Positions 1 through 64,000 of a DNA stretch of 64,000 nucleotides are shown here, piece after piece. The stretch covers positions 14,322,001 to 14,386,000 of the forward strand of contig CM119376.1 of assembly GCA_051294905.1 (NCBI GenBank), written 5' to 3'. The position numbers and the translations under genes were made by a program. How positions within the stretch are numbered: the first letter of the stretch is position 1; every line of letters begins with the position of its first letter. Origin of the DNA: Botryllus schlosseri (taxonomy: Eukaryota). Under the pieces are notes generated by a model. It was not told where the DNA came from. It saw only the letters and a program-made list of their open reading frames with translations, and made no database searches.

Positions 1-1421
1 CAGATAAACGTGCTACCGCCGAGAGTCGTGTACAGTCCTTTGTTCCAGAAGCTGTGGATTTAACCGACCACTCCAACTCGAATAATATTCTTCTCCTCCT
101 TGGCAATATCGAGAGAAGAAGCGTTTCGGAGTCGAACCAAGCAGCTTGTCGTGCTAACTTGCCCATTACCCACTACCCCCACATGTAGGCTACTCTGGCT
201 ACTAATACAATGCACCGCACGAAAACACCTGACAGAAGCTATAGGTCTAAGTGGCAACCCACACAATCAGGGCTGAAAAGCACTTCGTCAGCCCACCCCC
301 AAAAAATAACGCTGGTCTTGCCCCCCCTGCAAAACTAGTGCCACTGAGAATCTGGAGTGCAGTGCATCGTGTCAGTAACAAATTTAACCATACACGTTCG
401 GTGCGTGACAATTCAGGGGTACGACTGTTTCAAGCTAACAAGAATAAATGCACAGAAGATATGATTACATACGGGAAAGCGCGCATTCAATAACTAATTC
501 CTCTCTATTATATCCAACACCATGGGGTTCGGGCATCGAATTGACTAGCTTGCCTCGCGAAAATTGTTCGTGGACTATAACGGCGTTCTGGGATGCGTTT
601 CTCTATTTAGGATAACAGATCCTTACAGCACACACGATCATACGCAGGATTTAATTCCAATTCACATGCACCCACAATAACACACTGTTGAATTTCGCCT
701 TATGATTAAAAAGCTATCACCTAAGGACGGGCATTTGCTCGTCTAATTCAAAGAGGAGACTGCCTGTTATATCTCTGCGTGCTCACCTCCAAATCGACAT
801 GTGCAAGTGCAACAAGGTCACGTTTATCCTTTGGCGTCGCTGCATTTAATTCAGTGTTGCTTAAACTTTCTCCCATCGCGCACCACTAATTTGTTTTTTT
901 ACCACTGTGGTACGCGTATCACACTTTGAGAAGGCTACTTAATGGCTAAATACTCATTAGTGAATTTGCTCAGCTCACATAAGCATTAGTCCCATTTTGT
1001 GAAATACATAGTGATCAATATTTTTCGAACCGCTCTCTTGGCCACCGATGTTGTGCTGATGACGAAATCCCGGATATGACGAATAAACACGTTCCAGAAT
1101 ATAGTAAAGTAATGCACGGCATATCTCGAATACCCAGATTTAGTGCGCTGTATGTGAACAATTTGAACATTCTTAGTTTTAAAAAGGTGGCGCCAACGAG
1201 GCAACAATTCTTAATTTTTAGAACGATTAGCGTACAACTTTGTGAATTCAGTCAAAAGTATTAGCATGGCATGTCAGAGTCGGAGCTACTTGTCAAACAA
1301 CCGGCTCCAGCTCTGGCTCCGGCTCCGTACTCCAAAGCCCTGGCTGCAACTGGTCGTTTCGGCTTCCTCCTATTTGTTCGTTACGTCGAATTGTGCCATG
1401 CTTGTATCGCATTGCACGTTG

Positions 1422-2386
1422 TAGGGGAGATGTGGTACCGATGGATCACTGGGACCGAAAATACTTTGAAAATTCTCTATGATAATTCCATGATTACACT
1501 CCGTGAACTTATCTACAATTGCATGCTGGCAAAATCTTTCCTCACATACAAAAAAATTCGACGTGCGCGAGCTATGGGGTCTCTCACAGATGTTTTTTGT
1601 TTTGGGGGGTGTAAACTAAATTTAGATCGACATATACATTTTTCTTTGTAACCTTCAACACGAACAAACCAGCACTCATTTTTATTGTGAAGTGTAGGGC
1701 TTGTATCAGGCTATATAATGGCACCTATCATTTTTTTCAGTACTTTTCTTGAGTGGACTTTTTTCGATTTATGTATAAAATGCGTAGGGTGGGGACCGAT
1801 GATACAATAGCTAAATCAAGCAAAATAATCAAGCATACTAATCATGAAACAAATGAAACATGTCTACGTACAGAAAATCTTTATGTAATAATTGCATATG
1901 ATGTTTTATCGCTATAACGAGGTATTTGGAAGTCACACTGTCGATTTTCGGGCAATATGTATGTACCCTCAAATTTATAAGTCCGAGCCTAAATCGAAAC
2001 GTGACTTTATGACAACATTTGAGTTAATATTTATTCTATTTTTTGACAGTTGCGACCAAACATTCTTCTTTGGCTTGCTGTAGCTTAGATTATAATACTG
2101 AGCAAGAAAAGTAGTCACATCTGAGTTTTTTAGGGTATATGTGTCATAGGTCCCCGGGTCCTGTGCCATTGGACCCCCCGGGTGGGGACCGATGACACGT
2201 TCGAGCAACAAATTTTGAATGTCCATAAATATTTTTTGAAAAGACGGATATTCATGTATATGTGCGCGATAGGTAGAGCTTGTATCAAAGTGCTGAGCCA
2301 GCAAAAGATCTGCTGTTTTCGGCTGAACATTTCGGGGCCAGCGATCATTTTCCAATTTTTGATCCATCGGTACCACATCTCCCCTA
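1422..2386. mobile_element. Non-autonomous DNA transposon (MITE)
   Basis: 27-bp TIR TAGGGGAGATGTGGTACCGATGGATCA (1422-1448, 2360-2386); internal GGGGACC repeats; ends in TA, no 8-bp TSD seen. Confidence 0.75.
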
Positions 2387-2395
2387 TGCCTTGAT

Positions 2396-2685
2396 AATAG
2401 TACATTGAGCGTAAGCGCTCTCTTCGCCCCGAATATTCGAACTTACATGCGGGTGACGTCATATTTTGTGATACGATTGTTGATATATACAATGTTCTTT
2501 ATATAATTCCATAGTATATTGAATTATTCATATATGAAATGAACCCGAATATTTTCAGCTGACACTCGTCAGGGGTAATCGTCAGCAACTAGAATTCAGA
2601 TGAACATCGTATATCAACAATGGTATCCCAAAATATGACGTCACCAGAATGAAATGTCGAATACGAGAGCGTTCAATGTACTATT
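2396..2685. repeat. Foldback element with about 85-100 bp imperfect arms around a hammerhead
   Basis: Arms 2396-2497 and 2602-2685 (aatagtacattgagcg...gtgacgtcatattttg and its reverse complement). Confidence 0.7.
2543..2586 (-). ncRNA. Minimal type I hammerhead ribozyme, same family as 5161
   Basis: Minus strand reads gctgacgatt-ACCC-CTGACGA-G(TGTCAGC)T-GAAA-ATAT-TC-GGGT; G-U closing pair in stem II. Confidence 0.72.
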
Positions 2686-3169
2686 TTTAGATGGTACACA
2701 AACTCTTTTTTTGACACAGCCTTGGCTGGTGTACTTTGATAAAAGTCGACTCCAAGTTACACAAATGAAAGTGTGAACGGTAGGGGTCTTCAAAAATGAC
2801 TTTTTTTTCTCAAATCGTACTGGCTACTTGATAAAATTGTTAGGTTACCTAATTTAAGCCTACACACCAAATTTGGTTCAATTCCAACCAGTAGCCATAT
2901 TGCTACAGGAGAAGAAAGTTTCTGTTTATTATATAAAAATAAACAACAAAAAAATTTGGATTTGAATAAAATAGTATTTACGGTGGGCACTATAATAAAT
3001 AATTAAAGAATTGGTCACCGTAAATACTATTTTATTCATAATCCAAATTTTTCGACGGCAATAACTCCGCTTCCACTGGTTGGAATCGAACCAAATTTGG
3101 TGAACATCGTTTCTATAGACAACCTAACACTTTTCTCTCCCGCTATGAAACACCTTCAAAATCTATACA

Positions 3170-4330
3170 GAGCAATACCTGCTTTTGCGTAAAATCTGCT
3201 TCGCAGGTAGGCTGGATGTCATATCAGCCTATGCATATTCGGCTACTTCGAGAACGAAATTACTACCCTATCATAGAGTGTCACCCTTGAGACTTCACAT
3301 ACAGTTAGATCACATATAATTCAAATATGCCATACGAAACTGTACATCTATCTCGGTAAGGAACACCGCCAAACTCTAGCACAGGGCAATACCGGCATTT
3401 GCGTAAAGTTTATTATGCGATAGCTTACTTTGCGCACATCGATACAATATACACGTAACTTGGATAACGAAATTACTACACCAATCATCTGATTGACAAC
3501 CTTGAAATTTTACTGTGTTACTTGCAGAGAGAGATGACGAGATTTCGTATGTAATATTTACATTAGGTATTCTTACTCTGTACGAAGTGTGGTATCAAGT
3601 TTGTTACTCTGGGATTAGGGCAGTAACACTGTTACTGAACTCAAGTGTATATAGAGGTGTGCGCTGATATGACATCCGGCCTACCTACGGAACATATTTT
3701 ACTCCAAAGCCGGTATTGCTACGTATTGATTTTGAACGTGTTTCATAGCGAGAGCGATGACAAGATTTCCTATTTATTATTCGTATTAAGCGTTCTAACT
3801 CTGTGCGAAGTTTCGAGGCTGTTACTCCGCGATAAGGGTAGTAATTTCGTTATCGAAGTCGAGTATGCAAGATGCATAGGTGAGCCCGGCCTAGCCTACC
3901 CCAACCCAGCCTATAGCGCATAACATAGGGTTACCATATTTTGGAATCGGGAAAGGAGGACACTTTAGCCGCCGGAGAGTTACTTCAGTGCTGATTTACT
4001 GTATATAAGTCGAATTTGCCCTACCTTTCTCAAAAAAAGAGGACAAAATCTCAAAAAGAGGACATTTAGGCGTCCTCGGAGGACATTTTCAAAAACCTAA
4101 AGGAGGACGTATGGTTACCCTAGCTGCTAGGGCCTAGCATAACATATTTTGCGCAAAAGCCGGTATCGGTCTTTGTAGATTTTGACGGTGTTGCTTACAG
4201 AGATGGGTGACTAGTGTCCAATTGTATATCTTGATGACATCATCTAACGCTGTAGCAAGTTACAAGATTACTACTAACGGATTAGGGTAGTAATTTTGTT
4301 ATCGAAGTCGACTACGTATGACCGTGTCAT
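3170..4330. repeat. Cluster of about 180-bp dispersed repeats in both orientations
   Basis: Motifs gcaaaagccggtat and gggtagtaatttcgttatcgaagtcga recur at about 3700-3870 and 4150-4315 (+) and 3240-3400 (-); another copy at 12000-12044/14048-14175. Confidence 0.6.
3926..4122. mobile_element. TAGGG-TIR MITE with GAGGACA repeats; relatives at 31279-31644 and about 62290-62400
   Basis: tagggttaccata...tatggttacccta; the same internal ggcgtcctcggaggacattt occurs in the other copies. Confidence 0.7.
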
Positions 4331-4859
4331 CTTTGGCGTATGCAAAAAATAAGATTTCATTTTTGGAAATATTGGCATCGCAATGAATTCATAGATTCGA
4401 ATTAACAATGTAAAACGCTTCAGTTTGGTCTTTCTTATGAAACGGAAGTCACAAACATGTAGTATCCACACCGTGCCATCAAACAGCAAGATTTAAATCC
4501 GAATTGAAAACGATGCAGGAGACCAAATTTACCCGATACAAAACCGAGTGCTTCTTCACCATCTATTCTCAATAGTCGATTCACTATGCGTGCAAAATTA
4601 CTGGCATTTACACAGGTCATAAATCACTTGACACGTTCGGAACACAGCCTTCACTACCGAAACAATTGTTAGAAATCATGAGTGACTTTAATAATAACAC
4701 TGGACAACAAAAAATTTCATCATGGTAGGTTAAAACGATTTTAGGGTAAATCGTGAGCGCTGAGCTCGAAAATGGCATTGTTTTTTTGCAGATTGGCTCT
4801 ATTTTTCAAGATATCAGCGAATTCACACGTTTTATTATATTTTATTTTATTCTAACTAG

Positions 4860-5230
4860 ATTACATTTTATCCTAACAGCCACGAGAATTTGAGAAATGT
4901 AAAACACAATTATATCGGCGGAACGAAACTGTGCTGTATAAATCTAATCTTTTCCACATATCGAACACAAAAATACCCCATTTATTAGTATTTTCATCGG
5001 ATTCCCCTATTATATTGCAGTTTGTGACAATAAGCTTCCCATACCGATAAATGTGCTTGATGTGAAAAACAAGATTCGCGATAGGCAGCTGGCAGTAATT
5101 AGTCATAACGTGAGCATCCCAACTGTCATGATATTTCTCTTCCGTTTCTCTTCCATTATTGCTGACGATTACCCCTGACGAGAGTCAGCCGAAAATATTC
5201 GGGTTCATTTCAATATGAATATACTATTCA
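4860..5230 (+). pseudogene. Decayed 3' end of a Penelope-like element (GIY-YIG remnant plus hammerhead)
   Basis: NYIGGTK at about 4905-4927 resembles YIGET; hammerhead 250 nt downstream in the same orientation as in the intact element. Confidence 0.4.
5161..5204 (+). ncRNA. Minimal type I hammerhead ribozyme, canonical core
   Basis: ACCC-CTGACGA-G(AGTCAGC)C-GAAA-ATAT-TC-GGGT: stem I ACCC/GGGT, palindromic stem III ATAT, predicted cleavage after 5200. Confidence 0.8.
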
Positions 5231-5264
5231 ATCTTCCATTTATGTGATTTATAGGAGAATCCTT

Positions 5265-5975
5265 TCAGCTCGTTCCTCACTCATAATTCCCGCATTTTCG
5301 TGTAAGCGATGATACTGAACTTTTATGCTCATGCTTATATTCTTGATCCAAGAATGTTCGTGAACATCACTTCCACGTTATCCCATAGCTTCTTTTTTGT
5401 CGTCTCAACACAAGTCAAGACCTTCGTCGCTTAGCTGAGCTTGAGTAGAAGGCATTGGTTCACTCTGTATTCGTAATAATGTTGAGGACTCGGTTTTAAT
5501 GCATTTTCTACAGCATATACTATTGCTATCTTCATCTTCCACTACATCCTATATCGTAGCATCATTCGAAATCAGATCTGACAGGGAAGTAAAGCTGCAA
5601 CTGGAATTTCAGGGGAGTTTGTAATTGGCTGCAAAGCAGAGAAAATGCTATGGAAGCGCTATGACTTCTTGTTTCTGTTCCAACCTTACATCTCATTCAT
5701 GTAAATATATCAATCATCATGGTGGCTCTTTGGCTCGCACAAAACTGGGGGGTATTACAAATTGCAACATTGACTTTACCTTGAGCCCATAAGCGCGAAG
5801 TTTCAGCTTAATACTGGCGCACCGTTTGCGGTGCCTGGCGTTCATCTTGATCTTCCAACGTCAGACCAAAGTACTCCTCGTAAGTGCATCTTGGTGACAT
5901 TTCACATATTGAATCGCTTCATGTTCAACGTGTCTTCGTAACATATGTAGCAAAACAAATCTAGGTCATGACGAC
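5265..5975 (-). pseudogene. Decayed, internally deleted CMC/Chapaev3-like transposase
   Basis: Frameshifted pieces in the expected order: LFCYICYE, YEEYFGLTLEDQDERQAP, LWAQGK, EPKSHHDD, SMSIKVQ...ENAGIMSEERAER. Family assignment is from recalled motifs. Confidence 0.6.
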
Positions 5976-6892
5976 CATAGGCGCCGACTTTTATTTTTGC
6001 ATGGGGTGGCGGCAAGCGCGTAGCCAGGGGGGTGTCGAAACCCCCTCCTTTTGAAACGCAAAACACGGTCTTTCCGAAATGACCATTCTGATGTTAATAT
6101 TCAGTTGCAATTCAACATGTCGTATTATCAGTGCTACGCGGGGCTGCGACCAATTAGCGAGATTCGTCTGTGCACGCGACGCGATCTCACGCTGAGATCA
6201 TTGCGAAATTAGGTTATTGATTGCCGAGAGCTCGGCATTCATCGCTGGACTGAGCAGTAACACGGCGCAACAATTCTGGAACACGAAAGACAGACAAGAA
6301 ATATGATTACAAACGCATGCGGCCAATCAGTAATTATTAAAGCGAGTTTTTGCTGCAGTTAAATCCGTGGAAAGTTGCATTTATTTTTGACAAAAGTTGC
6401 AGTAAAAAGTTGCATTTATTTTTTCACAAAGGTTGCACTAAAAGACTACATATTGCTCAGTTGACTAAAAAAGGTCAACTTCCCAGTTCCATTCCCGAAA
6501 AACAGTTTTCCGTTCGCATTCTCTATTGATTGACTAAAAAAAGGTCAACTTTCCGGCTCAGCTCCCGAAATACCAGTAAGAGTGTTACTTCAGTGCTGAT
6601 TTACTGTATTTCAGTCGAATTCGGCCGTGTATTCCACCAAAATTCTCAAAGAATCGAAAAAACTTTCATGAAAAATCGAAAAAGTTGCAAAATGTTGCAA
6701 AAAGTTGCATGAAAAAAATGGACAAAAGTTGCACTATAAGATTCCTTCAAACAGCTTAAAACAGCATTCTACATATCTTCCGAGTATTTAGGAAGCTGCC
6801 GGAAGCTGTAAAAAAAGTTGCAAAAGTTACAAAAACTTGCCCTAGTAATTATCCCTTACCGCCGACACAATGGGTTTTCAGTATTGAGTAGC

Positions 6893-7260
6893 TCGCATCG
6901 CGACAATTGGTTGCTGATTAAAACATCGATTTTGACTGCATTGATGCATTTCCCGATTTAGGTTCGCAAATCATAATTGGATTGATATTATGGGCACTGG
7001 AATAAATTCCAACTACCAGGCACACACAATATAACACTGTTCAACTTGCGCTCAGAGAATATTTATCACAAAAATGGTTCACAAAATAATTTAAACGCGG
7101 CTTGTGGCCCTCATCGATGCCAATATTGCACTTTGATTTAAAGAAGGTGAAGGTATATTTGGTCGTCAAATCGCGAGAAGAGATGGTGTTTCTCAGAGCG
7201 CGCGATGAAATCTAAGTTCCTAGCGATGAGGTCGAATTTTTACATCTCATAGCGATCGTT
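6893..7260 (+). repeat. Dispersed repeat; second copy at 8178-8355 plus 10299-10460, split by the AAGTC MITE
   Basis: catcgcgacaattg...tgcatttcccgat shared; similarity resumes after the TSD. Confidence 0.6.
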
Positions 7261-8355
7261 ACTTTGCTGAAATCAGTATCAGCACGCTGTGCGAAATACA
7301 TAGAAGTGATCAATTTTTATCGGACTGTACAATCAGCCGGTAAGGTTGCGCTGATACCGAAATTGCAGACATGCCGCAAACCCGCAATAATTACAATTAC
7401 AGGGTGCGCTAGTCATACCTAAATACCCAGATGCAGCAATGACAACGAGTACAATTTGTTGAGAAGCGGACATAAGTTTTAATCAAAAAGATACATAAAC
7501 ACTAACAATATTACAGTCAGAGATTGGTACTGTTTGGCGAAAGTGTTTCTGCGGACGGTAGTAGGCCTGCGCCTGCATGCGGACACGCTAAATCAAATCA
7601 CCGACGATAGTGCACATGAGATATCGATGACCCATTTCGCATACAAATGATTCTCGCTAATTTGCAGCACGCAGCATCGATAATACGAATTGCGAATTGA
7701 CATTTCATTTTCAGTCCCAAATAAGAAACTCACTGGCTACGCACGTAGTGTTTTAGTACCGACAACGCGCTGGTTAATATCAGCCCGGGGCCTACGGCCT
7801 ACGTAGGGACCTATCAGCCAGTCGAATTTGATCGTGAAATGGTGTGATTTTAATTATCAAGGTGTTATTGCAGCAAGAGCAATATGGGCGCATGCCCATA
7901 TAGAAGGTTCCCGCTCAAACTAATCGATTAAATTCAGAATTTGCGCCACAGAGAATCTCTTGTTGCATCAATATTTGACAGCGTAATTCAACGCCATGCA
8001 CTGCACAATGCGCAGTATTAATAACAAATCAAACACTGACAATAGGTGACATCGAGGGAATACGAAGGTATAAAGCAGACAAGAATTAGTAGCCTACAGA
8101 TGATAGCAAACGAGAAAGCGCGCATCTAATCAGTAATTTCTCAACTGGTGTACAGCACAATGAGGTTCCGAGTCTGACATCGCGACAATTGTTTGCTCAT
8201 TATAACGACGTTTGAGCTGCATTGCTGCATTTCCCGATAAAAGTTAGCAAAGCCTTGTTAGAGTAATGAATATGCGCACTTTGCGCAGGAATGACTTTCT
8301 ATTCGCAGGCATACTCAAACACACTTTCCTATTTCGCGCTCCAATTAAAAAGACT

Positions 8356-10290
8356 CAGTGTTGGGATGACTCGAGTCATGACTTGACTCGAGTCAGACTC
8401 GAGTCACATTTTTCGTATGACTTGACTTGACTCGAGTCACTTTGCTAAAATGACTTGACTTGACTTGACTCGGCGTATCAGAAATGTGGATTGACTCGTG
8501 ACTCGGAGCCAGTGTTGGGATCAAGTCACTACCTTCGAGTCACGAGTCATTTCGAGTCATTGCACATTTTGACTCGAGTCAAGTCAAGTCAATCGATTTT
8601 CGAAGGTGACTCGAGTCAAGTCAAGTCACTCAATTTTTGGAGGTGACTCGAGTCAAGTCAAGTCAAGTCAAGTCACGAGTCAAGTCACAAGTCAAGTCAA
8701 GTTGCCTTTTCCAAGTATGAAGCATGATTATGTCATTGCATTTTGCTAGCTGTCTAAAATACAGGTTGATCGGTCATTGATTTCGAACCGGTGAACGAAT
8801 ATAGAGTTAAATATACACGCAAGAAGGCGCTGTATCGCTCACATATAGGCTACGTAGAACTGCTTAACTACGTAAGTAATTGCATAGCCTCAGTTTGTAG
8901 TTACCATCCAAAATAGAGAATAGAGAAACGAATTGATAGGATGCAATACATTACCCATTCACAAATTGATATGATACAATTCGAGCCTGCGCCTTTTGGT
9001 GAGAACTATATGTAAACCATATTCGAATTCAATTTCAGTATAACAAGAGATTTGGTTAAGGTAAGAACAGAGAAGAGAAATATACATTTTGCTATTAAAT
9101 TATCTTATTATACTAGTTTACGACAAAGGAAGCTTTAAGCTTCGACTTCGTTTGCGGTCAATATATTTGTGAGAGTGAGAGACCAATGTAGGCTCAGTAA
9201 AACGCACGATCATTGAATGATTGGTCGCTCTCGCGAGTTAAATCAGCGTTTCGCGAACAATCCGAACGTACGCAAGATACAGTGATTTTTATCGACACTG
9301 ATTACTTGATGACTTGAAATTAACTCGTGAATTTTGCTCCGAGTCACGAGTCAATCCACATTTCTGATACGCCGAGTCAAGTCAAGTCAAGTCATTTTGG
9401 CAAAGTGACTCGAGTCAAGTCAAGTCATACGAAAAAGGTGACTCGAGTCAGACTCGAGTCAAGTCATGACTCGAGTCATCCCAACACTGCTCGGAGCTAA
9501 TATTCACGAGTCAATTTCAAGTCATCAAGTAAACGGTGTCGATAAAAATCACTGTATCTCGTTCGGATTTTTCGCGAAACGCTGGTGTACCCCGTGAGAG
9601 CGACCAATCAGTCAATTATCGTGCGTTTTACTGAGCCACCATTGTTCTCTAACAAATAAATTGACCGCAAACGAAGTGATCGAAGCTTACAGCTTACGTT
9701 GTCGTAAACTATTAGTAGAGTAATTTAGTAGCAAAATGTCCATTTCTGTTCTCTGTTCTTACCTCAACCAATTGAAATTGAATTCGAAGTCGTCAACCAC
9801 TAGCACAGGCTCGAATTGTATCATATCAATTTGTAAATGGGTAATGTATTGCATCTTATCAATTCGTTTCTCCATTCTCTATTCTATATTTTGGCTGGTA
9901 ACTATAAAATGTGGCTATGCAATTACTACTAGTTAAGCAGTTCTACGTATATGTGAACGATACAGCGCCTTATTGTGTGTACATTTAACTCATTATTCGT
10001 TCATCGGTTCGAAATCAATGACCAATAAATCTGTATTTCAGACAGCTCGCAAAATGCAATGACGTAATCATGCCTTATACTACGAAAAGGCAACTGGACT
10101 TGAATTTTGACTTGACTCGTGACTTGACTTGACTTGACTCGACTTGAATCGAGTCACTTCCAAAAATCGAGTGACTTGACTTGACTCGAGTCACTTTCGA
10201 AAATCGATTGACTTGACTTGACTCGAGTCAAAATGTGCAATGACTCGAAATGACTCGTGACTCGAAGGTAGTGACTTGATCCCAACACTG
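8356..10290 (-). mobile_element. hAT-type MITE with AAGTC/GAGTC subterminal arrays (outer copy)
   Basis: TIR CAGTGTTGGGAT; perfect 8-bp TSD AAAAGACT (8348-55, 10291-98). Confidence 0.92.
8510..9489 (+). mobile_element. Same-family hAT MITE nested in opposite orientation
   Basis: TIR CAGTGTTGGGAT; perfect TSD CTCGGAGC (8502-09, 9490-97). Confidence 0.92.
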
Positions 10291-12044
10291 AAAAGACTAT
10301 CACGAAACTTCTCAAGAATTATTTTGTAAACGAATATGCGCGCAAATACAACTTAATTGAGAGAAGTAGAACGTCAATTCGTTCCTCTGGTCAAGAGAGG
10401 AGATGATGTTTCTCAGCGCGAGCGTGTCGAAATCGACGCCGTCAACGAGGTCGCTTCGATTGTATGATTAGTGATTACTAATTTAATCACGGATTACACT
10501 TTATTTGGGCGTTTTAAGCACTAGTTCGTCGTCGCCGACGAAGCTGAGTATTCAATTATTCACGCATGTATCGGTTAATGGTAAATTGTTGGCATTTACG
10601 CGACAGCGCAGACGGCGGGCGTTTAAGCATTTTGCATGGGGTGGCCGCCACCCCATAATTGTGTCATGGGGTGGTTGCGCCACCCCGCCACCCCGTAACT
10701 CGACGCCTATGATTACGACACTTACTCTGTCTAGCTATATCACTCATTTTTTTAACATACTTAAAACACCCATGAATTGAAGTATCTGAAAATGATAGCA
10801 AGGGATAGTACCTAATATTAAAAAGCGTCGGAAGCGTTTTAAATTTGAGCCCACTGATCATCGGTGATGAGATAAGTGCAATTTGACTCTTTCTGTAGCT
10901 CAAATAAGGGGGGTAGGTAATCTACAACGCACATGTTAGTACTAGATGGGAGATGATATAAACTATCTAAGCCCATATTCAACTCCTTAAGCGCGAGTTA
11001 ACCTTTAGTACCCACAAACATACTATTTTCATGGCATATGTAGAAAGAGACAATATCTTAAAAAATAGAGCCAATTCGGCAAAATTAATGCCCCTTTCGG
11101 ACTCTGCGCCCCTGATAAACCCCTGGATCGATCTCACATGTGCATAACATGATTTTTGATGCCGTGTGTAATCAATATTTATAATACGAAAAATTATCCA
11201 CCCGGCGATGATAAACTAGAAAAGGGCTGCATCTACATATGTATGTATGGTACGTATAGATCTGGAGGCCTTTTACATCATGTCTGATCATTGATGAAAC
11301 TATGTTCCTATTGGGCAACACGACACAATTTATGAGTTAATGAACAATGAACATGCAGACAGTTTTCAAGTGCAAGTTAAAGGGGAATGGAATTTGGAAT
11401 ATTGCACACTGAGCTAAAGGTAGCCTGGGTCACGCGTGACGGCTACATAATATAACAAAATGCATGAGCCCTGATAACAGAAAAATACCTAGTAATCGCG
11501 CTAAATTTTAAATTAGGGCCCGCTTTCACAGATTCCGAAATATGCTGATTAAAACTATGGCGTGCAAGTGCAGAGATCATATACTTCCTAATTGCTTAAT
11601 ATCATCTACTTCCTAAAGGCTGTATATCATCTATATCTCAATCGCTATATTGATCAATCCACAGATTGGAGGTAAATCCATGATTTAATCACTGGACTTT
11701 TTCGCCTTTTCATTCACCTTTCATGGACCAATTGGATAGTAGTATGCGGACTTCCGAAGGATTCATGGACCCTAATTTAAGAATTCTGCTTTACACACTT
11801 GTTTCGTCGCTTTATACAAACTCCTTCCAATTCTTGTTGACGTTTTTATCAAAATCTTTCATAAAAATCAATATTTATAGAAAGCCATATTTTTGGCATT
11901 TAAAGTTTTTATTTTTGGCAGTTTTGGAATTTGGTTCCCGAAATGTCAAAAATAACACGGCTTGGAGGTGCGGGCAGCTTCGCGCATATCGGATTTTTCG
12001 TAAAAGCCGGTATCAGTCTATGTAGATTCTGACGGTGTTGCATA

Positions 12045-14047
12045 CAGGGCTGTGGAGTCGGAGTCGTAAAAACTGTATTGGCTGAAGTCGGAGTCGGAGT
12101 TGGAGTCGTGGAAAAAATACTGACTGGAGTCGGAGTCGGAGTTTGTGAAAATGACCCGGACTTCGACTCCGACTCCTATCCAACATCTTTATCATGTAAA
12201 CAATTGCTTTCGAAGGTGTATTTAAATTACTAATATAATAACTATAATAGGATTTTTATGTACCATCAATCACTGTTATTACTAACGATACAGATCAGGG
12301 GCGGCCAAACCGTGCCCGCAGCCCAAATGTTGCCCGCGAGAAGAATTTATGTGGCCTGCGAGGTAATTCTCGAAATTAGATATAACATCAGGTAAAGTTG
12401 CAAGGCCAACCAAAATTTGATTAGCCAGACCGCTAAATTCGATGATGACTAAAACATCAGTTTCGACGCATTGGCGTAACCAGGGGCCAACCGCCACATT
12501 CATCGCAGATCGTCGTATAATGACCATAAAGTAGAATATTCCGTAGTAGATTTATTAGACTTTTTTATTTCTCTTAGCACTGCGCATGATTTATTTTACC
12601 ATTTCTTGCATTTAGTATTGGAACCCCTCATGGAAATTATAAATACGGGTAATTTACAGAATTGAGTCCAACCATACTCGCAATTAGGAAATAACTTGTC
12701 GTCCAACATGCGACTTCGCTTGTGCGCTCGAAGCGAGATCCTCGGCGATGAAACATTTGCACAAAATGACAGAGGCATGTTCACCGAAACCGTCGATATT
12801 GCTATGCCTAAAACGCCAAATAATCCCGTCCTTGCCAAATGAGCCATTGCTATACAGAGGCGACCCCAATATATGAAAGTAATATATTTATTGATCGAAT
12901 TCATCCATTACCTTTGAAATAATTTCGTGCTTCGCTCGACCAGGGCATGACTACACACTGTACAGTTGCACTCGGAGTTTTCATGAAATAATTGTCATCA
13001 ATTTTAAAGCGTAGTCAAAAAGTCTTGTTTTCAATGTTACCTAATCCGGTTCGTTCCTATCGAATGACTAAAAAAGGTTATCAACATTCAAGTTGCCCGC
13101 GCAATGGTTCGAAATTTCATGTTGCCCTTTGGCCGAAAAGGTTGGCCACCCTTGACAAAGATAAAATTGGACATTATTTGCAAATTGCAATTCAGTTGTA
13201 TAGAGGAAGAAAGTAGTAATATGCATCTTCGCGATGCAGTCACAAATTGACGCAATTTTTGGAATTATGCCATGATATTGTGACAGAGCAAACATATCGT
13301 CTGGTTGTAAAATTGATGTAAATATAACCAAACGTCCCTTCCCACTTGTCAAAATTAAAAATATATGTAGTGTAGCATAGCTGCTTGGGTGGAACAAATG
13401 ATTAATAAAGACTGCAAGTCCTAGTCCTTGAATACCTGACGAAGTGCATGTAGACTGGACATATGCCATTTGACTACTACCTAAATTTTGTTTATGACCA
13501 ATGTCTATTGGTAGTGAGAGTGTGTGTGCGCTTGTAATCAGTACAGTGTGTAATGAGAAAACTAGTAAGATCCATCTCTGTTTTAGTTGCTGACTCAGAC
13601 ACAAGAGCAACACTTCGATCGTTTTATCTACATTTCAATTATGCTGGATAGGATATATGTCGTGTTTGAATGATTCATACATATTAGGTTATTAGAGAGT
13701 CCATGTTATAAAAACTGATAAAATATGAAAAAGGGAAGGATATTTAGAAAGGCAATCTTTCATGCATAGTGAATAATTCGAGCTGTGCCACAATTTGAGC
13801 TGTGAAACAATTTTGCATGCCATCATTAATCATATGTTTGCATATGTTTAATGGTTATATAACCGTCACTGTGGCATATAATTTTCGAAGTAAATTGGTA
13901 ATACTGTTGGAGTCGGGGTTTGAGTCGGAGTCGGTAGGTTTGATGACTCAGGAGTCGGAGTCGGAGTCAGAGTCGGAGTCGGTCCATTGAAAATGTTTGG
14001 AGTCGGAGTCGGAGTCGGTGGTAAAATTTACCGACTCCACAGCCGTG
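12045..14047. mobile_element. hAT-type element with GGAGTC arrays
   Basis: TIR CAGGGCTGTGGAGTCGG / CCGACTCCACAGCCGTG; TSD GTTGCATA (12037-44, 14048-55). Confidence 0.9.
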
Positions 14048-15199
14048 GTTGCATACCGAGATGAGTGACTAGCTTTCGAATTGCATATCTTGATGCAATG
14101 TGATCTAACGCTTTAGCAAGTTACAAGACTACCACCACTAACGGATTAGGGTAGTAATTTCGTTATCAAAGTAGAGTATATATAAATGTGATATGGCTTC
14201 TCACGTACGGCAAGTTACTGCCATTGACCAAAATTGATAGAAGTAGTGAAGCGTGACGCAGCAATGGGAAAACGGGAGTTTCCATTGATATTGAAAGTAT
14301 AAGACAATAGAAGTGTGAATAAAGGTATAATTGCGCTCAGCGGGAGTTCAAACTTACTAAAAAGTGTAAAACGTATTAGCAACGATACTGCGGTTAACCG
14401 GTTAACCGTTATCCTGATAATCAAACCCTAATTGGAATCGCTCAAACGTACCAAAACCAAGTTTATTGCGCGAGCAGCACACGATTCCGAGTTGGTATAT
14501 CTATATGTGGCGCATTGTTTTCCTCTGCTGTTCGCATATGTAGCCTACTGTGGGGCTCAGATTGCAAAGAGCGCTGCTACATACAAATCGAAAAATGAAA
14601 TCGCATTGAATCGTGCAGAGCGCGAAGAAAATTTCAATATTAATTCAAATATCTCAAAATTTCGGGAGTCAATCGTAAATTCGATTTGCATGTCGACAGC
14701 CGCCAACACATAGCCTACTAATTGAATTACGTGTTGACAGTCGCACAAATTTCTTTCTACGGCCGCAGGTTGGCCACCCCTGATTTAAAGCATATGGCAA
14801 CCGATCCTACAGTGCAATAGAAAAGTCAACTGTGAAGTCATCGGACTTTCATATCGTAATGATGCTGCAGAACAGGACTTTGATACGGTAGTAGCTGGAA
14901 ATGCTGACAAGTCGCGGTATAGAAGGGTCTATAACGGAATTCAACGGGTAACAATCCATCGAAATCTTGAGACTTTGATCTCAGCCTACAGACGGTTCAA
15001 ACAAAATTGCTGTCGAAACCGATTGAAGATGCAGCATTTATTTAGTCATGCTCTATTTGAATTACCCTACTTCCCTTCCTTGTCGTTCTTCAGCGGTTTC
15101 GATTGAGCGAGAGCTGTTGTGATATTGCACGGGTCCGTAACCTGCTGACGGCATCGAGGTGTTTTGACGGCTTCGCTGTTCGCAGAACTTACGTATGAC

Positions 15200-15331
15200 T
15201 GCGCAGTGCGCATTGTCTGAGCCTTTCTCTTGAATGACTGACTTTTGTAGACGAACAGCATAAAGAGTTCACGAACACTATAATCCGCATTAGTTTCAGC
15301 GCTCCGTGTTACTGAACATAACGCGGAAAAG
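15200..15331 (+). promoter_or_regulatory. Putative core promoter and 5' UTR of ITIH-1
   Basis: Block ataaagagttcacgaacactataatccgcattagtttca is conserved with paralogue 2. An ATAAAG element lies about 30 nt upstream of an Inr-like TTAGT. Confidence 0.5.
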
Positions 15332-15451
15332 ATGAGGCAGTTAACGTTCATCCTTGGCATAGCATTGATCTTTTCCGATAGTCTGACATGTATAGACGCG
15401 AAAGTCATTGACATGGGTGGATCATTCGTGGTCAGCGCCGAGAACAACAAG
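15332..15451 (+). CDS. ITIH-1 exon 1 (signal peptide)
   Basis: MRQLTFILGIALIFSDSLTCIDAKVIDMGGSFVVSAENNK then gtatt donor; same 120-nt length as the paralogue exon at 52514-52633. Confidence 0.85.
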
Positions 15452-18400
15452 GTATTAATTATTGCTCGGATTTATTGCAAATATACACGGGTAGCAGCAT
15501 GTTATTACATCACCGGGACATGATCCAGCTGTATAGTATATGCACTACCATACGCAGAAAGCACGCACTGGTGAGGCCATGCGTCATAAATTGTGCGGTT
15601 CGCACCTCGTTGCGACATCTGATCCCCCTCATTACATTTGCTGTTTTTCATGGTTTTCGGCATCATCGATGTTTATTTTAAACCAGACCGACATTCGATT
15701 TACGATTCCTGACCCCCTATACTTATAGCGCGGCTGATTTCGTTCTTGGCTTTTATAAGGCATCCAATGGTGATCAGCAGCCTAAATAAACATCCGACAC
15801 TGCGAAAGGATTCTCGGTTCTACCTAGGTCGGACTCGAACCAGCAATTTACTGGCGTTGCAGCAGTAGATCATACACTACCCAGCCACAATACCATATTT
15901 TAGAAATATAGTAGTGTTTTAGACAATGGGTAATCGCGGCAGTGTATGTATATCGGCATAAATCGACTTTTGTAACTATGAAATATTTCGATCGACAAAT
16001 ATGCAATCAAATTAAACATGGTTAACGTTTAACGGGTTTTGATACTCTTAAAATTTCAGTCGCGACAGAAACGTTCCATCGAGTCTTCCATGACTGAGAT
16101 GCACGTGAAAAGCGTCGTGAAATCTCGCTTTGCGAAAGTGACTACGACAACAATAATGGAGAATTCCGCGGAAGAAGCTAAAGAATTGACGTTTTCAGTG
16201 AGGCTACCCGAGGCTGCATTCATCAGCAAATTTACGATGTGAGTATTATTTGTTAATGGGTGAATGATCAACATATGAATACGATAAATAAAAGGGTTAC
16301 TTAACGAATATAAGCACTAAACAGTAAGCGCGTACCAAGTCCGTTATCCGCGTAGGTAGTCTTGTTTACAATTAACAATTGGGATTGCATCGAAGGACAA
16401 ATCGAGGTCGAAAGCTGTTGGGAAAGAATGTCGAGAATCCCATACAATTCAGTAGCTAGAGCTTTCATTGACTGTTCAGTGTTCACTGTTCAGCCTGTAG
16501 TGTAAACGTGGAAGTAACATATTTCGCATGCTTGAGACCATAGGATATAGCCTTGGTATGACATGTAAATGAACACTTGAACAGTGATGATGAGGCTCAT
16601 TATACTGCGTGCATGTAAAGTAAGAACGACTCAGTGTTCATGTTCAGTCTTCCCTGCTCAGTATTCATGTTCAAGCCAATTCAGTAATGTCAAATCAAGC
16701 CAATAGCGGGGTCGCTGCGCGCGGGAAACGATAACTTCGTCATTAGGCCAACGAGCTATATTGACGGTCATGAAGTCGTAAAGTGTCACGAATCGCTTGA
16801 ATATTCCGATTAGATCAATGGTTATCAACCGGGAGTCCGCGAAGCATTTTCAGGGGGTCCGGGAAGCCTCTAAATTTTCAAAATAATTGATAACCTGAAT
16901 CTGTATTTTTTAAACCAGGAAAAACTTTCGCTTCGTTACTAGTAAATCTCCAGAACTCACATCAACAGAATGGCCGTCTGAGTTGAAATATCCAACTGTT
17001 CAGACTCATTTTAATTGCTAACTTACCAATAGTCCACTGCAGGGGCGGGCAACTTCTCCAGTCGGCGGGCCGCCTATAGGAAAATTAGGAACTTGGCGGG
17101 CCGGATTGCTGAATCGATACATTATTCGCCCATTTATCCACATATACAAGGAATAAATCGTATTTAATGAATGTATTTTAACGACAGCATTGTAACTTCA
17201 AAGCCATTTCTCGCCAATAATGACGAAGACAATATGGATTTGAGAACAGCATTGTCATACAGGCACCACCACGCCTGCTACTCGCTGATCAATCAACACG
17301 CGGTTCAATCCTTAATTAAGATTTCAAGGCTTTCGATAAGCCAAGATATCAATTCATTAGGGTTTAGTAGGTGACGAGATAGCGTGGTTGTTCAACTATG
17401 TGGCCTATTTTATTTCGATATTGAATTCATGCCGCCCTCGGCATCTACGAAATTTGAAAGTGGCCCCCGACCCTTTTTGAGTTGACAACCACTGGCATAA
17501 GCGGTGTCTTACAGAAGCCTAGAAGTGTCCCGTGCTGCAAGTCGACGGTTACGGAATAAAAAATAAGAAATATCGGCCTGGTGTAAATGACCATTGTTGT
17601 GGACAAACACCATGATCACCACAAATGACATTAGGGCTGAGTACATCCTAAATGCCGTTATGCAATTAGTCTTCTCGCTTCTACGAACTTACGCGTAAAC
17701 TCCACCCTCGCTCGCTGCGCAATGCGCAATTGCGCATACATGTGTATAATGACATACAGTCACTAAGATTTGATGTATGTAAGCAAGTAGTTGGGAATGT
17801 CGGAAGACTGGGGCCGCGGGCCACATTATCATGTAAGGCGGAAAGCTGTCAGCGGGCCGGACAAAATACCTTCGCGGGCCGGATCCGGCCCGCGTGCCGT
17901 ATGTTGCCCGCCACTGGTCTACTGATACATACATTTTGCTATTTCGCGATATTTTGTTGGGGATTGTGGAAACAATAAAAAGTTGGATTAGGAAGGTCAA
18001 TCACGAGGACTTCGAAATGTTTACAAAAATTCATTTTCTCCTGTGAAATACATAAACATTTTCCATGATAACTTCAGTCGGTGTCAGTATCAGTTTAATA
18101 ATATTTTCATCATTTTAAAACACCACAAATCTGCGATACAAATCAGTTTTGGTGCCACATTTGTTGCGATCATACCCAAATGTGTAATCGGAAGCAATAC
18201 GCCTTTTTATTACATTCACCACCACCTATATTTGTGGAAATGGATTTTCGGCACACATTCATATCAAATCGACGGCTCGGATTTTGGAGACTCGACCACG
18301 TATTTCAAGAAATGCAGTTGCAAAATTAACTTCGAACAAACAAAAGTCAATCCAATTTCTACGTGAATAGTATGATGTTATTTCGAAGAAAAGTCATTTT

Positions 18401-20919
18401 GTTGCTGGTTATCACTAGCCTACGGATATCACTTGCATAAGACAGATGACGAATGTAAGATAATTGAGCTAAATTTGAACTAAACTTTTGGGGGGTCCGC
18501 GGGGTCTGTGACGGTCCAAAAGGGGTCCGTGAAGACGAAAAGGTTGAGAACCATTGGATTAGATTATAATCTAATTATCGCTACAAAATTTTGTCATTAA
18601 TGTGATGTCAAGATTTTGCAACTATACAGTCGTGCGGAAACTTGAGATGTCTTGTCTGTGGAAAACATCATTTCATACACCATGGCGTAATTTCGTTATA
18701 GCTTGCGCTTGCCGACCATCATCTTGGGCGTTGAAAGTTATCGTAGCAGGCTTTGATAGCGGCCATTATTTCCACAATTCTATGTATGCCAGCATAAATA
18801 ATTATCCAGAGATCAACTCTTGCTAACTTACTCTCTCAAATCAAAACGAAAGCAAAGGAACTATATTTTAAGAAACACTTTTCTAAACATCAAAATAATC
18901 CACGTGAAACATGGAGATCCGTAAATCGTATTATCAACAGAAAATCCAACTCTCAGGCACCTAACAAAATAAAAGATTTTGTTTCTGATCAAATGGTCTC
19001 TGATCAGTCCCGGATGACTGAGATCTTTAATAGTTTTTTTTCTACCATCGGCACAAAACTCTCGGAATGTTGCTCGAATGAAGATGTCGATCACCATCAT
19101 ATTTTTGGAAAACGCCCAAGTTCATCATTCTATCTTCAACCAACGTCACCAAATGAAGTCATAAGTGTTCTATCTACACTGAAAAACAATAAAGCTCAAG
19201 GTCACGATCAACTACCTGTCATTATTGTCAAACACATAGGCATTCACCTAGCAGATACCATCGCTAAATGATTCAATTTCTCATTTTCTTCAGGGATATT
19301 TCCTGATTACTTGAAGATTGCACGTGTGATACCTGTATTTAAATGTGGGGACAAAACCAACGCAAGCAACTATCGACCCATTTCGATATTGTCACCGTTT
19401 GCCACTCTGCTTGAGAAAATATTATTTGAGAGACTTAACAGTTATCTCAATAAAATGAATCTCTTAAACTCAAATCAATATGGTTTTAGAAATAACCACA
19501 CAACCTCTCAAGCTATATTACAGGTTACCTCAAGGATATATGAGCTCATTGACTCTAAAAATGTTGCCACTGGTGTGTTTTTAGATCTGAAAAAGGCATT
19601 CGACTGTGTCAATCATTCCAAACTAGTTGATAAACTTGAATTCTATGGTATACGTGGACTTGCAAAAATGTATTTCGAATCTTACTTAAATAATAGGAAA
19701 CAATTTGTTCATATTGGAACAACGCGTTCACAATTACTACCCATACAGACTGGTGTACCTCAGGGATCAGTTCTCGGGCCCCTGCTGTTCATAATTTACA
19801 TCAATGATATTGGTCATTTATTTGACAATGACATCACACTGTTTGCTGATGACACCAGCCTAGTTATACCCCGTAAAAATTTATCTGATGCATTTGACAA
19901 CATTAACACTAAGCTATCGACAGTGTCAAAATGGATGGCATCTAACCAACTTCAGCTCAATGCCTCCAAAACCAAAACCCTCGTGTTTCATACACAAGTC
20001 AATCGCAGTGGAATTATAGTAAATAACGCACATCTTGATACACATAAAACTGTTAGATATCTTGGCATTATCATTGATGATAAACTTGGATGGTCTGACC
20101 ATATCAACAATATAAAAACTAAAATCTCGCGTGGTGTCGGGGCTCTCTATCGCCTTAAAAATTTAATTCCTCATCAAACTCTCAGATCAGTCTACTATGC
20201 CTTAATTCACTGCTATCTTATTTATGGGATCCTAGTTTGGGGACCTGCTGCGAAAAAACATCTGCAGAAATTGCAAGTCTTGCAAAACCGAGCCATACGA
20301 ATTCTCTGTCGGAAATCTAGATATGAGAATTGTAATAGCATGTATCGTAGCGTTGGAATATTGAAAGTGGAAGACGTTTTCAAATTTGAGGTAATGAAAT
20401 TCATGCATAGTTATCATCAGGGTGAACTGCCACTATATTTTGATAATCTGTTCAAAATACCTTCAGATACCCACCAACATCATACCAGATTTTCTTCTAA
20501 CTTGTCTCTGTCTGTGCAACACCACTCTACCAGTCTAGTACAAAATTCAATCAGTTTTATTGGTGTCAATGTTTGGAATAAGCTGCCACCTAATCTCCGC
20601 AATTTAGACTCTTGTGCTTTTAAAAAACAATGTTTTCATTCTCTTATCTCTAACTACCGCTAAATTGTATTTGTGTTGTATTACAAATTGGTCCGTGATA
20701 CTGTGTCTTATTTTTCCTATCGTTCGTTGGATTATTTTAATTTAATTTAATTTAATTTTATATTTTTTCATTAGTTATCGACTGTGAAAATTGCTCCTGT
20801 CCCGGGTGGCTCGGCTCTGAAGACTATGTCATATCGAGCCTCCCGTCTACCTTGCATGTCGCATTTCACTGTTACATTTTTTGTAGTGTTATGTTGATAT
20901 GTAATGTATACGAATAAAG

Positions 20920-20962
<43 letters not shown>

Positions 20963-23900
20963 ATATATACTTATAATCAGACATGGGGTGATTACTTCGT
21001 GAATGTAATCGATTGCGATTACGATTACTTCGGAATCACGCGATTACGATTACGATTACGATTACAGCAAAACCAGGAAGTAGTCGATTACGATTACGAT
21101 TACATTGGAAAAGTAATCACGATTACTCACGATTACATTTATTTTGCTTCTTAGAACTAATCTTAGAAGATATATTGAAGACAATATAAGGATTGCAATG
21201 AAAAGGGCTAATGAGATGTAAACTTTATCTATAAATGATACGTTATTTGCTTGTTACGTCATAATGTATCCATTCCCCATTATCGTACCTAACGATTTGC
21301 ATTCTTGCCAGGTTCGTACCTGGCGGACCCTAAACTCCCCAATGGGATGGGGAGCGAGCTCGAAGGGGACTAAAAGTATTTCGTAAATCAACGTAAATTA
21401 TAACGTATTTTCGAGAGATTTAATAAACTTTAAACTTTTCTTAAAGATTCGAGATTTAATGTATCTAGCTAGATTGCTTGGTTTTGAAATGTATACCTCT
21501 CCTCTTCAAGATAAAAAAGCATAAAATGCATAATTTATAGGAATAGGCATTTCGGTCGCGGTCAATACTTCGCCACGACACATCAAAGACATATGCAGTT
21601 TCGGCCAACATGCGACTCCACGAAGTGTGCCACTAAAGAAAGAAATTGGCCGAAACATTGGGTAGGCTATGTGTCCATTGTCAATAGCAACGTTGGATGG
21701 GTGTGACGAATAGTCCTGTCTTTCCAATCTGAGCGCCACAATACAAACGCCACCTGGGTACCCACAGAGGAATGAAGACCCGGCCAACGTTTGGAGTGCG
21801 TTGACGAATTGCTGTTGTGGTCCTGATTCTAGCTACAACCCACACTAACATGGTGTATAAGCGGATTGCTACGGCGGCAGGTCCACATGTTGAGTATAGA
21901 ATTGCGAAATAACGATTGGCACCCTTTTCCAGAAGAGTCATATGAAAACAAAATAAGATGAAGTGAACATAAAATTCTGCCTTCCACTTAATACAGATAT
22001 TGCAAGCTGCCGTAATGAGAAACGTCAAAGAAAGGCTCGGTTATGATATATATTAGCAGCTGTTGATTTTTAATGCTTCGTTGTGGAAATCATAATGTTT
22101 CATTTGACGAGTAAAAAATTTGGTTGTATTAAGGTTGTATTAAGATACGGCTTGATTGGATAAGAATTGGTATTAATGAATGGCTGAAAGCTGCATGTGT
22201 TGCGTCTTAACGGTAGCCATACGACGGAATAAGGCTGTATGTGAGTTAAGAATGAACGGTAGATGCATACGACGGAAGGTTCGGACACTGAATTATCACT
22301 AATTGTTGTACACTGGCCACTCTGCCTGACAATTTACAAGTGATATCAACGGTATAGGTAACCTGTGTGGAAAGCATTGCGTCTTCCTACTCTATATCTA
22401 TATCTATATCGCAGTTTTGTGGTGTTTTGAAATGATAAAAATATTAATAAACTAATACTATATATGGTTATAGCTATATTCAGGTGCGAACCCCAACTGC
22501 TAGCCAAGCAGCAACGGTCAAACTGACACTAGGGAGAGTGGCTTGTTTACCCTGCCTCGAGGTAGTGGCGTTTCAAGGGTATTGATGACCAGATATACAG
22601 CAAGTCGGGTGTTCTTACAATCATCACAATACAATGTACATCGAATATCTATGGATAGTCTGGATATTTCTTACGCAATGACGAGCAAAGCTAATGCATA
22701 TACAGTACTAATGAGCAGTGGTGATTGAAAATCAGTCGTTTGTGGTATCACTAACCTGGTATAATATCTCTTCCTAGTTCACGAAGAATCAGTTTATGTC
22801 ATAGTCCTTGTATAAATAAAAAGTAATCGTTCTTTCACAAAGAAATCGATTAGATATGTGAAGTAGTCGATTACGATTACGATGACTTCGGGATTTTTTC
22901 GAATGTAATCGATTGCGATTACGATTACTTGAAAATGCTGTAATCGTCGTAATCGATTACGATTACTAATCGCGATTACTCCATGTCTGCTTATAATGAT
23001 TTGCAACCTATCTGTCAAGATACGCCACGAATCCGAGTTCTGTGAAGCTCAGGATGTCCTTTGATTTCATCCATTAAAGATGAAGGGGATATAGATATAC
23101 ATGAGAAGAAATATGATCATTGTGTGTCCAATACTATACCGTACTGTAGACTAAAAAAAAGGATAAGTCTAAAAAGTCCGCTGCAAAGTTTAAATGGCCA
23201 ATCCCAGCACCAGCATACAGCATGTGTACATTAGGGTTGTTCAAAAATGACTTTTTTCAATTGTACTGGCTACTTGATAAAATTGTTAGGTTACCTAAAA
23301 GACGCCGCACGCTAATTTTGGTGCAATTCCAAACTATAGACGCATTGCTATAAGAGGACAAAGTTCTGCATTTATTTATTAAAAATAGATTTAAAATCTA
23401 CCAAATTTTACTCACTACCGCATGAAATTGTTAGATTGTCCAGAAAAACGATGCCCAACAAATTTGGCTGAATTTCAACCGTACACGCAAAGATATTGGG
23501 AGTACAGAATTTTGGATTTCGAAAAAATAGTATTTACGGTGGCAATTCTTTAATTATCTCTTATAAGTCTACCCACCGTAAATACTATAATTTTTAACAT
23601 CAATTAGTTCGTTTCCACTCGTTCGTATGGAGTGAAATTTGTTGTGCGTCGTTTTTCAGACGATCTAACATGGAGTAGCCAGTAATGTATGCAATAAAAA
23701 TCTATATCTATTTTTTAATGAATTTATCCTTTTTCTCTTATAGCAATGGCACTATAGTTTGGAATTGAGCTTAAATTGGTGTGCAGCATTTTATAAGGTA
23801 ACCTAACGATTTTATCACGTAGCCAGCAAAATTTGAAAAAAGTAATTTATGAACAGCCCTAATGTACATTGTACGGCATCCTAGATGTAGGCGTTGCTAT

Positions 23901-26900
23901 GGACTAATATTAAATTTTTTGAAAGATTCTAGTACAGGGGTCACCAACCTTTTTACAACCGAGGGCTACTTTTGCATAATGATTGAAGCGGCGGGCTACT
24001 GTTTACTCCTGCCGTTTACCCGTACCACACTGAATTTCCGCTTTGATATTCATAGCACTGGGCAGGACTGGACATCGTGTTATCTGTTTCTATAGCAGTC
24101 CGTGGGAGGCCTGGCATTGTATGATATCAATTAGCTGTACTCTGGTATGTGACTTGACACTGCAATTCTGAATGAGTGTTCCAGATGTGCATTGATTGAG
24201 CGTGTTTTGTGTTTGCTTTTGATGAAGTTCATGTCCGAAAAGGCTGATTCACAGCGATAAGTTGGACCATAGACGCTTGTAACCTTCATAGCTGCTGCGC
24301 ATACACCAATGTACTTTTCCGTATCAACAATGCACCACATGTTTGCTGCAGACTGAGGTGGGGGTCATTTTGCAGTGTTACAATTTCAATCTCCAACTAT
24401 TCAGCATCCAGAAATGACAAGATTTCATTATACCGGACAGCAGCAACGATTACAGAAAGTTAGACACATGGTATATTAAACTGCGTTGAGTGTAACAGAA
24501 ACAAGCTGTGCAAAAAGATGCAATACGTAATGGGTATACATATATTGAAAATCTGCTAGTACTTAACGGCTATCTGACTCCGAATAGTAATATTGTTTAC
24601 TACTTTGGCATTGTCCTGGTCGTCTAGCTATCGTAACGGAACCCCCCACCATTTCAAGAGGACCGTGGACGGCATTCCGTCATGTCGCCTTTATAGGCAA
24701 TGCGCCGTATCTTGAATTTCTGGTGATTCTATCACGTACATCTATATATTACTAATTGTAATTGAATATATTTTTAAGTGTATATATATGTAAGTTACAT
24801 GTTAGTGTGTTTTAAACAAGAAGAGCTGAATCAATCAATCTGTATATTTAAAAGCTCACTGGTAATAATCTGACGAATATTGGTAAATGCTGCTATTCCA
24901 CCTATTTTTAGAATCGGCTCGCGGGCTACTCATCTAGTCCTCGCGGGCTACCTGGTGCCCGCGGGCACCGGGTTGGTGACCCCTGTTCTAGTACAACTTT
25001 CGAAAGCAGCTGCTCAGCAGTCAGCTCAGCGGCTGTTGTATTGTATACCATCATTGAGCAACTAGCCATGTTTACATCTGGTACCTCTTTTGAAAGGAAT
25101 GTCGATGGCACATTGTTTGTGGGCAAGGTAAAAGAAAAGGCTGTGGCTAAGCAGGAATATGAAGGAGCTGTCAAAGCTGTGAGTTTGGTTGCACGCGATG
25201 CTTTCTTTTTATATATTTGTAGCACTATGTCATCATAATGCAGTGGTTCTTAACCTTTATTAAACTGGCGAACCCTTACGCTACTCGGCAAGCCTTCGGT
25301 GAACTACAAATTTTCGCTGAGTCACAATAACAAAAATCTACCCTAGTACCATTTTAATACATTACTGTATAACACCAATGCACAAAATGAATTGTGTATC
25401 TACATATGACTTCGGTAAAAGTACAAGACCGTTAAATCATGATATCACTAATGAAATGAAGGAATGAATCGGCATCTCAAAAGGACAGAGTTTCGAGTTC
25501 GAAGTTATCGCGCCTATTTCCCTACACCCAATGATGGTCAAGACATGCATACCACAATGAATCTTGGACTTGGGTGTGTGTCTTGACATCTGACGAACGC
25601 CCATGGCCGACTCAGCGAGCCCCGTGTAAGAACCACTGTCATAACGTAGCATATTTGGCCCAATTGATAACGACACGCTATTGTGCAGACTAAATTGAAT
25701 GCAATTTGCAGGGCAACTCCGCTGGATTGGTTACGACTAAAGTGCGCGAAACGCAGACATTCAACGTCGCCGCCAACGTACCGCCACAAGCGAGAGTCGT
25801 ATTCGAACTTGAGTATCAAGAGCTGTTGAAAAGAAGACTTGGAAAATACGAGCAGGTCCTATTTATCAATCCTGGCCAAGTAAGTACACAGAAATCCAAT
25901 CGGAGGCTTTTCCATATCTGTTCACATTGCTAATTGATTGATAATGCCAGATCGTTGATGATTTGTCACTGAATGTATACATAACCGAGGAGATAGGAAT
26001 CAGTACATTGGAAGCTCATCACCCTCAAGGCGGCGAAATGAAGTATAGACGTTTAGTGATTGGTGGATACGATTCGGGCGGCGAGGTGGACATCAGCGTA
26101 CAAATTAGAAGAAGTAAGCATCAGGCGTCAGTCAGGTATTATCTGAGTTCGCTTCACGTCATAACACAGAGACGAATAAAGCAAACGCTGTAATCCTTTG
26201 CAGTTTCAAACCCAACCAAGCGCAGCAGCGGCGCTTGTTGATGATTCCGGAAGATGAGCGCAGAGTGAGCGTAGTATATGACGTCACAAGGGAGAATCTC
26301 GGCGGAGAGCTGCTGACGCGAGACGGTTACTTTGTTCATTTCTTCGCCCCTGAGAATTTGCCGGTGTTACCGAAAAAGGTGGTGTTCGTCATCGACCAGA
26401 GTGGGTCGATGTACGGCAAGAAGATGAGTCAAACGAAAACCGCATTCGAAACTGTACTAAGGGGCATGTCTGACGCAGACGAGTAAGACAATGCTTTGCT
26501 TTCGATTTGGGCTACCTGAGGCCGCAACAAATCCCATTTCCGTTCAAGGTTCAATATTGTAACATTTTCGAATGACGCCCACGTGTGGAAATCTTCTGGG
26601 CTGGTGCCAGTTACGGAAATGACGGTGGAACAGGCCGTACATCACGTGAAACGTATATCTGCTAGTGGAAGTGAGTGGGGAACTGGAAAACGATTTTGCA
26701 TAATTGTGACTCTGCGTGTATAGCTTTGAGTCCAACCAGGACAAAACAGCACTCTCTAAGCCCCCAAAATGCTGGTCTGGGCCGCGATGGGGAGTTCAAA
26801 GAAAATGATGGGTATTCCCCCAGGCCATCCTTCTATGAGAGAGAGAGAGAGAGTCTTTATTTTCATCCAACCAAAATACATAACACACGGCAGTGGTGGT

Positions 26901-29900
26901 ACAGAAAATATGCATGCACAGCAGAGTTGGATCAATTGTAATTTGTAATTGTAATTGAATGTAATTAATTACATTTTCCAATGTAATTGTAATGTAATTG
27001 TAAATGAAGCATTTTTATTTTGTGTAATTGTAATTGTAATTGTAATTTGACAAAAAAATTTCTCAATTACAATTTCAATTACATTAAATTGCTATTGAGA
27101 CCTGACAAGCACAACATAAAACAATTGACTTATAATGCATTCTCTTTAAACGAACGACAAGGAATTTGGTGGATCCATTCGCGAAGGCCATTGACCGCGC
27201 CCTTGCGGGCGAAGTTTATTTTTATTTTCACCGCTATGCTGGCCTCGGCTGCCATTCCATACAATTTTTAAATTACTAACCAACCGATGGATTCGCAACA
27301 CGTGGCTCACGATTGAATACGCCGAGAAGCGAACTGCTGAGCCGGCTAAAAGCAGCAGAATTGATAGTCCCATAGCTGGCGATCCAAGAGTCGAAATTTG
27401 ATATGTATGGTCCTAATCGAGAGCTAGTGTCGCACTGATTCCGCAATAAAAGTATATTTCCAGGCAATGGTACCATCCCAAAATAGTTGTGAAAGTCTGG
27501 GAATCGGCACTGTTCTGAACAATCGCTATGGGCGTAACTGGTAATTGTTGTAGTCATGCTGCTGCAGCGCTCTCACTTTTCAGAACAGTCGGCCTTAAAC
27601 GGCTATTTTGGAGCAGTTACATTGCCCTGACGAGATTTTATTTTGTATTTTCGGAATTAGTACATCAATAGCTTACGATGAAGACCAGATGCATCAAATT
27701 TGGACGCATGGATCGCCAGCTCTAGGACTATAAAGTTTGCTGGTTTTAGCCGACTTTTCAGTACGTTTGTCGGTGCATTCATCCGTGACTCACATATTGC
27801 GCATCTATCCGTGGGTTGGCAATCTACAATACGATTTCAGATCACGATGATGCATCGTTATTTCGTCTGGCTAACTAACCAGACCACTGGATATTATATA
27901 ACGTCTTATCTGACAAAGCACGGTTTTGTTTTTACTCCTCATCCTAATTCCTACGTCCCTCGATAAAAATAATATTGTTTCTTTAATTATATACTATATA
28001 CGCGAATCCAACACATGCATAATATGCATGCATTGCATATATTATAATACTTTTTCAACGACATACTGCACCCTATCCTCAATCCTAACCCATAGGAAAT
28101 TAGGTAGATAACATTTTACATTTCCAATTACGTGAGCCATAATTACCTAGCACACAAAACACGCTTACATTACGTCACAGTGACATCTTACATAGCATAC
28201 TATGTACCAGAGATGAGCGGATTTGAAATTTCTATGTCCTAATCCAATCCAAATCCGAACCTTCAAATCCAAATCCAAATCCTAATCCATAACTTTTTTA
28301 TATTCAAGTCCATGTCCAATCCTAATCCGATTCCAACAGGAAATTCAGAAAAAATACTAATTTATGCAATGGAGGGATTCGAAAATTTTCTTTCACAACC
28401 AACGATTCACTTGATTCAAGATAACTTAGTAACCATAAGTACATTAATAACTGATCTGAATAAAGTTTGTCGCCATTCGTCACACGACATTTCAATCTCC
28501 CAGAAAATAGTTCAATCCAATCCAAATCCTAATCCGTTGTGAAAAAAATTTCTAATCCAAATCCAATCCAAATCCGACAAAATTTCACAAATCCTGTTTT
28601 TTCAAAACCTAATCCTAATCCATGCTCATCTCTGCTATGTACGTACGCACATCAACGCAATTATTACTACACAATCTGAACTAGACTTGAATTGTTGTTA
28701 AATACGACGCTACGGTTGTCAAGGACCACGGTTGAATTTATGACTATTTAATTACATGTTCAACAGCAGCAATTGTAATTGTAATGTAATTGATGCATAC
28801 AAGGAGTAATTGTAATTGTAATGTAATTGATGCATGCAAGGAGTAATTGTAATTGTAATTGTAATTTGATATTTTTAGCATAGAGTAATTGTAATTGTAA
28901 TGTAATTGAAACATTCATGAAAGTAATTGTAATTGTAATTGTAATTGAGCTGAAATAATGTAATTGATCCAACTCTGATGCACAGTATTCGGTATTAGAT
29001 AGGAATGATCGATAAGACCGTGAATGTCATCTAGTCTGATCACACCAGCATCAAACATGTTCACTTGACTCTAAACAGTCTGGCAGTAAAAAATGTTACG
29101 GTAGTTAAAAAAATAAAATAGAAGAAAATTAAACGATGGTAGCAAATGATCAATGAAGCAATGTCTGGGCGACGCAGGGCAACAGTGTTAGTGTAACGAC
29201 AAGAGGTGATCAAGTAGGGCTTTTTTGAATCTATTATGAGGCAATTCACGGATATGTGGTGGTAATGCATTCCAGATGATAGGTCCCGAGTAGTCGATAG
29301 ATCTCTTAGTTAGGTTGCTATTGGGTGCGGGTAAGTAGATATTTCCTTTAGACGAGGATCTCGTGTAGTGGGAGTGGACATTTTTAGCAGGCATGAAAAA
29401 GTCATCAAACACAGGAGGTAAACTATTGGAAAAATATTTGTGAATGACTATGAGTCATTTCATAACTACCATTTATANNNNNNNNNNNNNNNNNNNNNNN
29501 NNNNNNNNNNNNNNNNNNNNNNNNNNNNNNNNNNNNNNNNNNNNNNNNNNNNNNNNNNNNNNNNNNNNNNNNNNNNNNNNNNNNNNNNNNNNNNNNNNNN
29601 NNNNNNNNNNNNNNNNNNCCGACATTACGTGAATCAGGAACGAGCATGAAGAAGTAACGGTGAACGCAAGACCTATCTATTTATTTATATCGTCTTGCTA
29701 CGCATTTGTTTTCTAGTCGCACGAAACGCGAATTTTTTTAAAAGTTTATGAATGACTTTGGTCATTAACAGCTGTACTTGCGTATACTACTATTACTTCT
29801 TCATTCTCTCTCACGTACGTGATCAGATTTATCGGTATAACTGATGGAGTTGATGACTTTGCAATTGCATGACATAGTAGTCTACAGGCCATGTTCGATC

Positions 29901-32900
29901 ATGCCACTCGGTCAAGACCAATGTTCCCTCTAATTTTTGATGAGTCTGCGCACACTCACCAACTCACTGCGCATACCCTTGGACAACAGTGCATATCGAC
30001 TAAAAAAGGTCATTACTTCGGATTTTGTGTGAGCAACTTAGATTTTCTGTGCACAGAGACCGTGTCAGCGTTATGCGTTATGCGTTATGCGTTATGCGTT
30101 ATGCGTTATGCGGTTATGCGTCCGGCTTCTCGAGCGGAAGGTCGTGGGTTCGATCCCCGGCCGGGTCATACCAAAGACTCGAAAAATGGTATCCGCAGCT
30201 ATCCTGCTAGGCGCTCAGCAATCACGGATAGCATGGAGGAGAAAAAAAAACGGGGGCGCAGACTAGATGACCTCATGGGGCCGTATCGCAACTCCGTCGC
30301 CAAAGCATCTCGATGGTGCAGGCGAGAAAGAATATCATATCTCTCTCTGTCAGCACTGCGCATTTGCGCACGTGCGCAGCTTAGAGGGAACATTGGTCAA
30401 GACTATTCATGAGGCTTATAGCCCCGCATTAGCAGTTTGCAAAAAGCACAGCGCACACTCCACACCAACAGACTAAATAACACATCCCAACGGTCTCAAG
30501 TGATACTAGGAAGTTATTGTTCTCTCATAGTTGCGCATATACGTTTGGACTCATTTCTGTAAAATAGGCAAGAAAATTTTAATTTATGTTGACTTACGAA
30601 ATAATTCTGGGCCCCTACGAGCTTGGGCTCCTAAATTGGGCTGGTTTGTTTTGCGGCAGATGCGGTCCCGAGTCCTTCATTATAAGTGTGTGACGGTGTG
30701 CAATGTGCATGTGTGATGAACAGGGCCACGATTCGAACACTCGAATTCCAATTGAGAGTCGATTGCAATGATTCGAGTCGAGAAGTGAAAGGCGATTTTT
30801 CCAGTATAGAAATTAAATGCACTTTGCTCTTTGCTACTTTATCTGCAAGATTCATAGTTTCGATGCTTTCTTTCTCCTATTGGAGCCTCAAACCCCGATT
30901 GACCGTATCACAGTACCCAATGCGTCAAAGACGCGTGGAATCGATGATATCTAACTCTTTATATACCCTACATTGTTGATTTCACTCCTAGGTACCAACC
31001 TGAACGACGCTCTTCTGAAAGCTGTTGAGATTTTGGGTACGACAGAGCGCAGAAGTGACGTCTTAACTACGATTATCGCTCTGACCGATGGTGATCCAAC
31101 GGTGGGAGTCACCAATGAAAAGGCAATCCGAGAAAACGTAAAGTCGAGCATCAGAGGAGCTATCTCGTTGTTCTGCATTGGCTTCGGCAATGACTTGAAT
31201 CACGACTTTCTCAAGAAGCTGTCCAATGACAACGACGGCGTCGCCAGGTAGGATACCGTAACAAAATAACCCCAATACTAGGGTCACCATATTTTGGAAT
31301 CAGGAAAGGTGGACACTTTGTAAAAAACAGAAAAGTTAGCTTACCGAAATTGAAAACGGCTGGTTTTGAAATATTTAGTCTTGTTGTGTTCACTAAAAAA
31401 ATTAAATCAAAAAAGGTCATCACTATGATCTGACTCCCGAATGACCAGCTCGAACGTCTGCTTTACATATTTCGCGTCATTTATGCCGATTTTCAGTTGC
31501 TCCTGTCCATTAGCCTGTCTGTAAAAGGTGTAAAGGAGGACGGAATGCTAAAAAAAGAGGACATTCAGGCGTCCTCGGAGGACATTTTTAATTTCCTGAA
31601 AAATGAGGATAAATCCCCCTAAAGGAGGTCGTATGGCAAACCTAGATGATACTCAGGCTTAAGAACTGCCGGGAATTTTCAATATTGAGTTTCGTGCAAA
31701 GGAAAACTCCAGTGTGAACGATCGGATTCAAAATATTTTTTATCAAGCCGCAGTTGCAACCGGTACATCTTTGTCCAATGGGTCGCGAGTTCGAGTACGA
31801 CTGCGGTCGACTCCAGAATTACAACCTACCGTAAGTGCTGGAGGTTTATCAGTGTTTAACTATAGATCACTAACCTACCGAGAGATACGCAAGTTCAGAC
31901 GTCACGCTTGTACAAACAGTGTCGTTTACTGCTGCGCAAGGCAAAAGAAGCAATATTGGTAATCCTACAGATTGCTTCCTGACTGCAAAATTTGGCGGAA
32001 CTGGTTAAAATCGAAAGCTACTGTCTCAATGGTTCCGAAATACAAATTAAATCTTATCCCAAGGTCAGAAATCTATAGCTTCACAAAAGCCTAGACTCTA
32101 CCGGTAAATGTCATCAAGTATGCCGAGAGAGGAACACAATATTCATGCAACACTGATAATATCGACAATATTGAATCTATAACTCTAAAAGAATTTCGAG
32201 CTTCGCGTGACTATACAAAGTAACTACACTCTGATTTTTCAAAACCCTGTTGCTAGCTATTTCAACTCGTTCATGAATCGTGAATCGCGTACCCCGTTTT
32301 TAAGTCGGATGCATGAAGGGTAATGATGAAATTACCCGTAGAGGTAAAAGGGTTATGAAGGCTTCGTTGTCCAGTGGTTAGCTTGATCATGATCACCCTA
32401 TGAAGGCCAAGACCGACGTTTTCGGGGGTGGAGAGCTGGTCGCAGCTACACCCGCTTTATTGACACCACAAAATCAAACGTGTTGTTTTGGTAGCCTAAT
32501 GGACCGCCAGTTATTTGAAAAAATGCCAAGAGACCGTTTCATGAATTTTTATGAAAAGTTTAGGAACCACTGAGATATACAATTGCTCATCTGTATGAAT
32601 TGCTGGTATGGGCGATAAGCTGAATTTTGTACTTGAAGCGATCGCTGAGATCATTTTACGGCGGCGCTATGGTCAAAATGCTTTATACTCTGCAAAATAG
32701 AGTAAATACGTTAGGCATATGGCGTATGTGACCGTCGGAACTGCAGCAACACTCTCAGTGAACTCGACTGGTTTACCGACTTTGGATACGCGGCAGATTG
32801 ACAGAGTCTTGCGGTTACCTGGCGGTATGCAATGTAACGCAACGCAACTCATTTCTTATTTGCATCGCAGGAAGATTTACCCGGACTCCGACGCACATCT

Positions 32901-35900
32901 GCAACTGGAAGGGTTTTTCCAGGAAGTGGCCACCCCATTACTACTCAATGTCAATATCCGCTACATCGGCATGAACATCGAAGACGTTAGCAAATCCAAA
33001 ATCGATAAATACTTCAAAGGCTCCGAAGTTGTTGTTGTTGGAACCATGCTGGAGCGTGAGTGTCTAAGAATATGTAATGGATTTGATACTCGATATATCA
33101 TTTTCTGTCGGAATTTCAAGCGACACTAGCCAATGATTCTGAATATGATCTGCCCGCAAATTTGTGACATCTCCAGCACCGTTTGTCAGGATCGCGACTA
33201 ATTTATGGATTGGACACGATTCATACTGCAGTGGTAATGGCTTTAGTGGTAATGAAATCATTACGCGCCTCTGAATATTCGACTTTCGACGCATAATATC
33301 TTAGAGTTGCGTTTGACAAGTAGGCTACTACTATAATATATTACCTATTTTCGTCATAGAACGTGGTCTGATCCGACTTATCATATCAGTGATGAGCGGA
33401 TATTGATTCTTGAGAATCCGAATCCGTCCGACAGCTTGAGTTTCTGAGGAACTATCCATCCGAATCCGAACAATCGCAACCAAAAACCCATGCGAATCCG
33501 AATAATGTCGTCCACAATTCGAAAAATCCGAATCGAGTAACTTTTCCGAAGAATCTTAATTGTACATCTGAGCTGCTTTCAGGGATAAGCAGTAAACACG
33601 GTTCTGGTGCACAAAGGTTTAGCAGCTAAGCATTACTCATCACAAATACCCACCCACCCACACCTGAGCTGCGAATAGTTTTTAGAAAGGCTAAGGTTAG
33701 GAATAGCTGACATCTAAATTTGCTTTGACCTTTGAGTGAACAAATTTATAGTGTTACTAATCCTATCAGAACGTGTTTACTGTCCGTGTTTGGTTGTCGA
33801 TCTGACGATTTTTTTCTCTTGAATTCAATCACGTCACGTCACGTCAAGTCACGTCTGGTCAGAACTATCCAGAAATATCCGAAGCAGAAGTTACAACTAT
33901 CCGAAAATATCCGAAACAAAATCTACAATAGAATCCGAATCCGATCCTACTGTCTTAAATTGTCAACGAAACCGATCCGAACCCTATCCGAGTCCGTCCG
34001 ATACTCATCACTGGCTCATATGTGCGTGTCAGCGCCACCAAACGCCGAAATTATCCACGGACAATCCCGCCGACTGGCGTAATTTCACAACATGCTTTCA
34101 TTAGGAATAGCCATAACATTCAATGTATCTGTCACAGAGACGCTGGTCGAAGCACAAATTACCGGAACAAACGGGGAAGGAAATGTAGAATACACTACGG
34201 TTGGTCAAGAGATTGACGAGGGTTTTAGCCATACCGAAGAAGACACCGGCAGTTTCAGCAACTTCATTGAACGATTGTGGGCGTATTCCACCATCAACGA
34301 ATTACTTAACGACAAAGTGTTGGTAGAAACCCAGGTACGCGCGGGCAATCGGGCATGAGCAATGTTCTTACATTTTCATGATTATAGGCGAGTTTTACCC
34401 GGTAAACCCCTTTAGGTGGGATGAAGTATGTTTACGTGAATCATATTCAACCGTTTTGGCTAATAGCCTATTTCACCTCAGATCTTAATATTTCGACTTA
34501 TGAACGTTCGTAACTTTTTCTATGCAGGCGGAGGTGGATACTATCACGGCAAAAGTTACCAGTCTCGCATTGAAGTATAACTTCGTCACTCCATTTACCT
34601 CGATGGTCGTGGTTTTACCGGAAGATGAAATAACTACCACTGCTGGTAATTGGTCTTCTTAATCTTATTGATTGCGCAATGGATTCCGCACTGTCGTAAA
34701 TAGGAGAGACAGACTCACCGAGAGAAGGATTGATTAATTATTTGTTTGTAAAATAGCGAAAAATAATCATACAGTCATATGGAATCATATGGAACGCGAC
34801 ATTTCCATATCCAATATCCTCTTCACTCGTTCCATATCATACTTACAATTTCCCATACTATAGCAACATTCTTATACTATATTTGATTTTTCGTACTTTC
34901 TCAGTTGCCCAATATTTCGGATACTATTCTATTTGTGATGTGTGAACATTTTCCGGCGTCTACATTCCAGTTAATTTAGATGAAACTAACAATCAAACAA
35001 CTCTGACGCATCAATTCCATTCCCAAGTTCTTTGTGTCAGCAAATCAACGATATGTACAACTTATAAGTTGGCCTTAATCATCGAAGACAGAACGTGAAA
35101 TATATGCGGGATTCTTCGAGAATCTCAATAGAAGCACGATAGATTCATAACATGTAAAACTAGAGTGCCAACAGACTGCTAGCAGTAGTGTACAGATACC
35201 ATCGACAAAATTGCATAACCCAAAAGTATTGTCGCCTTAGAATATATCTCAGACTATTATTTTACATCGATCTAATCATTAAGGATGTTGAGATGGTGGA
35301 TCAAGTCCAATTTCCCACCCCCATGCATGCATGCATGATGCATGCGTCATATAGTCACAAGATTTATTAACCAATACCAGTGGTATCCGTTGCTTACTCA
35401 GGAAGAACGAGATTAAATGAAATTACAATGCGTGTTCGAGGAAGAAATTTCGTAACAAAGCTCCGATAAATTATATTTTCGTGAATTTCAGTGGTACTCA
35501 GCCGCCGGTCCGTGGGAAGTTTCCTGCCGGTCCGCCAAATATATTAGCATTTTGTATCTCATTTCCAAGAGAAATTGGACGCTTTTACATTAATTAGGGA
35601 AATAAAACATCAAATTTTAAATTGACCAGTAGGCTTGGGACTTATCTTGTGCATGGTCTACTCTGGGCCTACATCACAATGGTGCAAGTGCTGTACGAAA
35701 CTGGAACTTGTTTCCGTCAAGTTATGTGTGAGGCCTACGGAGACTATAAACAAATTTGGTTAAATTCCGTCAGCGCAATTAGGCGACACTTATAAAAGAG
35801 GCTATAGCAAACAGAAAACTATAGCATTTCTTTCAAAGGATACCAAACAATCGCAATCAAGTTAGTGCTCTATGACTTCGCGACCTTCGCCTTGCAAAAA

Positions 35901-38900
35901 CTTTAGTATAACCAGCACGTATAAATATCGAATATCACCAAGGCAGCAATAACTGAAGTTTTCAATATTATACCTGCGTTGCATACATTTGTCGCAATAA
36001 ATTTTTGGGTGAATTTTGATTTTTGAAGGTTCACCGATCCGCAACATTTATTTTGAAGTTTTGCCGGACCACGAGGTCAAGAAGGTTAGGAACCACTGAA
36101 ATGAAAATGATGCATTTGTCAAAATCATTGCGCGACGATAATAATCCGAGCGAAGCGCAAAGTTTAACGAGTTATTATATATATATTCCAGTGACTGTAC
36201 ATTTTTAGAGTCTATGATTTTAAGACTCTTGGCAGTTTGCGGCAGTGTTCGGATCAAGCCACTATCTTCGAGTCACCCTCACGAGCCATCACGAGTCATT
36301 GCACATTTTGATTCGAGTCAAGTCAAGTCAATCGATTTTCGAAGATGACTTGAGTCAAGTCGACTCAAGTCAGGTCACGAGTCAAGTCGCGATTTAAGCT
36401 AAATTGAATTTTCTAAGTATGAGTGATGATGCAAAGTCATTACATTTTGCCAACTGGGTGAAAGACAGATTAATTGGTCATTCATTTTGAACCAAATAAC
36501 GAATATAAAGTTAAATAAACATGCAAAAAGGCGTTGTATCGTTCTTGCACACGTAGAACTGCTAATAAAATACGCGAGTAACTGCGTATAGCTACATACT
36601 ACAGTCCGTTATTATCAGCCAAAATAGAGGCTCGAATAATAAGCCTCGAGAAGTTGAAACACGTTGATATAGTACAATACACTAACCATCTACACATCCA
36701 TGAGAATATAGCGCATAAAGTATGTTCGTTCGATTTAAATTATACAAGAGTGCTGGTAAAGGTGAGCACTGCGTAACGTAAGCACTGGGCCGTCTAAGAA
36801 ACGAAGATACGTTGCTATTACATTAATCTACTAACAATACGACAAGGTAAGCTGTGATCGTTTCGTTTGCAGTCCATTTATTTGTGATGTAACAATGGAG
36901 GATCAGGGAAACGTACAATCAGTGAATGACTGGTTGCCCTCACAAGTGACATCGGCGTATCGTGACAATCCGAACGTACATAAGATAGGGTGATGTAATC
37001 GACACCGTTTAATTGATAACTTGGAATTGACTCGTAAAATTTGCACCGAGTCACGAGTCAATTGACATTTCTGAAGCGCCGAGTCAAGTCAAGTCATTTT
37101 TGTAAGTGACTCGAGTCAAGTCAAGTCATACGAAAAAGTGACTCGAGTCTGACTCGAGTCAAGTCATGTTGCACAACTTTGTTGGCTTCAAAAATATCTT
37201 GACCAGGGTGGGTGGGACCATCTGAGTTGCAACTTGAGACTTGAACAGAGATCTGCCAGTAAAGGGTTTCTTGGGGTATGCAATCTGGTGCTGCTAAAAC
37301 TGACAGAGTAATTCCATACCATAACATAAACATACTTGGAAATTTCCATACCATAACATGAACAATGAACATATTCGTGCACTTCCATATTCCATATCTA
37401 CATTTCGTTCCATACCATACCACACCATACTGTGCCCTATCTATTTATAAATATTGCGCGTTTATAGGCACACTTGCTTCGAAACATCAACATCACCTTC
37501 ACCAATGTTTTTAAGGTCACCATATTAACATGGCGGCCCTTTATGCCGGAAAATGATTTTGTCTCTCTAGTGTTTTCTCATTACACGTCGGATGATCGGT
37601 ATTATAAGTATTTCGGTGAAAAATCCAATGTCTTCATGAAATCGTTGTCCAGTTTGGTTGCGACCAAATCCATAACACGATGGCTCTATAATAATCAGAC
37701 TCTTCAGGGGCTCAGACTATCGATGACCACTGACAAGTTTTGCATTCTCCCCGGATCGAGTCTCGTAAATAACACGTTTCGAAGGTGCCGGGGATATACC
37801 TGGGTTCCTCCTTCCATACGTCGCTGTTTTTATGTCATCTTTCTGAAAAAACTCCCAGAGAATGATCCGGTGCTCCTACAGAATTCATGTCTGCTGCCTG
37901 TTCTGATTCAAGCTCCACCGGATCCGTTCATTGTTTCGCATTTTACATTGTTTGTCTTGAATGGATGAAAACAATAGAACCGCTGGAAGGCGCTGATTAT
38001 GATCATGATTATCGAAAAGTAACGACATCAACTCAACATGTTTCTCTTATTTACCAGCCGATTCCACCGTGTCACCGATTCCCGTATGCCTGAGACGTGG
38101 ACAGGAAGTACCACAAAACTCTGAATCCCCTACCATTTCGTGTCCTTATATATTCGAGGGGTCTAGGCAAGGCACGGCATCCAATTGGAATTCGGTCGCG
38201 TCACCGCGAGGAATCCCTGCACTTCAGCCCAGAATGTTATCACATCACAGCCGCGGTCGAATGAGGTCAGGCAGCCGCGTGTCTTTCATGGCTAGAAGAC
38301 GCAGGATAGGAGTCGGTCGGAAAGTTGCCAGCCGCGCGAGAATGAGCAGTGCGAGCATGAACACCGCACTGAACATTGCACTGAATCCGTATCCGTCGCA
38401 CGATGCTATGAGTGCAATGAGCTTCGCCGACGAGGATGTTTACCTGCCTCCTCCTCCAGGTAAATATTCCGACACTGCTCTCATAACCTCGCATTCGACA
38501 CGTCGTATTTTGTGGTGTTGCGATGCTGTAAGAAGCGAATATCGTTCAAATGACCTGTCGGGCGTGAGCGCCGACAGTTGAATGTCCTTCTCCAAGCTCA
38601 TCACATCAGCATAATTGATATAGGTTTCTTGTTTTGGAATTAATGAGTGCATACGGCGTATCGCAGCCAATATATTTCCAATACATATAAATAACTGTAC
38701 ATTCTGTTTCTAACTAGTATTGTATATCCGCTATAGGTGTCCCGTTGGTATTGTCGTTGTCGAAATAGGGATGTTGTTGGTGGTTGTTCAAGTATTCATA
38801 GTGTTTCCACTACTTTAATCATTTTACACCAATCCGATACCATATTTGCATTATAATTTCTGCGCTGCCAACTTATAGCACGGTCCACTTTCGTCCTAGG

Positions 38901-41900
38901 CTTTGGCAACACCCGGTACCTAGATAAACCTCCAGGACTTAGCTAGAGGTTGGGCTCGCAAACCGTGGTGTTGCAGCTGTCTACTCTAAATCGCCAACCT
39001 GCGGTCGGATATACATATTGTCCTTTGTGGTATGTATCGAATGTAACCATTGTTTACATTCGATAGTATATACCTGTCAGTGAGGGGGAAATCGCCAAAT
39101 TCCCTAGTCCTACTCGGATCCTGTTTCTTTAAAATGGAATCCAGCTCCGATCCGGCTACAAGCCCATAATAAAATATTCCTGCCAATATCCATCCCAGAT
39201 CTGACTAAATCCTACATACCACTCCTAGTACTCCGATCGTATCAGAAAAGGTACGAATCCGGCTCCGATACGGAGCCGGACTGTTCAGCAAAAGTATGAA
39301 TCCGGATCCGATCCGAATCCAGTCAAAAATAAAAAAAAACAATCAGGCAAATATCCAGTTCATGGATGATGGATTATCCACGCCCCGCTCTAAGAAGTTG
39401 TATGAATTCGAGACAGCAACGCGAGATACAATTACCTCTTACCATGAACACTGCAATATCATTGCCTAGAGAGTAATCATTCCTTCTTTGGTAATGGGGG
39501 ACCGTCTTTACGAAATTTCACGAAATTGCCAGCAATTCGCAATTTCGTTTTTAGACTGTGGGTTTGAGTGATATCGCGTCTTGCATCTATTTAGCATGTC
39601 CCTTGGATCATGTGCAATGCACACTGTGCATATTGTATCAAATAGAAATAGAGATTACAATAGAGATTAACATCGATAAAAAGAACTGCGACATCGGACA
39701 CTAGGTCGAGCTCGATACCAGTTTAAGAAACCAAACTGGTCGTTCGGCATCCTTCTATCTATTCGTTACATCGCATTGTGTCTTATCGCATTGTACATTG
39801 TCTTGATCAGATGAAAATATAATCCGACGATTGTTGATATTGAAGTGGGACACTGTGGGTATAGGTGTGGTCACAATCAAAACGTGGGTGTAAAAGAAAT
39901 TGTGGTGATAAAGCGACGATATATAGATCTACCTAACTCTAACATTCGCATTTGGCCGTTAACGAATTGGTTGGTTACGCCCATCGTCATATTTCCAATA
40001 TCTCAGTCTGCCACTGGGTACGTGCCGCGCTGTGTGTGTGCGAAGTGAATTCCTTGTTATATTTCTCGACATAATCGGCATTGTTGATACGTTTTTGTCA
40101 ATTTAGCGGAGCCTGAAGTGTCTTCTCATTGCGGAGGCGTACTAAGCAGTTCGGAGGGGACCATAAATTTACCTTCTCTACAATCCATTCACAGTTCACG
40201 GTTCCACTGTGATTGGGTGATTGAATTTCCCTCTGGATCATGGATAGATTTATACGTGGGCAGAATTCAAACAACTTCGACAAAGGTATGTTTGAATATT
40301 ATACTTATGTGCGTGTGTTGCATAAATTTGATAATGGAATGTGTTTTCAATACTTCGAATCAGTCGATCTCCAAATCGATGCGATTACGTTTCATAGTGT
40401 ATTGACAAATCTATCGGGTTGATTTTAATTTTTATATTTTCATATTCCTATGTTTTACCAAGTATATTTTTTCCAAGTACATGAGTATAGTTTTTGTTAC
40501 TTAAGCAGTTCATATATAGATTATAGCCTCACGTGGTTAAATAGTATATAGATTCAAATTGCCGTATTCTCATGTTGAAGTTGGATAAGCAAAAAAATAA
40601 CAATTCGATGAACTTATAACATGAATACTATTAAAATCATCCTAGTCATCGCACAATATCAATGCTGTCTCATGATCGCGAGATGTGAATTCGCCATTGC
40701 AATTATATGCGCAACTGTTGTCAGTAGATCCAATTCGGGTAGACGTGTCATACACAGCACATACACCGTTTGATGTTGAAGAATAAATAATCTAGAATCC
40801 GTGTATAGTCTTGAACTTGATGATTTACGGCTGTGTGCCTGGGCACGTTTGAAACCTATGGGTTTTCACACTCACTTTCAGTAGTCGATATAGGCCTGCT
40901 TCGTAAATCGGTAATTTCAGTTGTTCACTCGAATAGAATCTTATGGTATTAAAAGTAGATGCTGCAGTATACCATTAGTGTACTATTAGATCGGGGCATG
41001 GACCATAGCTGAACTGGGTATTCGGCCAGATATTTTCATTTTTGGTCGAAGCAGGATCGAAGCCGGTTGCATATTTTTTCTGATACGGTCAGAATCGGTA
41101 TTGAGGCTAATTATGAACATGAATGTTGCATTGCAACCACAGGCCAGTAGCCGCCAATACAAACCCGTAAGATTTTATTGTCATCTACCTAATGTTGCAC
41201 TCTTCAAGAGCCTGAACCCCATAGCGTATGAATTAACAAACAGCATTGAGCTAATATATCGATACGATCAATGTCATATGAATATTATTTCCTTTATCGA
41301 TCTAATGTGATCCAGTTGAACTTATTGGTTGTTTCACCTTGACCATTAGAGCCTGCTGTATTCCACCATTTACGAATGAACGCGAATCAAATACCGCATT
41401 TCCGACTCGGACATGAGCATTGGGAAGATACCCAGTTTTCCAAATCCCGCTCCAGGCTTTTAATCTAAATCCTAAATTCAGTTTCATCTTAACCCTCCAA
41501 AACAGTTTGCGTCGTAAACATCACATTCTCCGCTGTGTTGTAGACGTAGTAGAGATAATAGTCATCGTGACAACCGTTACGTGCGACGTTCAGATGATTT
41601 GTATGCTTTATTTTCAGATAAAAGTTACTAGCGGAAACGAGGAAATATTTCGTCACCGCCGCGGACGCTACGGGCCGAAATACTTTTCGATCACCACAAA
41701 CATCTTGAATATTCGAATGACCGTTGACCCGACAGAAACAGGAGAGGAACACGTCACAATCACGTACAGGAAGTGTGAGTGGAAAATTTGATGTCGCTAA
41801 TCGCGATTTTTTCAACATTTGAATGAAAAATATCAGCGTTGCTGAGATTCGACGCGTAGATATTACTATTTATGCGAGTTTTCGTAGTTTAGTGTAGAAG

Positions 41901-43442
41901 ATCAGCATAGATACTATAGATCCATGAAAAATGACCCGATGACATCGACGAAGACTGCCTATTGTCGGATGTCCAACAATCAGATACGAGATAGGCATGA
42001 ATATAACGATATCGTAATTATGGAAAATGCACTGTAGGGGTGTATGAGTGCGTTGGTTTCGTTTTTTTTGTGTGCCACCCAAAGAAGGCACAGAAAGGTG
42101 GGAAACGTAAGCGGAGATATAACTCCACGAGAATTGGTGTAATTGACTCGTTCTCACCCATTCGAATTGGTGTGAAATGTAGTATTTGGTACGAGAAAGT
42201 GCCGCTAGCCTGATTTTCACCATGTGCAATGGTTGAAATATGGTAAATACACCTTCCCCACTCACGTACATATTCAGTTATTCACGTTCATACACAGTGC
42301 ATATTCTCTAAACGTGTTTATGTGTAATTGTGTATATTCGTCCGAATTGATGTTAATGTAAGTCTCCAATTCATGAATCAAAACAACACTACATATAAGT
42401 AGATTTCGATCATACATATACAATATTCTCATTACGTAGTAATTTACCATGAAGTACATCAAGTTCTTTCTTGGAGAATTAAGTTGTGACCATCAACATG
42501 TTTCAAAAGCGAATTCGCAGACACTACTTACTTTTGCGAGAACTGCCTCGTTATGTTCAAACTGTTCAGGAATTTTGATCAAGCCAATTCAGTTTCGAGA
42601 TGGTATATGATGTGTCAAGGCATGTGCTATTGTAACGGATGAAATGAAGTCGACATAAATGTTATCACTTATACCGTTTTCGAATAACTAGCAGTTTAAT
42701 CGAAACTACTTGTGATGGACCATAACCACTCAATGTATCCAGTTGACTGACATGTTAATTATATGCCGGCGGGATGCCCTTGACATATCTCTTCAAATAG
42801 TTTAAATTGCATTATGCAAGATTGTGAGTGTCTAATTAGATATGGAGTAGCATGCGTCAAAATCTACGGTCTGACCGCGAGTTTTCTAGGTGATACAATC
42901 ACATAAAACATCACCTTGTGAATTTCCATTGTTCATCGAATTTTTCCACTGAACAACAGTTCTTTGAATACCGTTTCGAAACCGTATTGACTTCACACCC
43001 GCAAATATCGCTGTCGTTTTCAGTTGTCAACACGAGTATCGCAGACCCGATAAGCGATCAATTTGCCGAATTACCAGCGACACCCACCTGCGGTTACGTG
43101 ATTTCCTCGGGCCTCGGACAAGGAACAATCTCAAGCCCTAATTATCCAGCCGCCTACCAGCCGAACACGTTCTGCGAATGGGAATTCGCGGTCGACACCA
43201 ACGCGACCTTACTGAGCCTTCATTTTGCCGAAGTAGACATCGAAACGAACGAGCACGAAAACTGCGTCGCCGATCGTGTCACCGTTGCCCAGAGTTCGTC
43301 ATCGCAAACGGTTTGCGGGATACAAAACGACTTGGTAATTGATGTGAGTCCAGACTCCGCTCACGTGATAGTTACTTTCAAGAGCAACAATGCCATCGAA
43401 GGAACCGGATTCGAGATGCAGTACGAATACATCGAACGATAG
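15332..43442 (+). CDS. ITIH: ITIH-like gene 1, 15 exons, about 1015 aa: SP-RQKR-VIT-vWA-ITIH core-linker-CUB-like-CUB
   Basis: Exons 15332-15451, 16060-16238, 25097-25178, 25712-25879, 25951-26135, 26204-26482, 26549-26670, 30992-31247, 32871-33055, 34138-34334, 34528-34645, 38058-38459, 40107-40285, 41618-41774, 43024-43442. All GT-AG and phase-compatible, total 3048 nt. ITIH motifs: [82 protein letters not shown]. Confidence 0.9.
15720..15888 (-). mobile_element. tRNA-derived SINE in ITIH-1 intron 1
   Basis: Minus strand tggctgggtag...GGTTCGAGTCC (A/B-box-like); the cloverleaf is not intact. 3' boundary approximate. Confidence 0.55.
16060..16238 (+). CDS. ITIH-1 exon 2 (RQKR, VIT start)
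   Basis: tttcag acceptor, gtgagt donor; SRQKRSIESSMTEMHVKSVVKSRFAKV...AAFISKFT. Confidence 0.92.
16816..18556. mobile_element. hAT-type element with nested MITE 17040-17916
   Basis: TIR CAATGGTT(A/C)TCAACC, TSD GATTAGAT; inner TIR CAG(G/T)GGCGGGCAAC with TSD gtccactg/gtctactg. Confidence 0.85.
18798..20960 (+). mobile_element. 5'-truncated CR1/L2-group LINE (ORF2 RT part) with (CT)19 tail
   Basis: One frame from 18798 to 20663 with a single TGA at 19269-71; NYRPIS, FLDLKKAFD, GVPQGSVLGPLLF, LFADD, YLGIIID motifs; 3' UTR stem-loop 20804-20844; AATAAA 20913-18; CT repeat 20923-20960. Confidence 0.92.
20978..22989. mobile_element. hAT-type element with GATTAC arrays
   Basis: TIR CAGACATGG(G/A)GT; TSD CTTATAAT (20970-77, 22990-97). 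Confidence 0.9.
23232..23861. mobile_element. TAGGG-TIR hAT-type MITE; partial relative at about 2780-3140
   Basis: tagggttgttca / tgaacagcccta; TSD gtgtacat/atgtacat; long internal inverted arms. Confidence 0.8.
23935..24985 (-). mobile_element. hAT (Charlie/GTF2IRD2-like) deletion derivative with transposase C-terminal remnant at 24131-24340
   Basis: TIR CAGGGGTCACCAACC; TSD TTCTAGTA; SVYGPTYRCESAFSDMNFIKSKHKTRS dimerisation motif. Confidence 0.9.
25097..25178 (+). CDS. ITIH-1 exon 3 (VIT)
   Basis: NVDGTLFVGKVKEKAVAKQEYEGAVKA; phase 2 in, phase 0 out; gtgagt donor. Confidence 0.92.
25712..25879 (+). CDS. ITIH-1 exon 4 (VIT end)
   Basis: ttgcag acceptor; GNSAGLV...[26 protein letters not shown]; gtaagt donor. 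Confidence 0.95.
25951..26135 (+). CDS. ITIH-1 exon 5
   Basis: IVDDLSLNVYITEEIGI...HQASV; flanked by 71- and 68-nt introns; same length as the paralogue exon. Confidence 0.9.
26204..26482 (+). CDS. ITIH-1 exon 6 (vWA start, MIDAS DxSxS)
   Basis: FKPNQAQQ...[34 protein letters not shown]; gtaag donor. Confidence 0.95.
26549..26670 (+). CDS. ITIH-1 exon 7 (vWA)
   Basis: FNIVTFSNDAHVWK...KRISASG; gtgagt donor; follows a 66-nt intron. Confidence 0.92.
26922..28977. mobile_element. hAT-type element with GTAATT arrays
   Basis: TIR CAGAGTTGGATCAATT; TSD ATGCACAG (26914-21, 28978-85); internal diverged inverted repeat at about 27285-27420/27690-27820. Confidence 0.9.
28208..28634. mobile_element. 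Nested hAT MITE with AATCC arrays
   Basis: TIR CAGAGATGAGC; TSD CTATGTAC (28200-07, 28635-42). Confidence 0.9.
29055..29477 (-). mobile_element. 3' end of a second CR1/L2-group LINE running into the assembly gap
   Basis: FDDFF...HSHYTRSS...SIDYSGPIIWNALPPHIR resembles the C-terminus of the LINE at 19311-20663 (HQHHTRFS...SISFIGVNVWNKLPPNLR). The 3' boundary is approximate. Confidence 0.75.
29478..29618. other. Assembly gap (141 N)
   Basis: Run of N. Confidence 1.
30061..30400 (+). mobile_element. tRNA-derived SINE with (TTATGCG)n expansion in its head
   Basis: B box GGTTCGATCCC; body shared with the copy at 48441-48665. Confidence 0.8.
30992..31247 (+). CDS. ITIH-1 exon 8 (vWA, MIDAS T and D)
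   Basis: [11 protein letters not shown]...LTDGDPTVG...LFCIGFGNDLNHDFLKKLSNDNDGVA; cctag acceptor, gtagg donor. Confidence 0.95.
32871..33055 (+). CDS. ITIH-1 exon 9
   Basis: [24 protein letters not shown]...FKGSEVVVVG; gtgagt donor. Confidence 0.95.
33387..34013. mobile_element. hAT MITE with AATCCG arrays
   Basis: TIR CAGTGATGAG; degenerate TSD tatcatat/gctcatat. Confidence 0.75.
34138..34334 (+). CDS. ITIH-1 exon 10
   Basis: TLVEAQITG...NFIERLWAYSTINELL; gtacgc donor. The acceptor was chosen by phase. Confidence 0.88.
34528..34645 (+). CDS. ITIH-1 exon 11
   Basis: [34 protein letters not shown]; tatgcag acceptor, gtaatt donor. No ORF for it is listed in the provided track. Confidence 0.92.
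36243..37168 (+). mobile_element. Third copy of the AAGTC/GAGTC MITE, right end clipped
   Basis: Collinear with 8510-9489; lacks the terminal gactcgagtcatcccaacactg. Confidence 0.85.
38058..38459 (+). CDS. ITIH-1 exon 12 (Ser/Pro/Arg-rich linker, phase 1-1)
   Basis: Strong acceptor tttctcttatttaccag and donor CCAG|gtaaat; 402 nt open in the required frame; contains ARRRRIG and ends DEDVYLPPPP. Confidence 0.75.
40107..40285 (+). CDS. ITIH-1 exon 13 (CUB-like 1, N half)
   Basis: HCGGVLSSSEGTINLP...HCDWVIEFPSG (CUB N-terminal motif); gtatgt donor; phase-compatible. Confidence 0.8.
41618..41774 (+). CDS. ITIH-1 exon 14 (CUB-like 1, C half)
   Basis: ttttcag acceptor; IKVTSGNEE...SITTNILNIRMTVDP...VTITYRK; gtgagt donor. 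Confidence 0.72.
43024..43442 (+). CDS. ITIH-1 exon 15 (complete CUB domain, stop codon)
   Basis: CGYVI...GTISSPNYPAAYQPNTFCEWEF...DIE...CVADRV...VCG...FKSNNAIEGTGFEMQY; TAG at 43440-43442. An alternative in-phase acceptor exists at 43045. Confidence 0.88.
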
Positions 43443-43776
43443 ACTCTCACTCTCACATGTGTTCCGTGTTTTAAAACTCTTGCTATTTCTTCAATACTGC
43501 ATGGACTGCAAGACGATATGGCCCATTGTCGATAGAGAACTTCTCATTTTCAGTTATTGTTACCACTAAATGGACGCAAAATGATGCCAAATTCAGGAGT
43601 TGCTCTGATTGATGATGTGAGTTGGTGACAAACTAATCCACGTCGAATTTCACAAGTGATATTTACATTTTGCCGACTGCTGTTGCGATAGATTGGCGAA
43701 ATGATGTAGACATACTGATCCGCTATTAGAATACTCAACGAGTCTGTGTAATTTGTGCTGTATAGAATAGAATAGG

Positions 43777-44212
43777 TAGGGTTGCATTTGAAACAAAAAT
43801 CAATTTAAAACAAACATGGCTCTAATTTAAAACATGTTTTTTAGTTTGTTTTTGCCTTTTAAGCCATGACGTCACGAATATTCAATTGTGACGTCATAGT
43901 GGATTGACATTGACAATTGAAAATATAGGGTAAATATAGCTCCTTTGACGAAATATATGTACTGTTAATGTTGAACCGACTATTTTTAGGGTTCCAACCA
44001 TCCCATATCGATATACGTCGGCTATATCGGGTGCTAATTGTCAGTAGGCTCATACAACATGTTTTTTGGAAAGTATTTACACAATTATGGCCTAATTTTA
44101 CAACTAAAAAAACAGAATTTTTTTTATCAAAAAGGCCTTTGTTTAAAACAATGTTTAAAACATGTTTTAAAGCAAGTGTTTTAAAACACGGTTTGTTTTA
44201 AAGGCAGCCCTA
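43777..44212. mobile_element. hAT MITE with TTTAAAAC repeats
   Basis: TIR TAGGG(T/C)TGC; TSD AGAATAGG. Confidence 0.85.
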
Positions 44213-45171
44213 AGAATAGGTAAGGCGTGGTCTATAAGTTCGCGGCCCTGACCAGGACATTTTTGTGACCGCGACTTGACTAAAAATTTCCGAAAAGTAC
44301 ATGTCACGATGTAGTTTTAAATGCCGGAAACAATTTTTCATCAACATGTTATTCTGTGACAGCACGATGTTATCGTCAAATACATTTTATAGCGAAAGAA
44401 GGCGCTATAAGAATGACTGAGACGCCGGGTGACCTTCTCATATCGATGCTCGGGATTTTAAATATACGGCAGCCGTTATGCTGTTTTAATATAATGCCTA
44501 GAAAATACAGTGTTTAGAAGTGGACAGGATGTGTCGAGAATATGATCAGCTTGGTTCCAAGTACAATGACCAAATCTCGTCTCATCTGTTTTGCAACTAT
44601 TGACAGCAGAAAGGAATGCAAAAGTTTGTCACCATTACCAGCAATGCTCAAAAGTCGTATGCATTTAGATTTGACTCCTACTCAAAGTTGCGAACTCGAC
44701 TCACCACCATGTCGGTTTTACAGAAGCGACCACTGCCCTTTCTATCTTGGTTTGAGTCTCGGCTCTACCAAGTTTTTATGTGTCGGAGGTTTATCTGGGC
44801 TCCTCATCGCCTACCTCAGTGCGATTGCAGTGACTTAAAAAGCCCAGAAAGTACAGTGAGCCGATATTGAAAGTCAGCAGCAATAATCCAATGAAGGAAG
44901 GCGCATGGGAGAGAGAAGAGTCGCCATGAAACAAAATGCATTGAACCGTCGAAAATGCAATTGTGCTGTTGAAATTGCCGTTCTCGTGGTGCACAAAGCC
45001 TCATAAGGCTATAAGCACCACTGCCGTACCTTATCAATACGTCTCTAACTACTAATACAACTACTAATGCAACTGAAAACTACGACTCCTACTCTGCCCC
45101 TCTACTTGATGTTGTTGGTTGGATAATCACGGAGTTTCGACTACATTGGTCATTTTACCGACATGTAACCC

Positions 45172-45295
45172 TAGCGTAGCAAGGAGCACCCCAGATAAAC
45201 CTCCAACACTTACGGACGACCTTGGCGGTATTCGAACTCCCACCCATTGGTGTTGCAACTGTGTAAAGTACCAGGACGCTATCTCACCACTGCCT
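45172..45295 (-). mobile_element. tRNA-derived SINE; relatives at about 31790-31850 (+) and 38905-38985 (-)
   Basis: gagttcgaatacc B-box-like motif followed by shared ccgtaagtg(t/c)tggaggtttatc. Confidence 0.55.
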
Positions 45296-46989
45296 CCCAA
45301 AACCTTCTAATCGAATTTCACGGCTACGAGTCCTACACTCGACTCCAAATAGTCGAAAAATGATCCCTCCAAAAATGTTCCGACTCCGATTTGTGCGTGA
45401 CTGGTCAATGACGAAAATGCTTTAACTGAGCATGAACATTACCAAGAAAGACACGACCGAAGGGGGCCCAAATTTATTTCGTGAACAAACATAAATTATA
45501 GAGTATTTTTTGAAAACGTATGTAGCTTCTTTCGATTTAGTAATCAGTGGTTCATGGAATTGGGCACTTCGGCGTCAGCGATTACCGCGCCACGACACAC
45601 CAAGCCATATGAAGTTTAGATTTAAACGAAACTCCGAGAAGGCACTGCAACTGCAATTGCCGATCAATTACCTAAGGAAAGGGGAAAAAGTTCGACAGCG
45701 AGAAAATCCTGACCGAAAAGGACAGTCCGGGGCCTATGAATATCGTAGGCCCTGGACTGCCCTTATGTTGACCGAAAACCACGATATCTATATATGTGTA
45801 ATTGTCCATAGGCAATATTTGGCGATGAACAAATACCAATTTGGAATCGTGTGCGTCTTTTAGTTTAATATACTTAGGCGATTTCAATATCTTTTCGCAG
45901 AGGAGGTCACGAAATAACAACATGTAGCGAAGTAATTATATGCACGGGCCCTCCCGAATATGCTGAAAAATTAATTAAATGCCGACACAATACCTCACCC
46001 AGTTCAAGAGGTAAGACTGACTATACGTGGGCTGAGAGAGGTTATAAAATATAGCAATATGTATATGCAATTACCAATTTTATTGATTTTTGAAGTTTGG
46101 TTTATAGCCCTATGGGGGGCCCCAAGACCACGGTTTTTTTATTGGGGGCTGACAAAGTGCTGTTTCGGTCCTTCTTGAAATACAATCATTAGGGATTTTG
46201 CGACATTGGATCAAATGTCCGATTCCTCCGCCAATGTGTGGGTAATACTCATTAGCTTCATTAGCCAACATCTGCGTGTCCATTATTTTATCAGTAATAA
46301 CCAGATTTCAGTGATAACTAGATTTAATAAAGCTACAATTCGTGTGCTGGAGACCGGCAAGGCGTAATGTCGGTCTGAAACAAGCCTCGTATTTTTGAAT
46401 TACAATGATGCTTATCTTAATAGATATTGCGTGATGATTATCCGAGCATAACTCATGAAATGACTTCAAAGTTCACAAAATAAATATAAATATTTATGGA
46501 TGTATGTATGCTACATTCACAGAGTCTACGATTTCAGAAGTCCTCTCGGTGTCTTCCATATCTTCTCTTACCATTGCTACTCCATAAGTCCCATTGCATT
46601 TCGTACGACATATTTTGTTATCCTGGTTAGTTGTTGGTTTATGACGTTAGTTACTTTAGCTGTTAGTTTATGACGTTATTTTCTTTGAATAACTATTTAC
46701 TCTGATACCGGTTGACTCGAAGATCATTATGATCATATCATCGGTACCAGTCAATACCGATACCGAAACACTGTTTGTTTGTTGCATATTTATACTTTCA
46801 TTTTGCCGTAATCGGTTGACGAAATATATCCCTCTCTCTCTGGTGGTTTACGAAGTGGGTTTTACGATAAGCGAAATGTAAGCTGTAACGCTGTAACGCG
46901 ACAACGGTCGAATATCATTCGTTTTTATGATATTCCTATTGGGATAATTATCATTAATATTATTTGTCTTCATATGCGAGTTCCACGAC

Positions 46990-47281
46990 TTTTTTGCCTT
47001 CAAATAGATGTCGACCGGGGTGGGTGATTCTGAGACGCCGTTTGCGATATGAACATTGAGTATATAGACCTGTCAGTGAAGGATTTTCTAAGGTATGCAA
47101 TCGATTTGACGAATCGAAAGCTGGATTATTGCCATGCTCTGGCAAAACTGCCAAAGTATATAATATTGGAAAAAAATCGTACCATACCTGGAAATCTCCA
47201 TACCACATCATATACTTGCACATTACCATATTTCATACCGAAATTTCGTTCCATACCATAACATACCTCCATACCATACAC
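46990..47281 (+). repeat. Dispersed repeat ending in a (CCATA)n-rich tail; second copy at about 37180-37430
   Basis: Shared ggtatgcaatc...aaaactg core followed by CCATA repeats in both copies. Confidence 0.55.
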
Positions 47282-48255
47282 CAGGGGTGGGCACACTTTT
47301 TAGCTCGCAGACCGTATTCAACATTTGAATCCATTCAACATATAGTAACCGATTACATGGAAATAATATATATGTATTTGTATATTTAAAACAAACTAAA
47401 CATTGATTTGATGATAACGTACACGCGCCAGAAACATTGACGAGAATTTAAGCTTGTCGTCCTCATTGTCAAAAATTGGGATGAAAGTCTGTGGTCCCGA
47501 TTCTTAGAACTGGATGTAAATTTGAGTCTGCAAGCAGCGATCTCTTCATAGATTTGCTCATTGTACTTTTGGTACAACTGCAAGACACACAATGTATGTA
47601 AACTATGTATGTATGTATATGGGTGCTATGATACTTAGGAACGATGGCCTTTTGCATCAAGCCTAAATGTTGTTAGTCTATTCTCTCGGTTGATCTACCA
47701 GATTAAAGCTGTCTCTCGGTTAGGAACACATATTCAATTGCTGGTAAAATGGTGTAGGGGTTGCCGCGTAGTGCTACAATATCAATGGGCACGTGGTTCC
47801 GTTCTTCTATGTCCAATAAATAATTTCGCTGCAAGTTATAGCGTGTGCATTGAAGCAAAAAAATGCAGGACGAACAATGCTGACAGCATCATGACCGTGT
47901 TACCTTTAAATACGCTTCTACAATACATAAATATTATTATTACAAATACTTCTACAGCTCATACAATGCCAAACCAAAATAACACTCGTGGTCCCAAATA
48001 CGTCATTTACGTTTCACTTTCTGTGATGTTTAATAATTAAAACATTTCAAAATGCCTCGAGGTTCGCGCCATCGATGAAATAAATAGTACTATGGCAAGA
48101 ATAACTTCATGTTGAAATAGATTAAGAAAATGTTTCATCAAGTACCCACAGTAATTTGATTTTAGTACGCATTTTATCAACATTTTTACAACGTTTTTTG
48201 AGGTTTTTGCGGGCCGCACAAAACGTTTTTGCGAGCCGTGGTTTGCCCATCCCTG
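47282..48255. mobile_element. hAT MITE inserted in a CCATA-rich repeat tail
   Basis: TIR CAGGG(G/A)TGGGCA; TSD ccatacac/ccatatac. Confidence 0.75.
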
Positions 48256-48440
48256 CCATATACCATGTCCTGGCTGTCAGGTATTATTTCCCCACGCCGA
48301 TGGCGCGCTAATATGTTACGAGCATAATTCATTTGCCGGAATATTAGAGCAGGAAGATCAGCAATAAAAGAAGCTAACTGAATCATCTCAAAATATATCA
48401 CGATATAACAGATAGATGTCGCTTTGGATGTATTATATAC

Positions 48441-48665
48441 CGAGGGAGATAGTGTAATGGTGATGCGTCCGGCTTCTTGATCGAGGTCGTGGATTCGATC
48501 CCCGGCCGGGTCAGACCAAATCCCCAAAATCTGGTATCCTCAGCTATCCTGATAGGCGCTCAGCATCCACGGACAGCATGGAGGAGAAAAACGGGGGTGC
48601 AGACTAGACGACCTTATACAAAAGGTCGTATCGCATCTCCGTCGTGAAAGCATCTCGATGGTCCC
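48441..48665 (+). mobile_element. tRNA-derived SINE, same family as 30061
   Basis: A-box-like TAGTGTAATGG, B-box-like GATTCGATCCC, shared body ggtatcc.cagctatcctg.taggcgctcagca. Confidence 0.8.
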
Positions 48666-50089
48666 AAGTTTCGTCGCTCTCCGCGCGAAATAGATATAGT
48701 ACGTTTTCACGAAAGTATCGGCCGTTATAATTTATGTAGCGGGTTTCGTATTTTCTTTCACCTCATTGCCGTAAATCTCTGACCGCAGGACAAAAGGCAA
48801 ATATGTGATAAGCACCTAATGTTTTGTCACACTAGGTCGATATTATTAGGATTTCTGATCTTTCAGCTCGACGGACTTTCGTTCCAGCCTGTTGTAAGAC
48901 ATCTACCTCTTTGAAAGGCGTGATATAAGGTTACCTCTTCGCAATCGCGTCGCCCTGGAGAAGTGGTATTGCGGCTGCGCTTGGATTATGTTTGGGCCAG
49001 ATCGGTCAGTAATCAGTATACTATACATGTGATCAGTCGACTGAATAAAAAAAATGCTACTTCGATAACATTGCGGATGTTTACGCCAAGATACAAGGGG
49101 AGGAGGAACAGAGTCAACCAAAAATCAGATGACGACACACCAGACGAGGAATGAAATTTGAGGTATCCAGCAATGTAGGCCCAAGTCCAAATTCGGGGAC
49201 AGCAACCTTCAAGATACAAAGAGCCATCTGAACCCATTTCTCAACACAAAAAACCTTTAGAGAGTCGCAAACTATGTTTCATTTGTACAATTACTAATTA
49301 AAGTTTCATAACACTGCTAGACTAGACAATTCAATATCAATAAAAGTGTCCCGAATATTATTTTTACGCTGGATGAATTTAAGCATGAGTTATGGAATTC
49401 AGCAAATGAATTTTAGCCCATGACAATGTCCCTCATCATTGTGACCGGCTGGAAGGAGTCAGGAGGTCACGGTATAGGCCTACTGCCGGAATTGAAAATT
49501 GTAGAAATAACCTATCGGTTCGATTGTGAACGCCAAATCACTCATAAAAATTGGAACATATTCTATAGCTTGAATGCGATTCTTCCAAAATCAAAGTACC
49601 AAAATATCGTAAAATCTACGAATCTAATATTTTTATCTGCCCAGGAAGGACCATGTACAATGAAATGAAAGATGGGAGGATGTCGGCACGAACAAGTAGG
49701 GACTCTGAATAACATACCCAACTCGACCTAATGACCTAATGCCCGATGTAACAGTGTTCGATCTTGATCGTTCGGCTGTCTTGTAAATGCTCTTCCTTTC
49801 TCTTTTCCATTCCCCTTCATTGTATTCGTTCTTTCCCGGAACCTTTATCGCAAAGACGCCATAATAACGGTGGCGTGGGGGAGTAGGAGCCCAGATAAGT
49901 CACCGATGCTTCGAAACGTGCCGCTACCGAGAACCCACGAAGTGCTGTTTCAGTCCTGAGTACAAGTTGCTTTGTAAGACTGTCGTCAAACTAGCAACGG
50001 TGAAGCGTTGAGTTGTCAAGTATGGATGCTCGTTTAATCAAGGGCGATGCTGTACGATGAAAGTTCTTGTGTTACCAGATTCTCTTTCT

Positions 50090-51050
50090 TGCAGCCAAAT
50101 GCCGCGCAGTCGGAATTTTGGTTGCACCATTACAAAAACAAGGAATCAGAACTAGGTGTTCATGATGGTTGTCTGCTTTGGGGAGGCGAAGTCATTGTTC
50201 CTTTTCGATCACATGGGGTGTTGAGTAGGGCTGGGCAAAATCGAATACCTGAGTGATTCGATTCTGAATCACGTAAAATGCTTCGAGTCGAGTCGAGTAT
50301 TCGAGTATCACTCATTATGACGTCACAACAGAATATAGTATGTCAAAGTTCAAATGTGCACCTTTTATGCCACCACGAAGAACATAATGCCTGCTATCCA
50401 TCACATTAACGATACTTCGGTATTTTTTCGTCCATACCGATTTCATTGCACTTCTTGACAATGTTGTGGGATGATCATAACTTCAGAAATGTGTTATTTC
50501 CAGTAACGTTCGTAGCTTTGTACTATGCCTCTTATGTTGCGACACGGCCAATCAAGGTTTCAAGGCTTCATCACTGGAAAATAGTATCAGACCAATAATT
50601 CTCGTTAGCAAATTAACTTCAGTTGCGAGGAGCGTATAATTTCAGTACTCGAAAAAATCGTATTTTACTACTCGACTCGAATCATTAAAATTAATACTCG
50701 ATTCAGATTCGAGTACTCGAATCATTGTGCCCAGCCCTCGTGTTGAGTCGGATTCATGATGACCATACTGGAAATTGTGGCATGAAGGAGATTGTACGAT
50801 GTTATATATCGTGGCGTGGATTAGATGCAGATGTTGAAGATTTTTGTGGAAAGCTGCAATCTCTTGTCAACAGCTGAAATCTCAAGGGGTCGAGGTTCAT
50901 ATGAGCTCCTGGTCTTACCACGAGGCTGGTAGAAATGGAAAGCATTCCAGAACCGGTAATATTCGGAGAGAGGTTACGATTCTACCTCACCAGAGTCCAC
51001 CAGAACGAGTGAGGAGAGACAAATTCGTGTTTCTACCACTGGACGCGATA
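50090..51050 (+). pseudogene. Decayed Ty3/Gypsy integrase zinc-binding (HHCC) region split by a MITE
   Basis: GCLLWGGEVIVP...HGVL|SRIHDDHTGNCGMKEIVRCYISWRGLDADVEDF; the frame rejoins after removing the MITE and one TSD. Boundaries approximate. Confidence 0.75.
50226..50739. mobile_element. hAT MITE with GAGTC/GAATC/GAGTA repeats
   Basis: TIR TAGGGCTGGGCA; TSD GTGTTGAG (50218-25, 50740-47). Confidence 0.88.
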
Positions 51051-52389
51051 TTAAAATATTGAATGACGGATGAGACAGATGTCGAAAGTGTGTGGTCAAG
51101 CCGGAGCGATACGCCGTAAGAACGTCGTATCATGTTATGACAATATCTTGATTTTAATTTACGCGTATTATTCACACGGCTGTATGAGGAGCAAGTAAGC
51201 AACGATAGAACATTGACCTCGCATCACGACACATTTACTTGACAAATACGATGTCGCAAACAACTTCAAGCCCGCGCAACCGCAACAATACTATGCTAGT
51301 CTACCCTAGAATAGTATCAAGTAAACAATAACGTTACTGAGAAGAGAAAAATCACTAAGACTAATACATTATTTCGCTCCAAACTTACGAAGAACCGCAT
51401 GCGGCTGCGGAGCCGAGGGTTGACGATTCCCGGTCTAGATATCTCAGTGAAGTTATGCAATGGCCGAAGAATCAAAAATATAAATGTCTAATAAGCTTTC
51501 TTAATTTATCTGCTTTCATCCGCCCCCATTGCTTCGTCTGATCATTTTATCAATATTTCTATGTTCTAGTTGCGTTCCGCAGAAGAGTCGAAGCGTGTGG
51601 CGGAGTGAATGAAACAAGCCATATTAAAACCCACAAAATAACAGATAGGCGTAAATAAACGCACGAGGCCTGATATCTTTCTTCGTTCATTTGTTTCTTG
51701 CTTCGTCTGTTCATTTTATCCACATTTCCATCGGTGCAAAACGTGCCTAGATTGCGATCGGCAGAAAAGGTAGCAAAAGGTAACAGTTAGTGGGCGGAGA
51801 TCTTGAAGCAGTCATGTAAATAGCATGACGAAAATAGTCCTGGCTCACATGCGACGTCTTTTTACGATAACAATAATGAATGGGCGGATATTGATTAATT
51901 TAAAAAGAATAAATAACATTTCCGTACGATACACGATCAAGTATTGAGTCGAATAACCAATGTTTAAATATGGGAATCTCACGATCAGTCATAATCTTTC
52001 CGAATCTTGTTCATGTTAGGGAATAATGATCTTGACCCGCCCACCACTAATCCTAGGCATGACCATGGTGAAAATTTGGAACATGATAATTTTGCTTAAA
52101 TCCCAACACTGTGTAGCTTATACTGAACATTTTTCCAAGTTTGCTTATACCGCTCTATTATGACCTATTTGTTGTATAGATTATAATCTATAATTATCGA
52201 GGAAAGCGATATATCCAATAGTGCCGCATAGATGCTGCGGGATCTTATATCAAATCAATTTGGGGAATGACTTCGGTGGTACATGTTTACGACGATTGTG
52301 CCAGAACAGTTGTGACATTGTATGGCTTCGGAAGCTGATGACGTGTGAGGTGTTTTTTCAGCCTCGCTAGCACTAGAACAATAATGACT

Positions 52390-52513
52390 TCAGACGCCTG
52401 CGCCATTCTCATGCATGAATATTTTTGACGGGTGACAGATATAAAGAGCGCACGACCACTGTAAGCCGTATTAGTTTCAAAGGTCGTGACACAGAGTGTA
52501 TATCACGGGAAAG
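52390..52513 (+). promoter_or_regulatory. Putative core promoter and 5' UTR of ITIH-2
   Basis: atataaagagcgcacgaccactgtaagccgtattagtttca (52439-52479) aligns with the ITIH-1 upstream block; same TATA-to-TTAGT spacing. Confidence 0.5.
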
Positions 52514-52633
52514 ATGGGGCAGACTACATTCATTATCGGCATCGCGTTGATAGTTTCCGTCGACCTCACATGTATCCAAGCTAGATCAGTAAACATGGCC
52601 AGATCATTTGTGGTCAGCGCCGAGAAAAACAAG
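52514..52633 (+). CDS. ITIH-2 exon 1 (signal peptide)
   Basis: MGQTTFIIGIALIVSVDLTCIQARSVNMARSFVVSAEKNK then gtattt donor. Confidence 0.85.
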
Positions 52634-55600
52634 GTATTTATTGTAGCCTTATTTTTTGCATACACAGCGTATAACAGACTGGTATCACATCGATAAGATG
52701 TGGAGGATGGGGCTAGAGAACGCCATGCGGTGAGACGAGGGTGCATTACGACCCGTGCAATTCATACTATATTCTGACATTCACACGGTGGAATCATGCT
52801 CCATTATGACATCTTACGATGATGTGTAAATTACAGTAGTTTCGTGTCCCGAGTCGGCTTTTGTCATTGAGTTATTTCGACAGTAATTTGTATCGACCAA
52901 ACTAATACCAAGTCAAACAACGGTAATAGTTGGAATGCTCTTTGAAATACAGTTCCGACAGAAACGTTCCATTGAGTCCACGATGACGCAAATGCACGTG
53001 AAAAGTGTCGTCAAATCTCGTTTTGCGAAAGTGACCACAACGACAATAATGGAGAATTCCGCGGAAGAAGCAAAAGAACTGACGTTTTCCGTTCGACTAC
53101 CCAAAGCTGCGTTCATTAGCAAATTTACAATGTGAGTGGCCTACTGCTCTGACGAAATAATCACGATAATATAGTAGTACCACTGCGCGTTACTCCTAGA
53201 TTATTTCATTCTGAGTGCTAGCTTGTACATTATGCTGTATTTCAGTATTCAAAATAATCTGTGGCAGGTAACTTACGAAAGATCAGTAACCAGTAAAATT
53301 TACCAGAGGCAATCATTTTCAACAGATCGAGATCAATGGCCTGTACACAATTCGATTTATTTGTTATCACTGATAGGCTTCTTTAGATAATATCTTGAGA
53401 TAAAATACGTGTCTAATATAATCAATAATTCATAACTGTAGTTGAACAATAAGAGAAATATCATACCAATGCAATCGAACTAATTCATGTTATTCAAACG
53501 TAAAATGGCATTAGGGTATTCAAGAGTAAAAAATAAAACGGCTAGCCTCTGGTTCGTCGACGCCAAATAATAATCAATATGCTGGGAGTCACATTTTTGT
53601 TCTGCTCAGTTTCATAACTATTGAGAATGATGACTACCTTCCACCAGCTCACCGGCTCCGCTCATATGCTCGTTTGTTTGGGTGTGTGTGTGTGTGTGTG
53701 TTCATGTGTCATGAGTGGGAAGACTTGTGATTTCAATTAGTTAACACTAAGTAATTGCCGAGGCCGCCATGTTTACTGCCACGGCAACGAGTTGTGTTGC
53801 AACTTCTATTGCGCTTTTGACTGTCGCGGAAGTGAAGAGTGCAACGTACATGTTTTTGACACCAAAGCGATGTTACGTGGCTAGCCATTGGCACACGCAA
53901 ATAACCTCACATTCTACTCAGCGAAAGTCATCATTCAATGGGCCATAGCCGAAATTTGTTGAAGTCACAAACTTTAATACAGTGGTTCTCAAACTTATTT
54001 TAGACACGCCCCCCTTTTTGATAGTGAAAAATTTCGCGCCCCCCTTATCGTCATATCACAAAATCCCACTGGGATGCTAACAACCCAACAGATTGTTTGG
54101 TGGTATGGTCGGTTATAAATGTTGATGAGAAAATAAAAAAATATTAAAATGGGTCTATATAGAGAAAAACACGCGTGCATTGGAGGTAAATCGCGCGGAA
54201 TGCAAAAATTTTTTTCAGGTGACCGCTTCTTCGCTCCCGCCTTCAGATGTTTCACGCCCCCCCCCCAAAAGGGGCGCGCCCCCAGGTTGAGAACCCCTGC
54301 TTTACTAGGACCATTGTCTTGCACATTGCAAGTTGTCCAGCAGTAAGCTGTATAATGTACAATTTTTCATGTGTTTGTAAATTCCATTTCTTCAGGGTCT
54401 TGATTAACTACAGTCCTAGACGGAAATTTCATCAAGGCACCATTCAATAACGTGTAGTGGTATTTTGAAATATTTATTCTCCGGTTCCTGGTGTTGTTCG
54501 GGTTTGTCACGCGGCTAAGTTTTACCAAAGTCGGTTGGATCAAGATGTTTACTTAATCCAGCATATGTTGAGTACTTCCATATGTCGTAAATCAGGCATG
54601 AATGTTGCTAATAGCACATGCCAAATTGTCTACAGCAGAGCTTCGGATGACCGATGTGACGTTACATCGGTTAACTCCCTTTTTCTAGGAACGTAGACGG
54701 TGTCCTATTCGTGGGCAAAGTTAAAGAAAAGGCTTTGGCCAAGCAGGAATATGAAGGAGCTGTGGCGACTGTGAGTTTTTCTTTGCACGTTATGCTCTCT
54801 TTAACTACTGCGGAATATAACGTGGGGCTCGGAAGTTTTTTTTATCGGCATGTCCACGTGTGTATAGACGTGTGAAACGTCACGCCTAGTCAAACCATCT
54901 GGTAAAGTGTTTATCAAACTCTTTACGATCGCCTACTACTCACTTGTGTTCTCATGCACTTGACCACTTGACTCATGAATGACTTATTCTACTTAAATAA
55001 CGGTATTTCGATATTTGTTTTTATTGGTGCTTTTACTATATACCGTAACACCAACTAATAGCAAGAGAGCAGAATTTAATGTGGTATTTGCAACTGTTTA
55101 TTCGACACAAGCTTGTATCCAGGGTATATAAGATATCTTACGATCTCTGTAATATGTTGTGAGTAGTATATAGCTCATAGGACATTGTCCGGACTCAATT
55201 ATACGATTCCAACTTAATGGTCATCCATGGCCAGAACCCTTTCTCACACTCCCATTGAGGCGAGACAGAGCGTGAAAGAGAGATCGGTTTTACTTTCGTC
55301 TGCATCCATCCAAGTGCTTTGACGATGGAGAGGCGATAAAAATGTTTGGTATGGTTATCGAGTCTGCAACCCAATGTTGTCCCCTCGATATATGCTACCC
55401 CGAGAATGCTGAGTGCCTAGCGGTGAATCATATGAAAAGCTCTCGCGTATACACCACTAGTGATACGCGTCTCACAGGTTGAGAACCACTGATTCAGCAG
55501 GAAAAAATGTTACTATATGCTATATAGCAGTGGTTCGTACATTATTTTTACTCATGACCCGTTTCCGCTTTCAATATATTTCGGGACCCTTATAGTTCTG

Positions 55601-58600
55601 TCCGAATTATAGAAAATCAAACTTGCCAATAAACTAGAACGGGGTAATTTGGGGTGGTGGTTTCAAGATCCTGATTCTGTACGTGACTCTTAATTATATA
55701 CATGATAATCAATTCGTATTAGATAGATTTGTAACAGCAATACAAAAGTACTCGGCCATTATTTGCCATATTCCTCTGATGCGACAAGTCATTAATAGGG
55801 CGATTTTTTGACCGAAAAAACTGAAGAATTTGACCAAAAAATCAAAATTTTGATATTTTTTGACTTTAAGAAACTTAATTCTGATCAAATTTTGGACTAA
55901 CGTATGCAAATTAGGTGTTTTCCTACATAACGTTGGAATTGTAATACTTATCTTCATTCCTGGTTGGAACTGTCTGTCCTTACGAAGTAGTCTGGCCTGA
56001 AAAAATTTTTTGACTCTAAAACTGACAAATGTTTACATGAAAAAAGCTTTATTTTAACGAAATTTGGCTCAATGAAGAATTCCAGTAGTTACATCACGTA
56101 TTATGTTAGAAATAATTAAAATTTGTTGTACGAAGTAGTTTGGCCTGAAAAAACTTTTTTGACTCTAAAACTGACAAACTTTTACATGAAAAAAAAACTA
56201 TATTTTAACGAAATTTGGCCCTATGAAGAATTCCAGTAGTTACATCACGTATTATGGTAAAAATATTTAAAATTTGTTGTAGTACAACGAAAGATACTTT
56301 CCTACATTTTCGGGTAGAAAGTGTCTGTCCTTACTAAGTAGCTTGTCAAGAATGGAGAAAGAACGTTCAACAGCAGCAGTTGTAGGCTGACAACACTGAA
56401 GTTGTGCGTACACTCCTGGTGACACGCCATGTTGCTTCAGAAGTACACAAAGAGACGCTTAGGAGTACAGAACTTCATGACACATTTGAATAAAATATTC
56501 ATTTTATTCCCGAAGCTTTTCGGCTGACCCTCGTCGGGGGAATATCGTCAGCAATAATGCGAGGATTCGAATAACTATGTTCAGCAACAATATATATCGC
56601 TAATTATGACGTCACACAGAAAATATACAAAGTTAGGAAAACGAGAGAACTGAAGCGTTGGCATGGAGATAGCGAAGCAAAACAAGTTAATGCGCGATTT
56701 TCAAATGATACACAAATTCTTTCTGTTGGCATAGACTAGGTTTGCTCATAGTGATGATGGTGGACTCAAGAACAGACAAATGAAATAAATTGCGACCCTT
56801 AGCCAATATAGAGAACATGTCCTCGTGATAGTTAGCAGCACACGTATGATTTTCTAGTAAATGTTTGCCTATAGAAGATTTTTGACCCATGGCCTGGTTA
56901 TGTTCAAGAACAAGCGGATTGTTAAGCTGCGAATTTGAGATATAAGATTTGACAGATGGTGGAATGTGTTCTTTGATACGGTCCTGTAACCGTTTGGAAG
57001 TTCTCCCTACGTACCGACAATCGCAGTGGCACTTGAATTCATAAATTACGTTGCTTTGTTTTATAGCCGGGAGAACGTCCTTTCGGGTTGCTGGAAACAT
57101 TGGTATCGTGGTAAAAACAACATTGGTTTTCACCGCTGGATAACAGCGGTAGACTGCTGAAGTTATCTGTGTCTCAAATCGATAAGAAACCGGGCCAATC
57201 CAAGGAAGATGAATGTACACATCCCTATTTTCACGAGAAATTACTTCGGGGGTTTCTTCTGGTTTGGTATCATTCCAATGACTTAACTTTTTAGTTATTG
57301 TCCGCTTAATAACATACTCTGGGTATCCGTTGTCAATGAAAATTTTACGGATGTAGTCAAGTTCATTATTCAATTTGACCTCGGAACAAATCATCAACGC
57401 CCGGTGAACCAAGGTGCCGATTAAATTGATTTTACGACTTTTTGGGCTGAAAGAGCTCCATCGAAGGTAATGACCCGAAAATGTGGGCTTCCTATAAACG
57501 GAGGTAAGGAATTTTCCATCCCGTTTCTCCACAAGAACGTCAAGGAATGCCAGGCGATTGTTAATTTCTTTTTCCGACGTGAATTGCAATGCTGGATGTA
57601 GTTTGTTTAAATTTCCCAGGAAAGTATCACAGTCAGATTCATTATCGAATATCACGAACGTGTCATCGACATAGCGATGGTATGATAAGGGCGGTTTAAT
57701 AGAAGAAGAGAAGAGCTTATCTTCATGAAATCCTACAAATATATTGGCTAGAATAGGACCCAATGGTGATCCCATTGCTACACCATCAGATTGTCGGAAC
57801 ATGATATTGTTGAAACTAAATTCAACAGAACACACAGCGTTTCTCATCAATTCCATGAAGGTAGCTCTCGAGAAAGGAGGGGGTATTAGCTTACCGTTAT
57901 ATAGAGCATCAGCGCAAATATTCAACGTCTCATTTAGTGGTACGTTGGTGAAAAGGCTCTTTATGTCGAATGAGCCTAGGAAATTATCGCGCGCGGATAG
58001 CTGTGAGCGACGCATCTCATCAGCGAAGGTAAAAGAATCGCGTACGCAATGCGACCCGTAAAGTTCGCGAACAGGTTCCAGTATGTTGATCAACCACTTC
58101 GCCAACTTCTGTTGCATTGACCCAGTCATGCTGAGTATCGGTCTGAGTGGCACATCGTCTTTATGCGTCTTCGGTAATCCATACATACGCGGTCTTTGGG
58201 AGCCAACAGGCCTGATGGAGTCATATTCGTCAGTGGATATTACGTCATCGTTTTTCAAGATTCGAAGGCGTCGTTGTAGTCGTCTTTCAGACTTTGCAGT
58301 ATTGTCGTATTCCGAGACCGGGCCAAGTACAACGAATTTGGATTTATCCTCGAGAATAGTCATCATCTTTGCAATGTAATCTTTCTTGTTTAAAATTACC
58401 ACGCCGGTACCTTTATCTGGTTTCGTTATGTGAATATCGGGGTTGCTTCGCAGAGATTTAATGGCACGGAAGCATTCCTTTGTCATCAAGAAATCCGCTT
58501 TGTCAACTGGACATCCACAATACGAATGTGCCAAGTCCGTAAGTCTTGCTTTGAAAGCTGGCACTTCATCGATTGATTTTGCTTCACGGTGCTTCAATTG

Positions 58601-61600
58601 AGCTAATAGAATCTCAAATTCGGCGAAAACCTCCTCACTCTTGACATTAATTGGTGGAATACAGAAATTTAACCCATGCGATAGAGCAAACTTTTCGTTC
58701 GAGGACAGTGCGTAGTCCGATAAGTTGATGATGTTCTTCTCATCGGGACAAGCGACACTTCCGAAGCGGTCAATGACTAGCCGGTTCAAATTTCGTTCGT
58801 TTTTACATAAATTAATATCCTCTTTGATTACGTCAATTGATGCGAGGTATCGGCAAAATCGAACTAGGTCAAAGAATGATAAGAATCGCGCTACCTGTCT
58901 TTGCTGAGTGCGGCAGTCACGACGAAGTTTCAATACCATAGATTCTTTCTTCCCGATTTCATCAAATAAAAACGCGCGCTCCATGTTGGGATTGAGGCGG
59001 GCACGAGACTTTTCTATCCTTGCTCTCAAGAATGCAGGCAACGTCTTCTTAGCGATACAAGCCTTCAAAAAGGCTATTGTTGATAACGTAGTTCTCAAAC
59101 GCCCGCGAGTCTTTATCAGCGTATTAATGATGTTTCGTGCCATTAAATCTCTGCGAAGCAACCCCGATATTCACATAACGAAACCAGATAAAGGTACCGG
59201 CGTGGTAATTTTAAACAAGAAAGATTACATTGCAAAGATGATGACTATTCTCGAGGATAAATCCAAATTCGTTGTACTTGGCCCGGTCTCGGAATACGAC
59301 AATACTGCAAAGTCTGAAAGACGACTACAACGACGCCTTCGAATCTTGAAAAACGATGACGTAATATCCACTGACGAATATGACTCCATCAGGCCTGTTG
59401 GCTCCCAAAGACCGCGTATGTATGGATTACCGAAGACGCATAAAGACGATGTGCCACTCAGACCGATACTCAGCATGACTGGGTCAATGCAACAGAAGTT
59501 GGCGAAGTGGTTGATCAACATACTGGAACCTGTTCGCGAACTTTACGGGTCGCATTGCGTACGCGATTCTTTTACCTTCGCTGATGAGATGCGTCGCTCA
59601 CAGCTATCCGCGCGCGATAATTTCCTAGGCTCATTCGACATAAAGAGCCTTTTCACCAACGTACCACTAAATGAGACGTTGAATATTTGCGCTGATGCTC
59701 TATATAACGGTAAGCTAATACCCCCTCCTTTCTCGAGAGCTACCTTCATGGAATTGATGAGAAACGCTGTGTGTTCTGTTGAATTTAGTTTCAACAATAT
59801 CATGTTCCGACAATCTGATGGTGTAGCAATGGGATCACCATTGGGTCCTATTCTAGCCAATATATTTGTAGGATTTCATGAAGATAAGCTCTTCTCTTCT
59901 TCTATTAAACCGCCCTTATCATACCATCGCTATGTCGATGACACGTTCGTGATATTCGATAATGAATCTGACTGTGATACTTTCCTGGGAAATTTAAACA
60001 AACTACATCCAGCATTGCAATTCACGTCGGAAAAAGAAATTAACAATCGCCTGGCATTCCTTGACGTTCTTGTGGAGAAACGGGATGGAAAATTCCTTAC
60101 CTCCGTTTATAGGAAGCCCACATTTTCGGGTCATTACCTTCGATGGAGCTCTTTCAGCCCAAAAAGTCGTAAAATCAATTTAATCGGCACCTTGGTTCAC
60201 CGGGCGTTGATGATTTGTTCCGAGGTCAAATTGAATAATGAACTTGACTACATCCGTAAAATTTTCATTGACAACGGATACCCAGAGTATGTTATTAAGC
60301 GGACAATAACTAAAAAGTTAAGTCATTGGAATGATACCAAACCAGAAGAAACCCCCGAAGTAATTTCTCGTGAAAATAGGGATGTGTACATTCATCTTCC
60401 TTGGATTGGCCCGGTTTCTTATCGATTTGAGACACAGATAACTTCAGCAGTCTACCGCTGTTATCCAGCGGTGAAAACCAATGTTGTTTTTACCACGATA
60501 CCAATGTTTCCTGCAACCCGAAAGGACGTTCTCCCGGCTATAAAACAAAGCAACGTAATTTATGAATTCAAGTGCCACTGCGATTGTCGGTACGTAGGGA
60601 GAACTTCCAAACGGTTACATGACCGTATCAAAGAACACATTCCACCATCTGTCAAATCTTATATCTCAAATTCGCAGCTTAACAATCCGCTTGTTCTTGA
60701 ACATAACCAGGCCATGGGTCAAAAATCTTCTATAGGCAAACATTTACTAGAAAATCATACGTGTGCTGCTAACTATCACGAGGACATGTTCTCTATATTG
60801 GCTAAGGGTCGCAATTTATTTCATTTGTCTGTTCTTGAGTCCACCATCATCACTATGAGCAAACCTAGTCTATGCCAACAGAAAGAATTTGTGTATCATT
60901 TGAAAATCGCGCATTAACTTGTTTTGCTTCGCTATCTCCATGCCAACGCTTCAGTTCTCTCGTTTTCCTAACTTTGTATATTTTCTGTGTGACGTCATAA
61001 TTAGCGATATATATTGTTGCTGAACATAGTTATTCGAATCCTCGCATTATTGCTGACGATATTCCCCCGACGAGGGTCAGCCGAAAAGCTTCGGGAATAA
61101 AATGAATATTTTATTCAAATGTGTCATGAAGTTCTGTACTCCTAAGCGTCTCTTTGTGTACTTCCGGCAAAGGTACAGCGATCTGCAATTAAACATGTTG
61201 CTTCATTCTGACAATGATGTCTATTACATCACGATTTTTCGTCATGCGCTTCTTGATATCAGAACCATGCAATGTCCACACAGTATTGCTTCAGTTAGGA
61301 TACGTTAAGCATAACACTATCGTATGTTAACATTCAATAATAACACCACGTCAACCTATTTGTTTCATTCGAATGTTTATAATTCACAATGAGCAGACCA
61401 AGGGACCGTCTACAACGGTAGGCCTCTAAAGTAGGCTACAAGCTGTAAAATGTCAAATGATAAGTTTACCGACAGTACAAAATCTGCGATACAAACGAAA
61501 TTCAGGTTGCAAAATAATATTGATTTTGTTAATAATTTCGACATTTTTTGACCTAACACTACAATTTTGACATAATTTTGACTTATTTTGACGTGTCAAA

Positions 61601-63909
61601 AAAAATCGCCCTAGTCATTACTGTTTAGTGGCGCACGAATACGATTGTCTGCAAATGCGTTTAGATAGTTTGATATCAAGTTATGGACGGGGATACTTCG
61701 CTCCTTCATTGCCGAGTTATATACAACTACGATTGCAAAACACATTCGGGCATAGATCCAAACAATTTTGGCGCTGTTACCGTAGACCGGTGACTGGCGA
61801 GAAGAATAGATAATTTCGAAATACGAATATTGCGCTGAAATGTAAGCCTGACAAATTAAACTTTTCATCAATGTCATTGCTTTCGAAAGAGTACTGTGGC
61901 GCACCTCGAAACACCCCCGTGACCTACCCATTAAGAACCACTGCTACCGATAGCGTCGCCGTCACTGACAATCCCATTATAGAAGAGCATTTCATGGCAT
62001 TGATTAACTATACCGAAAGTGGTTTATGAAAGAAAAGCGCATTAAAGGTACAACGAGGTCATGTCACTTGTTTAGATAAAAATTGACCTATAAACTAGAT
62101 AGTTCTAGATATCCCTGAGACTAGTTAATTCTCGATCTCACACCGCTGTGTCGCGCATGGGCGTTCTTCTGGTCGTTTACACGATTTCTGCATTCCGCGA
62201 ATCGGAAAGTAGCGATACCATTAAGACGGGTACACTTATGACGGTTTTAATATGACGAGTATATAACGCACTAGAAGACGAGTGTAGGATAGGTTTGCCA
62301 TACGCCCTCTTCTGAGATGATTTGTCCTCTTTTTTTACTTTTTTGAAAGTGTCCTCGGAGGACGCCTAAATGTTCTCTTTTTTTGAGAATTTGTACTCAT
62401 TTTTTAAAATTTCGGTTAAATGTACGGGGATATTGGACTGAGATATAAATCAGCGCTCAAGTAACTGTACGGGTTTTTTTTTCGAGACTTGAGCCAGTAA
62501 ATTGACCTTTTTTTAGTAAACCAACGGAGAATCTCATAGAAAGTCGGTATTCCGGTAGTTGGGCCGGAAAGATGAGCCTTTTTAGTCAACCAACACAAAA
62601 CTCTGGAAAAATTTACCATTTTTTCTGGATTTTACTCCAGCATTGTAAATCTGAAAATTTTGAAAAAGTCTCCTCCAGTGTAGCAGAACTACGTACTGAT
62701 AAAAATTGTCTCAACGGATAGCCGTTGGTAATCATTCCCTCATAACGTTGACGTGAAAATATATATTCTTAGCTGATACTACTTGATAACTTTATTGTAA
62801 GATGGAATGTTGAGTAAAAATGTCAGAATTGTTGTTGTGGGTTGTAGTTTTCGATTAGCACTGCCATAATCAAGTATGCATGTGATCTGATTTACAGGTA
62901 AACGATACGCTTATGTTGTAGCTTACAACTTGCACTACCATTTGCAGGGCAACTCCGCAGGATTGGTTACGACTAAAGTGCGCGAAACACAAACGTTCAA
63001 CGTTGCAGCGAACGTACCGGCACAAGCAAGTGTCACATTTGAACTTGAATACCAAGAGCTATTGAAAAGAAGGCTTGGAAAATACGAGCAAGTGTTATTT
63101 ATCAATCCTGGTCAAGTAAGTACCTTGGAACACCTATATCGGAAAATCGTTCATTCACAATTGGTTCATGATATTACCAGATAGTGGATGAGTTGTCGTT
63201 GAATGTATACATAACCGAGGAGATAGGAATCCGTACATTGCAAACCCGTCATCCTCGAGGTGGTGAAATCAAGGATAAATCGTCAGTGACTGGTGGATAC
63301 GATTCCGACGGCGAGGTCGACATTGACGTTCAAATCCGAAGAAGTAGACATCAGGCGTCAGTAAGGTACAGCGATTATTTCAAATCACTCATCCAAACGT
63401 CATAACAAGCAACAGCGAAAAAGGAACACCATTTGAAAATGTCTTGCAGTTTTAAACCCAGCCAAGCACAGCAGAGGCGCTTGTTGATGATTCCAGAAGA
63501 TGAACGCAAAGTGAGCGTAATATATGACGTCACAAGGGAAAATCTCGGTGGGGAGTTACTGATGCGAGACGGATACTTTGTCCATTTCTTCGCCCCGGAG
63601 CAATTGCCTTCGTTGCCGAAAAAAGTAGTTTTCGTCATTGACCAGAGTGGGTCAATGTCCGGCGAGAAGATGACACAGACCAAAACCGCATTCGAAACTG
63701 TACTAAAGGAAATGTCCGACGCAGACGAGTGAGCCTATGATTTACTTTCGCGTAAAACTAGCTAAAGCTACACAATTTTCCTTCAAGGTTTAATATTGTA
63801 ACATTCTCTCGCCGAGTCACAGTGTGGAATTCGTCTGGAATGGTACCAGTCACCGAGCGATCGGTGAAAACGGCCGTTAATTACGTGAAACGTATTTCCG
63901 CTGGAGGAG
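52514..63909 (+). CDS. ITIH: ITIH-like gene 2, exons 1-7 (3' part beyond the window)
   Basis: Exons 52514-52633, 52953-53131, 54689-54770, 62948-63115, 63181-63365, 63450-63728, 63788-63909. Each has the same length and phase as the ITIH-1 exon; RQKR, VIT and DQSGS MIDAS motifs retained. Confidence 0.92.
52953..53131 (+). CDS. ITIH-2 exon 2
   Basis: FRQKRSIESTMTQMHVKS...AAFISKFT; gtgagt donor. Confidence 0.92.
53980..54299. mobile_element. hAT MITE
   Basis: cagtggttctcaa / ttgagaacccctg; TSD ctttaata/ctttacta. Confidence 0.75.
54689..54770 (+). CDS. ITIH-2 exon 3
   Basis: ttttctag acceptor; NVDGVLFVGKVKEKALAKQEYEGAVAT; gtgagt donor. Confidence 0.92.
55981..56278. repeat. Tandem duplication, about 148-bp unit x2
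   Basis: Units start tacgaagtag at 55981 and 56129 and are highly similar. Confidence 0.85.
56267..56439 (-). pseudogene. hAT-like transposase C-terminal (dimerisation) fragment interrupted by the Penelope insertion; continues at 61194-61290
   Basis: Removing the insertion and one TSD gives DIKKRMTKNRDVIDIIVRMKQHGVSPGVYAQLQCCQPTTAAVERSFSILDKLLSKDRHFLPENVGKYLSLYYNKF*; PT-x-x-x-VERSFS is the hAT dimerisation motif. Confidence 0.75.
56505..56552 (-). ncRNA. Mirror copy of the Penelope hammerhead
   Basis: Reverse complement of 61052-61099. Confidence 0.8.
56687..59143 (-). CDS. Penelope-like ORF (N-terminal domain, RT, GIY-YIG endonuclease), near full length and uninterrupted
   Basis: ADKG-like KPDKG, YGLPKTHK, PLRPI, SFDIKSLFTNVP, GVAMGSPLGP, RYVDD, VIYEFKC...YVGRT...RIKEH. 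The ATG at 59143 comes from the antisense strand of the partner arm; element sequence proper starts at 59135. Confidence 0.93.
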   Translation of the reverse strand: MARNIINTLIKTRGRLRTTLSTIAFLKACIAKKTLPAFLRARIEKSRARLNPNMERAFLFDEIGKKESMVLKLRRDCRTQQRQVARFLSFFDLVRFCRYLASIDVIKEDINLCKNERNLNRLVIDRFGSVACPDEKNIINLSDYALSSNEKFALSHGLNFCIPPINVKSEEVFAEFEILLAQLKHREAKSIDEVPAFKARLTDLAHSYCGCPVDKADFLMTKECFRAIKSLRSNPDIHITKPDKGTGVVILNKKDYIAKMMTILEDKSKFVVLGPVSEYDNTAKSERRLQRRLRILKNDDVISTDEYDSIRPVGSQRPRMYGLPKTHKDDVPLRPILSMTGSMQQKLAKWLINILEPVRELYGSHCVRDSFTFADEMRRSQLSARDNFLGSFDIKSLFTNVPLNETLNICADALYNGKLIPPPFSRATFMELMRNAVCSVEFSFNNIMFRQSDGVAMGSPLGPILANIFVGFHEDKLFSSSIKPPLSYHRYVDDTFVIFDNESDCDTFLGNLNKLHPALQFTSEKEINNRLAFLDVLVEKRDGKFLTSVYRKPTFSGHYLRWSSFSPKSRKINLIGTLVHRALMICSEVKLNNELDYIRKIFIDNGYPEYVIKRTITKKLSHWNDTKPEETPEVISRENRDVYIHLPWIGPVSYRFETQITSAVYRCYPAVKTNVVFTTIPMFPATRKDVLPAIKQSNVIYEFKCHCDCRYVGRTSKRLQDRIKEHIPPSVKSYISNSQLNNPLVLEHNQAMGQKSSIGKHLLENHTCAANYHEDMFSILAKGRNLFHLSVLESTIITMSKPSLCQQKEFVYHLKIAH
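59136..60917 (+). CDS. 5'-truncated Penelope-like ORF (RT plus GIY-YIG)
   Basis: Matches the minus copy from RAIKSLRSNP to HLKIAH, apart from Q/H in SKRL(Q/H)DRIKEH. Confidence 0.9.
   Translation, partial: RAIKSLRSNPDIHITKPDKGTGVVILNKKDYIAKMMTILEDKSKFVVLGPVSEYDNTAKSERRLQRRLRILKNDDVISTDEYDSIRPVGSQRPRMYGLPKTHKDDVPLRPILSMTGSMQQKLAKWLINILEPVRELYGSHCVRDSFTFADEMRRSQLSARDNFLGSFDIKSLFTNVPLNETLNICADALYNGKLIPPPFSRATFMELMRNAVCSVEFSFNNIMFRQSDGVAMGSPLGPILANIFVGFHEDKLFSSSIKPPLSYHRYVDDTFVIFDNESDCDTFLGNLNKLHPALQFTSEKEINNRLAFLDVLVEKRDGKFLTSVYRKPTFSGHYLRWSSFSPKSRKINLIGTLVHRALMICSEVKLNNELDYIRKIFIDNGYPEYVIKRTITKKLSHWNDTKPEETPEVISRENRDVYIHLPWIGPVSYRFETQITSAVYRCYPAVKTNVVFTTIPMFPATRKDVLPAIKQSNVIYEFKCHCDCRYVGRTSKRLHDRIKEHIPPSVKSYISNSQLNNPLVLEHNQAMGQKSSIGKHLLENHTCAANYHEDMFSILAKGRNLFHLSVLESTIITMSKPSLCQQKEFVYHLKIAH
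61052..61099 (+). ncRNA. Minimal type I hammerhead ribozyme (Penelope pLTR), core variant CCGACGA
   Basis: Stem I TATTCCC(61060-66)/GGGAATA(61093-99); core CCGACGA; stem II GG-GTCAG-CC; GAAA; palindromic stem III AGCT; UC cleavage triplet end at 61092. Confidence 0.8.
62948..63115 (+). CDS. ITIH-2 exon 4
   Basis: GNSAGLV...ELLKRRLGKYEQVLFINPGQ; gtaagt donor. Confidence 0.95.
63181..63365 (+). CDS. ITIH-2 exon 5
   Basis: IVDELSLNVYITEEIGI...HQASV; gtaca donor. Confidence 0.92.
63450..63728 (+). CDS. ITIH-2 exon 6 (vWA start)
   Basis: FKPSQAQQ...GYFVHFFAP...FVIDQSGSMSGEKM; gtgag donor. Confidence 0.95.
63788..63909 (+). CDS. ITIH-2 exon 7
   Basis: FNIVTFSRRVTVWNSSG...KRISAGG; gtgggt donor; follows a 59-nt intron. 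Confidence 0.9.
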
Positions 63910-64000
63910 GTGGGTTGATAGAACAGTGGTCACCCATATACTGGGGGCGCGATTGAGTATATGGAACAAATAAACAGCAGCAGAAATCACTCATTATTTC

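Follow-up and report, generated by a model that had tools for sequence, protein, structure and literature searches.

A sea-squirt ITIH-type heavy chain gene carries two CUB modules in place of the C-terminal pro-domain

What becomes of an ITIH heavy chain when its C-terminal pro-domain gives way to CUB modules? Vertebrate ITIH1-3 and ITIH5 are cleaved at Asp-Pro within a DPHF site, esterified to the chondroitin sulphate of bikunin and transferred to hyaluronan, and ITIH4 lacks that linkage. An earlier note on the window, by which we mean the whole stretch of 64,000 nucleotides of Botryllus schlosseri DNA analysed here, had read the locus at 15332-43442 as one gene with a heavy-chain core fused to CUB exons, encoding a secreted vWA/MIDAS protein in which CUB replaces both ITI_HC_C and the DPHF site. 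This reading is borne out: Pfam, tblastn and the reading frame agree on the replacement, and RNA contigs from three studies, together with raw reads, join core to CUB exons. The locus is confirmed as a genuine sea-squirt gene that is expressed and encodes a secreted ITIH-type heavy chain with a CUB tail, in which two CUB modules occupy the place of the usual pro-domain.

The gene comprises 15 exons on the + strand (Table 1), with GT..AG at every intron and an uninterrupted open frame of 1024 codons closing at a stop codon at 43440-43442; the junction coordinates proposed earlier (34645, 38058, 40107, 41618 and 43024) were all recovered. Its product runs from a signal peptide through VIT, vWA with a complete MIDAS and the rest of the ITIH core to a Ser/Arg/Pro-rich linker of 135 aa, followed by two CUBs, the first divergent and the second canonical. 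Pfam was run on single exons, and the spliced 1024-aa product was handled by scripts, exon by exon. An assembly gap lies inside intron 7 (26671-30991), 2.8 kb past exon 7 and 1.4 kb ahead of exon 8; no coding sequence is expected in it, because the exon 7/8 join (phase 1) aligns to A-GGTN(I/L)N of 12 homologues without any indel, and exon 7, with its 41 aa, exactly fills the space between the Pfam VWA matches of exons 6 and 8. Neither AATAAA nor ATTAAA occurs within 1 kb past the stop codon, so the exact 3' end of the transcript is not placed. An Rfam scan across the window gave zero matches. The large introns of the gene contain retroelements.

Table 1. Exons of the ITIH-CUB gene, the assembly gap and the exons of the second copy, in window coordinates
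Feature	Position	Strand	Content and support
Exon 1	15332..15451	+	Start codon and signal peptide MRQLTFILGIALIFSDSLTC, aa 1-40; GT donor; equal exon length in paralogue 2
Exon 2	16060..16238	+	RQKR dibasic site aa 42-45, then VIT start; Pfam VIT positions 1-50, E=2.3e-10
Exon 3	25097..25178	+	VIT middle; Pfam VIT positions 46-77
Exon 4	25712..25879	+	VIT end; Pfam VIT positions 77-111
Exon 5	25951..26135	+	ITIH region, VIT to vWA; alignable with homologues
Exon 6	26204..26482	+	vWA start, MIDAS DQSGS aa 309-313; Pfam VWA positions 2-32; 902 database relatives
Exon 7	26549..26670	+	vWA middle, 41 aa, ends ...KRISASG
Assembly gap (N)	29478..29618	.	Within intron 7
Exon 8	30992..31247	+	vWA, MIDAS Thr (STNLND) and Asp (LTDGD); Pfam VWA positions 78-155, E=6.7e-9
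Exon 9	32871..33055	+	ITIH core; homologue alignment
Exon 10	34111..34334	+	ITIH core ERLWAYSTINELL; RNA overhang before 34525 = exon 10 end
Exon 11	34528..34645	+	Last ITIH core exon; RNA joint 34645>38058 in X2, X4, X13, X23
Exon 12	38058..38459	+	Cys-pair motif (C650, C668), Ser/Arg/Pro-rich linker, RRRR aa 719-722; RNA joints both sides
Exon 13	40107..40285	+	CUB1 first half (C782, C808); Pfam CUB positions 1-55, E=1.2e-3; RNA joint 38459>40107
Exon 14	41618..41774	+	CUB1 second half; RNA overhang after 40285; conserved in Styela paralogues
Exon 15	43024..43442	+	Short spacer, canonical CUB2 (C908, C936, C966, C983), stop codon; Pfam CUB E=7.9e-17; present in RNA runs
Paralogue 2, exons 1-7	52514..63909	+	52514-52633, 52953-53131, 54689-54770, 62948-63115, 63181-63365, 63450-63728, 63788-63909

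The N-terminal part of the protein is that of a heavy chain. A hydrophobic leader (aa 1-20) can be read off the sequence, and the VIT domain (PF08487) is spread over three exons, preceded by an R-x-[KRA]-R site present in 9/9 aligned ascidian sequences, with an invariant last Arg and Ala at the third position in P0157. The MIDAS is complete, DQSGS, T380 and D412 matching vertebrate and ascidian motifs in the alignment; the vWA motif GGT is GST in the window copy. The core is 37-40% identical to vertebrate ITIHs over aa ~50-640 and closes with the strand FVTPLTSMVV at aa 618-627, and the tree places the protein inside the chordate ITIH clade.

Beyond this strand, what vertebrate chains use for covalent attachment is missing. 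A DPHF(I/V) Asp-Pro site was found neither in the 1024-aa product nor in any of 8 ascidian homologues. It does occur in P0025 and P0017, both vertebrate-type representatives. Exons 12-15 gave no Pfam match besides CUB even at E<=1, ITI_HC_C (PF06668) included, and a tblastn search of the whole window with four vertebrate C-terminal domains returned no coding remnant (best E=2.8). Because pro-domain and cleavage site are both absent, a covalent ester to bikunin chondroitin sulphate, or transfer to hyaluronan, is unlikely for this protein.

In their stead stand a linker and two CUB domains. The linker in exon 12 matches no Pfam family, even at E<=1, and is Ser/Arg-rich and disordered-looking, with an RRRR run. 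The proposal of a degenerate CUB followed by a full CUB ending at the stop codon agrees with the Pfam matches, at the E-values listed for exons 13 and 15. CUB2 covers positions 9-110 of the CUB family (PF00431) at 62 bits, against a gathering cut-off of 21.4, has four cysteines and finds sequence matches in the PDB that include cubilin, C1s, MASP and PCPE. The Ca2+-site residues of C1s we take to be E45/D53/D98, as in the cbCUB literature; in CUB2, the DIE Glu and the ADR Asp align with DIE and YD of C1s CUB1, and this Glu (D-I/V/L/T-E) is kept in every ascidian CUB2. At the third ligand position the window copy has Asn (KSNN), whereas 8/8 other ascidian sequences (five Styela models, Ciona, Phallusia and Clavelina) have Asp (SDD/SDE), and the Ca2+ dependence of the window CUB2 is uncertain for this reason. 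CUB1 is more divergent: its Pfam match lies under the cut-off and does not extend into exon 14, its family profile matches that of CUB2 at P=2e-4, and it retains the first Cys pair alone (one disulphide) and no Ca2+-site residues. Four Styela tails contain two Pfam CUB stretches each, and the fold of the window tail is predicted by way of a model of a Styela orthologue's tail, which forms a pair of beta-sandwiches and can be matched to tandem-CUB structures along ~260-275 columns (E=2e-15), with a pLDDT of 75-93 in CUB2.

How widespread is this layout? The window's own protein was absent from the protein collections, where the best matches reached 61-68% (P0005, a 361-aa fragment) and 46-51% (Styela). 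The Styela clava "ITIH3/4-like" proteins P0157, P0156 and P0154 align end to end over aa 20-1024 at 46%, 43% and 41% identity (for P0157, residues 20-999 in blastp). These two-CUB proteins share the whole order of parts, from signal peptide, dibasic site, VIT, vWA/MIDAS and core end to Cys-pair motif, variable linker, divergent CUB and canonical CUB, and likewise have neither DPHF nor ITI_HC_C. They are, however, proteins of another species, just 41-51% identical to ours; their linkers are unrelated in sequence, one of them with a collagen-like run, and their CUB2 retains the Asp of SD(D/E) where the window copy has SNN. Further out, "ITIH H4 isoform X2" of Ciona intestinalis (P0165/P0009), P0167 of Phallusia mammillata and P0166 of Clavelina lepadiformis, 37-43% identical in the core, also combine VIT and vWA with a C-terminal CUB and without ITI_HC_C, and the tree groups them with the window and Styela proteins in one ascidian clade. 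These are shorter (840-890 aa against 1024), with a single CUB rather than two and a Thr/Pro-rich, mucin-like linker without the Cys-pair motif. The ascidian clade (SH-aLRT 99) adjoins the vertebrate ITIHs and includes a stolidobranch two-CUB clade (SH-aLRT 100). Every ascidian homologue recovered is of the CUB form, none having a pro-domain.

The suggestion of a lineage-specific layout is upheld for ascidians: no CUB was found in the 55 other ITIH-like representatives scanned or in the vertebrate matches of the protein search. The ESM Atlas showed plain VIT+VWA clusters and no large cluster with VIT+VWA+CUB, and the Styela tail alone, used as a query, recovered besides itself just the mis-modelled Styela paralogue P0268 and no new taxa. 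The architecture had also been called unrecognised from vertebrates. It is not new to the databases, where it is already present in RefSeq/UniProt models of Styela, Ciona, Phallusia and Clavelina. There, automatic names such as "ITIH H3/H4-like" or "ITIH3/4-like" conceal a distinct, uncharacterised ascidian subfamily. We found no paper describing an ascidian ITIH-CUB family, the only mention in the literature being an "ITIH H3" listed in a Ciona tunic proteome (PMC7401272). The immune or matrix role that the earlier note suggested may apply, and would draw on domain content and on this one proteome entry. One Styela isoform, P0155, is annotated without the CUB tail, and tail-less products may exist.

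We consider it likely, as one joint explanation, that these proteins form an ascidian-specific subfamily in which a linker and CUB replace the pro-domain, with two CUBs in stolidobranchs and one in Ciona, Phallusia and Clavelina, and that they would act as non-covalent, bivalent extracellular adaptors. On this reading of the sequence, the signal peptide would direct secretion, and a furin-type convertase would trim the chain at the conserved dibasic site immediately ahead of VIT. Since the Asp-Pro site and the pro-domain are absent, esterification to chondroitin sulphate or hyaluronan should not be possible, which would leave a two-headed adaptor held by non-covalent contacts. The first head would be the vWA MIDAS, taking an acidic ligand via Mg2+/Mn2+; the second would be the terminal CUB2, binding a protein partner in the manner of the Ca2+-binding CUBs of C1r/C1s, MASP, cubilin, PCPE and TSG-6, with CUB1 and the flexible linker as a spacer. 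The protein would probably operate in blood, in the extracellular matrix or in the tunic. A partnership of heavy chains with CUB domains is already known from mammals, where the TSG-6 CUB binds HC1 and the binding depends on both the MIDAS and Ca2+ (PMC4661386, PMC7170535).

But must the two heads stay together? The RRRR motif at aa 719-722 means that the tail could be cleaved after secretion, which would weaken the protein's role as one joined adaptor. Taken further, the tail might be pro-domain-like, serving only folding and secretion until a convertase cuts at RRRR and releases a free core and a CUB1-CUB2 fragment, each acting alone. A multibasic run in such a linker would suit this, vertebrate heavy chains do shed a C-terminal pro-domain of 239-244 aa (PMC7170535), and the tail-less Styela annotation points the same way. 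However, RRRR is not conserved, with no multibasic site aligned to it in the linkers of Styela, Ciona, Phallusia and Clavelina; across ascidian orders it is the CUB tail that has been kept, and CUB is a recognition module in all solved relatives, not a chaperone-like pro-domain. We therefore regard removal of the tail as unlikely, and retain the adaptor.

The fusion itself is read in RNA, where the heavy-chain core is cis-spliced to the CUB exons. The joint 34644/5>38057/8 occurs in contigs of X2, X4 and X13 (three studies) and in 2 raw X23 reads, and the joint 38457/9>40105/7 in the same three contig sets, both with GT..AG. Past 40285, a contig overhang continues as ATAAAAGTTACTAGCGGAAACGAGGAAATA, the first letters of exon 14 at 41618, and so gives the joint 40285>41618. 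Core and CUB exons meet on one 2965-nt contig (X2 record 7), which holds exons 11, 12 and 13 in a single piece with 1200 nt upstream and 1063 nt downstream. The earlier call for a junction check is thereby answered in RNA for 34645>38058, 38459>40107 and 40285>41618, the splices read directly, these readings stopping short of exon 14>15 and of the 5' half of the transcript. The junction 41774>43024 follows from phase and from a split codon giving the Phe of Y-x-x-F, conserved in all Styela homologues, with the RNA-run word share of 0.74 for 42894-43600 also counted towards it; exon 12 has a word share of 0.70 in 13 RNA runs.

Could the CUB exons nonetheless form a gene of their own further downstream, perhaps SL trans-spliced at the 38058 acceptor, with the fusion an artefact of gene model or assembly? 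Ascidians do use SL trans-splicing, a 3.4-kb intron lies ahead of exon 12, and Styela has a "CUB-only" model, P0268. Yet the joint 34645>38058 is in frame, one contig carries three exons across it together with 1.2 kb of upstream sequence, exon 12 encodes no separate signal peptide, P0268 starts within the FVTPLTS exon and is a truncated ITIH model, and the fused layout recurs in five species. Nor does the main transcript end before 40107, which the earlier note had named as a way for its reading to fail. A separate gene is rejected for the main transcript and is, in our view, very improbable.

A second copy begins 9 kb downstream of the first gene on the same strand and continues past its exon 7 beyond the window end, with equal exon lengths, GT-AG introns, an open frame and 83% aa identity. 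The earlier note had the gene "being expanded by tandem duplication"; the tandem paralogue is there, but an ongoing expansion is not supported. With dS 0.77 and dN/dS 0.13 over 378 codons, the pair is, by its divergence, an old and conserved duplicate rather than a recent one, and the codon comparison shows purifying selection on both copies; in the tree, they duplicated after divergence from the Styela P0157 lineage. That the window gene is a decaying member of this pair, making no functional protein, is extremely improbable and was rejected: the Asn at the Ca2+-ligand position of CUB2, the GST in vWA and the retroelements in the large introns might suggest it, but the 1024 codons are uninterrupted, all splice sites are canonical, the spliced RNA is found in many runs and dN/dS is 0.13.

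How, then, does this heavy chain compare with the vertebrate system? With ITIH4 and ITIH1-3/5 (HC1 structure 6FPY) it has VIT, vWA/MIDAS and the closing strand of the core in common, and it resembles ITIH4 further in lacking the DPHF consensus and in having a low-complexity stretch after the core. Vertebrate chains, however, end in ITI_HC_C, with a DPHF cleavage and esterification site in ITIH1-3/5. TSG-6 (Link + CUB_C) shares the CUB fold of the tail (2wno, TM 0.83 by target and 28% identity against the Styela tail model; E=2.9e-4 between its CUB and the window CUB2), and its CUB binds heavy chains through their MIDAS and the Glu of its own Ca2+ site (PMC4661386). Unlike the fusion, TSG-6 is a protein in its own right, with transferase activity and a Link module, and it is no nearer to CUB2 than the CUBs of cubilin, C1s, MASP or PCPE. 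Perhaps the fusion is a "Rosetta stone" of the heavy-chain/TSG-6 partnership, with a MIDAS-docking CUB in the same polypeptide whose Ca2+-site Glu would co-chelate the MIDAS metal, in cis or in trans; the whole of this reading is a long shot. In cis, it would give a self-inhibited state, openable by ligand; in trans, head-to-tail chains building matrix without a covalent glycosaminoglycan link. Heavy chain-CUB recognition would then be older than vertebrate hyaluronan transfer, and vertebrates would have split it into two proteins. Regardless of this possibility, the sister group of the vertebrates has an ITIH heavy chain without the covalent-attachment machinery of pro-domain and DPHF, and with CUB recognition modules instead. 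This is of use in dating the inter-alpha-inhibitor system of vertebrates and offers a natural fusion with which to test whether heavy-chain MIDAS and CUB are old partners.

The ITIH-CUB gene is a new species' member of a subfamily that the databases already hold for at least four other ascidians, and will be no surprise to the specialist. In a window of about 40% G+C, where introns are long, 15 open segments (+ strand, 15332-43442), joined at canonical AG/GT sites, give a single 1024-codon frame, recovering every junction coordinate put forward in the earlier note. The end of exon 14 was placed at 41774, which alone yields phase 1, as required by the 43024 acceptor; an end at 41772 breaks the frame and was rejected. 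Across the intron that holds the assembly gap, exons 7 and 8 join in phase 1, the join matching A-GGTN(I/L)N with zero insertions or deletions in an alignment with 12 homologues, and exon 7 exactly fills the space between the Pfam VWA positions of exons 6 and 8; there is thus no apparent sign of coding sequence lost in the gap. Intron 2 houses two neighbouring long ORFs at 18798-20660 (+; 157 and 463 aa), encoding a non-LTR retrotransposon reverse transcriptase on the gene's own strand.

Exons of the ITIH-CUB gene and the assembly gap (window positions)
Feature	Position	Strand	Remark
Exon 1	15332-15451	+	
Exon 2	16060-16238	+	
Exon 3	25097-25178	+	
Exon 4	25712-25879	+	
Exon 5	25951-26135	+	
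Exon 6	26204-26482	+	
Exon 7	26549-26670	+	
Exon 8	30992-31247	+	
Exon 9	32871-33055	+	
Exon 10	34111-34334	+	
Exon 11	34528-34645	+	
Exon 12	38058-38459	+	
Exon 13	40107-40285	+	
Exon 14	41618-41774	+	
Exon 15	43024-43442	+	stop included
Assembly gap (N run)	29478-29618		within intron 7, far from exons 7 and 8

Could the CUB exons instead be a separate gene, begun by trans-splicing at 38058? Words sampled from 38040-38600 were present in 13 RNA runs at a share of 0.70, matching the prediction for the exon at 38058-38459, and the last exon is present in those runs too. RNA was placed over 34450-40449, using contig sets from three studies (X2, X4 and X13) and one raw-read run (X23): the joint 34644/5>38057/8 (GT..AG) was found in every one of these, 38457/9>40105/7 (GT..AG) in 3/3 contig sets, and depth falls to zero in the introns adjoining the exons. 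RNA overhanging past 40285 matches exon 14 from its start at 41618 for 30 bases, and RNA overhanging ahead of 34525 matches the 3' end of exon 10. A single contig, X2 record 7 (2965 nt), unites exons 11, 12 and 13, which together with these joints between core and CUB exons excludes a separate trans-spliced CUB gene for the main transcript. The contig extends 1200 nt further upstream and 1063 nt further downstream; judging by length only, the former part would reach exon 5, and so span the gap intron, and the latter would comprise exons 14 and 15 with ~490 nt of 3' UTR. For the junction of exons 14 and 15, the basis is phase and a split codon giving Phe, kept in 6/6 Styela sequences (Y-x-x-F).

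Two short patches of TGACTCGAGTCAAGTCAAGT-like units lie in intron 11 (36289-36407 and 37051-37170), with an RNA contig depth of up to 572 against about 10-38 on the gene's exons, so numerous copies at other sites must be its source; repeats of a similar kind, reading 'SSQVKS', occur at 8.2-10.4 kb on both strands. At 39650-39849, reads of X23 pile up to ~100x on one short segment; their overhangs resemble adapter sequence, and 38 nt are skipped. This has the look of a library or low-complexity artefact, not of an exon.

The product opens with a signal peptide and an RQKR site, followed in order by VIT, a vWA domain with DQSGS, T380 and D412, and the ITIH core; Pfam searches with single exons place VIT in exons 2-4 and VWA in exons 6 and 8. 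After the core come a Cys-pair motif (C650, C668), a 135-aa linker rich in Ser, Arg, Ala and Pro and containing RRRR, an internal module (CUB1), a short spacer and a terminal module (CUB2). Exon 12 has no Pfam match, exon 13 matches CUB profile positions 1-55 (E=1.2e-3), and exon 15 matches positions 9-110 (E=7.9e-17; 62 bits, cut-off 21.4). The earlier note's proposal that CUBs take the place of ITI_HC_C, with no DPHF, held up: DPHF is absent from the 1024-codon product, and tblastn with four vertebrate ITI_HC_C regions found none in the window (best E=2.8).

CUB2, with four Cys, matches CUB domains of cubilin, C1s, MASP, PCPE, neuropilin and TSG-6 at the sequence level, and its DIE and ADR line up with DIE and YD of C1s CUB1, which supply the Ca2+ ligands E45 and D53 in the literature on Ca2+-binding CUBs. 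At the third of these positions this copy has Asn (KSNN), and 8/8 other ascidian sequences aligned have Asp. CUB1, conserved across this protein and six Styela sequences, has a single Cys pair (C782, C808), with neither a second disulphide nor the residues of the Ca2+ site. Its family profile matches that of CUB2 (P=2e-4), Pfam detects a pair of CUB stretches in each of four Styela tails, against a single one in Ciona, and an AlphaFold model of the Styela orthologue's tail (12 rows, mean pLDDT 72) forms two beta-sandwiches, with matches of about 260-275 columns (E=2e-15) to the tandem-CUB structures of neuropilin a1a2, PCPE-1 and C1r/C1s/MASP. CUB1 is thereby probably a degenerate CUB, the earlier reading, on good but indirect support.

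An exhaustive HMMER search with exon 6 returned 902 relatives, in which VIT+VWA+CUB recurs in P0004 (1001 aa, the nearest full-length relative) and P0009 (837 aa), and ITI_HC_C is present in the classical representatives. A word-indexed search yielded named relatives in Styela clava ('ITIH H3/H4-like', several paralogues), Ciona intestinalis ('ITIH H4 isoform X2'), Phallusia mammillata and Clavelina lepadiformis, all with PF00431 and none with PF06668; each vertebrate match carries PF06668 or is truncated, and none has a CUB. Three Styela proteins, P0157 (46%), P0156 (43%) and P0154 (41%), align end to end with the product of this gene, both CUBs included; alignment with Ciona-type proteins spans the core and last CUB. 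In a core-region tree every ascidian sequence falls in one clade (SH-aLRT 99), adjoining the vertebrate ITIH clades. Within it, Ciona, Phallusia and Clavelina form a one-CUB group, and Styela together with this animal a two-CUB group (support 100). The layout, which the earlier note did not recognise from vertebrates, is therefore that of an ascidian-wide subfamily, already in automatic annotation under vertebrate names, and the architecture is not new. A literature search found no paper that describes this subfamily, the sole trace being an 'ITIH H3' listed in a Ciona tunic proteome (PMC7401272). No large cluster of the ESM Atlas combines VIT, VWA and CUB.

In Styela clava, P0155, an annotated isoform of 756 aa, has no CUB tail, perhaps through use of an alternative 3' end. 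The linker of P0154 includes a G-Q-x-G run that resembles collagen (Pfam Collagen, E=3e-5). A further Styela clava model, P0268 ('zinc metalloproteinase nas-39-like', 604 aa), was rejected as a CUB-only protein or metalloproteinase: it opens with ITIH sequence and has the CUB1/CUB2 tail twice and, by its sequence, is a truncated, duplicated gene model of another ITIH-CUB paralogue. A CUB is absent from all of 55 further ITIH-like (VIT+vWA) representatives that lack DPHF (alignment A1); 11 of them, P0018 included, end in a beta/gamma-crystallin domain, and three have ITI_HC_C. It seems that this family has replaced its C-terminal tail on several occasions, in separate lineages. The ITIH-CUB gene is a tidy case of such tail swapping and holds some evolutionary interest as regards how the inter-alpha-inhibitor system arose.

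The tandem copy, paralogue 2, begins at 52514, likewise on the + strand and 9 kb past the ITIH-CUB stop. Exons 1-7, each exactly as long as its counterpart in the ITIH-CUB gene, have GT-AG borders and keep the frame open; the window ends after them. Intron 3 of paralogue 2 contains a head-to-head pair of retroelement ORFs (56428-61205; 827 and 669 aa). The copies share 83% protein identity (dN 0.10, dS 0.77, dN/dS 0.13) and are each other's closest relatives in the tree, as a pair sister to Styela P0157; the duplication is thus specific to this lineage, yet old, and selection keeps both copies. Expansion by tandem duplication thus stands as to the copy itself, but at this dS is hardly still under way.

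What might such a protein do? By its sequence features the spliced product is of the secreted type, and both its MIDAS and its terminal CUB are intact; the two features on which covalent transfer depends in vertebrates are absent. We posit that an N-terminal peptide would be cut off at the dibasic site R-x-[KRA]-R, which lies at the same position in 9/9 ascidian sequences aligned, its last Arg invariant. The protein would form no ester bond with glycosaminoglycans, and would probably serve as a non-covalent, two-headed adaptor, with MIDAS at one end, CUB2 at the other, and CUB1 and the flexible linker as a spacer. A less likely alternative is that the tail is clipped off at RRRR, but that site is not conserved. 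In mammals, the TSG-6 CUB module binds heavy chain 1, for which Glu-183 of the CUB Ca2+ site and Asp-298 of the heavy-chain MIDAS are both needed (PMC4661386, PMC7170535); this makes a CUB-MIDAS contact, inside or between ascidian ITIH-CUB molecules, an improbable but testable idea. CUB2 of the window is no nearer to the TSG-6 CUB than to other CUBs.

What the first reader, a model, noticed from the sequence alone, without database searches (positions are those of the whole stretch)
56428..61205. Palindromic Penelope insertion is one event with the exact signature of twin priming on a tandem RNA
Seen: (1) a single 12-bp TSD, CATGTTGCTTCA, flanks both arms; (2) both outer ends are element 3' ends beyond the hammerhead; (3) the plus arm has 29 extra nt and ends in AAACAT (61191-96, the CAT shared with the TSD), and the minus arm begins with the same AAACAT (59135-59130); (4) the inner junction has near-microhomology (ATGTTT versus ATGCTTC). 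Un-inverting gives one continuous template: truncated unit, hammerhead, full ORF, hammerhead. Known: L1 5' inversions arise by twin priming, and PLEs often occur as direct or inverted partial tandems. Inference: this is base-resolved evidence that inverted PLE structures form by twin priming on a multimeric or circular RNA. The two arm differences I saw favour a tandem genomic donor over a single circle.
Basis: partly seen in the sequence, partly recalled or inferred. Interest (0 to 1): 0.85.

Follow-up and report, generated by a model that had tools for sequence, protein, structure and literature searches.

The report
Head-to-head Penelope retrotransposon insertion, one event
This is one young insertion of a Penelope-like retrotransposon made of two copies lying head-to-head, the usual layout for this family; its ends fit a "both DNA ends primed on one tandem RNA" model neatly, but no other copy checked shows that fit.

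Summary
A 12-bp duplication, CATGTTGCTTCA, at 56428-39 and 61194-205 brackets two inverted arms of a Penelope-like element (PLE). The arms differ at 2 of 2029 shared bases. Both outer ends lie 3' of a minimal hammerhead motif, and the plus arm is 29 nt longer.

The genome holds direct tandems of a 2722-nt unit.

Among about 31 insertions of the family, 23 are head-to-head composites:
- Nearly all sit inside a single duplication of about 12 bp.
- Both outer ends fall in a 150-nt start zone at the beginning of the ORF.
- The two arms agree at 480 of 482 family-polymorphic sites.

So [quoted passage not shown] is well supported. It matches published in-vitro work (Frangieh 2024). That layout is the known PLE architecture.

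The special claim is not general. Only this copy has the inner end of one arm abutting the outer end of the other (1 of 23 composites; about 0.36 expected by chance). The five further insertions with the same extra-long tail also lack it.

The two arm differences are singletons and do not favour a tandem donor over a circle. No donor was found. Long reads could not be checked.

The parts
56428..56439 (.). Left copy of the 12-bp target-site duplication, CATGTTGCTTCA.
   Evidence: Read directly. 12-14-nt shared words flank the other composites of the family.
56440..59135 (-). Minus arm: unit positions 2696 (outer end) to 1 (inner end), 2696 nt. It has no microhomology to the target at its outer end.
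   Evidence: It is 99.6% identical to a natural tandem unit on C2.
56687..59134 (-). [quoted passage not shown] It is open to the inner junction but lacks the first 22 codons of the 837-aa ORF seen in tandem copies.
   Evidence: Pfam RVT_1 at E=3e-9, and GIY-YIG at E=0.0024, which is below the cutoff. The full ORF in tandem context is shown.
56505..56544 (-). Minimal hammerhead motif of the minus arm (unit 2592-2631), with core U4->C.
   Evidence: Sequence; variant table; no Rfam hit.
59130..59141 (.). Inner head-to-head junction. The minus arm ends ...ATGTTT at 59135 and the plus arm starts CGTGCC at 59136 (unit 668). The join is blunt or has a weak near-homology.
   Evidence: Genome-wide, the only copy whose unit positions 4-19 are not preceded by the tandem tail.
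59136..61193 (+). Plus arm: unit positions 668 (inner end) to 2725 (outer end). A 3-nt CAT overlap with the duplication follows.
61060..61099 (+). Minimal hammerhead motif of the plus arm (TATTCCC CCGACGA GGGTCAGCC GAAA AGCTTC|GGGAATA). The cut is predicted after 61092.
   Evidence: Other copies read CTGACGA. No Rfam hit.
61126..61193 (+). Start of the element's ORF (ATG at 61126-28) carried at the outer end of the plus arm. The family's start sites of reverse transcription lie here.
   Evidence: One search gives the ORF start in tandem context. Outer ends of 23 composites are.
61165..61193 (+). The 29-nt tail present only on the plus arm (unit 2697-2725). It carries two private substitutions, unit 2700C and 2716T.
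   Evidence: All other tails read in the genome have A at 2716.
61194..61205 (.). Right copy of the target-site duplication, CATGTTGCTTCA.
   Evidence: A contig of run X1 spans 61154-61254 without differences.

Best explanation

The element's endonuclease made a cut staggered by 12 bp. Both exposed 3'-OH ends then primed reverse transcription in the element's start zone, which lies just downstream of the hammerhead in the first ~70 nt of the ORF. The template was more-than-unit-length RNA from one donor. The two cDNAs were joined head-to-head by end-joining with little or no homology.

Shown:
- one duplication around both arms;
- both outer ends in the start zone;
- the plus-arm tail is in register with the natural tandem junction;
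- the arms share the donor's private variants;
- the same architecture recurs in most family members.

Inferred (my odds about 0.5): both primers sat on one tandem RNA. On this reading the left-arm cDNA, starting at unit 2696, ran 2696 nt until it met the site (unit 2725 = position 3 of the next unit) where the right-arm cDNA had started. That would give the 3-6-nt overlap AAA(CAT), as in L1 twin priming.
For: - 12-bp duplication and arm limits.
- 23 of about 31 insertions are head-to-head composites, and 12-14-nt duplications flank the whole composite.
- Arms agree at 480 of 482 polymorphic sites, against 33% disagreement between insertions.
- Both arms here share four private variants in their overlap (907C, 1842C, 2149A, 2600C).
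- One long plus one short start site in 20 of 22 composites, P=5e-5.
- A complete ORF needs more than one unit.
- In vitro, a PLE protein cuts and extends both strands, starts internally at two adjacent sites that define the tail, and multi-copy mRNA is proposed as the template: PMC11167929.
- For the same-RNA reading: the adjacency has about 1-1.6% chance per insertion. The inner end at unit 1 is unique in the genome. The outer end at 2722-2730 is a rare class of 7.
Against: - The adjacency is seen in 1 of 23 composites and in 1 of the 7 insertions with an extra-long tail. The family gives no enrichment: 0.36 expected by chance, P about 0.3.
- Any other composite can be fitted only by allowing arbitrary gaps, so for them the same-RNA model is untestable.
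- Two RNAs from one donor would give the same arm identity.
- The palindrome is not confirmed by long reads.
- No donor with the copy's variants was found.
Confidence: 0.75

Rival explanations
1. The event is the same dual-primed insertion, but the two cDNAs were copied from two separate RNA molecules of the same donor, for example in a dimeric ribonucleoprotein. On this reading the abutting ends in this copy are a coincidence.
For: - There is no adjacency in the 22 other composites or in the five further extra-long-tail insertions.
- A PLE protein dimer is predicted in PMC11167929.
- The small arm of the C11 composite differs from its main arm at 4 of 173 nt, including one polymorphic site.
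- The start sites pair as long plus short, about 17-79 nt apart. That suggests two start modules held side by side rather than a unit apart.
Against: - The coincidence has about a 1-1.6% chance for this insertion.
- Both the outer end (2725) and the inner end (1) are rare or unique in the family, yet they coincide.
- Arms always match at polymorphic sites. That needs strict use of sister transcripts.
Confidence: 0.33
2. The template was a unit-length circular RNA, produced by hammerhead-cut and ligated transcript and copied by rolling-circle reverse transcription. The left-arm cDNA went once round the circle until it met the right-arm primer.
For: - Circular RNA templates for more-than-unit PLE copies were proposed by Cervera and de la Pena 2014 (PMC4209133).
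- Adjacency modulo one unit is equally expected on a circle.
- Arrays of up to about 5 units exist.
Against: - On a 2722-nt circle the right-arm cDNA, starting at 2725, would hit the left-arm primer at 2696 after 29 nt. Yet it runs 2058 nt.
- Both arms carry a U4-to-C change in the hammerhead core. By general knowledge of hammerhead mutagenesis, this should cripple the cleavage needed to make a circle.
- In vitro, ribozyme mutants insert normally and uncut RNA is the main substrate.
- No insertion end or RNA end maps to the cut site at 2624.
Confidence: 0.06
3. The palindrome is not a product of one retrotransposition. It could be two nested insertions, a later DNA-level inverted duplication, or an assembly artefact.
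For: Inverted repeats are prone to misassembly. The available reads are short contigs that cannot span the arms.
Against: - No duplication flanks either arm alone, and the 12-bp one brackets both.
- The same architecture occurs, with different inner junctions and a single duplication, at 22 other loci on many contigs.
- It is the published typical PLE layout (PMC8557442).
- The arms differ at two bases and in tail length. The right junction is bridged by a contig.
Confidence: 0.04

Closest known systems
Canonical EN+ Penelope-like elements (Penelope/Poseidon type), with pseudo-LTRs, tandem/inverted insertions and a one-sided 30-40-bp tail (Craig et al. 2021, PMC8557442; Frangieh et al. 2024, PMC11167929)
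   Same: - RT plus a C-terminal GIY-YIG in one ORF.
- Partial tandems, so that a complete ORF needs more than one unit.
- An inverted 5'-truncated copy at the 5' side.
- A tail on one end only, 29 nt here.
- A hammerhead motif in the pseudo-LTR next to the ORF start.
- Start sites of reverse transcription inside the first codons of the ORF, not homologous to the target.
   Different: - In this copy both start sites (2696 and 2725) lie about 36 nt downstream of the family's usual pair (about 2660 and 2687).
- The hammerhead core carries U4->C.
- The clade was not placed by a tree.
L1 5' inversions by twin priming (Ostertag and Kazazian 2001; from my own knowledge, paper not read here)
   Same: One event with one duplication. 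The second nicked strand primes on the same RNA upstream. The inner end of one segment abuts the outer end of the other, with a few nt of overlap, and the join shows little homology.
   Different: - In L1 the two segments are different parts of one RNA. Here they are the same sequence copied twice, which needs a repeated (tandem or circular) template or two RNAs.
- L1 primes on poly(A). Here both starts are internal and one has no homology to the target.
- The adjacency is the rule in L1 but a single case here.
Retrozymes and hammerhead circRNA elements (Cervera and de la Pena 2016, 2020; bioRxiv 10.64898/2026.07.22.740005)
   Same: A type-I hammerhead in each tandem unit, and a proposed more-than-unit or rolling-circle template.
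   Different: This element is autonomous. Its ends do not map to the ribozyme cut site, and its ribozyme core is mutated, so a circle is unlikely here.

Membership tests
Penelope-like element (EN+) | Reverse transcriptase domain in a single ORF | tested here: met
   Pfam RVT_1 at E=3e-9, 37 bits, above the cutoff.
Penelope-like element (EN+) | C-terminal GIY-YIG endonuclease | tested here: inconclusive
   Pfam GIY-YIG at E=0.0024, 18.6 bits, below the 22.6 cutoff. The motif VIYEFKC...CRYVGRT...R...EH is visible.
Penelope-like element (EN+) | Partial tandem organisation (pseudo-LTRs) with frequent inverted 5'-truncated copies and 5' truncation | tested here: met
   There are 19 exact tandem junctions. 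23 of about 31 insertions are inverted composites, with variable inner ends.
Penelope-like element (EN+) | One-sided tail extension of about 30-40 bp | tested here: met
   29 nt here. Outer ends pair as long plus short in 20 of 22 composites, with offsets of 17-79 nt.
Penelope-like element (EN+) | RT groups with PLE/telomerase RTs in a phylogeny | not tested
   No tree or homologue search was run.
Type-I (minimal, PLE-type) hammerhead ribozyme | Core CUGANGA ... GAAA ... UH cut site, helix I, and a short palindromic helix III | tested here: inconclusive
   Other copies have CUGACGA, GAAA, AAGCUU, a C cut nucleotide and a 7-bp helix I. This copy has CCGACGA in both arms. Helix II is only 2 bp, or pairs with an upstream box. 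Rfam gives no hit and folding is uninformative. Cleavage was not tested.
Twin priming (L1 sense) | One target-site duplication around an inverted plus a direct segment | tested here: met
Twin priming (L1 sense) | The outer end of the internally primed segment abuts the inner end of the other on the template, as a rule | tested here: not met
   Met in this copy (3-6-nt overlap). It fails in the 22 other composites and in the five further extra-long-tail insertions.
Twin priming (L1 sense) | Both cDNAs are copied from one RNA molecule | not testable with these tools
   Arms come from one donor lineage. One molecule cannot be told apart from sister transcripts.

The most novel reading that the evidence does not exclude
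Penelope-like elements build their puzzling tandem/inverted insertions by coordinated twin priming. On this reading, one (probably dimeric) particle holds a single more-than-unit RNA. Each strand of a 12-bp staggered cut starts at a different site of the start zone, one long and one short. Now and then one cDNA runs up to the other's start site, as in this copy. This would be the in-vivo counterpart of the in-vitro both-strand extension and would explain the one-sided tail.
Probability: 0.4. Interest if true: 0.65.

Novelty: new member of a known kind. Interest (0 to 1): 0.45.

Why it matters
How PLEs make their tandem/inverted insertions and one-sided tails is stated as undefined in the field (Craig 2021). 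In-vitro work in 2024 showed that both strands are cut and extended, but did not link this to inverted copies.

This family gives clean genomic support for that link:
- a single duplication of about 12 bp around both arms;
- arms always from one donor;
- the two arms start at different sites.

The window's copy is the neatest single example, but on its own it proves little.

Tried and rejected
- Rfam scans for a hammerhead found nothing, both at E<=1 on 7 kb and at E<=10 on 221 nt. MFE folding does not recover the ribozyme.
Nine of the 39 clusters and five extra-long-tail insertions could therefore be judged from coordinates only.
- Read laying returned only short contigs, so there is no long-read test of the palindrome. 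The 'skip' joints in X1 look like other copies of a high-copy flank repeat, not a clean empty allele.
- A search for a paralogous empty site in the held DNA found none.
- No donor was found. The hammerhead variant 2600C occurs only here and in one short composite on C11 (L053). The tail variant 2716T occurs nowhere else.
- A canonical RNA 5' end at unit 1 is rejected. No other copy starts there, and a contig of a run guessed (not confirmed) to be RNA reads through it.
- Nested double insertion is rejected, because neither arm has its own duplication.
- Pyatkov 2004 could not be read. Two searches found no paper that links PLEs with twin priming.
Full report
**What is there**

The window carries CATGTTGCTTCA at 56428-56439 and again at 61194-61205. 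Between the two copies lie two inverted arms, 56440-58471 and 59133-61164.

A search of the window's own genome found dozens of copies at 94-100% identity. They include direct tandems in which query position 2696 is followed, after 26 nt, by position 1. I therefore took a natural tandem unit of 2722 nt from contig C2 as a ruler.

In unit coordinates:
- The minus arm (56440-59135) is 2696->1.
- The plus arm (59136-61193) is 668->2725, followed by CAT that is shared with the duplication.
- The 29 extra nt of the plus arm (61165-61193) are the last 26 nt of the unit plus AAA of the next unit.

The arms differ at two bases only, 57092/60512 and 56984/60620.

**What the element is**

The ORF has an RT domain (Pfam RVT_1, E=3e-9) and a weak C-terminal GIY-YIG match (E=0.0024, below the cutoff) with a visible motif.

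In tandem context the ORF is 837 codons. It starts at an ATG at unit 2658 and crosses the unit junction. A complete gene therefore needs more than one unit, as is known for PLEs (PMC4209133). The minus arm here lacks the first 22 codons.

Rfam finds no hammerhead. The family nevertheless carries a minimal type-I motif at unit 2592-2631: helix I TATTCCC/GGGAATA, then CUGACGA, GAAA and the palindrome AAGCUU. In this insertion both arms read CCGACGA.

It occurs 19 times exactly in the genome, and 21 times allowing 2 mismatches. That part of the reading is right.

**The family**

I mapped 31 insertions.
- 23 are head-to-head composites.
- In 20 of the 21 other composites checked, a shared word of 11-14 nt (mode 12) flanks the whole composite. 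They are single events.
- Outer ends fall in three classes: short at 2589-2667, long at 2677-2703 (mode 2686-2689), and a rare extra-long class at 2722-2730. The extra-long class has 7 members genome-wide and includes this plus arm.
- In 20 of 22 other composites one arm starts at a long site and the other at a short site (binomial P=5e-5). This is the one-sided tail of the literature (PMC8557442).
- Inner junctions show 0-5 nt of overlap or 1-18 nt of filler.
- At 68 family-polymorphic sites the two arms of a composite agree in 480 of 482 comparisons. Arms of different insertions disagree at 33%. Both arms therefore always come from one donor lineage.
- Differences within composites are almost all singletons.

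**The special claim**

Twin priming in the L1 sense predicts that the outer end of one arm abuts the inner end of the other on the template.
- Here the plus arm ends at 2725 (= position 3 of the next unit) and the minus arm ends at position 1. That is an overlap of 3 nt, or 6 nt counting CAT.
- For 46 such gaps in 23 composites, only this one lies within +-6 nt. Shuffled pairings expect 0.36, and the chance for a single insertion is about 1-1.6%.
- The 16-mer at unit 4-19 occurs 20 times in the genome. Nineteen are in tandem context; the twentieth is here.
- L013, which carries one of the other six extra-long tails, was mapped and shows no adjacency. No copy holding unit 1-350 lies near the remaining five.

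So the adjacency is real and rare, and it is not due to a preferred RNA end. But it is a single case.

My odds are about even that it records one cDNA running up to the other's start site on one tandem RNA. The main rival is two sister transcripts with a chance coincidence.

A unit circle fits poorly:
- The plus-arm cDNA would meet the minus-arm primer after 29 nt.
- The ribozyme core is mutated in both arms.
- Uncut RNA is the main substrate in vitro.

**Tandem donor versus circle**

The two arm differences are each unique among about 50 copies. They are as well explained by later mutation or copying error. No donor with this copy's variants is in the assembly. One other short composite (L053 on C11) shares the ribozyme variant, so that lineage moved at least twice.

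**Literature**

Craig et al. 2021 describe exactly this architecture and call the mechanism undefined.

Frangieh et al. 2024 show in vitro that a PLE protein cuts and extends both strands. It starts internally at two adjacent sites that delimit the tail. They propose multi-copy mRNA as the template, but do not link this to inverted copies.

Two full-text searches found no paper joining PLEs and twin priming.

**Limits**

- Reads were available only as short contigs. The right junction is bridged in one run that may be the source sample. The palindrome itself is unverified, though 22 other loci show the same layout.
- The scan had already noted, on other DNA of this genome, PLE hammerheads with an upstream-paired helix II, and a 16-kb palindromic PLE concatemer inside one 12-bp duplication. 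My results agree with both.

Noticed in passing
family-wide (L006-L053; unit 2589-2730): In 20 of 22 composites, one arm starts at a 'long' site (about 2686-2689) and the other at a 'short' site (2647-2667). This gives P=5e-5 against independent choice. Six of eight single-arm insertions use the long site. The two strands of one event seem to use different start sites.
   Followed up: partly
family-wide, 68 polymorphic unit positions: The two arms of a composite agree at 480 of 482 polymorphic sites, while arms of different insertions disagree at 33%. Both cDNAs always come from one donor lineage.
   Followed up: yes
window 56536 (-) and 61068 (+); L053: A hammerhead core U4->C (unit 2600) is shared by both arms. 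It is found in only one other insertion genome-wide, C11:21249021. A lineage with a probably dead ribozyme still inserted at least twice.
   Followed up: partly
window 61168 and 61184 (unit 2700, 2716): The 26-nt tail of the plus arm carries two private substitutions. All 25 other tails read have A at 2716. This is a local excess next to the cDNA start (about 0.1 expected).
   Followed up: no
L038:1632-1636, L047:1584-1603, L024:1487-1501, L053:1101-1102: Four short inverted arms end at unit 2601-2605, inside the hammerhead core. Two of them have fillers that repeat GGCTGACCCTC. This looks like stalling and slippage of the RT at the ribozyme fold.
   Followed up: no
window 59141-59143 (-): The head-to-head join creates an in-frame ATG three codons before the truncated ORF of the minus arm. 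This gives a chimeric open frame of 818 codons.
   Followed up: no
window 55957-56352 and 56300-56466: The left flank holds repeats of about 150 bp (D1-D3, D6). Its word depth in read sets is about 10-50 times that of the element. The insertion sits in a very high-copy repeat.
   Followed up: partly
G000:C7:8982182-8996123: A palindromic concatemer of this family has 2 tandem junctions on the minus strand and 5 on the plus strand. The scan had already noted it as bounded by one 12-bp duplication.
   Followed up: no
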